Both the position numbers and the translations under genes were made by a program. Under the pieces are notes generated by a model, which made no database searches, was not told the DNA's origin, and worked only from the letters and a program-made list of their open reading frames with translations. This document shows positions 1 through 64,000 of a stretch of 64,000 bases of DNA, piece by piece. The stretch is taken from positions 10,912,856 to 10,976,855 of the forward strand of contig NC_090418.1 of the NCBI RefSeq assembly GCF_036365525.1. The letters run 5' to 3'. Origin of the DNA: Heterodontus francisci (lineage: Eukaryota). Positions within the stretch are counted from its first letter, which is position 1. Each line of letters begins with the position of its first letter.

Positions 1-528
1 CGGCACAGAGAGTGGCTTCTGACGAAAGTTTAAGTAAATGATGTGCACAAGATAGCAACATTTCTCAGCCCTAAATTTAATCAGCTGCTAATGTTGTCCA
101 GCCATGATAGGGACGAAGTTCATTCTGAAGTGTACAGACTTATCAACAACTTTAAAAGAGAAGACCCTGTGAAGGAAACAAAAGTAATTGACAATAAACC
201 TACAGCTGCCGAGAAAGCACGGACTGAATTTGCCGAATGGGAGAATGTTCATGAAGAAGTGGACACAAATGATGAAGTGCAGCAGTACACAGCACAGAGG
301 CCCGCTGTGTTGGCGATGGCAAGCGAGTGTAATATGTTGGGTTGGTGAAAGGAACACAGTGTTGCATACTCTAAATTGGCCAGGCTGGCTAGAAGTATAC
401 TTTGCATTCCAGCGAGCAGTGGCAGCTGTGAGAGGAACTTCAGCATAGCTGGAAGGACAATCGACCAGCGGAGGACTGCACTTGCCTTCCACTGTTCACT
501 CTATTCTTTTTATACATGACAATTTATA
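1..528 (+). pseudogene. hAT-superfamily transposase, C-terminal part with dimerisation domain, disrupted
   Basis: ORF 43-348 ends MLGW* where WW is expected. Reading through the TGA gives KEHSVAYSKLARLARSILCIPASSGSCERNFSIAGRTIDQRRTAL, the hAT dimerisation motif (IPASS..CERxFS). A frameshift follows near 490. Confidence 0.85.
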
Positions 529-723
529 ACACCTTTTGTTCTTTTCTTATTTTTTGCCATGTCTGTAACTGAGACTACTTACTTGCTATGTCTGTAACTG
601 AGACTACTAAATTAAATGTTCACCTAACTGCCTATTGGGTGCTTCGTTGAGAGTCGGCTATTTGTTTTCTTTTTAATCTACGGTTTGACGCGATTTCTTT
701 CGGTTTTATCTGGTTATTATCAC

Positions 724-878
724 GGTGCTGTTTGTGGGAGATTGCTGTGGGCAATGGCTGCTGCGTTTCCGACTTTACAACAGTGAGTACAATTCACAAA
801 GACCTTCACTGGGTGGAAAGTGGTTTGGGACGTTCTGAGGTTGTGAAAGGTGCTGGAGAAGAGCAAGTCTTTCTTTGT
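724..878 (+). mobile_element. SINE 3' fragment with L2-type tail (DeuSINE-like)
   Basis: TGCTGTTTGTGGGAGATTGCTGTG...GGGACGTTCTGAGGTTGTGAAAGGTGCT; the same family occurs inverted at 28090-28250. Confidence 0.6.
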
Positions 879-2089
879 AGAGAGAAAATGGAGAATCTCA
901 TAAAGATTGCTAATAAATCATGAAGGAGTCAAGACGTTGTTTGAAAGTCCCAGAAGAGACAGGCTGATATTTCTGACAGAAAAGAGAAATACCGTGTGTA
1001 TTTGAAAGTTAGTTCAGCTCCTACAGGTGGGATCTTTAACTTTATATCCTCAAGAAGTCGGGAGAAAGATATTTAAAAAATACATAACTGTACTTGATCG
1101 CTGTTAGATTATTTGTTTTGCATTTTAATACTTCAAATACTTCTGGGAAGCTTTATCTCTTCTAAGACTGAACTGTAATCTTACAAGGGAACAAGACAGT
1201 CCAGTGTGTAAAAGCAATTAACAAGCAGCACTTGCTGATTGTTTATCTGGCAGTGCTACAAAAACTTACAAAGATCTCAAAGGACAGGTGGACACTGAAA
1301 GCTTTGGAGGGTTGAGATTCACCCATGGCATCAAATAATCTAGGGTCAGAATTTTTTTTTTTTAAGTGATATTAACCTTTATGCAAAATTGTATTAAATG
1401 TCAATGCTAGAGATTGTTCAACATACTTTGTCAACATTAACATATCTGTTTTATTTTTTGCTTTGTAGGCTAGTCGAGGTACTGGCCATTACGTGCAAGC
1501 TGATCAACCAGAAGTCTTCAATCAAACAGTACTGCAGATCTGCAGTGCTGTAGACTAATGATCAGACAGCACTGGGAATCTACAAGACTGTACATTAACA
1601 ATCAAACAGCACTGGGAAAGCCTGCTCTCTGATCTGCCATTTTCCCAATCAATCAATCTTTCCTTTCACTGAAATTTAGCTTCCAGTCCAATCTCTCTGT
1701 ATTGAATTCACTGAGCTTAGGAGTAACAGTAAGAAAATAATTGGCCTCTGTGTTGCTCATGTTTAAATCTTCATAGCCTTGCACACCCACCCACCCAACT
1801 CCAAATCTCTACATCCCTACAACCCTCCGAAAACTGCATTGACTACAAAAGGGAGGGGGTAAGAAAATCACTCCGTCTGTACCCCATGATCACTACCCAA
1901 GGAACTCGGCCACAAAGTGCTCGTGTGTGAAAGTTGGGGTTGAGGCGTTGATTCCTGGTCACAGGATCAGGATAAGATTCCCCACAACTCCATTTGCAGG
2001 ATAGCCTGCTGCCGGAACGGATTAACCGGATCACAACATCTGGACAAGGTAGAGCACAATAACCTGTTTGATATCATTAACTTTATTCC

Positions 2090-3575
2090 TTGACAGAACT
2101 CTTTGCATCCTCATTGGTTACAGGTGAGCTCCCAGAGGACTGGAGAATATCCAATGTTGTTCCTTTGTTTAAGAAGGGTGGCAAGGATAATCCAGGAAAT
2201 TATATGCTGGTGAGCCTTACGTCAGTGGTAGGGAAACTATTAGAGAAGATTTTTCGGGACAGGATTTACTCCCATTTGGAAACAAACAAACTTATTAGCG
2301 AGAGACAGCATGGTTTTGTGAAGGGGAGGTCGTGTCTTACTAATTTGATTGAGTTTTTTGAGGAAGTGACGAAGATGATTGATGAAGGAAGGGCAGCGGA
2401 TGTTATCTATATGGACTTTAGTAAAGCCTTTGACAAGGTCCCGCATGGTAGACTGGTACAAAAGGTGAAGTCACACGGGATCAGAGGTGAGCTGAACTGG
2501 CTCGGTCATAGAAGACAGAGAGTATCAGTGGATGGGTGTTTTTCTGAATGGAGGGATGTGACTAGTGGTGTTCCGCAGGGATCAGTGCTGGGACCTTTGC
2601 TGTTTGTAGTATATATAAATGATTTGGAGGAAAATGTAGCTGGTCTGATTAGTAAGTTTGCGGACGACACAAAGGTTGGTGGAGTTGTGGATAATGATGA
2701 GGATTGTCAGATGATACAGCAGGATACAGATTGGTTGGAGACTTGGGCGGAGAAATGGCAGATGGAGGTTAATCCGGACAAATGTGAGGTAATGCATTTT
2801 GGAAGGTCTAATGCAGGTGGGAGGTATACAGTAAATGGCAGAACCCTTAGGAGTATTGACAGGCAGAGAGATCTGGGCGTACAGGTCCACAGGTCACTGA
2901 AGGTGGCAATGCAGGTGGATGAGGTAGTCAAGAAGGCATACGGCATGCTTGCCTTCATCGGTCGGGGCATAGAGTATAAAAATTGGCAAGTCATGTTGCA
3001 GCTGTACAGAACCTTAGTTAGCCAACACTTAGAATATTGCGTGCAATTCTGCTCACCACACTACCAGAAGGACGTGGAGGCATTGGAGAGGGTACAGAGG
3101 AGGTTTACCAGGATGTTGCCTGGTCTGGAGGGCATTAGCTATGAGGAGAGGTTGGAAAAACTCAGATTGTTTTCACTGGAACGACGGAGATGGAGGGCGA
3201 CATGATAGAGGTTTACAAAGTTATGAGCGGCATGGACAGAGTGGATAGTCAGAAGCTTATTCCCAGGGTGGAAGAGTCAGTTACTAGGGGACATAGGTTT
3301 AAGGTGCGAGGGGCAAAGTTTAGAGGGGATGTGCGAGGCAAGTTTTTTACACAGAGGGTGGTGAGTGCCTGGAACTTGCTGCCAGGGGAGGTGGTGGAAG
3401 CAGATACGATAGCAACGTTTAAGAGGCATCTTGACAAATACATGAATAGGATGGGAATAGAGGGATATGGGCCCCGGAAGTGCAGAAGGTTTTAGTTTAG
3501 GCAGGCATCAAGATCGGCGCAGGCTTGGAGGGCCGAATGGCCTGTTCCTGTGCTGTACTGTTCTTTGTTCTTATT
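2090..3575 (+). mobile_element. CR1 LINE, 5'-truncated (RT and 3' end)
   Basis: ORF 2090-3205 has [23 protein letters not shown] and KFADDTK; a frameshifted C-terminus follows at 3190-3495, then a CR1-type 3' UTR (GGGCCGAATGGCCTGTTCCTGTGCTGTA). Confidence 0.93.
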
Positions 3576-4514
3576 CTTTGTTTTGATAGTCGGGTCGGGT
3601 CGGGTCAGGCACGAAAAAGAATTAAAGGACTCAGGCCCGGGTCGGGTTCGGGTTGGGTGTGGTCAGATCAGGTCGGGTTTCAATTTTATACCCGAGCAGT
3701 CCTTTAAATACGACAGTGATTTTCGACAGCAGAGCATTTTCAAAGCACTGAACAAATTCTCCCTATCACATCTGTCCCTGACTCCAGCTGTACGATGGTC
3801 TGAGCTGCGAGGTTAATTTGCTATGTTGAAGTAAGTTTGAACTGTTTCTCTGAGTCAGCCCAGTCTGAGGGTTGTCATTTAATAGACTCTTGTTGCTTCT
3901 CCCACTGCTCTGGGTATTAATTGCTCCATTATGGGCTGTCTCCCTAGTTACTGCATTGCCCTAAAGCAACCGTCCATTATAATGTCATCAACTCCAAGTT
4001 ACAGACAATTCCTAGGCCCCAATATTCACGAGAGGTCCTAGTGTACGTTACAACAGTGCAGTGGAATGAAATTCGATATAAATGTTTAAATTAAATAAAA
4101 CTTATCACCCTCCTAATGTCACTCCTGATATTATTGGCAAAGCCTCTGTAACCAAAAGAGTGATCGAGATGGTCAGACAAAACCAACTAATTGTATTCAC
4201 ACTGAAGATCATCATCACAAATTGACTCTATTCAGATCTGAAGAACATAAATCTTCACAAGACAAGTGTTGGGCACAACCCAGAATGTTTCTTCCAAGTA
4301 TATCCTGAGGGGAGGGGGAAGGGGGGGGGGGGGGAAATAAAAGTTTCCGACTTGATGTGAGTGCAGGTGCATTGATGAATAAACCGTTGCTGTTCTGTGT
4401 AATGGTTTTCCAGGGTGGCAGGGCTGAACTGGTGTAACAGTGTCAGCAGAGAATAGGGAAATGGACCCAAAAAGGAGCTCTCCGATTCCACTCAAGCTGT
4501 GCTGGACGTCACAT

Positions 4515-5965
4515 TAGAAAGTTTAAGGCACAGAAAGAGGCCACTTGGCCCATCGTGTCTGTGCTGGCCAGAAAACGATCCACCCATTCTAATCCCACCT
4601 TCCAGCATTTGGTCCGTAGCCCTGCAGATTACGGCACTTGAGATTCCTTTTGAATGAGTTGAGGGTTTCTGCCTCTACTACCCTTTCAGGCAGTGAGTTC
4701 CAGACACCCAGCACCCTCTGGGTGAAAAAGTTTTTCCTCATCTCCCCTCTAATTTTTCTACCAATCACTTTATATCTATGCTCCGTCACTGACCTCTCTG
4801 CTAAGGTGAATAGACCCTTCACCTCCACTCTATCCAGGCCTCTCACAATTTTGTACATTTCAATCAGATCTCCCCTCAGCCTTCTCTGTTTCAAGGAGAA
4901 CAACCCCAGCCTATCCAATCTTTCCTCATAGCTGCATTTTTCCAGTCCTGGCAACATCCTTGTAAATCTCCTCTGTACCTTCTCTAGTGCAATTACATCC
5001 TTTCTGTAATGAGGTGACCAGAACTGCACACAGTACTCAAGTTGTGCCCTAACCAATGAGTTATACAGTTCCAGCATAACCTCCCTGCTCTTATATTCTA
5101 GACATTAGCTAATAAAGGAAAGAATTCCATATGCCTTTTTCATCACCTTATCGACCTGTGCTGCTACATTCAGGGATCTGTGGACATTCACTCCAAGGTC
5201 CCACATTTCCTCTACACTCCTCAGTATTTTCCCACTATTCGTGTGTTCCTTCGACTTGTTTGACCTCCTCAAATGCATCACCTCACACTTCTCCAAGTTG
5301 AATTCCATTTGCCGCTTTTCTGCCCATCTGACCAGACCATCAATATCTTCCTGCAGCCTAAGCTATCCTCCTCGCTATCTAACACACGGCCAATCTCTGT
5401 GTCGTCTGCAAACTTCTTGATCATGCCCCCTACATTTACGTCCAAATTGTTAACATATATCACAAAATGCAGGGGACCCAGTACTGAGCCCTGCGGAATG
5501 CCACTGGAAGCAACCCTCCTGTCGTGAAAATAGCCGTCAACAATTACCCTTTGTTTCCTGCCACTGAGACAATTTTGTATCCACCTTGCTGCATTTCCCT
5601 GGATCCCATGGCATTTTATTTTTTTAACCAGTCTGCCATGTGGGACCTTGTCAAAAACCTTGCTAAAATCCATGTAGACCACATCAACTCCACTTCTTCT
5701 TCAAAAAATTTGATCCAGTTGATCAAACAAGATCTTCCCTTAACAAATCTATACTGATTATCTTTGATTAATCTGTGCCTTTCTAAGTGACAGTTTATCT
5801 TGTCTCTCAGAATAGATTCCAATAGTTTGCCCACTACTGAGGTTAGACTGACTGGCCTGTAATTATTCAGTCTGTCCCTCACTCCCTTTTTAAACAGAGG
5901 TACAACGTTAGAAATTCTCCCGTCCTCTGGCACCACACCTGGATCCAGTAAGGACTGGAAAATGT
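4515..5965 (-). mobile_element. CR1 LINE, degenerate RT and 3' end
   Basis: Frameshifted ORFs 5616-6047, 5278-5682, 5105-5308 and 4589-5077 carry CR1 RT motifs. Confidence 0.9.
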
Positions 5966-6122
5966 TAGCTGTGTCCTTTAAAGAGGGGGGCAGGTGTAAT
6001 TTCATTCCTCTGTTGATAAAACTGGGGATAACCCCTGTCATCCTCATAGATCAATGAACAAAGCATATTATAGTATTGTATTAATGGTTCCCTTCAACAT
6101 GAGCAAGTTTGGAGCTGACATC

Positions 6123-6308
6123 TGTCAGGTGACACTGGGCCAATTCAGAGTCACTCCTATTGGTCCAAATAAAATAGGCCCTCCTGCCAATAAATCCATG
6201 AGTTCTGTCATTGGGTGTAAATTGTGGAGATTGGGGCTGGTTAATTGGTTCAATGTTGCTGCTTCTGGGATCATTGGTGTCAGGTGACTGCAGGTTGTGT
6301 GTATAAAA
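6123..6308 (+). promoter_or_regulatory. ZP3 copy 1 proximal promoter: two E-boxes, CCAAT cluster, TATA box
   Basis: TGTCAGGTGAC at 6123-6133 and 6278-6288; CCAAT/ATTGG at 6140, 6159, 6187, 6210, 6230, 6244 and 6273; TATAAAA at 6302-6308. Confidence 0.7.
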
Positions 6309-6352
6309 GGAGCTGGTTGGTGGGTGAAGGGATGGTTGAGTTGTTTGGTATC

Positions 6353-9203
6353 ATGGGGGATTTTGTAATGAGGGGTTTGTTCCCAGTGCTGGTGTTAGTT
6401 GGAGTTGTCTGTTGTTCTGATACTTGGCAACAGTTTCGACACCAGAGGTTTCCATGGAGAAGAGTAAAAGCCACCCCTGTGCCTCAGAGAGTCCCTCCAA
6501 CTGGGTCTCCCTTTGGTTCCCATTTCCGTGTGTCTGAGGGCCGAAGTGTGTCTCCACTGCAGACTGTGATGGTGCAGTGTGGAGAGCAGAACCTGCTGGT
6601 CAGGGTCCAGATGGATTTATTTGGAACCAGGCACCTGATTAAAGCTGCTGACCTGACCCTGGGGACAGCAGGTTGTCGGCCAACCAGGATCTACTCTCAG
6701 AACCACACTGTCCTCTTTGACTATGGGCTCCATGAGTGTGGCAGCAGATTGCAGGTAACGTTGACTCTTGTTCTAACCTTGGTGATTGTTCCCCACTGTT
6801 CATTCTGACACTTGGTGAATCCCATTGATGCTTGTTTCCTACTTTATAAAACCACAAGCAGCATTCAATTATCCAGTGGGCCTTGCTTAATCTTGTAGCT
6901 CCTATTCTCCCCAACTTTGATTATCTACCCCATTGGCCTTGAACGTTTATTGGTATTCCTCCATCTTGATTTGTGAATTTTCACCTTTATTGCCCTTCAT
7001 TTGGGTCACAGATTGAATGTTAAGCTTGAAGCTTCAATTTTATCTAATCTATTTGCTATTATAAGTTAGCACTAAGAATTGAGCTGTAGTATACTAAGGG
7101 GGACCCCACATTTCCTTTCCCTGTGAACAGAACACATGGGTGCAAATTACAGTCCATTTATGGCTCCTTTCATTGTTAAAATATCAACTTTTTTGCTTGT
7201 TGCAATCTCTTCACACTATCTACTGAGACTTGACACTAGCCCATGAACAAAAGTCTAGTTCAACCACTGGAGTCTGCTTGACCATTCAGGGATTTTGGGG
7301 ATTAACTTCTACGTTTACTCTGTTTACTACCCTTGTGTGCCTCGATTCCTCTCGTGCCCCAAATCTTGCCTGTCTTGAATATCATTAAGTAGATCTGACT
7401 TAGTTGGAATAATCCAAATGCTTTATAATTCTCTAGACATTTCTTTGCTCTGACCTAAATGCCTGACCCTTTGCCTAAAAGTGGCCCTAGGTCTGGATAC
7501 TCCAGCTGGGGGAAATGGTATCCCAGCATCTAGCTTTTCATTCCCTGTGGAAATGCAATCTCTCCAAATTTTATTTTGAACTGAGCATAATCTCCATTTC
7601 AGACCAGATTGTCATTCCTTTTACCTGATTTCTTTCAGATGGCTGGAGATTTCTTGGTCTACACCACCCACCTGAACCACACCCCCCAGTATCATGGATC
7701 TGTCATTGTGAGAACAAATGGAGCTGTCATTCCCATTGAGTGTCATTATTTTAGGTGAGAATATTTACCTGATTGTAGATATGATCTGGAGATGGGTTTT
7801 CTCAATTTGTCCTAAAATGACTCTCCCTCCTTTCCAGGAAGGGCAATGTGAGCAGTAACCCCATCAAGCCCACCTGGATCCCATTCAGCTCCACCAAGTC
7901 TGGAGAAGGGCATCTGTCATTCTCACTGCGCCTAATGAATGGTATGTGATGGGTGGATGGGGAGTGATTTCCTGTACTCACCCACTGGGAGTTGTACCCA
8001 CTGTCTCCAACCCTTGTCCTCTTGTACTTCAGATGACTGGCTTACAGAGCGCACCTCGACTGTCTACTACCTGGGTGACCTCATTCACATTGAGGCCTCT
8101 GTTTCAATGACCAACCACATGCCCCTGAAGCTCTACATTGACCGCTGTGTAGCTACATTGAGCCCGGACAAGGATTCCACCCCGAGATACAGCATCATTG
8201 ACTACAATGGGTAAGGAGGTCTCTACTTTCTCCAGCTGCTCCCATCTCAATGGCTTCACTTTATTCACTTCATGTCCCTTTTTGAATCTTTCTCCAGTTG
8301 CCTCCTGGACAGCAAAGCTGAGGACTCCTTTTCAACTTTCATGTTGCCAAGAGACGAGCGTGAGCTGGACAAGCTCCGGTTTGACCTGGATGCTTTCCGC
8401 TTCTTTGGAGATGACCGTTCCTTGGTAAGTGTAATCTGATCATTGGGGTTTCCATGTTGGGGGGAGGGGGGTTTGGAAGTCACTAAATAATTTGTTGAAA
8501 TGTGTTGTGTAGATTTTCATCACCTGTCACCTGAAAGTTGCTCCAGTGGATCGGAGAGATTCCATGAACAAAGCTTGTACTTTCCAGAAGATGCAGAATG
8601 TGTAAGTTCCCTTTCTCTTGGTGTGTTGTATAGACATGTGATGGACAACCTGGTTGATCAACTGTTTCTCTTGTTTAGCTGGACCCCATTGGATGAATCC
8701 AACAATGACATTTGTGCCTGTTGCCATGTGGGTAACTGTGGTGTGACAAGGGAGTTCCGATTTCCTTCCAGAGGAAGGAGGGATCTTGTACCTGAAGCTG
8801 GTAGGACATTGATCCTCTAGATGTGGGAGATCTCCCTTTATCCCCTCTAACTGGCATGTTTGATATTGCAGAGAGTGAAGCTGGATTGAAGTGGGAGGGT
8901 GAGGCCTCACTTGGACCCCTGGTCATTCTGGATACTGAGGTAACTGACCTGGCAACTGAGTCCTTGAATGAGATTGAGCGAAGGCTGCAGGAGAGGTCTC
9001 CAGGTGGTGAGTTGGCTGACTGCTAGTTTCCATTTTCCCTTCAGTGTTTCCTTCACTAACCATTGGTTTCTCATTGCTTTGTAGGTGTGGAGTCTGAGGT
9101 GGTCCTGATTGTGGCCCTGACTGTGACAGCTGTCTGTCTGATCTCTGCTTCATTGATTGCCTTGTTCCTGTACAGGAAACACAAGCAAACTCTGATCAAC
9201 TAG
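6353..9203 (+). CDS. ZP3: Zona pellucida sperm-binding protein 3 (ZPC), copy 1. Exons 6353-6754, 7639-7754, 7838-7941, 8033-8210, 8298-8424, 8513-8601, 8679-8800, 8872-9006, 9085-9203; ~463 aa
   Basis: All introns are GT-AG with matching phases. Signal peptide ([13 protein letters not shown]); ZP-N ([31 protein letters not shown]); linker PTWIPF; ZP-C ([44 protein letters not shown]); ZP3 Cys cluster [10 protein letters not shown]; furin site RGRR; hydrophobic patch LGPLVIL; C-terminal TM helix. AATAAA at 9217. Alternative in-frame ATGs at 6332 and 6368. Confidence 0.95.
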
Positions 9204-10139
9204 TTATCAAATGATCAATAAAAGTGATTACTTGTCTCTTGTGTGGTAATTCATTGACCACTGGAGCCTGTTAGTTAAATGGGTCCATATATCTAATGAC
9301 TGGGATTAACCTAAGCACAGAACTTGACCTCTGGAATCACTCCTGGCAGAGGGAGTTTCACTTGAGTAGGTTGAACAAGAAATACAGTGAAGCTTCTCTA
9401 TTTATTTGAAGAAGTTGCTGCTGAATTGCTTCCTGCATTTCAATCCCAGGCTCCTTTATTGTGTCTCCTGCAGAGGAGAGATGTGAACAGGTCTATTCCT
9501 CCTGTGGAACTGCTCCTCAATTTGGCCAGTTGGGGTTTACTCTGGCTGCTTCCTTCTAATTGGCTATGCTCCTCCCAGAGAGGGAGCACAACCAATGGGT
9601 GTATCAGACATTATACATTAATTTATTTAGCTGCATTTTGTTAAATTGATTTGATTAAATTTTCACTTCACAGCCTGTTGACCATTGTGGAAATAGCAAA
9701 TTTCAGTTCAAATTGCTGATCTCCAGGCCAATTTGGGTTAGGTAGATGGGACTAAACTGTCAATTGGCCTTGCAAATCATATTTTTGATTCCATTGTCTA
9801 ACTGAATATGCAAATCAGGGGCCCAAACCGCCAACTCTGGTTCCCAAGTTACTCCATCGTGCTGAGTGGCCACTGAGTCCCAAAAGGCTTCAGGTTAAAC
9901 TTCCCAGTTGGGAGACCATTGTCCAAAAACTAATGGAGTTAAAGTTGGGTGAACTTGATGGAAGTTGTCTTACTGACTGACTGGTCTGAACACTTTGTAC
10001 AAGGAAGTAATAATTGTTTTCTAGTAGATTGTATTGTAAGTCAAGTTCAGCCACTGTTGCCAGCGAGTAAGATGGAGTTGTTGTCTAGGCCAGGACTGAT
10101 GATGGTGTTACTACTTGTATTAAATGGGAGGAAATGTCT

Positions 10140-10410
10140 ACTCGTGCAGCCCTGTGTGTCAGCTAAGCCGTCTAATAATTTAGAGATAGTGGAGGGGCTG
10201 AGTGGTAGTGAGGTAGAACTGGCTGATGTCAGTGTATGTGAAACTGACTGTTTTCAGATGATGTCACCAAGGGAAGCATGCAGGTAAGAAATAAAAGGCC
10301 CCAAGTATAGATTCTTGGGGCAAACTAGAGGTAATGGTTCTGGACTAGGAAGAGAAGCTACTGCAGCTACTCTGGCTGGGACTGGATAGATAGTAAAATC
10401 AGGCAAGATA
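10140..10410 (-). mobile_element. Old L2-type LINE remnant
   Basis: Degenerate RT-like segment (GTGAGGTAGAACTGG...CAGATGATGTCACCAAGGG); a homologous piece lies at ~34200-34500. Confidence 0.45.
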
Positions 10411-10615
10411 CAGGTACAAGTTCAGGGCTAAGGGAAAGTGCAGCTGGTGGAGGGGGGGAAATTTTCACAAGTTAGGTGTGGACTAGAGGGGAAGTAATTG
10501 GCAGATGTGGCTGAATGCGATTGAAACCATCGAGTGACTTATTTTCTTTTTGCACTTAGATGTAAAGTTCTCTCTACACTTTTTTTTTTTTTTCCCCTGC
10601 CCCCAATATCGAATA

Positions 10616-10712
10616 CTCCCTGGACAGGTACAACACTGGGTTAGATAGCAGAGTAAAGCTCCATCTACACTGTCCCCATCAAACACTCCAGGACAAGTAC
10701 AGCACAGGGTTG
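10616..10712. repeat. ~1.5 units of a ~68-bp satellite-like repeat
   Basis: GGACAGGTACAACACTGGGTTAGATAGCAGAGTAAAGCTCCATCTACACTGTCCCCATCAAACACTCCAGGACAAGTACAGCAC; a related piece is at ~34985-35050. I recall this unit from shark genomes but have not verified it. Confidence 0.55.
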
Positions 10713-11926
10713 AAGTGTCGACATCATGTGGCCTATGTACCTGCATTGAGAAAGATTTCAGCTTCTGGCTCCAACTCCTGATTTTTGGTGTCTGCTACCA
10801 AGCAGGGGTTGGGGGAATCTCCTGTGGCATTGCTCCAGGGATGAGTAACAGCACCATCCTCAGTCCCAGGCTGGGCAGAGTGTCGGGTGGGGTGGAATGC
10901 AGACAGGAAGTTGGGGCTTTTCTGCACCTGCTGTCTTTGTCTAATTTGCTTTGTTACTTTAGACATGCGTACACAGGCATTAGTTTAAATGAAGAATAAG
11001 GTCTTTAGTGATACATCACACTATGATTCCAAAATGTGGACATAAATCTTTAATGAGCTCCTATTCAATATGTGAACTCAAGTAACATCGCAATCTAGAA
11101 TCCATCATAATCTTATACTAAATCAAGGAACTGCCATTCCTATGTCCACCAGCGTCTTCTCTCTGTTCTTATTTGGTGAATATTTGTGCAGTCAATTCTG
11201 CCTGTTGAACAGGTTTGCCCAGTGTAGTCCTTATTTACAAACATGCCACCCATAGTGAATCAAAATTACCAACAGTATAAGAACTGGGTGGATCATTGTG
11301 TCTGTCGCCCCAGTAGCTGTCGGGCTCCATCTGCGCAGTGACTCCCAACAGCTCCCATGTCCAATCTGATCCAACACTGTGAACGTTCACAATTTCAACC
11401 GTGTGATGCTTCTTGTCCACAACGAGTTGCTAAAACCTTACACTTTTCTGCATCTCCTTCCTCCAAATAGCAACACGATGAGGGTTGATGTTGGGTGGCT
11501 GCAGACTCGGGTTCTTAGGGTGCAATTTTAAAGTATGTTGGTCTGTGATCACTTTGTATTGACTGAATTGTAAATAACCACACTCCACAATTAGAGATTG
11601 ATGAGAATAAGATGCACCTTACAGCTGTAGGGATATCTGGATACAGTATTAATAACACAAAGGTTACAAGGATGCAAATTGTGTACATAATCTCAAACTC
11701 CATATACACAATTCCAAAATGCCAATTATTTCTCTGACAATCTCACGTCCCAAAATTAGAGACTCTCACGCAATTCACAGCAACCAGAATTTCACCGTGG
11801 CAGCAATGAAAGACCGGTTTTCACAACTTAATATGTTAATCAAACTGAACGTGTGCTCCTCAGTGTCTCAGGAGCTGAAGAGACATCTGACTGCTTCTCC
11901 TCCGTACATAATGTCACCACTCATAG

Positions 11927-12132
11927 GGGAGACGGTGGAGGAGGTGGTTAATGTCATTGGGGAAGGAAATCCGCCATCCTTACCCGGTCTGGCCTACATG
12001 TGACTCCAGACACACAGCAATGCGGTCAACTCTTAAACTGCCCTCTGAAATGGCCTAGCAAGACACTCAGTTCATGGGCAATAAATGCTGGCCTTGTCAG
12101 TGATGCCCACATCCCATGAAAGAATGAAAAAA
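11927..12132 (+). mobile_element. tRNA-derived SINE, internally deleted
   Basis: Shares GGAAGGAAATC...TGACTCCAGA...GGGCAATAAATGCTGGCC...CACATCCC with the SINEs at 32692 and 38255. Confidence 0.65.
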
Positions 12133-13189
12133 CTTGAACCGTGCGGATTTGGGACTCCAAAGTTAGAGATGATAAAGTGGGATGTGGAAAGTGGCAGTGA
12201 CCTCACTCCGTGTCCCAAAGCCCCCTTGTCAACTTTTGGAGCTGTAGTTTCTGCTCTCATGGACTTACAATCTCACCTCACTTTATTTTAGATGAGAATT
12301 GAGGATGAAACACAATTCCCACAACATTGAGAAATAATAAAAAGGGGAAGAGAGTTTCAATCTGGCAGTGGTAATTAGAGTAACCAAAGTGGGTTTTAAA
12401 ACCTGATGATTGTCAGAGGACAGAACGACTCTGGGAGATAAGGAGTCTCCGAGCTTTGAGATTATGGGGTCAAATCTGTCAATGCCACCATTGTCTAGAT
12501 TCCAAAATATTGGGGAAAGAGGGAAAGTCAGTCAGGGTCTATGTTTGATCTGATTATAATCTTGCCATAATTTGGGACAGATCCCCCTCTGCTATAAACT
12601 CATCTTTCCAATATTGTTTCCCTTTCTGAAGCCCCAGTTGCTTGGTACAGAATTCCCACATCTGGGGGGACAGCGATGCATTTACAGACAGTAGGCAGAT
12701 TACATTGCCTTGTAAAGGAGGCAGGTTTTGCAGCTGAGAGAGGAAGACACTTTTCACAGCTGATAAATCTTTCCCAAATATGTCTATGTTGAAAACATAG
12801 TTTCCCATTGGATCTCTGTAGGGAGCTGTGCCCAAACTCACAGCACGTGTGTTCTCCTTTCTATCTGCTATCCAGCTGATATCCCGCTTCAGTAAAATAT
12901 CCAGGTTGCTCTCCAGTGGTTTGAATACGCCTCCTCTGTGAACGATTCTCCTGCCCGGCAGCACTGTGTCAATTACGGTTCTGTTCAGGAATACCGACCT
13001 CACTTCATCTGGTTGCAGGGAGATCGGTTCCCAATATTCAGCCCCACTTTTCTTCATGTTACTGATCAGCTCACTCTTCAAAGTGGGAACATTTATTGAT
13101 GGAAATCGAAGAGAAATCAAGGACTGGAAACAAAAGATATCGGGGAAAGGATTAGTGATGAAATGTGAGATGAGGATTAAATATTAAAT

Positions 13190-16100
13190 ACATGAAATTT
13201 GATGCAAAGTGATACATTTTGGTCAGGAGCACGAGGAGAGGCAATACAAAATAAAGGGTACAATTCTAAAGGGGCTTCAGGAACAGAGGGACCAGGGGGC
13301 TATGTGTACACAAATCATTGAAAGTGGGTAATAAGGCACACGGGATCCTGGGCTTTATAAATAGAAGCATTGAGTCGAAAGACAAGGAAGTTATGAAGGA
13401 TCTTTATAAAAATATTAGTTTGGCCTCAACTGGAGTATTGTGTCCAAGTCTTTCTTTTTCTTTTGGGCCTCCTTATCTCGAGAGACAATGGATACGCGCC
13501 TGGAGGTGGTCCGTTCTTTGTGAAGCAGCGCCTGGAGTGGCTATAAAGGCCAATTCTAGAGTGACAGACTCTTCCACAGAGAAATTTGTTTGTCGGGGCT
13601 GTTGCACAGTTGGCTCTCCCCTTGCGCTTCTGTCTTTTTTCCTGCCAACTACTAAGTCTCTTCGACTCGCCACATTTTAGCCCCGTCTTTATGGCTGCCC
13701 GCCAGCTCTGGCGAACGCTGGCAAATGATTCCCACGACTTGTGATCAATGTCACAGGATTTCATGTCGCATTTGCAGACGTCTTTATAGCGGAGACATGG
13801 ACGGCCGGTGGGTCTGATACCAGTGGCGAGCTCGCTGTACAATGTGTCTTTGGGGATCCTGCCATCTTCCATGCAGCTCACATGGCCAAGCCATCTCAAG
13901 CGCCGCTGGCTTAATAGTGTGTACAAGCTGGGGATGTTGGCCGCCTCAAGGACTTCTGTGTTGGAGATGCGGTCCTGCCACCTGATGCCAAGGATTCTCC
14001 AGAGGCAGCGAAGATGGAATGAATTGAGACGTCGCTCTTGGCTGACATACGTTGTCCAGGCCTCGCTGCCATAGAGCAAGGTACGGAGGACACAGGCCTG
14101 ATACACTCGGACTTTTGTGTTCCGTGTCAGTGCACCATTTTCCCACACTTTCTTGGCCAGTCTGGACACAGCAGTGGAAGCCTTTCCCATGCGCTTGTTG
14201 ATTTCTGCATCTAGAGACAGGTTACTGGTGATAGTTGAGCCTAGGTAGGTAAACTGTTGAACCACTTCCAGAGCGTGCTCGCCAATATTGATGGATGGAG
14301 CATTTCTGACATCCTGCCCCATGATGTTTGTTTTCTTGAGGCTGATGGTTAGGCCAAATTCATTGCAGGCAGCCGCAAACCAGTCGATGAGACTCTGCAG
14401 GCACTCTTCAGTGTGAGATGTTAAAGCAGCATCGTCAGCAAAGAGGAGTTCCCTGATGAGGACTTTCCGTACTTTGGTCTTCGCTCTTAGACGGGCAAGG
14501 TTGAACAACCTGCCACCTGATCTTGTGTGGAGGAAAATTCCTTCTTCAGAGGACTTGAACGCATGTGAAAGCAGCAGGGAGAAGAAAATCCCAAAAAGTG
14601 TGGGTGCGAGAACACAGCCCTGTTTCACGCCACTCGTGAATAGGATAGGATAGGAAAGGGCTCTGAGGAGGAGCCACCATGCTGAATTGTGCCTTTCATA
14701 TTGTCATGGAATGAGGTGATGATACTTAGTAGCTTTGGTGGGCATCCAATCTTTTCTAGTTGTCTGAAGAGACCACGTCTGCTGACGAGGTCAAAGGCTT
14801 TGGTGAGATCAATGAATGCAATGTAGAGGGGCATCTGTTGTTCACGGCATTTCTCCTGTATCTGACGAAGGGAGAACAGCATGTCAACGGTCGATCTCTC
14901 TGCATGAAAGCCACACTGTGCCTCAGGGTAGACGCGCTCGGCCAGCTTCTGGAGCCTGTTCAGAGCGACTCGAGCAAAGACTTTCCCCACTATGCTGAGC
15001 AGGGAGATTCCACAGTAGTTGTTGCAGTCACCACGGTCACCTTTGTTTTTATAGAGGGTGATGATATTGGCATCGCGCATGTCCTGTGGTACTGCTCCCT
15101 CGTCCCAGCACAGGCAAAGCAGTTCATGTAGTGCTGAGAGTATAGCAGGCTTGGCACTCTTGATTATTTCAGGGGTAATGCTGTCCTTCCCAGGGGCTTT
15201 TCCGCTGGCTGGAGAATCAATGGCATCACTGAGTTCTGATTTGGTTGGCTGTATGTCCAGCTCATCCATGACTGGTAGAGGCTGGGCTGCATTGAGGGCA
15301 GTCTCAGTGACAGCATTCTCCCTGGAGTACAGTTCTAGGTAGTGCTCAACCCAGCGGTCCATTTGTTTGTGTTGGTCAGTGATTACGTCCCCTGATTTAG
15401 ATTTGAGGGGGGCGAGCTTCTTGATGGTTGGCCCAAGAGCTCTCTTCATGCCATCATACATTCCTCTGATGTTTCCGGTGTCTGAGGCCAGCTGAATATG
15501 ACTGCATAGGTGTTGCCAGTAGTCGTTTGCGCAGCGCCTGGCTGTTCTTTGTGCAGTACTTCTGGCTGCTTTAAGTGCTGCGGATGTTAAATCGCTGGGG
15601 GCTTTCTTGTAGTTCAACAGTGCAATGCGCTTAGCGGCTATGACAGGTTCCAGCTCTTCATTATGAGATTGAAACCAGTCTGCATTTCTCTTCGCACTTT
15701 TGCCGTGGGTGGTCAAAGCTGACTCATAGATGGCGTCTCTGATGTGGGCCCACTTGGTCTCAGCATCCCCTGTGGGAGTGTTTTGAAGGGTTGTTACAAG
15801 TGAATTTAGAAATTTTTGTAACAGCTGTGGGTGAGAAATTCTGCTCGTGTTGATGTGCGGGTGGCCCTTCTGCTTGGAATGATGCAACTTCTTTGGTCTG
15901 AGTCTAACCTTGCTGCACACCAGGGAGTGGTCGGTGTCGCAGTCTGCACTGTGGAAGCTGCGTGTGATTTGAACACTGTTTAAGGCAGCTCACCTTGTGA
16001 CAATGAGGTCTAGCTGGTGCCAACGACGCGATCTTGGGTGCCTCCATGAAACCTGGTGACAGGGTTTAGTGTGAAAGAACGAGTTGGTGATGCAGAGGTT

Positions 16101-16740
16101 CTGATCGGTACACAACTCAAGCAGTCTCTGCCCGTTCTCATTCATCCTTCCAACGCCATAGCGCCCAAGGCAGGAGGGCCATGAGTCATGGTCGGCCCCA
16201 ACCCTGGCATTAAAGTCCCCCAGCAGGAATAGGTGTTCGGTGTTGGGGATGCTGCTAATGATGTTATGGAAACATTATGGAAACTTTATAAAAACATTAG
16301 TTTGGCCTCAACTGGAGTATTGTGTCCAATTCTGGACACTACATTTAGGAAGGATGTGAAGGCTTTAGAGAGGATGCAGAATAGATTTACAAGAATGGTT
16401 CCAGGGATGAGGAACATCAGTTACGTGGATAGATTGGAGAAGCTGGGGCTGGTCTCCTTAGAGAAGAGAAGGTTGAGAGGAGATTTGATAGAGGTGTTCA
16501 AAATGATGAGGTGTTCAAAATGATGAGGGACATCAGTTACGTGGATAGATTGGAGAAGCTGGGGCTGGTCTCCTTAGAGAAGAGAAGGTTGAGAGGAGAT
16601 TTGATAGAGGTGTTCAAAATGATGAGGGATCTAGACAGAGTAGACAGGGAGAAACTGTTCCCATTGGCAGAGGGGTCAAGAACGAGTGGACAATGATTTA
16701 AAGTGAATGGCAAAAGAACCAAAGGCAGCATGAGGAATTA
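13190..16740 (+). mobile_element. CR1 3' remnant split by an RTE insertion (13190-13447 and 16284-16740)
   Basis: The uninterrupted homolog is at 41030-41775. A ~98-bp tandem duplication is present at 16414-16627. Confidence 0.8.
13448..16260 (-). mobile_element. RTE-clade LINE (BovB/RTE-like), 5'-truncated, relatively young
   Basis: APE motif LLGDFNARVG near 16200. ORFs 14625-15920 (FIDLTKAFDLV) and 13426-14628 (KQGCVLAPTLF, LLFADDAAL, RRLRWLGHV, C-terminal Zn-finger remnant). A-rich 3' tail at ~13450; flanked by a 46-bp direct repeat. Confidence 0.92.
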
Positions 16741-16844
16741 TTTTTGAACATTCTAGAATCCAACAGCACAGAAGGAGGCCATTCTACCCATCAACCCTGT
16801 GCCGACTCTCCAATTAGTCCCACTCCAGCCTCCCACGTTTTCAT

Positions 16845-16970
16845 TCAATTTTCTCAATGTTTGGGGCCTTGGATAGTGAGGCGAGAGGAGGTAAATGGGC
16901 AGGTATTACACCTCCAGCAATTGCAGGGGAAGGTGACATGGGACAGGGACGAGGTGGTGGGGGTAATTTT
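16845..16970 (-). mobile_element. Penelope-like fragment
   Basis: Homologous to 42545-42665. Confidence 0.6.
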
Positions 16971-17029
16971 CCCAATGTGAAGACAGTTGCAACCCACCCA
17001 GGACTGGATGTTCTACAAGCAGGCTGACT

Positions 17030-18000
17030 ATACAGAGGCAGAGATACTGGAGAGCTAGGTATCATCACTGTGTCTGTGAAACCTGATATCCTGTCTCCAG
17101 ATGATGCTGTAGAGAGGTAGCATGGAAATAAAGAATAGGAGGGGGCGAAGGATAGATCTTTGTGGGGTCCTGGGGGTAATGGTGTGGGGTTTGGAAGAGA
17201 AACCAGTCCTGGAAGTACTTTGGTTACGATTGGGTTTCTGGGTTAAGATAGGGAGGAACCTCAGGGGAGGTTTGGCTTGGTGGGGAAGGGGTGATATGCC
17301 AGTGGCAGCTGAACAGATGCTTAATATTTTCCTGCCCAGGCCTGGCGATGGACGGAGAAACCAATTGTGTGCCAGTTACATTGCAGTCTGCTCCCATTGG
17401 ACTTGAGATGGGTGAAGATGTGGGTCACACCCGGACGAACCAGGGTGAGAGAAAGAGTTTGACCTGGTGCAGGGAGACAAAGATGGAAATGAGAGAGTGA
17501 TTGAGCAGATCGCCAGCTGCAGAAGTGTTAGAGTGAATGGATGGCCAAAGGCTAGACAATAGGGAGTTTAAAAGTGCCACTGTGAATGGAGTGTGGGAGA
17601 GTTTCATCCAGGGTGGATATCGCAATGACTGATGTTGGAATGGAGTTGGGAGATTGCAAGTGGTGAGTGATACGAGGAAGTGATCAGAAATGGTTTTGTC
17701 TGTGATGGAGATGAAGGGATTCGAGAGATTATGAGGGACGGCAAGGTCGAGGGAGTGGCCATGGAGATTGGTCATTAATTTATATGGAAGCAGAGGTTAA
17801 GGGAGGATCGGGAGGGAGTGAAATGAGAGGAGAGAGGGTACGGGCAGTTGAGATATAGTTTGAAATCACTGAGGACGAGGAGTCACCTAGTGCAGAGGCT
17901 GAGGGAGAGACGGAGTGAGGGGATCTCAGAGTGAGGTTTGGGTGGATGGCGGAGGACGTGGATTTTAAAGAAGAGGTGATAGGGGTGGAACAAAGTGAAA
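17030..18000 (-). mobile_element. L2/CR1-group LINE remnant (endonuclease region)
   Basis: HGHSLDLAV...ISDHFLV APE motifs in ORF 17425-17775; duplicated at ~48430-49150. Confidence 0.7.
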
Positions 18001-18454
18001 GAGTAAAAGGAGGAGAAGGTGCCAGAGGGGATGGGGTGGAGACCAAGGTCTGAGTTGGTGAGACCTCTGCACGGCCAGCATAATGAAAGGAGCTTGACAT
18101 AACTTACCCCCCTGGTATGGCACATCCTCACTCCCGGCCGATCCATCAGTCGTGTACCTGGTGTTCTCCGGTAAGTGTGGATCCCAAAACCTGTCAGTGC
18201 CCTGGATACAGGAGGGCTGGATGTGAGATGTGTGGAAGGGCAGAGCATGGAGGCAAATAAAATGAACTTTCAATGTAGTAATCTGAAACTGCAACATCAG
18301 TTTCTCCATGGAAACCGACACCCAGGTCCATCTCACCACCACCTCTCTCGACCCCTGTACTGTCTCTAAATTGTCAGACTGCTTGTTCAACATCCAACAC
18401 TGGATGACTAGAAATTTGCTCCAACTAAATATTGGGAAGACCGAAGCCATTGAG

Positions 18455-19090
18455 CTGAATTTAATGCCGGAGGCGGTGGCCATGACAGTGGGCCGGAAAG
18501 CTGGGGGCAACCCCGCCGTAACTGATTCCTGGAGCCCCGACACGATTCTATTCCCATCAGGCAATTAACTGCCTGGCATTGGCCACCCGTTCCTTTCAGA
18601 GCAGAGATCCTGCATCCAGGAGCTGCCAGCCAATTGGAGGGCCGCCACCTCACCAGTCGCAGTGGTGACACTGGGAAGAGTGATCACTGCTGGGACTGCA
18701 CCCGGCCAGGACCAACAAGATGGAACAGGTCCCGGAACCCAGGGAAGTGGGGTCAGGCTGACCGGGGCCAGTCAGGCTGGGTTGTAAGGGGCTTGTTGGC
18801 GAGGGCAGAGTGGAGGGTGTTTCAGTGGGGGCAGCTCTCTCCACCGGCTGTCCCCTCCATGGGCCACAGGGTGCTCGATCAGGAGGGCTCCCCACAACCC
18901 GAGCCCACATGGAGGACGACAGCTTTTACTGGGTAGACTTCCCACGTGCTGGAGGGACCCCCAACCCATCGGCCATTGGGGCTCAGGGCGTGAATGCCGT
19001 CCTCCACCATCCCCCCCCCGATTGAACTAGATGGAGTCGGGAACGGCGACAGGCATTCCACGTCCCACATTCCCTTCCGATTCTACGGCC
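18455..19090. repeat. Unclassified GC-rich interspersed repeat
   Basis: Four copies in the window (18455, 33289 partial, 49606, 61703 partial); no recognisable protein motif. Confidence 0.5.
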
Positions 19091-19094
19091 TCCT

Positions 19095-19640
19095 ACGAAC
19101 CTACGAATTAGGAGCAGAAGCAGGCCATTCGGCCCCTCGAGCCTGCTCCGCCATCAATAAGATCATGGATGATCTGTTTGTGTCTCGAATTCCACACTCC
19201 CATCTAACCAGATTATCTTTGATTCCCTTACCTAACAATATTCAATGACCCCGCCTCCACCATCTCCTGAGGCAGGGAGTTCCACAGTCGCACAACCCTC
19301 TGAGAGAAAAAAATTTTCCTCCTCTCTGTTCTAAAAGGGTGACCCCTAATTTGAAAACAGTGCCCCCTAGCTCTGGACTCACCCACAAGAGGAAACATCC
19401 TTTCCACATCCACCTTGTCAAGACCGTTCAGGATCTTATATACTTCAATCAAGTCTCCCCTCACTCTTCCAAACTCCAGTGAAAACAAGCCCAGTCTGTC
19501 CAACCTTTCCTCAGAAGACAACCCACTCATTGCAGGTATCAATCTAGTGAACCTCCTCTGAACCCCCTGCAACACATTTACATCATAATAAAGGATAGCA
19601 TTCCATTAGCCTTCTTTATGACTTGCTCTGCCTGTGTGAG
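19095..19640 (-). mobile_element. CR1 3' end; a possible continuation lies at 22200-22640
   Basis: ORF 19228-19575: QRRFTRLIP...FFSQRVVRLWNSLP. Confidence 0.8.
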
Positions 19641-19649
19641 TCTTGTGAC

Positions 19650-22200
19650 TGAGGATAATCAAGGTTTAGTTGTATCTAAAGTCTAGTGTTACTTTTAAGT
19701 GGAAAATTAACTTAACAGTTGCTGTTTGGGTTGGAGAAGGTGAGTTTTAGACTAGCTTTAAACAGAGTTCACTCAGGCTCTGCTTGCAGCTGCACCTTGT
19801 TCATTAGATAATTGGCTGAAACCAGTTTTCAGGGACTCGAGTCAGACAGTATAAAAGTGGGCCATCTTACAGTACTGACTTTGCACTGGAGTGCTGACTT
19901 GGGTTGCATTAGAGTGCTGAAGTGTGAGTTTTGTGACTGAGGGAGTTCGGTGTGGAGGGAGTGAGGAGCTCCTTTCATTTCCTACCTGTCCTCAAAGGGT
20001 GTGAGGGGAGCCGAGAGATTCCACATAGCACAGCTGACTGGTGAGTAAGTCCTGGTGGGTATTTTTCAACCTGGATTGAATTGTAAGTCATTGTTTTAGC
20101 AAGACTTAGTTGAATGATTTTTTTTTACTATGATGGTCTTCTAAAGTTTTAAATTTAAAGGGTTTAGTCAAGGCAGGAGAGCTTAAAACCGTGGGTTGCT
20201 CCTCTTGCTGCATGTGGGAATCCGGGAACATTTCCAGTCCCCGGGACCAGCATGTGTGCAGCAAGTGTGTCCAGCTGCAGGTCCTGGAAGCTCGGATTTC
20301 AGAGCTGGAACGGCGGCTGGAAACACTGTGGAGCATCCGCAAGTCTGAGAGCATTGTGGATAGCACGTATAGAGAGGTGGTCACACCGCAGCTGAAGGGA
20401 CTTGAGGAAGGAAGGGAATGGGTGACCACCAGGCAGTCCAAGAGAATCAGGCAGTGAGTTCAGGAGTCCCCTGGGGTCCCGCTTGCAAATCGGTATTCCA
20501 TTTTGGAGGCTGATGAGGCTGGTTCCTCCAGGGAACGCGGACCGAGCCAAGCTTCTGGCACCACAAGCAGCCTGTCTGCACAGGAAAGGGGAAAGAGAGG
20601 AAGAGCAATAGTAATAGGGGATTCTATAGTCAGGGGAACAGATAGGCGCTACTGTGGCCGTCAACGTGACTCCAGGATGGTGTGTTGCCTCCCTGGTGCC
20701 AGGGTCCGGGATGTCACTGAATGGCTGCAGGGCATCCTGAAGGGGGAGGGTGATAAGGCAGAGGTCATGGTACATGTTGGTACCAACGACATAGGTAGAA
20801 AGAGGGATGATGTCTTGCATCAAGAATTCAGGGAGTTAGGCAGTGGACTAAAAAGCAGAACCTCTCGGGTTGTAATCTCTGGATTACTCCCAGTGCTAGC
20901 GAGTATAGAAATAGGAGAGGCAAAATTTGGTTAGGAATAGTCAGCATGGCTTTGTCAGAAGGAGGTCATGCCTCACAAATGTGATTGACTTTTCTGAGCA
21001 TGTGACCAGGTGTGTAGATAAGGGTAGTGCAGTTGACGTAGTTTACATGGATTTCAGCAAAGCCTTTGACAAGGTCCCACACGGGAGCAAATGCACATGG
21101 GATACAAGGTAACTTGATAAGGTGGATTCAAAATTGGCTCAGCTGTAGGAGACACAGAGTGATGACAGACGGTTGTTTTAGTGACTGGAAGCCAGTGTCC
21201 AATGGCCTACCACAGGGATCTGTGCTGGGTCCCCGACTGTTAGTCATCTATGTCATTTATATAAATGACAATGTGGGGGGTAGGATCAGTAAGTTCGCGG
21301 ATGACACAAAGATTGGACGAGTGGTTAACAGTGAGGTTGAGTGTCTTGGGTTAGAAAATGGGGAAAAAAGTAGCAGATGGAATTTAACCCTGAAAAGTGT
21401 GAGGTGATACACTTTGGAAGGAGTAATGTGACATGGAAGTATTCAATGAATGGCCTGACACTGGGAAGTTCCGAGGAACAAAGGGACCTTGGCGTGTTTG
21501 TCCATAGATCTCTGAAGGCAGAAGGGTAGGTTAATAGGGTGGTGAAAAAGGCATATGGGACACTTGCCTTTATCAATCGAGGCATAGATTACAAAAGCAG
21601 GAAGATCATGTTGGAGTTGTACAGAACTTTGGTAAGGTCACAGCTGGAGTACTGTGTGCAATTCTGGTCGCCACATTATAGGAAGGATGTGATTGCACTG
21701 GAGGGGGTGCAGAGGCGATTCACCAGGATGTTGCCTGGGATGGAATATTTACTATGAAGAGAGGTTGGATCGGCTTGGGTTGTTTTCGCTGGAGCAGAGA
21801 AGACTGAGGGGTGACCTGATTGAGGTGTACAAGATTATGAGGGGCATGGACAGGGTGGATAGGGAGCAGCTGTTCCCCTTAGTTGAAGGGTCAGTTACTA
21901 GGGGACACATGTTTAAGGTGAGGGGCAGGAGGTTTAAGGGGGATTTGAGGAAGAACTTTTTAACCCAGAGGGTGGTGACGGTCTGGAATGCACTGCCTGG
22001 GAGGGTGGTAGAGGCGGGTTGCCTCACATCCTTTAAAAAGTACCTGAATGAGCACTTGGCATGTCATAACATTCGAGGCTTTGGGCCAAGTGATGGCATA
22101 TGGGATTAGGTAGACAGGTCAAGTGTCTTTAATGCATCGGTGCAGACTCGATGGGCCGAAGGGCCTCTTCTGCGCTGTATTATTCTGTGATTCTGTGATG
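19650..22200 (+). mobile_element. CR1 LINE with 5' UTR, ORF1 (Zn finger, coiled coil, SGNH esterase) and internally deleted ORF2
   Basis: CSSCCMW..CSKC, LEARISELERRLETL, IVIGDSIVRG and HVGTND in ORF1. The sequence jumps to RT at ~20920 (YMDFSKAFDKVPH, KFADDTK) and ends in (ATTCTGTG)2 at 22182-22197. Confidence 0.9.
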
Positions 22201-22679
22201 TGGCACTTTGTCAAATGCCTGCTGGAAATCCAAGTACAGTGTGTCACTGGGCTCCACTTTGTCCACAGCACATGTTACTCCTTCAAAGCACTCCAATAAA
22301 TTGGTTAAACATGATTTCCCTTTAACAAGCCATGCTGACTATTCCCGATTACCTTGAGTTTTTCAAAGTGCCCAGCTATAGTCTCCTTAATGATCCATTC
22401 TAACACCTTCCCCATGACAGACATCAAGCTAACTGGCCTATAGTTACCTGTTTTCTGCCTCCTCCCCTTCTTGAAAACAGAGGTTATATTCGCGACTTTC
22501 CAGTCTGGTGGAACCTTTCTAGAATCCAGCGAAACTTTGAAAAATTAACACCAACCCATCTATGACCTCATTAGCCACCTCTTTTAAGACCCTCGGATGA
22601 AGCCCATCAGGACGCAGGGACTTGTCAGCCTCCCACCGCCTCACTACCCATTCCCGTCAGCTAGTTTAAATTCCACCCA

Positions 22680-23400
22680 TTGTCCTCGGTTCCCACCATA
22701 AACTCCTCTCCCTAGCTACCAACTCCCTAGTAACTGCCTGAGGTTGAACCAGACTGTTCACAACATCAGTGTCATATTTAACCCCAAAATGAGCTTCCGA
22801 CCACATCTCCGTACCATCACTAAGACTGTAACATCAACTGACTCCGCCACTGTCTCAGCTCATCTGCTACTGAAACCCTCATCCATGCCTTCATTGCCTC
22901 TAGACTTGACCATTCCAACGCTTTCCTGTTCTACCCTCGGTAAACTTCAGCTCCGAACTCGCACCGACTCCCATTCACACTTCATCCCTGTGCTCACTGA
23001 TCTACTTCGGCTCCCAGTTTAGCAACAACTCGAATTGAAAATTCTCATCCTTGTTTTCAAAACCCTCCACAGCCTCGCCCCTCCCTATCTCTGTAATCTG
23101 CTTCAGCTTCAAGATCCTCTGAGATAACAACACTCTTCCAATTCTGGCCTCTCCACCATTCCTGACTGTAATCGCTCCACCGTTGGTGTCGGTGCCTTCA
23201 GCTGCCGAGGTCCTAATCTCTGGAATCCTCTCCCTAACCCTCTCCGCCTCACTACCTTCCTTTCCTCCTTTAAGCCACTCCTTAAACATCGCTCTTAGAC
23301 CAAGCTTTCAGTCACCTGTCCTAATATCTCTTTATATGGCTCGGTGTGGTATGTTCCTTTACAACACTCCTGTGAAGCACCTTGGCTCATTTAGATCATC
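22680..23400 (+). mobile_element. L2 LINE 3' remnant
   Basis: Degenerate L2 C-terminal coding sequence (TTTGAAAATTCTCATCCTTGTTTTCAAA-like, CTCTGGAATCCTCTCCC) and tail CCTGTGAAGCACCTTGG. Confidence 0.65.
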
Positions 23401-24679
23401 GTGAAGAGAAGCGGCCCCAACCACTACCGATAATGTCAACACTTTGTTTACCAGAACACAACCCATTCAATACGTCAATGATTCCAGGGTCTTCACCTCT
23501 ATCATTCTGTTCAGAAGTCCCAACTAAGTATTGGCCACTCCCTGTTTATCATTCCTGATATCATTCCCAAAGTTACCTTTTACTATCCAAACCTGTGTCG
23601 TTTGTTTAACCGTTTCCATATTGTTCACTATCTTATATATCACAATAAGATCACTGCTCAGGTAGCTCAAACGCCCAAGTCACTCCAATCTTTCCTCATA
23701 ACTCAGACCCTACTGCCTGGGGATCAGTCTTGTGTCTCTTCTCCTCACTGCCTCCGGTGTTTGAATGCCTCACTGGTGTTTCATTGACCAGAACTGAACG
23801 TAGTCCTCAAGCTGTGATCTGACCAGAGTTTGATTGCAATTTCTTGCTGTTCTGATCTATGGAGTTCAACATTGCATTAACCCTCAAATATCGAGGTGTT
23901 AGTGTGGAGAAAGAGAGGGATAGAAAGGACATTGAGAAAAAGTGATAGAGGTTTATTCATAAGGAGAAATCAAACGGACAAACTGGGAGATAGGATCAGC
24001 AGCGTGAGAGAGAAAGATGGCTTACAGAGAAAGAGAATACACAGAGGCAACGATTTCCCCTTTACTGTCTGTGTTACAGAATCTACCTGGTGTCTGGTAC
24101 CCAATAAAACAATTACCTGTAGGAAGCTGAGAGACAGCGCTCCATATTCTCGAATCTTTCTCTGTCGTGTCGAATACTGATCCAACAAACACAGCTCCCT
24201 GCGATCGATGTGCTGGTTAATTTGAATTAGATTCAATGATATTTGGAACAGACCAGCAAACAGCACTCGGCACCCCTTTCAGAGCCTGCAGTCGAGCCAG
24301 TTATATCTCAGAGCAGAGTTTGAAACTGTAGGAAGGGCTGGTAAAAAATACCTGAGGGAATAGATTAGGATTCGTCAGACTTGGCAGCTGGACAGAAAAG
24401 CTTGGCAGTGAGTGAGACAGAATAACTGAGAGAATCTTACCAGCGGGCAATGTGAAGCTGCCATTTGAGAAAAAATGCAAAGTAACTTGTTATTCCTGAT
24501 TGACTGTTCTGATAACAGCACTGTAGTTGGGAAACGAGTTTATCCTGTAACAAGCTCAGTTCAGTTCTAATGAAATAATTCCTCATCATTAGCTTCAATA
24601 TGTGATCCCACACAATGTGTCAATTTAATTCCTTTCATTACACTGCAAGGGAATTGCTCCCATTCCTCTTGGCATTTCC

Positions 24680-26990
24680 TCGCTGATGAAGATTTTGGGA
24701 AGGTTGTACCCACCGGTTGCAGGCAAGCTGGTGGTTGGTCAGGCCTTTCCGTCATCAGCAGATTCTCCCACAGTGGGTACAAGTGAAGGTGTAGTGGCTG
24801 CTGGGGGTAATTGGATCTATCCTTCTCCTCCTTTTCTCTTTCATGCTGGTTCTTCGCTCAGTCTCAGAGGTGTCTGTAGCCCTCTTGATGTAGCATCTCC
24901 AGGCATCACGATCTATGGTCTGCACTTCCCACTGGCGATGGTCGATGTGACACACAGAGAGGGACTTCTTCAGGGAGTCCTTGAAACATTTGCATGGGCC
25001 CCCTCTGTTCCTTTTATCAGTGGTCAGCTTCCCGTACACCATGACCTTGGGCAGGCGACTGTCGTCCATCTGACTAACCTGACCCACCCAACACAGTTGG
25101 CTTTGCAGGAGGATGGCCTTGATGCTGGCGATGTTGGCTGTTTCCAGGACTTCAATGTTTGTGATGCAGTCCTGCCAGTGGATCTTGAGGATGCTGTGGA
25201 CGCAGCACTGATGGAAGTGGTCTAGAAGGCGTACATGATGGCGGTATAGGACCCATGACCTGGTGCCATACAGAAGGGTGGTGAGGACTTTGAGTTTGTA
25301 CACTTTGAATTTGGTCTTTGCTCTGAGGCTGTGGTTGCTCCACACACATTGGTATAGTCTGCCAAATGTACTGTTTACTTTTGAAAGCCTATAGTCCACT
25401 TCCATGTCTATGGTGGCATCAAACGAGATGACACTCCTCAAATAAGTAAATTGCTTGACGGCATTCAGCTCGGTTCCCTCGATGACCATGCTCGGTGGTC
25501 TATATTCTTCTTGGGGTGCAGGCTGACGCAGGTCTTCAGTTTTCTTCACACTGATTTTTAGTTCGAAGAGTTGTGCTTCCTTGGAAACGTGTTGTTATGT
25601 GTTGCAGGTCTGACCGACTGTGGGCCAGGAGAGCACAGTCATCGGCGAAAAGAAGTTCACGGATGAGTTTTTCCTGTATCTTTGTGTGAGCCTGAAGACG
25701 CCTGAGGTTCAAAAGATCTCCATCAGTCCAGCAGTGAATGTAAACTCCCTCCTCAAGGTCTTCCGTTGCCTTCTGCAGCTCAGCCAGCCAGTCAAGAGAA
25801 AAAGACAGCCGACCGTCAAGCATGCAGCACCCTTTGCAGCATCATGCTGAAAAAGATGGTGAATAGGGTCAGGGCCAGCACACATTGGAGATACGGAAGG
25901 GACTCAAGAGGTCGTTGTTTTGCTTGACTTGTCCGTACTGATTTTCATGAAACTGCTTCACCATGGCCAGGAACCTGGGTGGACATCCAAGTTTTACCAG
26001 GACTTTCCAAAGTCTATCTCTGTTCACAGTTTCGAATGCCTTGGTGAGGTCGACGAAAGTGACGTATGGGCCTTTGTTTTGCTCAAGACACTTTTCTTGT
26101 AATTGTCTGAGTGCAAATACCATGTCTGTGGCGCCGCTGTTTGCTCTGAAACCACACTGGCTCTCTGGGAGGTTTTCTTCCGCAATGGTAGGCACAAGCC
26201 TGCTCAAAGGTATTCCAGCCAGGATCTTCCCAGCAATAGAAAGGAGGCTGATCCCACGGTAGTTGGAGCAGTCTGATTTTTCTCCTTTGTTTTTGTACAA
26301 GGTGATGATAACGGTAGCACGAACATCCCGTGGAATCCTGCCCTGTCCCCAGCAGGCCGTGAAACACTCCTGGAGCTTGGTGTAGAGGGCAGGGCCACCT
26401 TGTTTTAAGGCTTCGGGTGGAATTCCACCGGCTCTGGGGGCTTTGTTGTTCTTCGTCTAGTTGATGGCGGTCACAGTTTCCTCCAGAGTTGGGCTCTCAC
26501 CCAGTTCTTCTTTGGCAGGCTGTTGTTGGATGTGTTTGATGGCAGTATCATGCACTGTGCACTTGGTGCTGAAGAGAGTTTCAAAGTGCTCTGACCAGCG
26601 TTCCAGGACTGACTCCTTGTCGGTGTGTAGGGTCTTGCCATCGGTGCTCCTCAGGGGGTTTTGGATTTGATTTGCTGGTCCATAGATAGATTTTAATGTT
26701 TCGTAGAAACTTCTTATGTGGCCAGTTTCAGCGTACAGTTGAGTTATTTCCACAAGTGTGATCCACCAGTCATTGTGGATGTTCCTCAGTTTGCATTGTA
26801 GGGTGCTGCATGCTTGACGGTCGGCTGTCTTTTTCTCTTGACTGGCTGGCTGAGCCGGGTGACCCTGATGAGCTGACCTTTCTCCTTGTCATTTTCATCA
26901 AACCAGTCCCTATTCTTCTTGGTGCTGGGTCCGATGACCTCGTTGGAAGTATCCAATACAGAATTGCTCCCATTGGAGGAGAATCAAACA
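24680..26990 (-). mobile_element. Older RTE-clade LINE, frameshifted
   Basis: ORFs 26457-26753, 25869-26300 (FVDLTKAFETV), 25536-25823 (LLFADDCAL) and 24755-25549 (terminal CTHCGRIC). Confidence 0.88.
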
Positions 26991-27509
26991 TGGGAGACAG
27001 TGCGGATAAAAACCACGAGGCGGATTCCTAGCAGCGGGGTTCTGCGTTACGAGGAAAGTCGGGAGAGACTTGGGCTTTCCGACCTGTCTAAGAGGTGATC
27101 TTATAGACCAATAAAAGGTAGTAAATAATAGGGAGAAACTTTAACTGGTTTGAAATAAACTCTAAGGCCTCAGAATTGGGCTCCATCATGACATCAGTGC
27201 CGGACTGACAGAAGCCCTGAAGGGAAATAATGGCGGATACGGGGAAAGAGCCAGGGAGTGGGACTTACTGGATTGCACTTCGGAAGAGCCGGCACAGACT
27301 CGTGCTGAACTATCCTATGATTTCATAGACTATCCCAGCACAGAAGGAGGTCATTGTGCGACAGAGGCTGAAAATCCACAGTGCGTCTTAAATGCCAAAG
27401 TACTGAGATGCACCCTCTCAAAATCATAATGCTTTCCTGTAGGAAACAAATGGAAAACAACAATCCAGTCCAAGACTTCAAAGTTACAGCCTGATCCTTT
27501 GTGGAGTAT

Positions 27510-28085
27510 CCTAGAATCATACAATTATAGAATCTTACACTACAGATGGAGGCCATTCGGCCCATCGTGCCTGTGCTGACTCTTTAAAAGAGCTCTCCAA
27601 TTTCGTCCCACATCCCAGCATTTTCCCCATAACCCTGTAAATTAGTTCTCTTCATGTACCTGCCCAATTGCCTTTTGATAGTTCCAATGGAATCATATTG
27701 TACCATCCTGTCAGATCATCTGTTCCAGATCAGAACAAGCCTCCGGAGGCAGGAGTTTCTCTTCATTACCTTTCGAGTTCTTTAGCCAATTATTTGAAAT
27801 CGGTGTCCTCTGGTGACCCACCCACTTCCCAGAGGGAGCGGTTTCTCCCTGCTTGCTCTATCAAAGCCCCTCACGATGTTGGACACCTCGATTTAAATCT
27901 CCCCTTAACCTTCTCTGCTCTAAGGAGACCAATCCCTGCTTCTCCAGTCTCTCCACATTACTGATTCCCTCATTCCTGGTATCATCCTGAAACTCTGACC
28001 CCTCTCCAAGGCTTTGACATCTTTCCTAAAGTACGGTGCCCAGAATTGGACACAATGCTCCAACTGAGGCTTAACCAGAGAGTTG
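27510..28085 (-). mobile_element. CR1 3' remnant
   Basis: LVKPQLEHCVQFWAPYFRKDVKALER in ORF 27920-28120, plus a CR1 3' UTR near 27520-27580. Confidence 0.7.
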
Positions 28086-28089
28086 TTTG

Positions 28090-28250
28090 AAAAAAAGAAA
28101 GTCTTGCATTCATATAGCACCTTTCACGAGCACAGGACATCCCAAAGCGCTTTATAGCCAATAAAACAACTTTTGAAGTGCAGTCGCTGTTGTAATGGAG
28201 GAAACATGGCAGCCAATTTGTGCACAGCAAGATCCCACAATCAGGAATGT
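28090..28250 (-). mobile_element. SINE fragment with L2-type tail, directly upstream of the ZP3 copy 2 promoter
   Basis: Reverse complement of the 724-878 family; duplicated at ~56513-56675. Confidence 0.65.
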
Positions 28251-28323
28251 GACATTGGCCAGATAATTCTAGACTATTGTATGAATAGTTTCCGTCAAAA
28301 TGAGCAATCGTGGAGCTGATTTG

Positions 28324-28508
28324 TGTCAGGTGACATGGGGAAACTCAGAGTCACTCCTATTGGTCTAAATAAAATAGGCCCGCCTGGCAATGAATCCATG
28401 GGTTCTGCCATTGGGTGTAAATTGTGGAGATTGGGGCTGGTTAATTGGCTCAATGTTGCTGCTTCTGGGATCATTGGTGTCAGGTGACTGCAGGTTGTGT
28501 GTATAAAA
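28324..28508 (+). promoter_or_regulatory. ZP3 copy 2 proximal promoter
   Basis: CAGGTG at 28327 and 28481, five ATTGG boxes, TATAAAA at 28502-28508. Confidence 0.7.
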
Positions 28509-28552
28509 GGAGCTGGTTGGTGGGTGAAGGGATGGTTGAGTTGTTTGGTATC

Positions 28553-31468
28553 ATGGGGGATTTTGTAATGAGGGGTTTGTTCCCAGTGCTGGTGTTATTT
28601 GGAATTGTCTGTTGTTCTGATACTTGGCAACAGTTTCGAGACCAGAGGTTTCCATGGAGAAGAGTGAAAGCCACCCCTGTGCCTCAGAGAGTCCCTCCAA
28701 CTGGGTCTCCCTTTGGTTCCCATTTCCGTGTGTCTGAGGGTCGAAGTGTGTCTCCACTGCAGACTGTGACGGTGCAGTGTGGAGAGCAGAACCTGCTGGT
28801 CAGGGTCCAGATGGATTTATTTGGAACCAGGCACCTGATTAAAGCTGCTGACCTGACCCTGGGGACAGCAGGTTGTCGGCCGACCAGGATCTACTCTCAG
28901 AACCACACTGTCCTCTTTGACTATGGGCTCCATGAGTGTGGCAGCAGATTACAGGTAATGAGTCCTTGACTCCTGCTCTAAGCTGGGTGTGTAGATTGTT
29001 GCTAACTCCTCATTCCAATACATTGTGAAATGTCATTGAGTTGTCTGTCTCCTGCATTATCAAACTTCAATCTTGTTAGTTGTGTATTGTACTTTTGTTT
29101 TATCCAGTCTCTCCTTCTTTCCCACCTTGTATTATCAGCCCAATTGGTTTTGAACCTTCTCTTTGGTCTCTTCAAGCTTTCCTGTTTTTCTTATCCTCAT
29201 TAATGAGTCTTTTCAGTTCTACTGCCCCTCATTAAACTGAACTTGAATCTTCAGTTTCAGTCCAGTTTTATTTAATCTGGTTGACTCTTCAATGAACGAA
29301 ATGAAAAATTAGATTTGATGCCACATTTCCTGCTTTCCCTGTAACTGGATTACGTGCAGCCCTGCTTCAAGACTGGTTTATTTCAGGGCTCTAAATTGCT
29401 GTAACTTGTGGCTGTTAAGGGAATGGCCCAAAAGGACAGCTTCACTTTTATTTTGTTTAGTTCTTGTGCTCACAGTCTCTCCTTTTTACTTGTGTTAATT
29501 CTCCAGAGCAACATGCTGTACAGCCCCTCTAGCTGCTTTTAAGATTGTGCTTAAACTTCTCCTCAAATTCCATGTCCTCATCTCATTCTGATTCACTTTA
29601 TGCCCAAAAAGATATCCATCCATCTTGAATATCATCCATGAGGATTTGTCTGTCTCGGGTAGAGAATTCCAAAGATTTATGGTTTTTTGAATGAAGCTTT
29701 TTTTAATCATGGCAACTGCAAGTGACCCTGTATCTGAGTCTACACTTCCTAATTTTACTAGTCAGTTGGGGAACTGACTCAGCACTACCCTGTCAAGCCC
29801 ACTAAGAACTGTTTTGTTAGGATCACTTCATTCTTAACTCCTGTACAGAGTATTTTCCTTTTTTTGGTCTGATCTCCCTGCTTCAATATGATTTCTTTCA
29901 GATTGCTGGAGATTTCCTGGTCTACACCACCCACCTGAACCACACCCCCCAGTATCATGGATCTGTCATTGTGAGAACAAATGGAGCTGTCGTTCCCATC
30001 GAGTGTCATTATTTTAGGTAATAGATGAGTGATTTTTATTAATGAATTTTCAGTCCAATGCAAGTTCTCTGAAGTTGTCCTAAAATGACTCTCCTGTCCT
30101 TCCAGGAAGGGGAATGTGAGCAGTAACCCCATCAAGCCCACCTGGATCCCATTCAGCTCCACCAAGTCTGGAGAAGGGCATCTGTCATTCTCTCTGCGCC
30201 TAATGAATGGTATGTGATGGGTGGATGGGGAGTGATTTCCTGTACTCACCCACTGGGAGTTGTACCCACTGTCTCCAACCCTTGTCCTCTTGTACTTCAG
30301 ATGACTGGCTTACAGAGCGCACCTCGACTGTCTACTACCTGGGTGACCTCATTCACATTGAGGCCTCTGTTTCAATGACCAACCACATGCCCCTGAAGCT
30401 CTACATTGACCACTGTGTAGCTACATTGAGCCCAGACAAGGATTCCACCCCGAGATACAGCATCATTGACTATAATGGGTAAGGAGCTCTCTGCTTTCTC
30501 CAGTTGGTCCCATCTCAATGGCTTCACTTGATTCAATTCATGTCCCTTTTTTGAATCTTTCTCCAGTTGCCTCCTGGACAGCAAAGCTGAGGACTCCTTT
30601 TCAACTTTCGTGTTGCCAAGAGACGAGCGTGAGCTGGACAAGCTCCGGTTTGACCTGGATGCTTTCCTCTTCTTTGGAGATGACCTTTCCTTGGTAAGAG
30701 GAATCTGATCATTGGGCCCTCCATGTTTGGAGGGAGTCACTAAATGACTTGTGTTGAAATTTATCCCTCAGATTTTCATCACCTGTCACCTGAAAGTTGC
30801 TGCAGTGGATCGGAGAGATTCCATGAACAAAGCTTGTACTTTCCAGAAGATGCAGAATGTGTAAGTTCCCTTTTCTCTCCTGAGGGATGTTGTATGGAAA
30901 GGTGATGGACAACCTGGTTGAGCAACTTTCTCTTGTTTAGCTGGACCCCATTGGAGCAATCCAACAATGACATTTGTGCCTGTTGCCATGTGGGTAACTG
31001 TGGTGCCACAAGGGAGTTCCGATTTCCTTCCAGAGGAAGGAGGGATCTTGTACCTGAAGCTGGTAGGACATTGATCCTCTAGATGTGGGAGGTCTCCCTT
31101 TACCCCCTCTAACTGGCATGTTTGATATTGCAGAGAGTGAAGCTGGATTGAAGTGGGAGGGTGAGGCCTCACTTGGACCCCTGGTCATTCTGGATACTGA
31201 GGTGACTGACCTGGCAACGGAGTCCTTGAATGAGGTTGAGCGAAGGCTGCAGGCGAGGTCTCCAGGTGGTGAGTTGGCTGACTGCTAGTTTCCATTTTCC
31301 CTTCAGTGTTTCCTTCACTAACCATTGGTATCTCATTGCTTTGTAGGTGTGGAGTCTGAGGTGGTCCTGATTGTGGCCCTGACTGTGACAGCTGTCTGTC
31401 TGATCTCTGCTTCATTGATTGCTTTGTTCCTGTGCAGAAAACGCAAGCAAACTCCAGTTCTCCAATGA
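28553..31468 (+). CDS. ZP3: ZP3 (ZPC) copy 2. Exons 28553-28954, 29902-30017, 30106-30209, 30301-30478, 30567-30693, 30772-30860, 30941-31062, 31134-31268, 31347-31468; ~464 aa
   Basis: Exon sizes and phases match copy 1 (last exon 3 nt longer); open frame, GT-AG introns, RGRR, TM helix, tail [18 protein letters not shown] at 31471. Confidence 0.95.
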
Positions 31469-32691
31469 TCAATAAAGCAATGATACTTGTATCTTTTTCT
31501 ATTTATTTCATGTCAGCCCAATGAACAACAGCCCAGTTTAGTGATACTAGAGCATTCTCCTAATTGTGAAATAGACCAATTTCTCCCGAACCTATTTCGG
31601 GTTTGGACTTGTCAAGTTGCAGCCTGACCTATAAGAAGGATTAGTGAAATGAATCCGATCTGAGCTGATTTATCTATTCAGCTGCATGTCAGTCCCATGT
31701 TGCTGAGATTTATCCACCAGTTAGAGGAGCTGTCTGGTTGGCCAATAAAGGTGAACATTCTGAGGTCCATGGATGTATCCTCTCCACCTGAGTTCATGTC
31801 AATGTCCCATATCCCTGTGGTTTTCTACAACCTAAGGGCATTGCTGTGCAGAGTTGAGGCTGGTTGTTAGTTTCCTTTTGGCTTTCATTGACAGCTTAGG
31901 TTTTTTTTTTCATATGGGCATTCAACTGACAGTCACTTGTGGGAAGCTACAAGCATTGGGGAGGATGAGCAGTTTAGTTATGAGTTGCTTGGTCAAGTTC
32001 TCTAACTGTCGAAGACTAATTGGATTTTGAAGTTACTACCAAGTGAGTTGTTTGGCATGTTGTCTGTGGACCTCAAAAAGGTTCCCTGTAAGACTGAGGC
32101 AGCCTTTTCCTCTTGGATGTGGTTTTGGGAGATACTAAGTGTTTATATTGACTGGGATGTGACCAGTGGTGATCCCTCGGGTTCTACAGTCTGTACTGGC
32201 TACTGTTACATGAAGGAATCTTGATGTGTTATATCCAAGTTTGCAGGTGATCTCCTGTGCCAATGAGAGCAGGAAGTTCCAAAAGGGGCACTGAGTGGAT
32301 GGGCAGAGTGACAACTGCAGCTGACTGAAATTCTTCACTCAAGTCTGAAGATTAAAAATTTAAGTCAAATTCTCACCAATGAGATTTGAAGGTCCAAGTC
32401 CTTTATTTTAATAAACTATAGCAAACATTTTGCTGAACTATAGGCTTGTCACAAAGTGGAATGGCTGATGGTTCAGTTGCTGTGTACTTTGTCCAAACTC
32501 CAATGTTTTGGAGTACTAAAAATTTTGGGCACTACATCTGGGAAGGATACTGCTGGATTTGGTTGGGTTGTAGCACAGGTTGACCAGGGTTAAGTTGAGG
32601 GCTAGTTGCACAAACCTGTGAAGATGATTGGAAGAATGACCTAATCAAGGGCCTGTTAAATGTTAGGGTTTGATAGGATAGATAGACATTA

Positions 32692-33077
32692 TGGGGAGGT
32701 GGTGGCCTAGTGGCATTATCACTGGATTAGTAACCTGGAGACCCAGGGTATTTCTCTGGGGACATGGCTTCAAATCCCACCACAGCAGAAGGTGGAATTT
32801 GAATTCAATTAATAAATCTGGAATTAAAAAGCTAGTCTAATGATGGCCATGAAACCATTGTCTGGTTAAAAACCCATCTGGTTCACGAATTCCCTTTTTT
32901 TTTTAGGGAAGGAAATCTGCTGTCCTTACCTGGTCTGGCCTGCATGTGACTCCAGATCCACAGCAATGTGGTTAACTCTAACACTCAGTGCAAGGGTGAT
33001 TGGGGATGGGTAATAAATGCTGGCCTGGCCTATGACACCCATATCCCGTGAAAGAATTAAAAAAAAAAAAAAAAAAA
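32692..33077 (+). mobile_element. tRNA-derived SINE, near full length, with poly(A)
   Basis: A box TGGCCTAGTGG, B box GGCTTCAAATCCC, A-tail at 33059-33077; duplicated at ~61112-61494. Confidence 0.8.
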
Positions 33078-33265
33078 TTCATGTGGGGTGTTAAAGGGAG
33101 CTAAACTTAATAGATTATTCAGGAGTTCTCTCTTACTCCGCCATTGTGATGTGACGTGTGTTTGTCAGGTTGCCTCCGTGTGACTATTTGAGCGGCACCA
33201 TCTTTAGTCCTGGCATCCAGAAGTCGCAGTCCATGACATTTTAGAGGCATTTGCGCATGTGCCAC

Positions 33266-33286
33266 AGCACTGCCACCTAGTGGTAG
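33266..33286 (-). promoter_or_regulatory. Candidate CTCF site
   Basis: The minus strand reads CTACCACTAGGTGGCAGTGCT, a close match to the CTCF core; a copy lies at 61680-61700. Confidence 0.55.
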
Positions 33287-34059
33287 TTTTTGGAGGGCCA
33301 GCAGCTCACCAGCCACAGTGGTGACACTGGGATGAGTGGTCACTGCTGGGACTGCACCCGGCCAGGAGCAACAAGATGGAACAGGTCCCAGAACCCAGGG
33401 AAGTGGGGTCAGGCTGACCGGGGCCAGTCAGGCAGGGTGGTAAGGGGGTTGTTGGCAAGGGCAGAGTGGAGGGTGTTTCAGTGGGGGCAGCCCTCCACCG
33501 GGTGTCCCCTCCATGGGCCACAGGGTGCCCGATCAGGAGGGCTCCCCATAACCCAAGCCCACATGGAGGACGACAGCTTTTACTGGGTAGACTTCCCACG
33601 TGCTGGAGGGACTCCCAACCCATCGACCATTGGGGCTCAGGGCAGGAATGCCATCCTCCACCATCCCCCCCCCCCCGGTTGAACCAGATGGAGTCGGGAA
33701 CGGCGACAGGCATTCCCCGTCCCGCTTTCCCTTCCGATTCCACGACCTCCTACGAACCTATGAATTAGGAGCAGAAGCAGGCCATTCAGCCCCTCGAGCC
33801 TGCTCCGCCATTAATAAGATCATGGATGATCTGTTTGTGTCTGAATTCCACACTGCTTGGAAACATGTGTTTTGTGTTGCAGGTCTGACTGACTGGGGGC
33901 CAGGAGAGCAAGTCATCGGCGTAAAGAAGTTCACAGATGAGTTTTTCCTGTACCTTTGTGTGAGTCTGAAGATGCCTGAGGTTGGAAAGGTCTCCATCAG
34001 TCCGGCAGTGAACGTAAACTCCATCCTCAAGGTCTTCCGTTGCCTGCTGCACCATCATG

Positions 34060-34195
34060 CTGTGCAGGAAACGCGAGCAAACTCTGATCATTGTCAAATG
34101 ATCAATAAAGCAATGATACTTGTATCTGGTAGCTCATTTGTCACTGGATCCTCTTAATTGACTCATTTAATGTATCTAATCACTGGTATCAGCCT
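34060..34195 (+). pseudogene. ZP3: Relic of a ZP3 last-exon end, poly(A) signal and 3' flank
   Basis: CTGTGCAGGAAACGCGAGCAAACTCTGATCA..CAAATGATCAATAAAGCAATGATACTTGTATCT aligns with 9168-9310 and 31430-31495. Confidence 0.75.
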
Positions 34196-35094
34196 GGAAC
34201 GAGACTTGAGGTGGTGAGGTAGAACTGGATGTTATCAACATATATGTGGAAACTGACTGTCTTTAGATCACCAAGGGGCAGCATGCCAATAAATAAGAGG
34301 GAGCTGATCGAACCTTGTGCCACACTGGAAAGTGTTTCTGGAGTAGCACGAGTAGATGTTCCTATGGCTCGGACTGGATTGCTAAGAATAGAAGCAGGTG
34401 ACTTTAAAGCAGCTGCCCAATGAGGGAGAGGAATTGGAGAAGCAGGTTGTGGTTGCTCCTGGCAGACTGCAGCTAGGTCAGGAATGACGGAGGGATAGTT
34501 TATCACGGTTGCAACATTCCATTATGTTTTTGATGAGCCATTCTGGTGTTGCGATCGCCGTACTGCTAATTGGAGTGATGACAAACATGGGGGTCCCATT
34601 TGTCTGGAACTCAATATGGGAGGTGTCATGTTCAAGGATGTTGGTGATGGAGAGAGAGGTAGATTACAAGGACAGAGGGGTCAGCTTGCTTGAGAAGGGG
34701 GGGGTAATGATGGCAGATGTGAAGGGGAGTGGAACAAATGAGAAGCAAGTATCAGCTAATTTAGGGGCCGAGAAGGGAAATTGGGTGGTTTGCAGTTTAG
34801 TGGGAATAGGGTTGAGAAGATGAGGTGGGGTGTCATAGACAAGATGAGCTTGGAGTGGCACTGAGGGAAGATAGAGGAAGATACATTTTAGGGCAGGGTG
34901 TCAGGTGATCCTTTAGCCCAGCAGGCCAAACATGTTGCTAGGAAGTAGCAGAAGCAGCTGAATGGTCTTTGTAGTTAGATGTGAGCGTGGGGTTAGAGAG
35001 TAAATCTCCCTCGACTCTGTCCCATCTAACACTCCCAGGACAAGTTAGAGTGTAGATGGCATGTAACCTCTGCAGCATGAGGGAAACCCTGGTC

Positions 35095-36600
35095 CATACG
35101 TACATCCTAGCTGCATCTACCCTGTCTATCCCTTTGAAACTTACAAAATACTTAATGAGATCACCTCTCATTCTTTGAAATGCGAGAGAATACAGGCTCA
35201 GTTTCCCCAATCTCTCTTCATAGGACAGTCCCATCATGCCAGGAAAAAGTGTGGGGAATTTCTGTTACACTCCCTCGATGGTAATAATATCCAGGTGCTG
35301 TCTAACCAAGGTTCTATACAATTCCCACGTTCTATTCCATCTGCCACATTCTTGCCCACTCACTAAGTCTGTCCAAATCCCTTTGAAGCCGCTTTGCATC
35401 TTCCTCACAACACACATTCCCACCTAGTTTTGTGTCATCCGCGAACTTGGAAATACTACATTTGGTCCCCACATCCAAATCATTGATATGTATTGCAAAC
35501 AGCTGGGGCCCAAGTACTGATCCCTGCGGTACCCCACTAGTCACAGCCTGCCAATGCGAGAATGGCCAGTTTATTCCTACTTTCTGTTTTCTGCCTGTTA
35601 ACCAATCCTTAATCCAAGCCAGTATATTACCTCCTATCCCATGTGCTTTAATTTTACTAACCAACCTCCTGTGGGGGACTTGATCAAAAGCCTTCTGATT
35701 ATCCTCGTATACTACGTCCACCGACTCCCCTTTATCAATTCTGTTAGTAACATCCTCAAAAAAACTCCAAGAGGTTTGTCAAACATGATTTCCCATTCAT
35801 AACTCCATGTTGAGTATGCCCAATCAGATCATTATTTCCCGGTGTCCCTTTATCACATCCTTTCGAAAAGATTATAGCATTTCCCCAACAGGTCTGTAAT
35901 TCCCTGTTTCTCTCTCCCTTCCTTCTTATTTGCTACCTTCCAATCTGCAGGAACCAATCCAGAGTCCATAGAATTTTGAAAGGTGATCACCAATGCATTC
36001 ACTATCTGAATAGCTACCTCTTTCAACACTCTGGAATGTAGAATATCAGGTCCTGAGGACTTATCAACCTTCAGCCCTTTAATTTCTCCAATACAACCTG
36101 CTTACTAATACTAATTCCCTTCAATTCCTCATTCTCCCTAATCCCTTGGATCTCTAATTCCGGGAGATTTCTTGTATCTTCCTCAGTGAAGACAGACACA
36201 AAGTAATCATTTAGCTTCTCTGCCATTTCTCTATTCCCCATTATAAATTCTCCTGACTCTGTCTGTAATGCCTATGTACTGTCATGTGTATTCATGTATT
36301 TTCCCAATCCACCTCAGCCACTTAGGCCCTTATTCTTCAAAATTCCCTTTGTTCAAATTTAACACCCTGGCTTCAGATTGAACTACCTCACTTTCAAACA
36401 TAATGTAATATTATGGTCACTCATCCCTAAAGGTTCTTTTACAACAAGATTATTAATTAGCCCTTTCTCATCACATATACTAGATGTAAAATAGCCTGTT
36501 CCCTATTCGGTTCCACAACATACTGCACCAGAAAACCATCCCTAGCACACTCCAGACACTCGACCTCCACAGCATTAATGCTCATTAGGTTTACCCATTC
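35095..36600 (-). mobile_element. CR1 LINE, degenerate with deletions
   Basis: ORF 35332-35721 has [10 protein letters not shown] and KFADDTK; upstream endonuclease-region remnants are present. Confidence 0.85.
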
Positions 36601-38254
36601 TATAGTTATTTTCTTTGCATTTCAAAAGAAGTCAAATGCAGACACACCATCAATCAATACCTGCCTGTGTCACACAGCTTCATGCAGCTTTTATGAAAAC
36701 TTAGAAACTTCAAGCACACCGTGGACCAATTCTGTAGCACAATCCACTTACACACACACACACACACTCTCTCCCCGACTTTTTCTTCTGGTCACACATT
36801 CCAGAAGCATCAAGGTAATTAAACAATCAGAATCAACACAAATTGTCGACTCTGTGAAATAGCTCAGAAATTCCAAAATGCCAATTTGTGATGGAATACA
36901 GGGATAATAGGCTGGAGTAGATATATTTTCGGCATACTTAATATATTATACCTCTTAGAATTAAAGATTGAGTGAATGGTTAGGGTTTCAAGACTCACTG
37001 ACATTCCCCTTTAAGAAGGTAGACTTAGAAATTTCGAGGTCCCCGTTGCAAACTTTTAAGTTGGAGAATCCATTTCAGTGCCTCTGTTGCGAGGGACTTG
37101 GTAGATAAACTTGCACATTGAAATATCCTGCGTCATATCAGTAACAGGTAACCATAAATTTAACTAATTGATGGTGTTGGTAAATGTCGACAGATTGACC
37201 CACAAGGGAAGTTCAAACTACAATAAAAAAGGCAATCAAGAGTACTCACAGGAACAAGAGGTCAGGTAAACACAATTATAAACATTTTGACCAGATAAAT
37301 GCTCACAACTTCAAGAGCAAGAGAACTCCAGTAAAACATTAAGTGGAGATGGTAAAGATATGGATTTTAAAAAACAAGGAAAACACACACAGGAAGGTAA
37401 CGCCTATATGCTAAAAGTCAGATGACACTTCAGAAACAGTAAAAACATGAGAAGTTTGAAGCAAAGATTAGAAATGTTGAATCCTCAAAAATGCTTCTCA
37501 ACTACGGGGAATTTAAGGTAAAATTTTTACTTTAAATTTTGATGGAAATTCGGGATATTCTAAGATATTTTGCTGTAACATTAGCAAGGTTAAACTTTTG
37601 GATTCTATGTTAGAAATAAGATTGTGTTACATCTTTTAGTAATATTTAATATTGTAATATACTTATCCACTTAGACGTGTATTGCATGTTAACATTTATA
37701 TATTTATTAAATAATTTAATAAATTGCCACATGTAACATTCTGTATACAACTGCAAAGAACCCCCTCTCTGTGTCTCTTTAAGTGGAGAGATACGTATTG
37801 AAGAGAGTTCCCAGACCCTGACAATATCTGGGATATTTATGACTTAGCCATAATTATTAAAAGTAGGCTATCCGAAAGATGGTAATATTCTCTGTTGGTT
37901 TTCTTTTCTTGAGGGAAACCTAGTACAATTCTTTGGACCCAAATAAGTGTCTGAGAATTTGTCTGGTTTGAACTTGATTAAAGGAGATTCATAGGGATGT
38001 ACTCCTGATTTGGTTTGGTCCCTATAAGAGGTTAAAGTCATAAATCACTTCAAATTATTGATTTGATAATCTCATGTTCCAGAATTAGAGACTCTCATGC
38101 AATTCACAACAACCAGAATTTCACCGTGGCCGCAATAAAAGACCGGTTTTCACAACTTAATATGTTAATCAAACTGAACGTGTGCTCCTCGTGTCTCAGG
38201 AGCTGAAGAGGCATCTGACTGCTGCTCCTCCGTACATAATGTCTTCAGGCACAT

Positions 38255-38680
38255 GGGAGACGGTGGTGGAAGTGGAAATGTCATTGAACTAGTACTCCAG
38301 AGGCCCAGGCTAATGACCTAGGGACATGGATTCAAATGCCACCATGGCAGCTGGTGGAAATTAAATATTCAATTAAACAATAAAAAAATCAATTAATTCA
38401 CAAAAATCTGGAATCAAAAGGTAGTCTCAGTAACGGTGCCATGAAACTATCATCGATTGTTGTAAAAGCCCATCTGGTTCATGAATGCCCTTGAGGGAAG
38501 GAAATCTGCCATCCTGACCTGGTCTGACCTACATGTGACTCCAGACACACAGCAATGTGCTTGACTCTGAACTGCCCTCTGAAATGGCCTGGCAAGCCAC
38601 TCAGTTCAAGGGCAATTAGGGATGGGCAATAAATGCTGGCCTTGTCAGTGATGCCCACATCCCAAGAAAGAATGAAAAGA
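38255..38680 (+). mobile_element. tRNA-derived SINE
   Basis: Same family as 32692-33077 (GGATTCAAATGCC B box, GGGCAATAAATGCTGGCC tail). Confidence 0.75.
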
Positions 38681-38926
38681 CTTGAACCATGCGGATTTGG
38701 GACTCCAAAGTTAGAGATGATAAAGTGGGATGTGGAAAGGAGCAGTGACCGCACTCCGTGTCCCAAAGCCCCCTTGTCAACTTTTGGAGCTATAGTTTCT
38801 GCTCTCATGGACTTACAATCTCACCTCACTTTATTCCAGATGAGAATTGAGGATGAAACACAATTCCCACAACATTGAGAAATAATAAAAAGGAGAAGAG
38901 AGTTTCAATCTGGCAGTGGTGATTAG

Positions 38927-40300
38927 GGATAGGTATTCCCACAGTGCTGTTGGGAAGGGAGTTCCAGGATTTTGACCCAGCGACAGTGAAGGAACGGCGA
39001 TATAGTTCCAAGTCAAGATGGTGTGTGGCCTGAAGGGGAACTTGCAGGTGCTGGTGTTCCCATGCATTTTCTGCCCTTGACCTTCTAGGTGGTAGAGGTC
39101 ACAGGTTTGGAAGGTGCTGTCGAAGGAGCCTGGGCGCATTGCTGCAGTGCGTCTTGTAGATGGTACACACTGCTGCCACTGTGCGACGGTGGTGGAGGGA
39201 GTGAATGTGTATGGATGGGGTGCCAATCAAGCGGGCTGCTTTGTCCTGGATGGTGTCGAGCTCCTTGAGTGTTATTGGAGCTGCACCCATCCAGGCAAGT
39301 GGAGAGTATTCCATCACACTCCTGACATGTGCCTTGTAGATGGTGGACAGGCTTTGGGGAGTCAGGAGGTGAGTTACTCACCTCAGGATTCCCAGCCTCT
39401 GACCTGCTCTGGTAGCTACGGTATTTATATGGTTACTTTAGTTCAGTTTCTGGTCAATGATAACCCCCAGGATGTCGATAGCAGGGAATTTAGTGATTAT
39501 AATTCCATTGAATGTCAAGGGGTGATGGTTAGATTCTCTCTTGTTGGAAATGGTCATTGCCTGGTACTTGTATGGCACGAATGTTACTTGCCACTTATCA
39601 GCCCAAGCCTGGATGTTGTCTACACAGGCATTTCTACACGGATTGCTTCAGTATCTGAGGAGTCGCAAATGGTGCTGAACATTGTGCAATCATCAGCGAA
39701 CATCCCTACTTCTGACCTTATGACTGAAGGAAGGTCATTGATGAAGCAGCTGAAGATGGTTGGGCCGAGGACACTACCCTGAGGAACTCATGCAATGATG
39801 TCCTGGGACTGAGATGATTGACCTCCAACAGACACAACCATCTTCCTTTTCACTAGGTATGACTCCATCCAGTGGAGAGTTTTACCCCTGATTTCCATTG
39901 ACTCCAGTCTTGCTAGGGCTCCTTCATGCCATACTCGGTCAAATGCTGCCTTGATGATACCTCACCTCGAGAGTTCAGCTCTTTTGTCCATGTTTGAATC
40001 ATGGCTGTAATGAGGTAAGAAGCTGAGTGGCCCTGGCAGAACCCAAACTGAGCATCAGTGAGCAGATTATTGCTAAGCAAGTGCCGCTTGATAGCACTGT
40101 TAACGACACCTTCCCTCACTTTACTGATGATCGAGAGTAGACTGATGGGGCGGTGATTGGCCGGGTTGGACTTGTCCTGCTTTTTGTGTACAGGACATAC
40201 CTGGGCAATTTTACACATTGCCGGGTAGATGCCAGTGTTGTAGCTGTAATGGGGCATGGCTTATTTTGGGGCACAGGTCTACAGTACAATTGCAGGAATA
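38927..40300 (-). mobile_element. Non-LTR retrotransposon RT fragment inserted downstream of the NAT16-like stop
   Basis: NPANHRPISLLSIISKV, AQFGF and MEYSPLAWMGAAP; absent from the paralogous flank at 12380-12480. Confidence 0.8.
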
Positions 40301-40392
40301 TGACTATGATTGTGCAGACAATGAAACCGTTGCCTAGATTGCAACATATTGGGGAAGGAGGGACAGTCAGTCGGAGTCTATGTTTGGTCTGA

Positions 40393-43300
40393 TTAAAATC
40401 TAGTCAGAATTTGGAATATATCCCCCTCTGCTATAAACTCATCTTTCCAATATTGTTTCCCTTTCTGAAGCCCCAGTTCCTTGGTACAGAATTCCCACAT
40501 CTGGGGGGACAGCGATGGATTTACAGGCAGTAGGCAGATTACATTGCCTTGTAAAGGAGGCAGGTTTTGCAGCTGAGAGAGGAAGACACTTTTCACAGCT
40601 GATAAATCTTTCCCAAACATGTCTATTCTGTAAACATAGTTTCCCATTGGATCTCTGTAGGGAGCTGTGCCCAAACTCACAGCACGTGTGTTCTCCTTTC
40701 TATCTGCTATCCAGCTGATATCCCGCTTCAGTAAAATATCCAGGTTGCTCTCCAGTGGTTTGAATACGCCTCCTCTGTGAACGATTCTCCTGCCCGGCAG
40801 CACTGTGTCAATTACGGTTCTGTTCAGGAATACCGACCTCACTTCATCTGGTTGCAGGGAGATCGGTTCCCAATATTCAGCCCCACTTTTCTTCATGTTA
40901 CTGATCAGCTCACTCTTCAAAGTGGGAACATTTATTGATGGAAATCGAAGAGAAATCAAGGACTGGAAACAAAAGATATCGGGGAAAGGGTTAGTGATGA
41001 AATGTGAGATGAGGATTAAATATTAAATACATGAAATTTAATGCAAAGTGATACATTTTGGTCAGGAGCACGAGGAGAGGCAATACAAAATAAAGGGTAC
41101 AATTCTAAAGGGGCTTCAGGAACAGAGGGACCAGGGGGCTATGTGTACACAAAGCATTGAAAGTGGGTAATAAGGCACATGGGATCCTGGGCTTTATAAA
41201 TAGAAGCATTGAGTCGAAAGACAAGGAAGTTATGAAGGATCTTTATAAAAACATTAGTTTGGACTCAACTGGAGTATTGTGTCCAATTCTGGACACTACA
41301 TTTAGGAAGGATGTGAAGGCTTTAGAGAGGATGCAGAAAAGATTCACGAGAATGGTTCCAGGGATGAGGAACTTCAGTTACGTGGATAGATTGGAGAAGC
41401 TGGGGCTGTTCTCCTCCGAGAAGAGAAGGTTGAGAGGAGATTTGATAGAGGTGTTCAAAATGATGAGGGATCTAGACAGAGTAGATTGGGAGAAACTGTT
41501 CCTATTGGCAGAGGGGTCAAGAACGAGAGGACAATGATTTAAAGTGAATGGCAAAAGAACCAAAGGCAACATGAGGAATTATTTTATTTACACACAGCCA
41601 GTGGTTACGATCTGGAATTCAGGAGCTGAGAGGGTGATGGAGGAAATATCAGCAGGGCTACGAGGAAAGGGAGGGGAGAGTGGGACGGACTAAATTGTTC
41701 TTGCAGAGAGCCTGCACGGACATGATGGGCTGAATGGCCTCCTTCTGTGCTGTTATCATTCGATGATTCTATATTATTCACCAGTGGAATGTTTAATAGT
41801 AAAAATATTCAGAGAATCTCTCACTATCTCCTTCTTGTAAAATATGCATTTCTGACAAACCTTTTCTGTCAAACCTCATCTGAAACTATTTTCCAGTATA
41901 ACAGAATTTGTTTATTACTGGGGTTTGTTAAAATATTCCAGGTGAAATCATTATGCTAATCAATGCAAATCTATGTGAGAGTTTAGCTGCATGTTAATCG
42001 CACCTGTTTGCCTCGTGGATGAAATCCCTTGAAAATGTCTTGCCCTGTGACACCGCTCTGGTTCTTCACCTCCGGGTACCTCGCTCTTACACACTGGAGA
42101 ATGTGTTTGTAAATCAGCCGTCCAATTCCTTTGCCCCTTTCTGAAGGATGAACATTTAATGCTTCCATTGCAGCTGTCTGTCCATCATCCACGATGTGAG
42201 CAGAAACCAGAGCGACCTGGAAATAGAGAGGAAGACAGGGAGGATTCCCACTGGTGTCCATGTATCAGAAGCACAAGTGTATAAAGCAGAGCGACTGACC
42301 TGTTCTTTCTGCCTGATGCTATGGGTTTACATTGGTGTTTCACCTGAAACACTCCAAACTTCTAAGACTTTGCTTCAGATTTCCATCATCTGCAGATCTT
42401 TTGCCATTTGGTTTTAAAGAAAAACAAATCCAGAGTGCGGAGAGAACATTCTAGAATCCAACAGCACAGAAGGAGGCCATTCTACCCATCAGGCCTGTGC
42501 CGGCTCTCCAATTCGTCCCACTCCAGCCTCCCACGTTTTCATTCAATTTTCTCAATGTTTGGGGCCTTGGATAGTGAGGAGAGAGGGGGTAAATGGGCAG
42601 GTATTACACCTCCTGCGATTGCAGGGGAAGGTGACGTGGGACGGGGACGAGGTGGTGGGGGGTAATGGAGGAGTGGACCAGGGTGTCACGGAGGGAACGA
42701 TCCCTTCGGAATGCTGACAGGGGAAGGGAGGGGAAGATACATTTGGTAGTGGCATCACACTGGATGTGGCAGAAGTGGCGGAGGATGATCCTTTGATCTG
42801 GAGGCTGGTGGAGTGGAAAGTCTGGACAAGGGGAACCCTGTCGCGGTTCTGGAAGGGAGGGAAGGGGTGAGGGTAGAGGTACAGGAAATGGGCCGGACAC
42901 AGTTGAGGGCCCTGTCAACCACAGTGAGGGGGAATCCTCAGTTGAGGGAAAAGGAAGACATATCAGAAGCACTGTCGTGGAAGGTAGCATCATCAGAGCA
43001 GATGCGTCTGAGACGGAGAAACTGGGAGAATGGAATGGAGTCCTTACAGGAGGCAGGATGTGAAGTGTAGTCGAGGTAGCTGTGGGAGTCAGTGGGCTTA
43101 TAATGAATATTATAAGCTCTCGTGCTCACATCTCTGTCCTGGGATTCCAGTGAACATCAACGCAAGCTCGACGAACAGCATCTCATTTACCGATTAGACA
43201 CTGCAGCCTGCCGGACTGAACATTGAATTCAATAATTTCAGAGCATGATGGGTCCCACCCCCTTCTTATGTCTATGGAGGAGTTGAGGAAAATAGCTGAG

Positions 43301-46300
43301 CAGTGTGGGATCACTGTACGTGGCAAGGCTCGGAAGTCTGAACTCCTAAGGCTAGTGGCCAACCATTTTCCCCTTGAATCTGAAGAAGCAGAAGCAGTGT
43401 TAGAAGCAGACCCAGACAGGGTACTGCTAGAAAAGATACAATTGGATCAAAGGAAACTTGAATTAGAAGACAGGGAAAGACAGATAGAGAGAGAGAGACA
43501 GGAGAGGGAGAAAGAGAGAGCCTTCCAGAAGGAAAGGGAAGAAATAGGGAGAGAAGAGAGAGAGAAAGAAAGGCAGCAGAAGGAAAGAGAGAAAGAGGAG
43601 AGAGAGAGAGAGACAGAGAAAGAATATGCCTGAAAGAATCCAAAGAAAGAGAGCTGAAGTGGCTTGAGTTAACTAGGGGGCGACAGAGTAACCCCAGTGA
43701 AAGCATGGTCAATATGCAGGAGCATAATTCAGAGCTGGGTACGAAATTGTTAAAACTCGCCCAACTCATTCCAAAATTCAATGAGGAAGATTGGAAACGT
43801 TTTTTGTGTCTTTTGAGAAACTGGCAAGGCAGCTAAAATGGCCAGCTGCGACCTGGTCTCTCTTAATACAAAGCAAGCTAACTGGAAAAGCCCATGAGGT
43901 TTATTCCTTGTTGCCAGATGAGAGTTCTCCTCGGAACATATGAATTAGTACCCGAAGCCTACAACCAAAAGTTTAGAGCCCTCAAAAAGCAAGTTAATCA
44001 AACTTATCTGGAGTTTGAAAGAAGTAAGCAGCTGACTTTTGACCAGTGGCTGGTTGCTCTTAAAATACAGCTCAGCTATGAGACTCTCAGAGAAGTAGTT
44101 CTGTTAGAGGAATTTCAAATATCTCTCCCACTCACAATAAAGACCCAGGTAGAAGAGCAGTGGGTTCAGGGAGCCATTCGGGACGATGAGTTTGCTTTAA
44201 TTTTTAAGTCGGTTTTCCCGGGGACAACCTTTCCTAATCACCCCACAAATCCGAAAGGGAAAAAGGGTGAGAAGGTGATATCTGCCCAGGCAGTCCTGGG
44301 AGAGAAAGGAAAGCAGGAGACACGGGCAGGTCTGGGGATTGGGGGGTCCTCCTCTAGCCAAAAAGGAAGGTGCTATGAGCAAGAGGACCTGCGTGCTTCC
44401 ATTGTAATAAAGCAGGGCATTTTAAAGCTAACTGCTGGAAACTAAAGGGAAAACCAGTAGAGTTAAACAGGGCACACCCGCTCAGTGAAGACGGAATCCT
44501 GATGGAAGGCACAGAACAAGCTGTAACTGCATTACGAGTGCAACCCAGGAAGCTTACTGCGGCCAGTGCAAGAAAAGGTAATAAGGTTCCTGAAGGTTAT
44601 CAGGGTTTTATGTCTGAAGGGGAAGTAACCCCATACCCCTCGAGTGGAGCAAGCAAGCCCATAGTGATTCTCAGGGATACAGGAGCCTCTAGATCCCTTT
44701 TCATGGGAAAAGGCCTGACCTTTCCCCCAGAGAGTGCAGTGAACATCACAATGGTGGTGAGTGATATTGGAGGGCAGTGTATACCTGTACCTGTACACTG
44801 GGTAAACCTGGAGTGCGACCTGGTTTCGGGACCAGTGACCATAGGGATTGTCTCTAGTTTGCCTGTGGACAGGGTTGACCTGCTCCGAGGTAATCTGGAG
44901 GGGGCAAAGGTGCTAGCGCCCCCAGTAGTGAAAGAAAGACCGCAGGAGGTCAGAGAGACAGGGCGGTGGCAGAAGACGGTCTCCTGCAGTTTCCCTGAAT
45001 GTGTAGTGGGTCAGGCCATGATCAAACCAGATCCCCCAGAGGAGACTGCATTGGTGCTGCAGGCAGATGGCCAGGCTCGCCTGTCCGAGACTTTCTTTGG
45101 AAAGTTAGGAGACCGAGGGAATGAATTAAATGGATTTTCCCCAGCTGAGGCTTAGCGAGCTGAATCAGTATTGCGAGAGTTAGCACAGACTGCCCAGTCT
45201 GAAAGTGAAGCAGAGGGAGTCCCTGATTGCTACTATTTAAAGAATGAGGTAATGGTGAGGAAATTGAGTTCTCCTCACAGATCTGAGGGCAAGGAGTGGA
45301 CCGTAGTCCACCAGTTAGTGGTGCTGCAGAGGTACCGGGGAGCAATATTAAGAAGGGCCCAAGAGACTACCGTGGCTGTACATGCTGGTATACGAAAGAC
45401 CAAAGCCCGCATAAGACAACAGTTTGACTGGCCAGAACACCACAAAGATGTGGTGGAGTACTGCAGGAGTTGTCATGTGCCAGGTTGAGGGGAAACAGCA
45501 AGCTGCAGTGAAACCTGCACCCCTAAGTCCCGTACCAGTGTTAGGAGGACCCTCCAGCAGAGGGCTGGTGAACTGTAAGGGACCCCCGCCGAGAACAAAA
45601 GGGGACAGGCAGGCACACGGTTGGCAAAAGTGTGGAAAGAGAAGGGGAAAAAGTGACCAAGAGGGCAGGTTAAAGGAAACATTGGCACCTAGAAAAGACA
45701 ATTCTAATCGGCTTTAAGATTGATGAATGAATGGAAGTGAATGAGAGAAATGCATGGTTTTTCTTTCTGTATCTTATATTTCTCTCAAACCTTTCAATGA
45801 AATGTGCCGTTTTTATTCAAATCACATTTCATTCCCCTGGGTGTGGAGGTGTCATGCAGACCCCCACCTGCCAAGAATGAGACACATATTTCACCACATG
45901 CACATTGATTTTTAAACTGTTAGTGGAGTAAAGAAAGAATTGGTTTAAGAAAAAACCACCAGACCCTTGACTGGACAGACATTTGCATAGTAACAGACTG
46001 TAATTGGAAAAGTCAAAAAGGGGCCACTCCCTGCTTCAATTTAATCCATAATGGACTTTTGATTACCAGACGTTGAAGGTGGAGAGGTTAGCATTCCATG
46101 TTAACTGCTAAGATGGCCGAATACACAAACAGACGTGGTCAGACCAGTTTGGTCACATGACTAACTGGCTTTTGGAGTTTTTTGAATTTGAACTTGCCAC
46201 AGAGAATTTGAACTCAGAAAGCTGCTTGCTCCTGGATTGAAAAGACCTCGCTCCTGTTTGCTCATCTCTTTCTCACCAGCTTTGGAATCCATTGAAGACA

Positions 46301-49300
46301 CAGGAACCCCAAGAGAGAAAAGTCTCCTACAGTGAACAAGGTTTAAGAAGAATACTGGGCCCCAATGAAAAGCAAGAATTGCCAACAAGCAAGAACTACC
46401 TATAAAAAGGACGACAGTGAGCTCGAAGCACAGGAACAAGAAATTCTTCTGATATTGCCTCAAACCTCTCCACTTTATTTTTCTTCTGCTCTTTTCTGTC
46501 TCTATTTGCATGTGCGTACGGCTTATGCATGCCAGTGTCGGGCGCGCCTTGTATCAGTAGTCGCTAACCGAATTAGAGTTTAAGTTTAGGTTTTAATAAA
46601 TTTCGCTTTTCTTCTTTAAACCTAAGAAAGCCTGTTTATGCTCATTTCTTTGCCTTATAATTGGAAAGTGGTGAACAAGGATTCACCAAAGGGGGAGCTC
46701 AAAACACAGTGTGTTTAAAATTAAACCCTTGTTACAATAAGACCAGGTGACGGCTGAGATAAACCCCTAGACATCTTTCTCACCTGGTCGTAACAGGACA
46801 AAATTGAACAAAAACAGAGATTTGTGGTGAATGGCTGTTTTTCAGACTTGAGAGGGGTATACTGTGGTGTTCCCCAGGATTCAGGACAAGAACAACTGAT
46901 GTTTTTGATACCATTAATGACGTAAAATTGCAGGTAGAGGGCACGGTTTTGGAATTTGCAGTGGATGTGAAACTTCTTCTAAATGGTACACACTGCTGCC
47001 ACTGTGCATCGGTGCAGGAGGGAGTGAATGTTGAAGGTGGTGGATGGGGTGCCAATCAAGCGGACTGCTTTGTCCTGGATGGTGTCGAGCTTCTTGAGTG
47101 TTGTTGGAGCTGCACCCATCCAGGCAAGTGGAGAGTATTCCATCACACTCCTGACTTGTGCCTTGTAGATGGTGGACAGGCTTTGGGGAGCCAGGAGGTG
47201 AGTTACTTCCCGCAGGATTCCTAGCCTCTGACCTGCTCTTGCAGCCACGGTATTTGTATGGCTACTCCAGTTCAATTTCTGGTCAATGGTAACCCCTGGG
47301 ATGTTGATAGTGGGGGAATTCAACAACCGTATTGCCATTGAATGTCAAGGGGAGATGGTTAGATTCTCTCTTGTTTGAGATGTCATTGGCTGGCACTTGT
47401 GTGGCCCGAATGTTACTTGTCACTTATCAGCCCAAACCTGGATATTGTCCAGGTCTTGCTGCATCGGGACACGGACTGCTTCATTATCTGAGGAGACACG
47501 AATGGTGCTAAACATTGTCCAATCATCAGCGAACATCTCACCTTATGATGGAGGGAAGTTCATTAATGAAGCAATGTCACACGGACACTTTCACCATTCC
47601 TCCACGACGATCACAGCAACAATCTCTGGGCTCTAACAATTAGTGAGATGATGGCTATCTAAAGAAAATGGTCCTGAGCAGAACAAGATACGATATAGGC
47701 CAATTAACGAGGAACGATGCAGCCAGATTTATATCGGCTTCCATTTTTGAGGAGACTGGATCAAAAGGTGCAGATGTTGTACCCGACTGTGACAAACTAG
47801 CAACGAATCCTTTGATCGGTTTTGATCCAATTCCTCTGTAACTGACAGACAAAGTTTTACCCTCAATATTAATGTGTTTATTACTGATATCACAGAGTGA
47901 TTTCAGCTTCACTGATTTTGGTTGTAAATTATTTTAAATGGAGACAAGTGAAATTGTGATTTAAACTGGATTGATGCAAAGTGTAATCTAATAATCTATA
48001 ACAGGATTATTTTCAAAATTCTAAAAGGAACTCACCACTCGACTGTTCCGTTTTGCTAAAATGACCATTCGGTTTCTCTCTTTGAGCCAGTGGTGGTAGG
48101 TGCTTGGCAAGTAATCTGTCTCGTTGACAAGGAGGGAGAGAACCTGCTCAAAATCCTCTTCTGTAGCCTGGGAAAAGTCCAGGTCTAACTCTGAGTACTT
48201 GACACATAAATAAAAGAAAAAGATTAATATCACAGCTGAATATAGCATGAGGTTTGGCTTCTGATTTACAGGCGGAATGCGATGATCCCAGGCCTCAGGG
48301 GCTGACAGTCACTCAGGCACCAAGTGCAGAGTTTCGTTTGATTCGATAGTTCATGTCTGCGTCTATAGATGGTAATTGAGTTAACAAACATGAAGAGCAA
48401 CAACACGTATCAAGCAACATTGATATATGGGGAAGGGGTGATATGCCAGTGGCAGCTGAACAGATGCTTAACATTTTCCAGCCCAGGCCTGGCGATGGAC
48501 GGAGAAACCAATTGTGTGCCAGTTACATTGAAGTCTGCTCCCCTTGGATTTGAGATGGGCGAAGATGTGGGTCACACCTGGAGGAACCACGGTGAGAGAG
48601 AGAAAGAGTTTGACCAGGTGCAGGGAGACAATGATGGAAATGAGAGAGTGATTGAGCAGATCGGCAGCTGCAGAAGTATTAGAGTGAATGGATGGCCAAA
48701 GGCTAGACAATAGGGAGTTTAAAAGTGCCACTGTAAATGGAGTGTGGGAGAGTTTCATCCAGGGTGGATATCGCAATGACTGATGTTGGAATGGAGTTGG
48801 GAGATTGCAAGTGGTGAGTGATACGAGGAAGTGATCAGAAATGGTTTTGTCTGTGATGGAGATGAAGGGATTCGAGAGACTATGAGGGACGGCAAGGTCG
48901 AGGGGGTGGCCATGGAGATGGGTCATTAATTTATATGGAAGCAGAGGTTAAGGGAGGATCGGGAGGGAGTGAAATGAGAGGAGAGAGGGTACGGGCAGTT
49001 GAGATATAGTTTGAAATCACTGAGGATGAGGAGTCACCTAGTGCAGAGGCTGAGGGAGAGACGGAGTGAGGGGATCTCAGAGTGAGGTTTGGGTGGATGG
49101 TGGAGGACGTGGATTTTAAAGAAGAGGTGATAGGGGTGGAACAAAGTGAAAGAGTAAAAGGAGGAGAAGGTGCCAGAGGGGATGGGGTGGGGACCAAGGT
49201 CTGAGTTGGTGAGACCTCTGCACGACCAGCATAATGAAAGGAGCTTGATATAACTTACCCCCCTGGTATGGCACATCCTCACACCCGGCCGATCCATCAG

Positions 49301-52300
49301 TCGTGTACCTGGTGTTCTCCGGTAAGTGTGGATCCCAAAACCTGTCAGTGCCCTGGATACAGGAGGGCTGGATGTGAGATGTGTGGAAGGGCAGAGCATG
49401 GAGGCAAATAAAATGAACTTTCAATGTAGTAATCTGAAATTGCAACATCAGTTTCTCCATGGAAACCGACACCCAGGTCCATCTCACCACCACCTCTCTC
49501 GACCCCTGCACTGTCTCTAAATTGTCAGACTGCTTGTTCAACATCCAACACTGGATGACTAGAAATTTGCTCCAACTAAATATTGGGAAGACCGAAGCCA
49601 TTGAGCTGAATTTAATGCCGGAGGCGGTGGCCATGACAGTGGGCCGGAAAGCTGGGGGCAACCCCACCGTAAATGATTCCTGGAGCCCCGACACGGCTCT
49701 ATTCCCATCAGGCAATTAACTGCCTGGCATTGGCCACCCGTTCCTTTCAGAGCAGAGATCCTGCATCCAGGAGCTGCCAGCCAATTGGAGGGCCGCCACC
49801 TCACCAGTCGCAGTGGTGACACTGGGAAGAGTGATCACTGCTGGGACTGCACCCGGCCAGGACCAACAAGATGGAACAGGTCCCGGAACCCAGGGAAGTG
49901 GGGTCAGGCTGACCGGGGCCAGTCAGGCTGGGTTGTAAGGGGCTTGTTGGTGAGGGCAGAGTGGAGGGTGTTTCAGTGGGGGCAGCTCTCTCCACCGGGT
50001 GTCCCCTCCATGGGCCACAGGGTGCCCGATCAGCAGGACTCCCACAACCCGAGCCCACATGGAGGACGACAGCTTTTACTGGGTAGACTTCCCACGTGCT
50101 GGAGGGACCCCCAACCCATCGGCCATTGGGGCTCAGGGCGTGAATGCCGTCCTCCACCATCCCCCCCCCGATTGAACTAGATGGAGTCGGGAACGGCGAC
50201 AGGCATTCCACGTCCCACATTCCCTTCCGATTCTACGGCCTCCTACGAACCTACGAATTAGGAGCAGAAGCAGGCCATTCGGCCCCTCGAGCCTGCTCCG
50301 CCATCAATAAGATCATGGATGATCTGTTTGTGTCTCGAATTCCACACTCCCATCTAACCAGATTATCTTTGATTCCCTTACCTAACAATATTCAATGACC
50401 CCGCCTCCACCATCTCCTGAGGCAGGGAGTTCCACAGTCGCACAACCCTCTGAGAGAAAAAAATTTTCCTCCTCTCTGTTCTAAAAGGGTGACCCCTAAT
50501 TTGAAAACAGTGCCCCCTAGCTCTGGACTCACCCACATGAGGAAACATCCTTTCCACATCCACCTTGTCAAGACCGTTCAGGATCTTATATCCTTCAATC
50601 AAGTCTCCCCTCACTCTTCCAAACTCCAGTGAAAACAAGCCCAGTCTGTCCAACCTTTCCTCAGAAGACAACCCACTCATTGCAGGTATCAATCTAGTGA
50701 ACCTCCTCTGAACCCCCTGCAACACATTTACATCATAATAAAGGAGAGCATTCCATGAGCCTTCTTTATGACTTGCTCTGCCTGTGTGAGTCTTGTGACT
50801 GAGGATAATCAAGGTTTAGTTGTATCTAAAGTCTAGTGTTACTTTTAAGTGGAAAATTAACTTAACAGTTGCTGTTTGGGTTGGAGAAGGTGAGTTTTAG
50901 ACTAGCTTTAAACAGAGTTCACTCAGGCTCTGCTTGCAGCTGCACCTTGTTCATTAGATAATTGGCTGAAACCAGTTTTCAGGGACTCGAGTCAGACAGT
51001 ATAAAAGTGGGCCATCTTACAGTACTGACTTTGCACTGGAGTGCTGACTTGGGTTGCATTAGAGTGCTGAAGTGTGAGTTTTGTGACTGAGGGAGTTCGG
51101 TGAGGAGGGAGTGAGGAGCTCCTTTCATTTCCTACCTGTCCTCAAAGGGTGTGAGGGGAGCCGAGAGATTCCACATAGCACAGCTGACTGGTGAGTAAGT
51201 CCTGGTGGGTATTTTTCAACCTGGATTGAATTGTAAGTCATTGTTTTAGCAAGACTTAGTTGAATGATTTTTTTTTACTATGATGGTCTTCTAAAGTTTT
51301 AAATTGAAAGGGTTTAGTCAAGGCAGGAGAGCTTAAAACCGTGGGTTGCTCCTCTTGCTGCATGTGGGAATCCGGGAACATTTCCAGTCCCCGGGACCAG
51401 CATGTGTGCAGCAAGTGTGTCCAGCTGCAGGTCCTGGAAGCTCGGATTTCAGAGCTGGAACGGCGGCTGGAAACACTGTGGAGCATCCGCGAGTCTGAGA
51501 GCATTGTGGATAGCATGTATAGAGAGGTGGTCACACCGCAGCTGAAGGGACTTGAGGAAGGAAGGGAATGGGTGACCACCAGGCAGTCCAAGAGAATCAG
51601 GCAGTGAGTTCAGGAGTCCCCTGGGGTCCCGCTTGCAAATCGGTATTCCATTTTGGAGGCTGATGAGGCTGGTTCCTCCAGGGAACGCGGACCGAGCCAA
51701 GCTTCTGGCACCACAAGCAGCCTGTCTGCACAGGAAAGGGGAAAGAGAGGAAGAGCAATAGTAATAGGGGATTCTATAGTCAGGGGAACAGATAGGCGCT
51801 ACTGTGGCCGTCAACGTGACTCCAGGATGGTGTGTTGCCTCCCTGGTGCCAGGGTCCGGGATGTCACTGAATGGCTGCAGGGCATCCTGAAGGGGGAGGG
51901 TGATAAGGCAGAGGTCATGGTACATGTTGGTACCAACGACATAGGTAGAAAGAGGGATGATGTCTTGCATCAAGAATTCAGGGAGTTAGGCAGTGGACTA
52001 AAAAGCAGAACCTCTCGGGTTGTAATCTCTGGATTACTCCCAGTGCTAGCGAGTATAGAAATAGGAGAGGCAAAATTTGGTTAGGAATAGTCAGCATGGC
52101 TTTGTCAGAAGGAGGTCATGCATCACAAATTTGATTGACTTTTTTGAGCATGTGACCAGGTGTGTAGATGAGGGTAGTGCAGTTGACGTAGTTTACATGG
52201 ATTTCAGCAAAGCCTTTGACAAGGTCCCACATGGGAGCAAATGCACATGGGATACAAGGTAACTTGATAAGGTGGATTCAAAATTGGCTCAGCTGTAGGA

Positions 52301-55300
52301 GACACAGAGTGATGACAGACGGTTGTTTTAGTGACTGGAAGCCAGTGTCCAGTGGCCTACCACAGGGATCTGTGCTGGGTCCCCGACTGTTAGTCATCTA
52401 TGTCATTTATATAAATGACTATGTGGGGGGTAGGATCAGTAAGTTCGCGGATGACACAAAGATTGGACGAGTGGTTAACAGTGAGGTTGAGTGTCTTGGG
52501 TTAGAAAATGGGGAAAAAAGTAGCAGATGGAATTTAACCCTGAAAAGTGTGAGGTGATACACTTTGGAAGGAGTAATGTGACATGGAAGTATTCAATGAA
52601 TGGCCTGACACTGGGAAGTTCCGAGGAACAAAGGGACCTTGGCGTGTTTGTCCATAGATCTCTGAAGGCAGAAGGGTAGGTTAATAGGGTGGTGAAAAAG
52701 GCATATGGGACACTTGCCTTTATCAATCGAGGCATAGATTACAAAAGCAGGAAGGTCATGTTGGAGTTGTACAGAACTTTGGTAAGGTCACAGCTGGAGT
52801 ACTGTGTGCAATTCTGGTCGCCACATTATAGGAAGGATGTGATTGCACTGGAGGGGGTGCAGAGGCGATTCACCAGGATGTTGCCTGGGATGGAATATTT
52901 ACTATGAAGAGAGGTTGGATCGGCTTGGGTTGTTTTCGCTGGAGCAGAGAAGACTGAGGGGTGACCTGATTGAGGTGTACAAGATTATGAGGGGCATGGA
53001 CAGGGTGGATAGGGAGCAGCTGTTCCCCTTAGTTGAAGGGTCAGTTACTAGGGGACACATGTTTAAGGTGAGGGGCAGGAGGTTTAAGGGGGATTTGAGG
53101 AAGAACTTTTTTACCCAGAGGGTGGTGACGGTCTGGAATGCACTGCCTGGGAGGGTGGTAGAGGCAGGTTGCCTCACATCCTTTAAAAAGTACCTGAATG
53201 AGCACTTGGCATGTCATAACATTCGAGGCTTTGGGCCAAGTGATGGCATATGGGATTAGGTAGACAGGTCAAGTGTCTTTAATGCATCGGTGCAGACTCG
53301 ATGGGCCGAAGGGCCGAAGGGCCTCTTCTGCGCTGTATTATTCTGTGATTCTGTGATGTGGCACTTTGTCAAATGCCTGCTGGAAATCCAAGTACAGTGT
53401 GTCACTGGGCTCCACTTTGTCCACAGCACATGTTACTCCTTCAAAGCACTCCAATAAATTGGTTAAACATGATTTCCCTTTAACAAGCCATGCTGACTAT
53501 TCCCGATTACCTTGAGTTTTTCAAAGTGCCCAGCTATAGTCTCCTTAATGATCCATTCTAACACCTTCCCCATGACAGACATCAAGCTAACTGGCCTATA
53601 GTTACCTGTTTTCTGCCTCCTCCCCTTCTTGAAAACAGAGGTTATATTCGCGACTTTCCAGTCTGGTGGAACCTTTCTAGAATCCAGCGAAACTTTGAAA
53701 AATTAACACCAACCCATCTATGACCTCATTAGCCACCTCTTTTAAGACCCTCGGATGAAGCCCATCAGGACGCAGGGACTTGTCAGCCTCCCACCGCCTC
53801 ACTACCCATTCCCGTCAGCTAGTTTAAATTCCACCCATTGTCCTCGGTTCCCACCATAAACTCCTCTCCCTAGCTACCAACTCCCTAGTAACTGCCTGAG
53901 GTTGAACCAGACTGTTCACAACATCAGTGTCATATTTAACCCCAAAATGAGCTTCCGACCACATCTCCGTACCATCACTAAGACTGTAACATCAACTGAC
54001 TCCGCCACTGTCTCAGCTCATCTGCTACTGAAACCCTCATCCATGCCTTCATTGCCTCTAGACTTGACCATTCCAACGCTTTCCTGTTCTACCCTCGGTA
54101 AACTTCAGCTCCGAACTCGCACCGACTCCCATTCACACTTCATCCCTGTGCTCACTGATCTACTTCGGCTCCCAGTTTAGCAACAACTCGATTTGAAAAT
54201 TCTCATCCTTGTTTTCAAAACCCTCCACAGCCTCGCCCCTCCCTATCTCTGTAATCTGCTTCAGCTTCAAGATCCTCTGAGATAACAACACTCTTCCAAT
54301 TCTGGCCTCTCCACCATTCCTGACTGTAATCGCTCCACCGTTGGTGTCGGTGCCTTCAGCTGCCGAGGTCCTAATCTCTGGAATCCTCTCCCTAACCCTC
54401 TCCGCCTCACTACCTTCCTTTCCTCCTTTAAGTCACTCCTTAAACATCGCTCTTAGACCAAGCTTTCAGTCACCTGTCCTAATATCTCTTTATATGGCTC
54501 GGTGTGGTATGTTCCTTTACAACACTCCTGTGAAGCACCTTGGCTCATTTAGATCATCGTGAAGAGAAGCGGCCCCAACCACTACCGATAATGTCAACAC
54601 TTTGTTTACCAGAACACAACCCATTCAATACGTCAATGATTCCAGGGTCTTCACCTCTATCATTCTGTTCAGAAGTCCCAACTAAGTATTGGCCACTCCC
54701 TGTTTATCATTCCTGATATCATTCCCAAAGTTACCTTTTACTATCCAAACCTGTGTCGTTTGTTTAACCGTTTCCATATTGTTCACTATCTTATATATCA
54801 CAATAAGATCACTGCTCAGGTAGCTCAAACGCCCAAGTCACTCCAATCTTTCCTCATAACTCAGACCCTACTGCCTGGGGATCAGTCTTGTGTCTCTTCT
54901 CCTCACTGCCTCCGGTGTTTGAATGCCTCACTGGTGTTTCATTGACCAGAACTGAACGTAGTCCTCAAGCTGTGATCTGACCAGAGTTTGATTGCAATTT
55001 CTTGCTGTTCTGATCTATGGAGTTCAACATTGCATTAACCCTCAAATATCGAGGTGTTAGTGTGGAGAAAGAGAGGGATAAGGGCAGGATAGAAAGGACA
55101 TTGAGAAAAAGTGAGAGAGGTTTATTCATAAGGAGAAATCAAACGGACAAACTGGGAGATAGGATCAGCAGCGTGAGAGAGAAAGATGGCTTACAGAGAA
55201 AGAGAATACACAGAGGCAACGATTTCCCCTTTACTGTCTGTGTTACAGAATCTACCTGGTGTCTGGTACCCAATAAAACAATTACCTGTAGGAAGCTGAG

Positions 55301-55633
55301 AGACAGCGCTCCATATTCTCGAATCTTTCTCTGTCGTGTCGAATACTGATCCAACAAACACAGCTCCCTGCGATCGATGTGCTGGTTAATTTGAATTAGA
55401 TTCAATGATATTTGGAACAGACCAGCAAACAGCACTCGACACCCCTTTCAGAGCCTGCAGTCGAGCCAGTTATATCTCAGAGCAGAGTTTGAAACTGTAG
55501 GAAGGGCTGGTAAAAAATACCTGAGGGAATAGATTAGGATTCGTCAGACTTGGCAGCTGGACAGAAAAGCTTGGCAGTGAGTGAGACAGAATAACTGAGA
55601 GAATCTTACCAGCGGGCAATGTGAAGCTGCCAT
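40393..55633 (-). CDS. NAT16: NAT16 / histidine N-acetyltransferase (HISAT)-like GNAT, copy B. Exons 55610-55633, 49259-49352, 48036-48190, 42004-42216, 40393-40962; ~351 aa
   Basis: LDFSQATEEDFEQVL..DYLPSTYHHWLKERNRMVILAKRNSRV|VALVSAHIVDDGQTAAMEALNVHPSERGKGIGRLI follows the NAT16 pattern and includes the acetyl-CoA motif RGKGIG. The last exon has YWEP and YRIDMFGKD. Splice phases are consistent. Exons 3-5 are well supported; the two small 5' exons (MAASHCPL; GTDRFW..PYQG) rest on splice-site and phase fit only. Confidence 0.8.
41030..41775 (+). mobile_element. CR1 3' remnant in the last NAT16-like intron
   Basis: ORF 41157-41537 plus a CR1 3' UTR (GGGCTGAATGGCCTCCTTCTGTGCTG). Confidence 0.8.
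42545..43260 (-). mobile_element. Penelope-like element fragment
   Basis: YKPTDSHSYLDYTSHPASCKDSIPFSQFLRLRRICSD and FPCNRRRCNTCPF, typical of the PLE RT C-terminus and linker. Confidence 0.8.
43262..46795 (+). mobile_element. Gypsy/Ty3 LTR retrotransposon, degenerate (gag, protease, partial integrase, 3' LTR)
   Basis: Gag coiled coil and YELVPEAYNQKFR; protease ILRDTGASRSL; integrase Zn-binding HAGIRKTKARIRQQFDWP..YCRSCHV. No RT is visible and the 5' LTR is missing. Confidence 0.85.
45850..46795 (+). repeat. LTR (~946 bp)
   Basis: Begins TGTCA after the purine-rich GGGTGTGGAGG tract, ends TAACA, and has an internal AATAAA at ~46595. Confidence 0.7.
46975..47575 (-). mobile_element. Non-LTR retrotransposon fragment (same family as 38927-40300)
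   Basis: IYKAQVRSVMEYSPLAWMGAAPTTLKKLDTIQDKA. Confidence 0.8.
50800..53357 (+). mobile_element. CR1 with ORF1 esterase (duplicate of 19650-22200)
   Basis: Same ORF set at 51341-53259 with the same disablements. Confidence 0.9.
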
Positions 55634-55849
55634 TTGAGAAAAAATGCAAAGTAACTTGTTATTCCTGATTAACTGTTCTGATAACAGCAATGTAGTTGGG
55701 AAACGAGTTTATCCTGTAACAAGCTCAGTTCAGTTCTAATGAAATAATTCCTCATCATTAGCTTCAATATGTGATCCCACACAATGTGTCAATTTAATTC
55801 CTTTCATTACACTGCAAGGGAATTGCTCCCATTCCTCTTGGCATTTCCT

Positions 55850-56250
55850 CGCTGATGAAGATTTTGGGAAGGTTGTACCCACCGGTTGCAGGCAAGCTGG
55901 TGGTTGGTCAGGCCTTTCCGTCATCAGCAGATTCTCCCACAGTGGGTACAAGTGAAGGTGTAGTGGCTGCTGGGGGTAATTGGATCTATCCTTCTCCTCC
56001 TTTTCTCTTTCATGCTGGTTCTTCGCTCAGTCTCAGAGGTGTCTGTAGCCCTCTTGATGTAGCATCTCCAGGCATCACGATCTATGGTCTGCACTTCCCA
56101 CTGGCGATGGTCGATGTGGCACAGAGAGAGGGACTTCTTCAGGGAGTCCTTGAAACATTTGCATGGGGCCCCTCTGTTCCTTTTATCAGTGGTCAGCTTC
56201 CCGTATACCATGATCTTGGGCAGGCGACTGTCGTCCATCCAGGCAACATG
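55850..56250 (-). mobile_element. RTE 3' end left after a 2.7-kb deletion
   Basis: Matches 24680-25080, then switches to the homolog of 27814 onward. Confidence 0.85.
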
Positions 56251-56747
56251 ACCCCCCCACTTCCCAGAGGGAGCGGTTTCTCCAACAAAGCCCCTCATGA
56301 TGTTGAACACCTCGATTTAAATCTCCCCTTAACCTTCTCTGCTCCAAGGAGACCAATCCCAGCTTCTCCAGTCTCTCCACATTACTGATTCCCTCATTCC
56401 TGGTATCATCCTGAAACTCTGACCCCTCTCCAATGCTTTGACATCTTTCCTAAAGTACGGTGCCCAGAATTGGACTCAATGCTCCAACTGAGGCTTCACC
56501 AGAGAGTTGTTTGAAAAAAAGAAAGTCTTGCATTCATATAGCACCTTTCACGAGCACAGGACATCCCAAAGCGCTTCATAGCCAATAAAACAACTTTTGA
56601 AGTGTAGTCGCTGTTGTAATGGAGGAAACATGGCAGCCAATTTGTGCACAGCAAGATCCCACAATCAGGAATCTGACATTGGCCAGATAATTCTAGATTA
56701 TTGTTTGAATAGTTTCCGTCAAAATGAGCAATCGTGGAGCTGATTTG

Positions 56748-56932
56748 TGTCAGGTGACATGGGGAAACTCAGAGTCACTCCTATTGGTCTAAATAAAATA
56801 GGCCCGCCTGGCAATGAATCCATGGGTTCTGCCATTGGGTGTAAATTGTGGAGATTGGGGCTGGTTAATTGGTTCAATGTTGCTGCTTCTGGGATCATTG
56901 GTGTCAGGTGACTGCAGTTTGTGTGTATAAAA
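56748..56932 (+). promoter_or_regulatory. ZP3 copy 3 proximal promoter
   Basis: CAGGTG at 56751 and 56905, ATTGG cluster, TATAAAA at 56926-56932. Confidence 0.7.
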
Positions 56933-56976
56933 GGAGTTGGTTGGTGGGTGAAGGGATGGTTGAGTTGTTTGGTATC

Positions 56977-59891
56977 ATGGGGGATTTTGTAATGAGGGGT
57001 TTGTTCCCAGTGCTGGTGTTATTTGGAGTTGTCTGTTGCTCTGATACTTGGCAACAGTTTCGAGACCAGAGGTTTCCATGGACAATAGTAAAAGCCACCC
57101 CTGTGCCTCAGAGAGTCCCTCCAACTGGGCCTCCCTTTGGTTCCCATTTCCGTGTGTCTGAGGGTCGAAGTGTGTCTCCACTGCAGACTGTGATGGTGCA
57201 GTGTGGAGAGCAGAACCTGCTGGTCAGGGTCCAGATGGATTTATTTGGAACCAGGCACCTGATTAAAGCTGCTGACCTGACCCTGGGGACAGCAGGTTGT
57301 CGGCCAACCAGGATCTACTCTCAGAACCACACTGTCCTCTTTGACTATGGGCTCCATGAGTGTGGCAGCAGATTACAGGTAATGAGTCCTTGACTCTTGC
57401 TCTAAGCTGGGTGTATAGATTGTTGCTAACTCTTCATTCCAATACATTGTGAAATGTCATTGAGATGTCCGTCTCCTGCATTATCAAACTTCAATCTTGT
57501 TAGTTGTGTATTGTACTTTGTTTTATCCAGTCTCTCCTTCTTTCCCACCTTGTATTATCAGCCCAATTGGTTTTGAACCTTCTCTTTGGTCTCTTCAAGC
57601 TTTCCTGTTTTTCTTATCCTCATTAATGAGTCTTTTCAGTTCTACTGCCCTTCATTAAACTCAACTTGAATCTTCAGTTTCAGTCCAGTTTTATTTAATC
57701 TGGTTGACTCTTCAATGAACTGAATGAAAAATTAGATTTGATGCCACATTTCCTGCTTTCCCTGTAACTGGATTACGTGCAGCCCTGCTTCAAGACTGGT
57801 TTATTTCAGGGCTCTAAATTGCTGTAACTTGTGGCTGTTAAGGGAATGGCCCAAAAGGACAGCTTCACTTTTATTTTGTTTAGTTCGTGTGCTCACAGTC
57901 TCTCCTTTTTTACTTGTGTTAATTCTCCAGAGCAACATGCTGTACAGCCCCTCTAGCTGCTTTTAAGATTGTGCTTAAACCTCTCCTCAAATTCCATGTC
58001 CTCATCTCATTCTGATTCACTTTATGCCCAAAAAGATATCCATCCATCTTGAATATCATCCATGAGGATTTGTCTGTCTCGGGTAGAGAATTCCAAAGAT
58101 TCATGGTTTTTTGAATGAAGCTTTTTTTAATCATGTCAACTGCAAGTGACCCTGTATCTGAGTCTACACTTCTTAATTTTACTAGTCAGTTGGGGAACTG
58201 ACTCAGCACTACCCTGTCAAGCCCACTAAGAACTGTTTTGTTAGGATCACTTCATTCTTAACTCCTGTACAGAGTATTTTCCTTTTTTGGTCTGATCTCC
58301 CTGCTTCAATATGATGTCTTTCAGATGGCTGGAGATTTCCTGGTCTACACCACCCACCTGAACCACACCCCCCAGTATCATGGATCTGTCATTGTGAGAA
58401 CAAATGGAGCTGTCGTTCCCATCGAGTGTCATTATTTTAGGTAATAGATGAGTGATTTTTATTAATGAATTTTCAGTCCAATGCAAGTTCTCTGAAGTTG
58501 TCCTAAAATGACTCTCCTGTCCTTCCAGGAAGGGGAATGTGAGCAGTAACCCCATCAAGCCCACCTGGATCCCATTCAGCTCCACCAAGTCTGGAGAAGG
58601 GCATCTGTCATTCTCTCTGCGCCTAATGAATGGTATGTGATGGGTGGATGGGGAGTGATTTCCTGTACTCACCCACTGGGAGTTGTACCCACTGTCTCCA
58701 ACCCTTGTCCTCTTGTACTTCAGATGACTGGCTTACAGAGCGCACCTCGACTGTCTACTACCTGGGTGACCTCATTCACATTGAGGCCTCTGTTTTAACG
58801 ACCAACCACATGCCCCTGAAGCTCTACATTGACCACTGTGTAGCTACATTGAGCCCAGACAAGGATTCCACCCCGAGATACAGCATCATTGACTATAATG
58901 GGTAAGGAGCTCTCTGCTTTCTCCAGTTGGTCCCATCTCAATGGCTTCACTTGATTCAATTCATGTCCCTTTTTTGAATCTTTCTCCAGTTGCCTCCTGG
59001 ACAGCAAAGCTGAGGACTCCTTTTCAACCTTCGTGTTGCCAAGAGACGAGCGTGAGCTGGACAAGCTCCGGTTTGACCTGGATGCTTTCCGCTTCTTTGG
59101 AGATGACCGTTCCTTGGTAAGAGGAATCTGATCATTGGGCCCTCCATGTTTGGAGGGAGTCACTAAATGACTTGTGTTGAAATTTATCCCTCAGATTTTC
59201 ATCACCTGTCACCTGAAAGTTGCTGCAGTGGATCAGAGAGATTCCATGAACAAAGCTTGTACTTTCCAGAAGATGCAGAATGTGTAAGTTCCCTTTTCTC
59301 TCCTGAGGGATGTTGTATGAAAAGGTGATGGACAACCTGGTTGAGCAACTTTCTCTTGTTTAGCTGGACCCCATTGGAGCAATCCAACAATGACATTTGT
59401 GCCTGTTGCCATGTGGGTAACTGTGGTGCCACAAGGGAGTTCCGATTTCCTTCCAGAGGAAGGAGGGATCTTGTACCTGAAGCTGGTAGGACATTGATCC
59501 TCTAGATGTGGGAGGTCTCCCTTTACCCCCTCTAACTGGCATGTTTGATATTGCAGAGAGTGAAGCTGGATTGAAGTGGGAGGGTGAGGCCTCACTTGGA
59601 CCCCTGCTCATTCTGGATACTGAGGTGACTGACCTGGCAACGGAGTCCTTGAATGAGGTTGAGCGAAGGCTGCAGGCGAGGTCTCCAGGTGGTGAGTTGG
59701 CTGACTGCTAGTTTCCATTTTCCCTTCAGTGTTTCCTTCACTAACCATTGGTATCTCATTGCTTTGTAGGTGTGGAGTCTGAGGTGGTCCTGATTGTGGC
59801 CCTGACTGTGACAGCTGTCTGTCTGATCTCTGCTTCATTGATTGCTTTGTTCCTGTACAGAAAACGCAAGCAAACTCCAGTTCTCCAATGA
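56977..59891 (+). CDS. ZP3: ZP3 (ZPC) copy 3. Exons 56977-57378, 58325-58440, 58529-58632, 58724-58901, 58990-59116, 59195-59283, 59364-59485, 59557-59691, 59770-59891; ~464 aa
   Basis: Open frame, canonical splice sites, all ZP cysteines, RGRR, TM helix, tail [18 protein letters not shown] at 59894. Confidence 0.95.
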
Positions 59892-61111
59892 TCAATAAAG
59901 CAATGATACTTGTATCTTTTTCTATTTATTTCGTGTCAGCCCAATGAACAACAGCCCAGTTTAGTGATACTAGAGCATTCTTCTAATTGTGAAATAGACC
60001 AATTTCTCCCGAACCTATTTCGGGTTTGGACTTGTCAAGTTGCAGCCTGACCTATCAGAAGGATTAGTGAAATGAATCCGATCTGAGCTGATTTATCTAT
60101 TCAGCTGCATCTCAGTCCCATGTTGCTGAGATTTATCCACCAGTTAGAGGAGCTGTCTGGTTGGCCAATAAAGGTGAACATTCTGAGGTCCATGGATGTA
60201 TCCTCTCCACCTGAGTTCATGTCAATGTCCCATATCCCTGTGGTTTTCTACAACCTAAGGGCATTGCTGTGCAGAGTTGAGGCTGGTTGTTAGTTTCCTT
60301 TTGGCTTTCATTGACAGCTTAGGTTTTTTTTTCATATGGGCATTCGACTGACTGTCACTTGTGGGAAGCTACAAGCATTGGGGAGGATGAGCAGTTTAGC
60401 TATGAGTTGCTTGGTCAAGTTCTCTAACTGTCGAAGACTAATTGGATTTTGAAGTTACTACCAAGTGAGTTGTTTGGCATGTTGTCTGTGGACCTCAAAG
60501 GTTCCCTGTAAGACTGAGGCAGCCTTTTCCACTTGGATGTGGTTTTGGGAGATACTAAGTGTTTATATTGACTGGGATGTGACCAGTGGTGATCCCTCGG
60601 GTTCTACAGTCTGTACTGGCTACTGTTACATGAAGGAATCTTGATGTGTTATATCCAAGTTTGCAGGTGATCTCCTGTGCCAATGAGAGCAGGAAGTTCC
60701 AAAAGGGGCACTGAGTGGATGGGCAGAGTGACAACTGCAGCTGACTGAAATTCTTCACTCAAGTCTGAAGATTAAAAATTTAAGTCAAATTCTCACCAAT
60801 GAGATTTGAAGGTCCAAGTCCTTTATTTTAATAAACTATAGCAAACATTTTGCTGAACTATAGGCTTGTCACAAAGTGGAATGGCTGATGGTTCAGTTGC
60901 TGTGTACTTTGTCCAAACTCCAATGTTTTGGAGTACTAAAAATTTTGGGCACTACATCTGGGAAGGATACTGCTGGATTTGGTTGGGTTGTAGCACAGGT
61001 TGACCAGGGTTAAGTTGAGGGCTAGTTGCACAAACCTGTGAAGATGATTGGAAGAATGACCTAATCAAGGGCCTGTTAAATGTTAGGGTTTGATAGGATA
61101 GATAGACATTA

Positions 61112-61494
61112 TGGGGAGGTGGTGGCCTAGTGGCATATCACTGGATTAGTAACCTGGAGACCCAGGGTATTTCTCTGGGGACATGGCTTCAAATCCCACC
61201 ACAGCAGAAGGTGGAATTTGAATTCAATTAATAAATCTGGAATTAAAAAGCTAGTCTAATGATGGCCATGAAACCATTGTCTGTTTAAAAACCCATCTGG
61301 TTCACTAATTCCCTTTTTTTTTATAGGGAAGGAAATCTGCTGTCCTTACCTGGTCTGGCCTGCATGTGACTCCAGATCCACAGCAATGTGGTTAACTCTA
61401 ACACTCAGTGCAAGGGCGATTGGGGATGGGTAATAAATGCTGGCCTGGCCTATGACACCCACATCCCGTGAAAGAATTTAAAAAAAAAAAAAAA
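61112..61494 (+). mobile_element. tRNA-derived SINE (duplicate of 32692-33077)
   Basis: A and B boxes and poly(A) tail. Confidence 0.8.
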
Positions 61495-62472
61495 CTTAAT
61501 GTGGGGTGTTAAAGGGAGCTAAACTTAATAGATTATTCAGGAGTTATCTCTTACTCAGCCATTGTGTTGTGACGTGTGTTTGTCAGGTTGTCTCTGACTA
61601 TTTGAGCGGCACCATCTTTAGTCCTGGCATCCAGAAGTCGCAGTCCATGACGTTTTAGAGGCATTTGCGCATGTGCCACAGCACTGCCACCTAGTGGTAG
61701 TTTTTGGAGGGCCAGCAGCTCACCAGCCACAGTGGTGACACTGGGATGAGTGGTCACTGCTGGGACTGCACCCGGCCAGGAGCAACAAGATGGAACAGGT
61801 CCCAGAACCCAGGGAAGTGGGGTCAGGCTGACCGGGGCCAGTCAGGCAGGGTGGTAAGGGGGTTGTTGGCAAGGGCAGAGTGGAGGGTGTTTCAGTGGGG
61901 GCAGCCCTCCACCAGGTGTCCCCTCCATGGGCCACAGGGTGCCCGATCAGGAGGGCTTCCCCATAACCCAAGCCCACATGGAGGACGACAGCTTTTACTG
62001 GGTAGACTTCCCACGTGCTGGAGGGACTCCAACCCATCGGCCATTGGGGCTCAGGGCAGGAATGCCATCCTCCACCATCCCCCACCCCCGGTTGAACCAG
62101 ATGGAGTCGGGAACGGCGACAGGCATTCCCCGTCCCGCTTTCCCTTCCGATTCCACGACCTCCTACGAACCTATGAATTAGGAGCAGAAGCAGGCCATTC
62201 AGCCCCTCGAGCCTGCTCCGCCATCAATAAGATCATGGATGATCTGTTTGTGTCTGAATTCCACACTGCTTGGAAACATGTGTTTTGTGTTGCAGGTCTG
62301 ACTGACTGGGGGCCAGGAGAGCAAGTCATCGGCGTAAAGAAGTTCACAGATGAGTTTTTCCTGTACCTTTGTGTGAGTCTGAAGACGCCTGAGGTTGGAA
62401 AGGTCTCCATCAGTCCGGCAGTGAACGTAAACTCCATCCTCAAGGTCTTCCGTTGCCTGCTGCACCATCATG

Positions 62473-62608
62473 CTGTGCAGGAAACGCGAGCAAACTCTGA
62501 TCATTGTCAAATGATCAATAAAGCAATGATACTTGTATCTGGTAGCTCATTTGTCACTGGATCCTCTTAATTGACTCATTTAATGTATCTAATCACTGGT
62601 ATCAGCCT
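62473..62608 (+). pseudogene. ZP3: ZP3 3'-end relic (duplicate of 34060-34195)
   Basis: Same sequence as 34060-34195. Confidence 0.7.
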
Positions 62609-63505
62609 GGAACGAGACTTGAGGTGGTGAGGTAGAACTGGATGTTATCAACATATATGTGGAAACTGACTGTCTTTAGATCACCAAGGGGCAGCATGCC
62701 AATAAATAAGAGGGAGCTGATCGAACCTTGTGCCACACTGGAAAGTGTTTCTGGAGTAGCACGAGTAGATGTTCCTATGGCTCGGACTGGATTGCTAAGA
62801 ATAGAAGCAGGTGACTTTAAAGCAGCTGCCCAATGAGGGAGAGGAATTGGAGAAGCAGGTTGTGGTTGCTCCTGGCAGACTGCAGCTAGGTCAGGAATGA
62901 CGGAGGGATAGTTTATCACGGTTGCAACATTCCATTATGTTTTTGATGAGCCATTCTGGTGTTGCGATCGCCGTACTGCTAATTGGAGTGATGACAAACA
63001 TGGGGGTCCCATTTGTCTGGAACTCAATATGGGAGGTGTCATGTTCAAGGATGTTGGTGATGGAGAGAGAGGTAGATTACAAGGACAGAGGGGTCAGCTT
63101 GCTTGAGAAGGGGGGGGTAATGATGGCAGATGTGAAGGGGAGTGGAACAAATGAGAAGCAAGTATCAGCTAATTTAGGGGCCGAGAAGGGAAATTGGGTG
63201 GTTTGCAGTTTAGTGGGAATAGGGTTGAGAAGATGAGGTGGGGTGTCAGACAAGATGAGCTTGGAGTGGCACTGAGGGAAGATAGAGGAAGATACATTTT
63301 AGGGCAGGGTGTCAGGTGATCCTTTAGCCCAGCAGGCCAAACATGTTGTTAGGAAGTAGCAGAAGCAGCTGAATGGTCTTTGTAGTTAGATGTGAGCGTG
63401 GGGTTAGAGAGTAAATCTCCCTCGACTCTGTCCCATCTAACACTCCCAGGACAAGTTAGAGTGTAGATGGCATGTAACCTCTGCAGCATGAGGGAAACCC
63501 TGGTC

Positions 63506-64000
63506 CATACGTACATCCTAGCTGCATCTACCCTGTCTATCCCTTTGAAACTTACAAAATACTTAATGAGATCACCTCTCATTCTTTGAAATGCGAGAGA
63601 ATACAGGCTCAGTTTCCCCAATCTCTCTTCATAGGACAGTCCCATCATGCCAGGAAAAAGTGTGGGGAATTTCTGTTACACTCCCTCGATGGTAATAATA
63701 TCCAGGTGCTGTCTAACCAAGGTTCTATACAATTCCCACGTTCTATTCCATCTGCCACATTCTTGCCCACTCACTAAGTCTGTCCAAATCCCTTTGAAGC
63801 CGCTTTGCATCTTCCTCACAACACACATTCCCACCTAGTTTTGTGTCATCCGCGAACTTGGAAATACTACATTTGGTCCCCACATCCAAATCATTGATAT
63901 GTATTGCAAACAGCTGGGGCCCAAGCACTGATCCCTGCGGCACCCCACTAGTCACAGCCTGCCAACGTGAGAATGCCCCATTTATTCCTACTTTCTGTTT
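63506..64000 (-). mobile_element. CR1 RT fragment (duplicate of 35095-35589)
   Basis: [10 protein letters not shown] and KFADDTK in ORF 63743-63955. Confidence 0.85.

Follow-up and report, generated by a model that had tools for sequence, protein, structure and literature searches.

A NAT16-like acetyltransferase gene, probably a passenger in the horn-shark ZP3 tandem array

The closest described counterparts of this locus are the ZP3/ZP4 arrays of catfish, in which ZP3-like genes were reportedly multiplied by tandem and segmental duplication into many near-identical copies per genome, with ovary-only expression (PMC13704971). The array of the horn shark Heterodontus francisci resembles these; unlike them, it belongs to a ZP3 lineage amplified across elasmobranchs, some of its units include an unrelated enzyme gene, and it is known here from sequence. 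The enzyme gene is related to human HisAT/NAT16 (PDB 9EMD/9EMO/9EMP/9EN3), which holds the imidazole of histidine stacked between Tyr74 and Trp246 (PMC12219266). Human NAT16 is a single-copy gene between MOGAT3 and VGF, whereas the horn-shark NAT gene is multi-copy inside the ZP3 array. The "histidine N-acetyltransferase-like" arrays of the catsharks S. canicula and S. torazame (RefSeq models) are of the same shark NAT clade, multi-copy, and have likewise lost Trp246; unlike in the horn shark, that expansion is independent and lies on another chromosome than the ZP3 array. Literature searches on NAT16 together with ZP3 found no paper, and those on ZP3 or zona pellucida gene expansion in cartilaginous fish found nothing relevant. 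The listings for the Heterodontus genome and zona pellucida, including passages of PMC1845163, held nothing on a ZP3-NAT locus. The results for acetylhistidine and shark made no mention of acetylhistidine, and the available text of PMC4496688 and PMC12219266 had no passage with "shark" or "cartilaginous".

The window, the whole 64-kb stretch analysed here, carries ZP3(+), NAT(-), ZP3(+), NAT(-), ZP3(+). Gene models confirmed the strands and order of the alternating ZP3 and NAT16-like genes reported by the first-pass annotation. The features are:

6074-6352, plus strand: ZP3 proximal promoter region, preserved ahead of all three ZP3 copies
6353-9203, plus strand: ZP3-1, intact, 9 exons, 462 aa; older copy, pS ~0.045 to ZP3-2/ZP3-3
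12554-13123, minus strand: NAT-A exon 5, encoding Hisat_C in an open frame; differs from NAT-B at 14 nt
13452-16283, minus strand: RTE-type LINE (class judged from ORFs, RVT_1 from Pfam) inserted within intron 4 of NAT-A and bearing a ~44-bp target-site duplication; NAT-B lacks it
16744-17281, minus strand: NAT-A junction zone, where the counterparts of NAT-B 41586-42443 (exon 4) and 42667-48427 (exon 3) are absent
18108-18201, minus strand: NAT-A exon 2
24117-24145, minus strand: NAT-A exon 1 (ATG), facing away from ZP3-2
25090-27814, no strand assigned: LINE-rich spacer in unit 2, deleted in unit 3
28553-31468, plus strand: ZP3-2, intact, 9 exons, 463 aa
40393-55314, minus strand: NAT-B, NAT16/HisAT-like double-GNAT gene, intact, 5 GT-AG exons, 355 aa
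55314-55286, 49352-49259, 48197-48036, 42216-42004 and 40962-40393, minus strand: NAT-B exons 1-5, the N-terminal ones assigned by similarity to shark homologs
43220-46800 (right end approximate), plus strand: broken LTR-retrotransposon-type element in NAT-B intron 3, with SCAN, zinc knuckle and integrase zinc-binding matches
56249-64000: repeat block at the end of the window, 98.5% identical to 27814-35589; the unit continues past the window end
56977-59891, plus strand: ZP3-3, intact, 9 exons, 463 aa, 17 nt apart from ZP3-2

The full two-gene cassettes implied earlier were found for ZP3, intact in three of three copies, but for only one of the two NAT genes, NAT-A keeping exons 1, 2 and 5 alone. 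Exon 1 does face away from the next ZP3 gene in both NAT copies; ZP3-1, on the other hand, has no NAT exon 1 within 6 kb upstream, and its upstream similarity to the other units ends 280 bp before the ATG. Both NAT-ZP3 junctions in the window are head-to-head, the two ATGs lying 4.4 kb apart in unit 2 and 1.66 kb apart in unit 3. This spacer is mostly LINE fragments and was shortened from the larger to the smaller size by a deletion. An insertion of 25090-27814 in unit 2 was considered and rejected in favor of the deletion in unit 3, given the near-identical 11-bp ends of the stretch and the RTE ORF that crosses 25090.

The repeat units are 22-28 kb each. Positions 17281-25090 and 48428-56259 are 98.8% identical, and units 2 and 3 diverge by ~1% overall (0.1-2.4% per kb). 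The repeated blocks are not chance, and since both genes lie inside blocks this similar, the ZP3-NAT pair was duplicated together; the proposal of the gene pair as the unit of amplification thus holds for the youngest units, whose blocks are ~99% identical. The same small distance between units 2 and 3 is what would be expected if the youngest units, or the exon loss in NAT-A, were collapsed or duplicated haplotypes of the assembly. We consider such an artefact highly improbable: the units carry indels of their own, one of them accompanied by a target-site duplication, the silent sites of ZP3-1 have diverged by 4.5%, and the three ZP3 genes match three distinct annotated models, although these are perhaps the same locus.

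All three ZP3 genes have GT-AG introns throughout and open frames. Exon 1 gave a Pfam ZP-N match, the proteins match at 97% ZP3-like proteins carrying PF23344 and PF00100, and the translations show a hydrophobic N-terminus, a CACC motif, an RGRR site and a hydrophobic C-terminal stretch. Judged by sequence, they are predicted egg-coat subunits with a signal peptide, ZP-N and ZP-C, a Cys-rich ZP3 subdomain, a furin site and a C-terminal transmembrane segment. Between ZP3-1 and ZP3-2/3, pN/pS was 0.39-0.41 (binomial p 0.008-0.014). The promoter region holds CAGGTG E-boxes at about −226 and −72, 6-7 CCAAT/ATTGG boxes and TATAAA at −51, a set that we take to be putative oocyte-type ZP promoter elements. 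Neither a CCAAT box nor a TATA box occurs in the 445 bp that precede the ATG of NAT.

NAT-B gave Pfam matches to Acetyltransf_1 and Hisat_C (E 2.4e-28 for the latter), an ESM Atlas search returned only the Hisat_C family, and human HisAT/NAT16 PDB sequences were matched with E 2e-44. The acyl-CoA motif Q/R-x-x-G-x-G/A of the first domain is present in exon 4. The predicted model of P0167, a near-identical H. francisci protein (pLDDT 84.9), aligned to HisAT 9EMP with a TM of 0.82 and an rmsd of 2.4 Å, and has the predicted double-GNAT fold with Hisat_C domain of HisAT/NAT16. From NAT-A, exons 3-4, which encode the acetyl-CoA-binding GNAT domain, are missing. No second copy of them was found in the window by blastn down to word size 7, so only one of the two window copies could encode this domain. 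At the NAT-A junction, 314 bp unique to the site replace the NAT-B stretch 42667-48427. The two genes differ by 0.9% in the 5' block and by 3.3% in the exon-5 block; NAT-A may be a junction product that combines a young 5' half with an older 3' half having lost exons 3-4. NAT-A is unannotated.

Comparison with human HisAT was by alignment, without residue-level superposition. NAT-B keeps Phe63, Tyr79, Leu124, Val126, Arg131 and Gly134 (numbered as in the human enzyme; PMC12219266), but Trp246 is replaced by Gly, Tyr74 by Val without an aromatic neighbor, and Gly123 by Ala. The Trp246 column has 23 Gly, 1 Ala and 1 gap among the 25 shark-set rows, and Trp in 21 of 26 other relatives. Tyr was found in the Tyr74 column in none of the 25 rows; 10 rows have Tyr or Phe one residue earlier, where NAT-B has Leu, and the horn-shark copies carry no aromatic residue at the Tyr74 position. 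The Gly123 position is variable among catshark NAT copies. The histidine-stacking residues thus appear not to be kept in the shark clade, which makes its "histidine N-acetyltransferase" label doubtful, as is the N-acetylhistidine product assumed in the first-pass annotation. The Trp with which human HisAT grips histidine is lacking, so the shark enzyme is predicted to use another substrate; NAT-B would have the HisAT-type double-GNAT fold and bind acyl-CoA, with acylation of a non-histidine substrate or poor histidine binding.

Units beyond the window were counted via public protein models only. The closest proteins to the window genes are H. francisci models on one contig of 19,484,767 bp, which has 26 ZP3 and 8 NAT models among the matches listed. 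Four ZP3 models (899, 901, 903, 906) alternate by accession with four NAT models and form one subclade (SH-aLRT 89.9) of a ZP3 tree in which the horn-shark copies are not resolved as a single clade. The cassette count proposed earlier thus yields four alternating pairs, but against a large excess of ZP3. Seven young NAT models have open exons 3-5 (94-100% identity), so dead genes are not the majority among annotated NAT copies; truncated ones of the NAT-A kind would be missing among models and are hence uncounted. A predominance of dead NAT copies, previously named as evidence against a functional pairing, is not seen in these models. The seven start with spurious, largely repeat-derived N-termini and not with true exons 1-2.

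With contig sizes and accession order as a proxy for gene maps, ZP3 and NAT lie on one and the same contig in two of the five sharks that have both genes, and interleaving was seen only in H. francisci; conservation of the pairing across species was thus not borne out. In Heptranchias perlo, a single contig of 29,848,070 bp carries at least 13 ZP3 models and the one NAT gene that was found, indicating that ZP3 was amplified without NAT there. The other three have them on different chromosome-scale contigs: 225,974,235 bp (ZP3) and 16,133,577 bp (NAT) in S. canicula, 376,271,288 and 36,347,767 bp in S. torazame, and 29,173,142 and 13,014,033 bp in C. maximus. For the two largest ZP3 clusters, the matches listed cover 15 of 33 and 15 of 38 members.

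These distributions bear on the idea of a co-regulated oocyte module, in which a ZP3 promoter or enhancer also drives the divergent NAT gene and the pair is amplified because eggs require the coat protein as well as an acylated metabolite. Bidirectional gene pairs have start sites ~1 kb or less apart and a common promoter. The head-to-head junctions, the four alternating pairs and the open exons of the young NAT models would fit a module, as would the "histidine N-acetyltransferase-like" gene that Table 1 of PMC9820629 lists as one of 15 with a more than 10-fold increase in feminized eel gonads. A single-cell study of the zebrafish ovary had no nat16, nat16l or hisat row in seven supplementary files, which speaks weakly against it as naming may differ (PMC9191896). 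Given the truncated NAT-A, the 8 NAT against 26 ZP3 models, the separate contigs in three of five species and the LINE-filled spacer, the module is unsupported and we think it quite unlikely. Four of 7 sequencing runs (2 studies) were searched, with RNA status guessed and tissue unrecorded; missing contig cover is not counted as evidence. Over 39500-59499 the ZP3-3 exon 1 bin had a cover of 0.28, 0, 0 and 0 and NAT exon bins had some cover, while repeats swamped the output. Contigs of run X1 break off at NAT-B splice donors and then continue with other sequence, so the NAT gene family is probably transcribed; one NAT contig extends to 55492.

Alternatively, NAT itself, as a shark-specific, substrate-switched acyltransferase, may be under selection for copy number, both neighbors favoring amplification for unrelated reasons. 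In the NAT tree, the copies of the horn shark and those of the catsharks fall into clades of their own (support 100/100 and 100/99), pointing to independent expansions, that of the catsharks away from ZP3. The shark stem branch is long (0.83) in this tree, which was built from 32 of 51 rows, leaving out fragments and poorly aligned rows and including the spurious N-termini. The variable Gly123 position agrees with such selection, as do the 12.5 replacement and 1.5 silent changes between exon 5 of NAT-A and NAT-B; this excess is not significant (p 0.54), and positive selection on exon 5 was not supported. One window copy is broken, and the NAT searches listed no match from Chiloscyllium, Hemiscyllium, Stegostoma, Mustelus or named rays, although their ZP3s were matched, so in many lineages the NAT gene would seem to be either dispensable or strongly diverged. 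Selection for NAT copy number is thus unlikely. A tie between NAT expansion and egg-laying was also considered and is weak, since other egg-laying sharks gave no NAT match.

The evidence is best explained by lineage-specific passenger co-amplification, which we regard as probable: the NAT16-like neighbor would have been swept along in the horn-shark ZP3 tandem array and not kept as a co-regulated partner. This reading, the alternative offered by the first-pass annotation, fits better than its module. Early sharks would have had ZP3 and one NAT gene on the same small chromosome; in the horn-shark line the repeat unit would have come to include both genes and then been copied at least four times, the NAT genes of the youngest units likely being carried along by unequal crossing-over. 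ZP3 copy number would serve egg-coat dosage, as in other fish. Against a passenger stand the unit 3 deletion, which leaves no more than 1.66 kb between the start of NAT and an intact ZP3 promoter, and the seven young open models, the probable transcription of the family and the eel gonad gene (PMC9820629). A bolder scenario, which we hold to be improbable, is that the shark NAT16 clade switched substrate and was captured head-to-head by a ZP3 promoter in horn sharks, becoming a co-amplified oocyte gene that loads eggs with a new acylated metabolite, while egg-laying catsharks independently reached high copy number.

Passenger duplication would be ordinary array growth, and its main use lies in annotation repair, of the spurious NAT N-termini and of the unannotated NAT-A. 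Should the two genes prove to be co-expressed in oocytes, the locus would clearly illustrate promoter capture with subsequent co-amplification. The shark NAT clade, expanded twice and without a residue conserved from archaea to humans, would allow the substrate specificity of HisAT to be tested cheaply and directly, and also bears on whether sharks make N-acetylhistidine.

The alternating gene order described in the first-pass annotation is real: in this LINE-rich stretch of shark DNA, three ZP3 genes lie on the forward strand and two NAT16-like loci (NAT-A and NAT-B) sit between them on the reverse strand.

ZP3 genes of the window and elements inserted in the NAT loci
6353–9203, forward strand: ZP3-1, nine GT-AG exons, open frame of 462–463 aa
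28553–31468, forward strand: ZP3-2, nine GT-AG exons, open frame of 462–463 aa
56977–59891, forward strand: ZP3-3, nine GT-AG exons, open frame of 462–463 aa
13452–16283, reverse strand: young, nearly full-length RTE-type LINE in NAT-A intron 4, target-site duplication of ~44 bp
43220–46800, forward strand: broken LTR-type element in NAT-B intron 3, with SCAN domain, zinc knuckle and integrase zinc-binding domain

Proximal promoter motifs are common to all three ZP3 copies. ZP3-2 and ZP3-3 are separated by 17 differences in 1389 coding bases, and each is separated from ZP3-1 by 39–40 in 1386. The 17 changes comprise 13 replacement and 4 silent ones (pN/pS 1.05), in contrast to a purifying signal against ZP3-1. 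One shark-type ZP3 (P0037, 85% to exon 1) comes from a 1.4-kb contig entered as Salmonella enterica, probably through contamination of the database. The ORF at 34–348 (forward strand) had no Pfam match but resembles a hAT-type transposase fragment; public ZP3 model 886 (H. francisci models are given by their last three digits) has an N-terminal extension derived in part from sequence like it.

NAT-B (40393–55314, reverse strand) has five exons encoding 355 aa; exons 1 and 2 were placed by likeness to shark homologs, and they splice in frame. Exon 1 (55314–55286, reverse strand) starts Met-Glu; in H. perlo and several catshark models the start is Met-Gly, and the nearby Ser and Cys make it resemble a lipidation signal. 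NAT-A consists of exons 1, 2 and 5 only, which would remain in frame when joined (230 aa). No second copy of exons 3 and 4 was found anywhere in the window, and since these encode the acetyl-CoA-binding GNAT domain, NAT-A as predicted cannot make an active enzyme. On either side of NAT-B exon 4, near the stretch absent from NAT-A, are two short-repeat copies in inverted orientation (41706–41754 and 42460–42508; 88% over 49 bp). Positions 9852–9929 match the C-terminal 26 aa of model 885 (96%), so a unit whose NAT core is complete has the same 3′ flank as NAT-A. Exon 3 or 4 is skipped in other shark NAT isoform models, and P0032, a 478-aa S. canicula NAT model, has both exons twice, by internal duplication or by merging of two copies.

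Two pairs of blocks are nearly identical, 17281–25090 with 48428–56259 (70/7809 mismatches) and 27814–35589 with 56249–64000 (83/7749). Because they contain NAT exons 1–2, the spacer and ZP3, the pair was duplicated together recently. The NAT-A exon-5 block is more diverged (32/972), which suggests that NAT-A is the junction of a young and an older unit. No NAT exon 1 was found within 6 kb upstream of ZP3-1. The spacer is mostly RTE/CR1 fragments, and the unit holding ZP3-3 has lost 2.7 kb of it, giving an ATG distance of 1.66 versus 4.4 kb. Public NAT models 902, 904 and 907 include a 36-aa pseudo-exon from 46563–46456, so their units likely carry the LTR-type insertion of NAT-B intron 3 too.

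The closest proteins were H. francisci models from a single 19,484,767-bp contig, 26 ZP3-like and 8 NAT-like among the matches listed. Taken in order, models 898, 899, 900 and 901 correspond to ZP3-1, ZP3-2, NAT-B and ZP3-3 as these follow one another in the window, and the series has no NAT model at the position of NAT-A. They may be this very locus and therefore raise the count rather than giving independent support; their order does support equating accession order with gene order in H. francisci, which we otherwise infer. ZP3 and NAT alternate along 899-900-901-902-903-904-906-907, and the four alternating ZP3s (899, 901, 903, 906) form one subclade (SH-aLRT 89.9). Read from accession order, the pair would so have been amplified at least four times, and most ZP3 copies would have no full NAT model alongside. 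The pair is a genuine unit of duplication in one sub-array. The other H. francisci NATs are three young models (883–885) and a divergent one (865). Exons 3–5 are open in 7/7 young models.

Arrays of this ZP3 lineage are present in a range of sharks and rays, and tandem ZP3 amplification was already known (PMC13704971). The synteny check gave a divided answer among five species with both genes, as judged from contigs, not gene maps, with ZP3 also on small unplaced scaffolds: the genes share a contig in H. perlo and H. francisci, whereas S. canicula, S. torazame and C. maximus each have them on two separate chromosome-scale contigs. H. perlo has at least 13 ZP3 models (for large clusters, counts are among the matches listed) and one NAT gene on the same 29.8-Mb contig, which suggests an old linkage with amplification of ZP3 alone. 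The catshark NAT array is a clade apart from the horn-shark copies in the NAT tree. The shark NAT16-like clade (homologs P0001–P0017, P0161–P0169) sits on a long stem branch, with independent expansions in horn shark and catsharks. We found no published description of ZP3–NAT16 linkage in a literature search without most subscription journals.

The best-supported mechanism, and probably the correct one, is passenger co-amplification in the horn-shark line, in which unequal crossing-over would copy ZP3 with NAT carried along. It ranks ahead of independent selection on NAT copy number and of a co-regulated oocyte module, both unlikely, and of an artefact, which is very improbable. In run X1 (RNA status guessed), one contig matches as far as 42004, where exon 4 ends, and continues for 18 letters; a second matches as far as 55285, a single base from the exon-1 donor, and continues for 314. 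These ends fit a spliced NAT transcript, whether of this species or of a relative, and they support the NAT-B exon model. An oocyte module of ZP3 and NAT draws some support from an eel 'histidine N-acetyltransferase-like' gene, which may or may not be orthologous to the shark clade and whose expression increases over 10-fold in feminized gonads (PMC9820629); we consider it slightly less probable even than copy-number selection.

NAT-B matches human NAT16 (HisAT) at E 2e-44, and the structure model of the near-identical P0167 aligns to HisAT with TM 0.82; by sequence and model, NAT-B is a predicted HisAT-type double-GNAT. In human HisAT the imidazole is sandwiched by Tyr74 and Trp246, and archaeal Ta0821 also keeps this Trp (PMC12219266). 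In the alignment to human NAT16, NAT-B retains Phe63, Tyr79, Leu124, Val126, Arg131 and Gly134. Position 74, in contrast, is Val, 123 is Ala and 246 is Gly. Position 246 is Gly in 23 of the 25 shark-set rows (two unnamed), with one Ala and one gap, and Trp in 21/26 other representatives. None of the 25 has Tyr at 74; in ten, Tyr or Phe occupies the preceding position within a shortened loop, and there NAT-B and the seven young models have Leu. We infer that NAT-B retains acyl-CoA binding with an amino-acid site changed or weakened, which would remove the biochemical basis of the osmolyte enzyme first envisaged. The main point of interest is a shark enzyme clade without Trp246.
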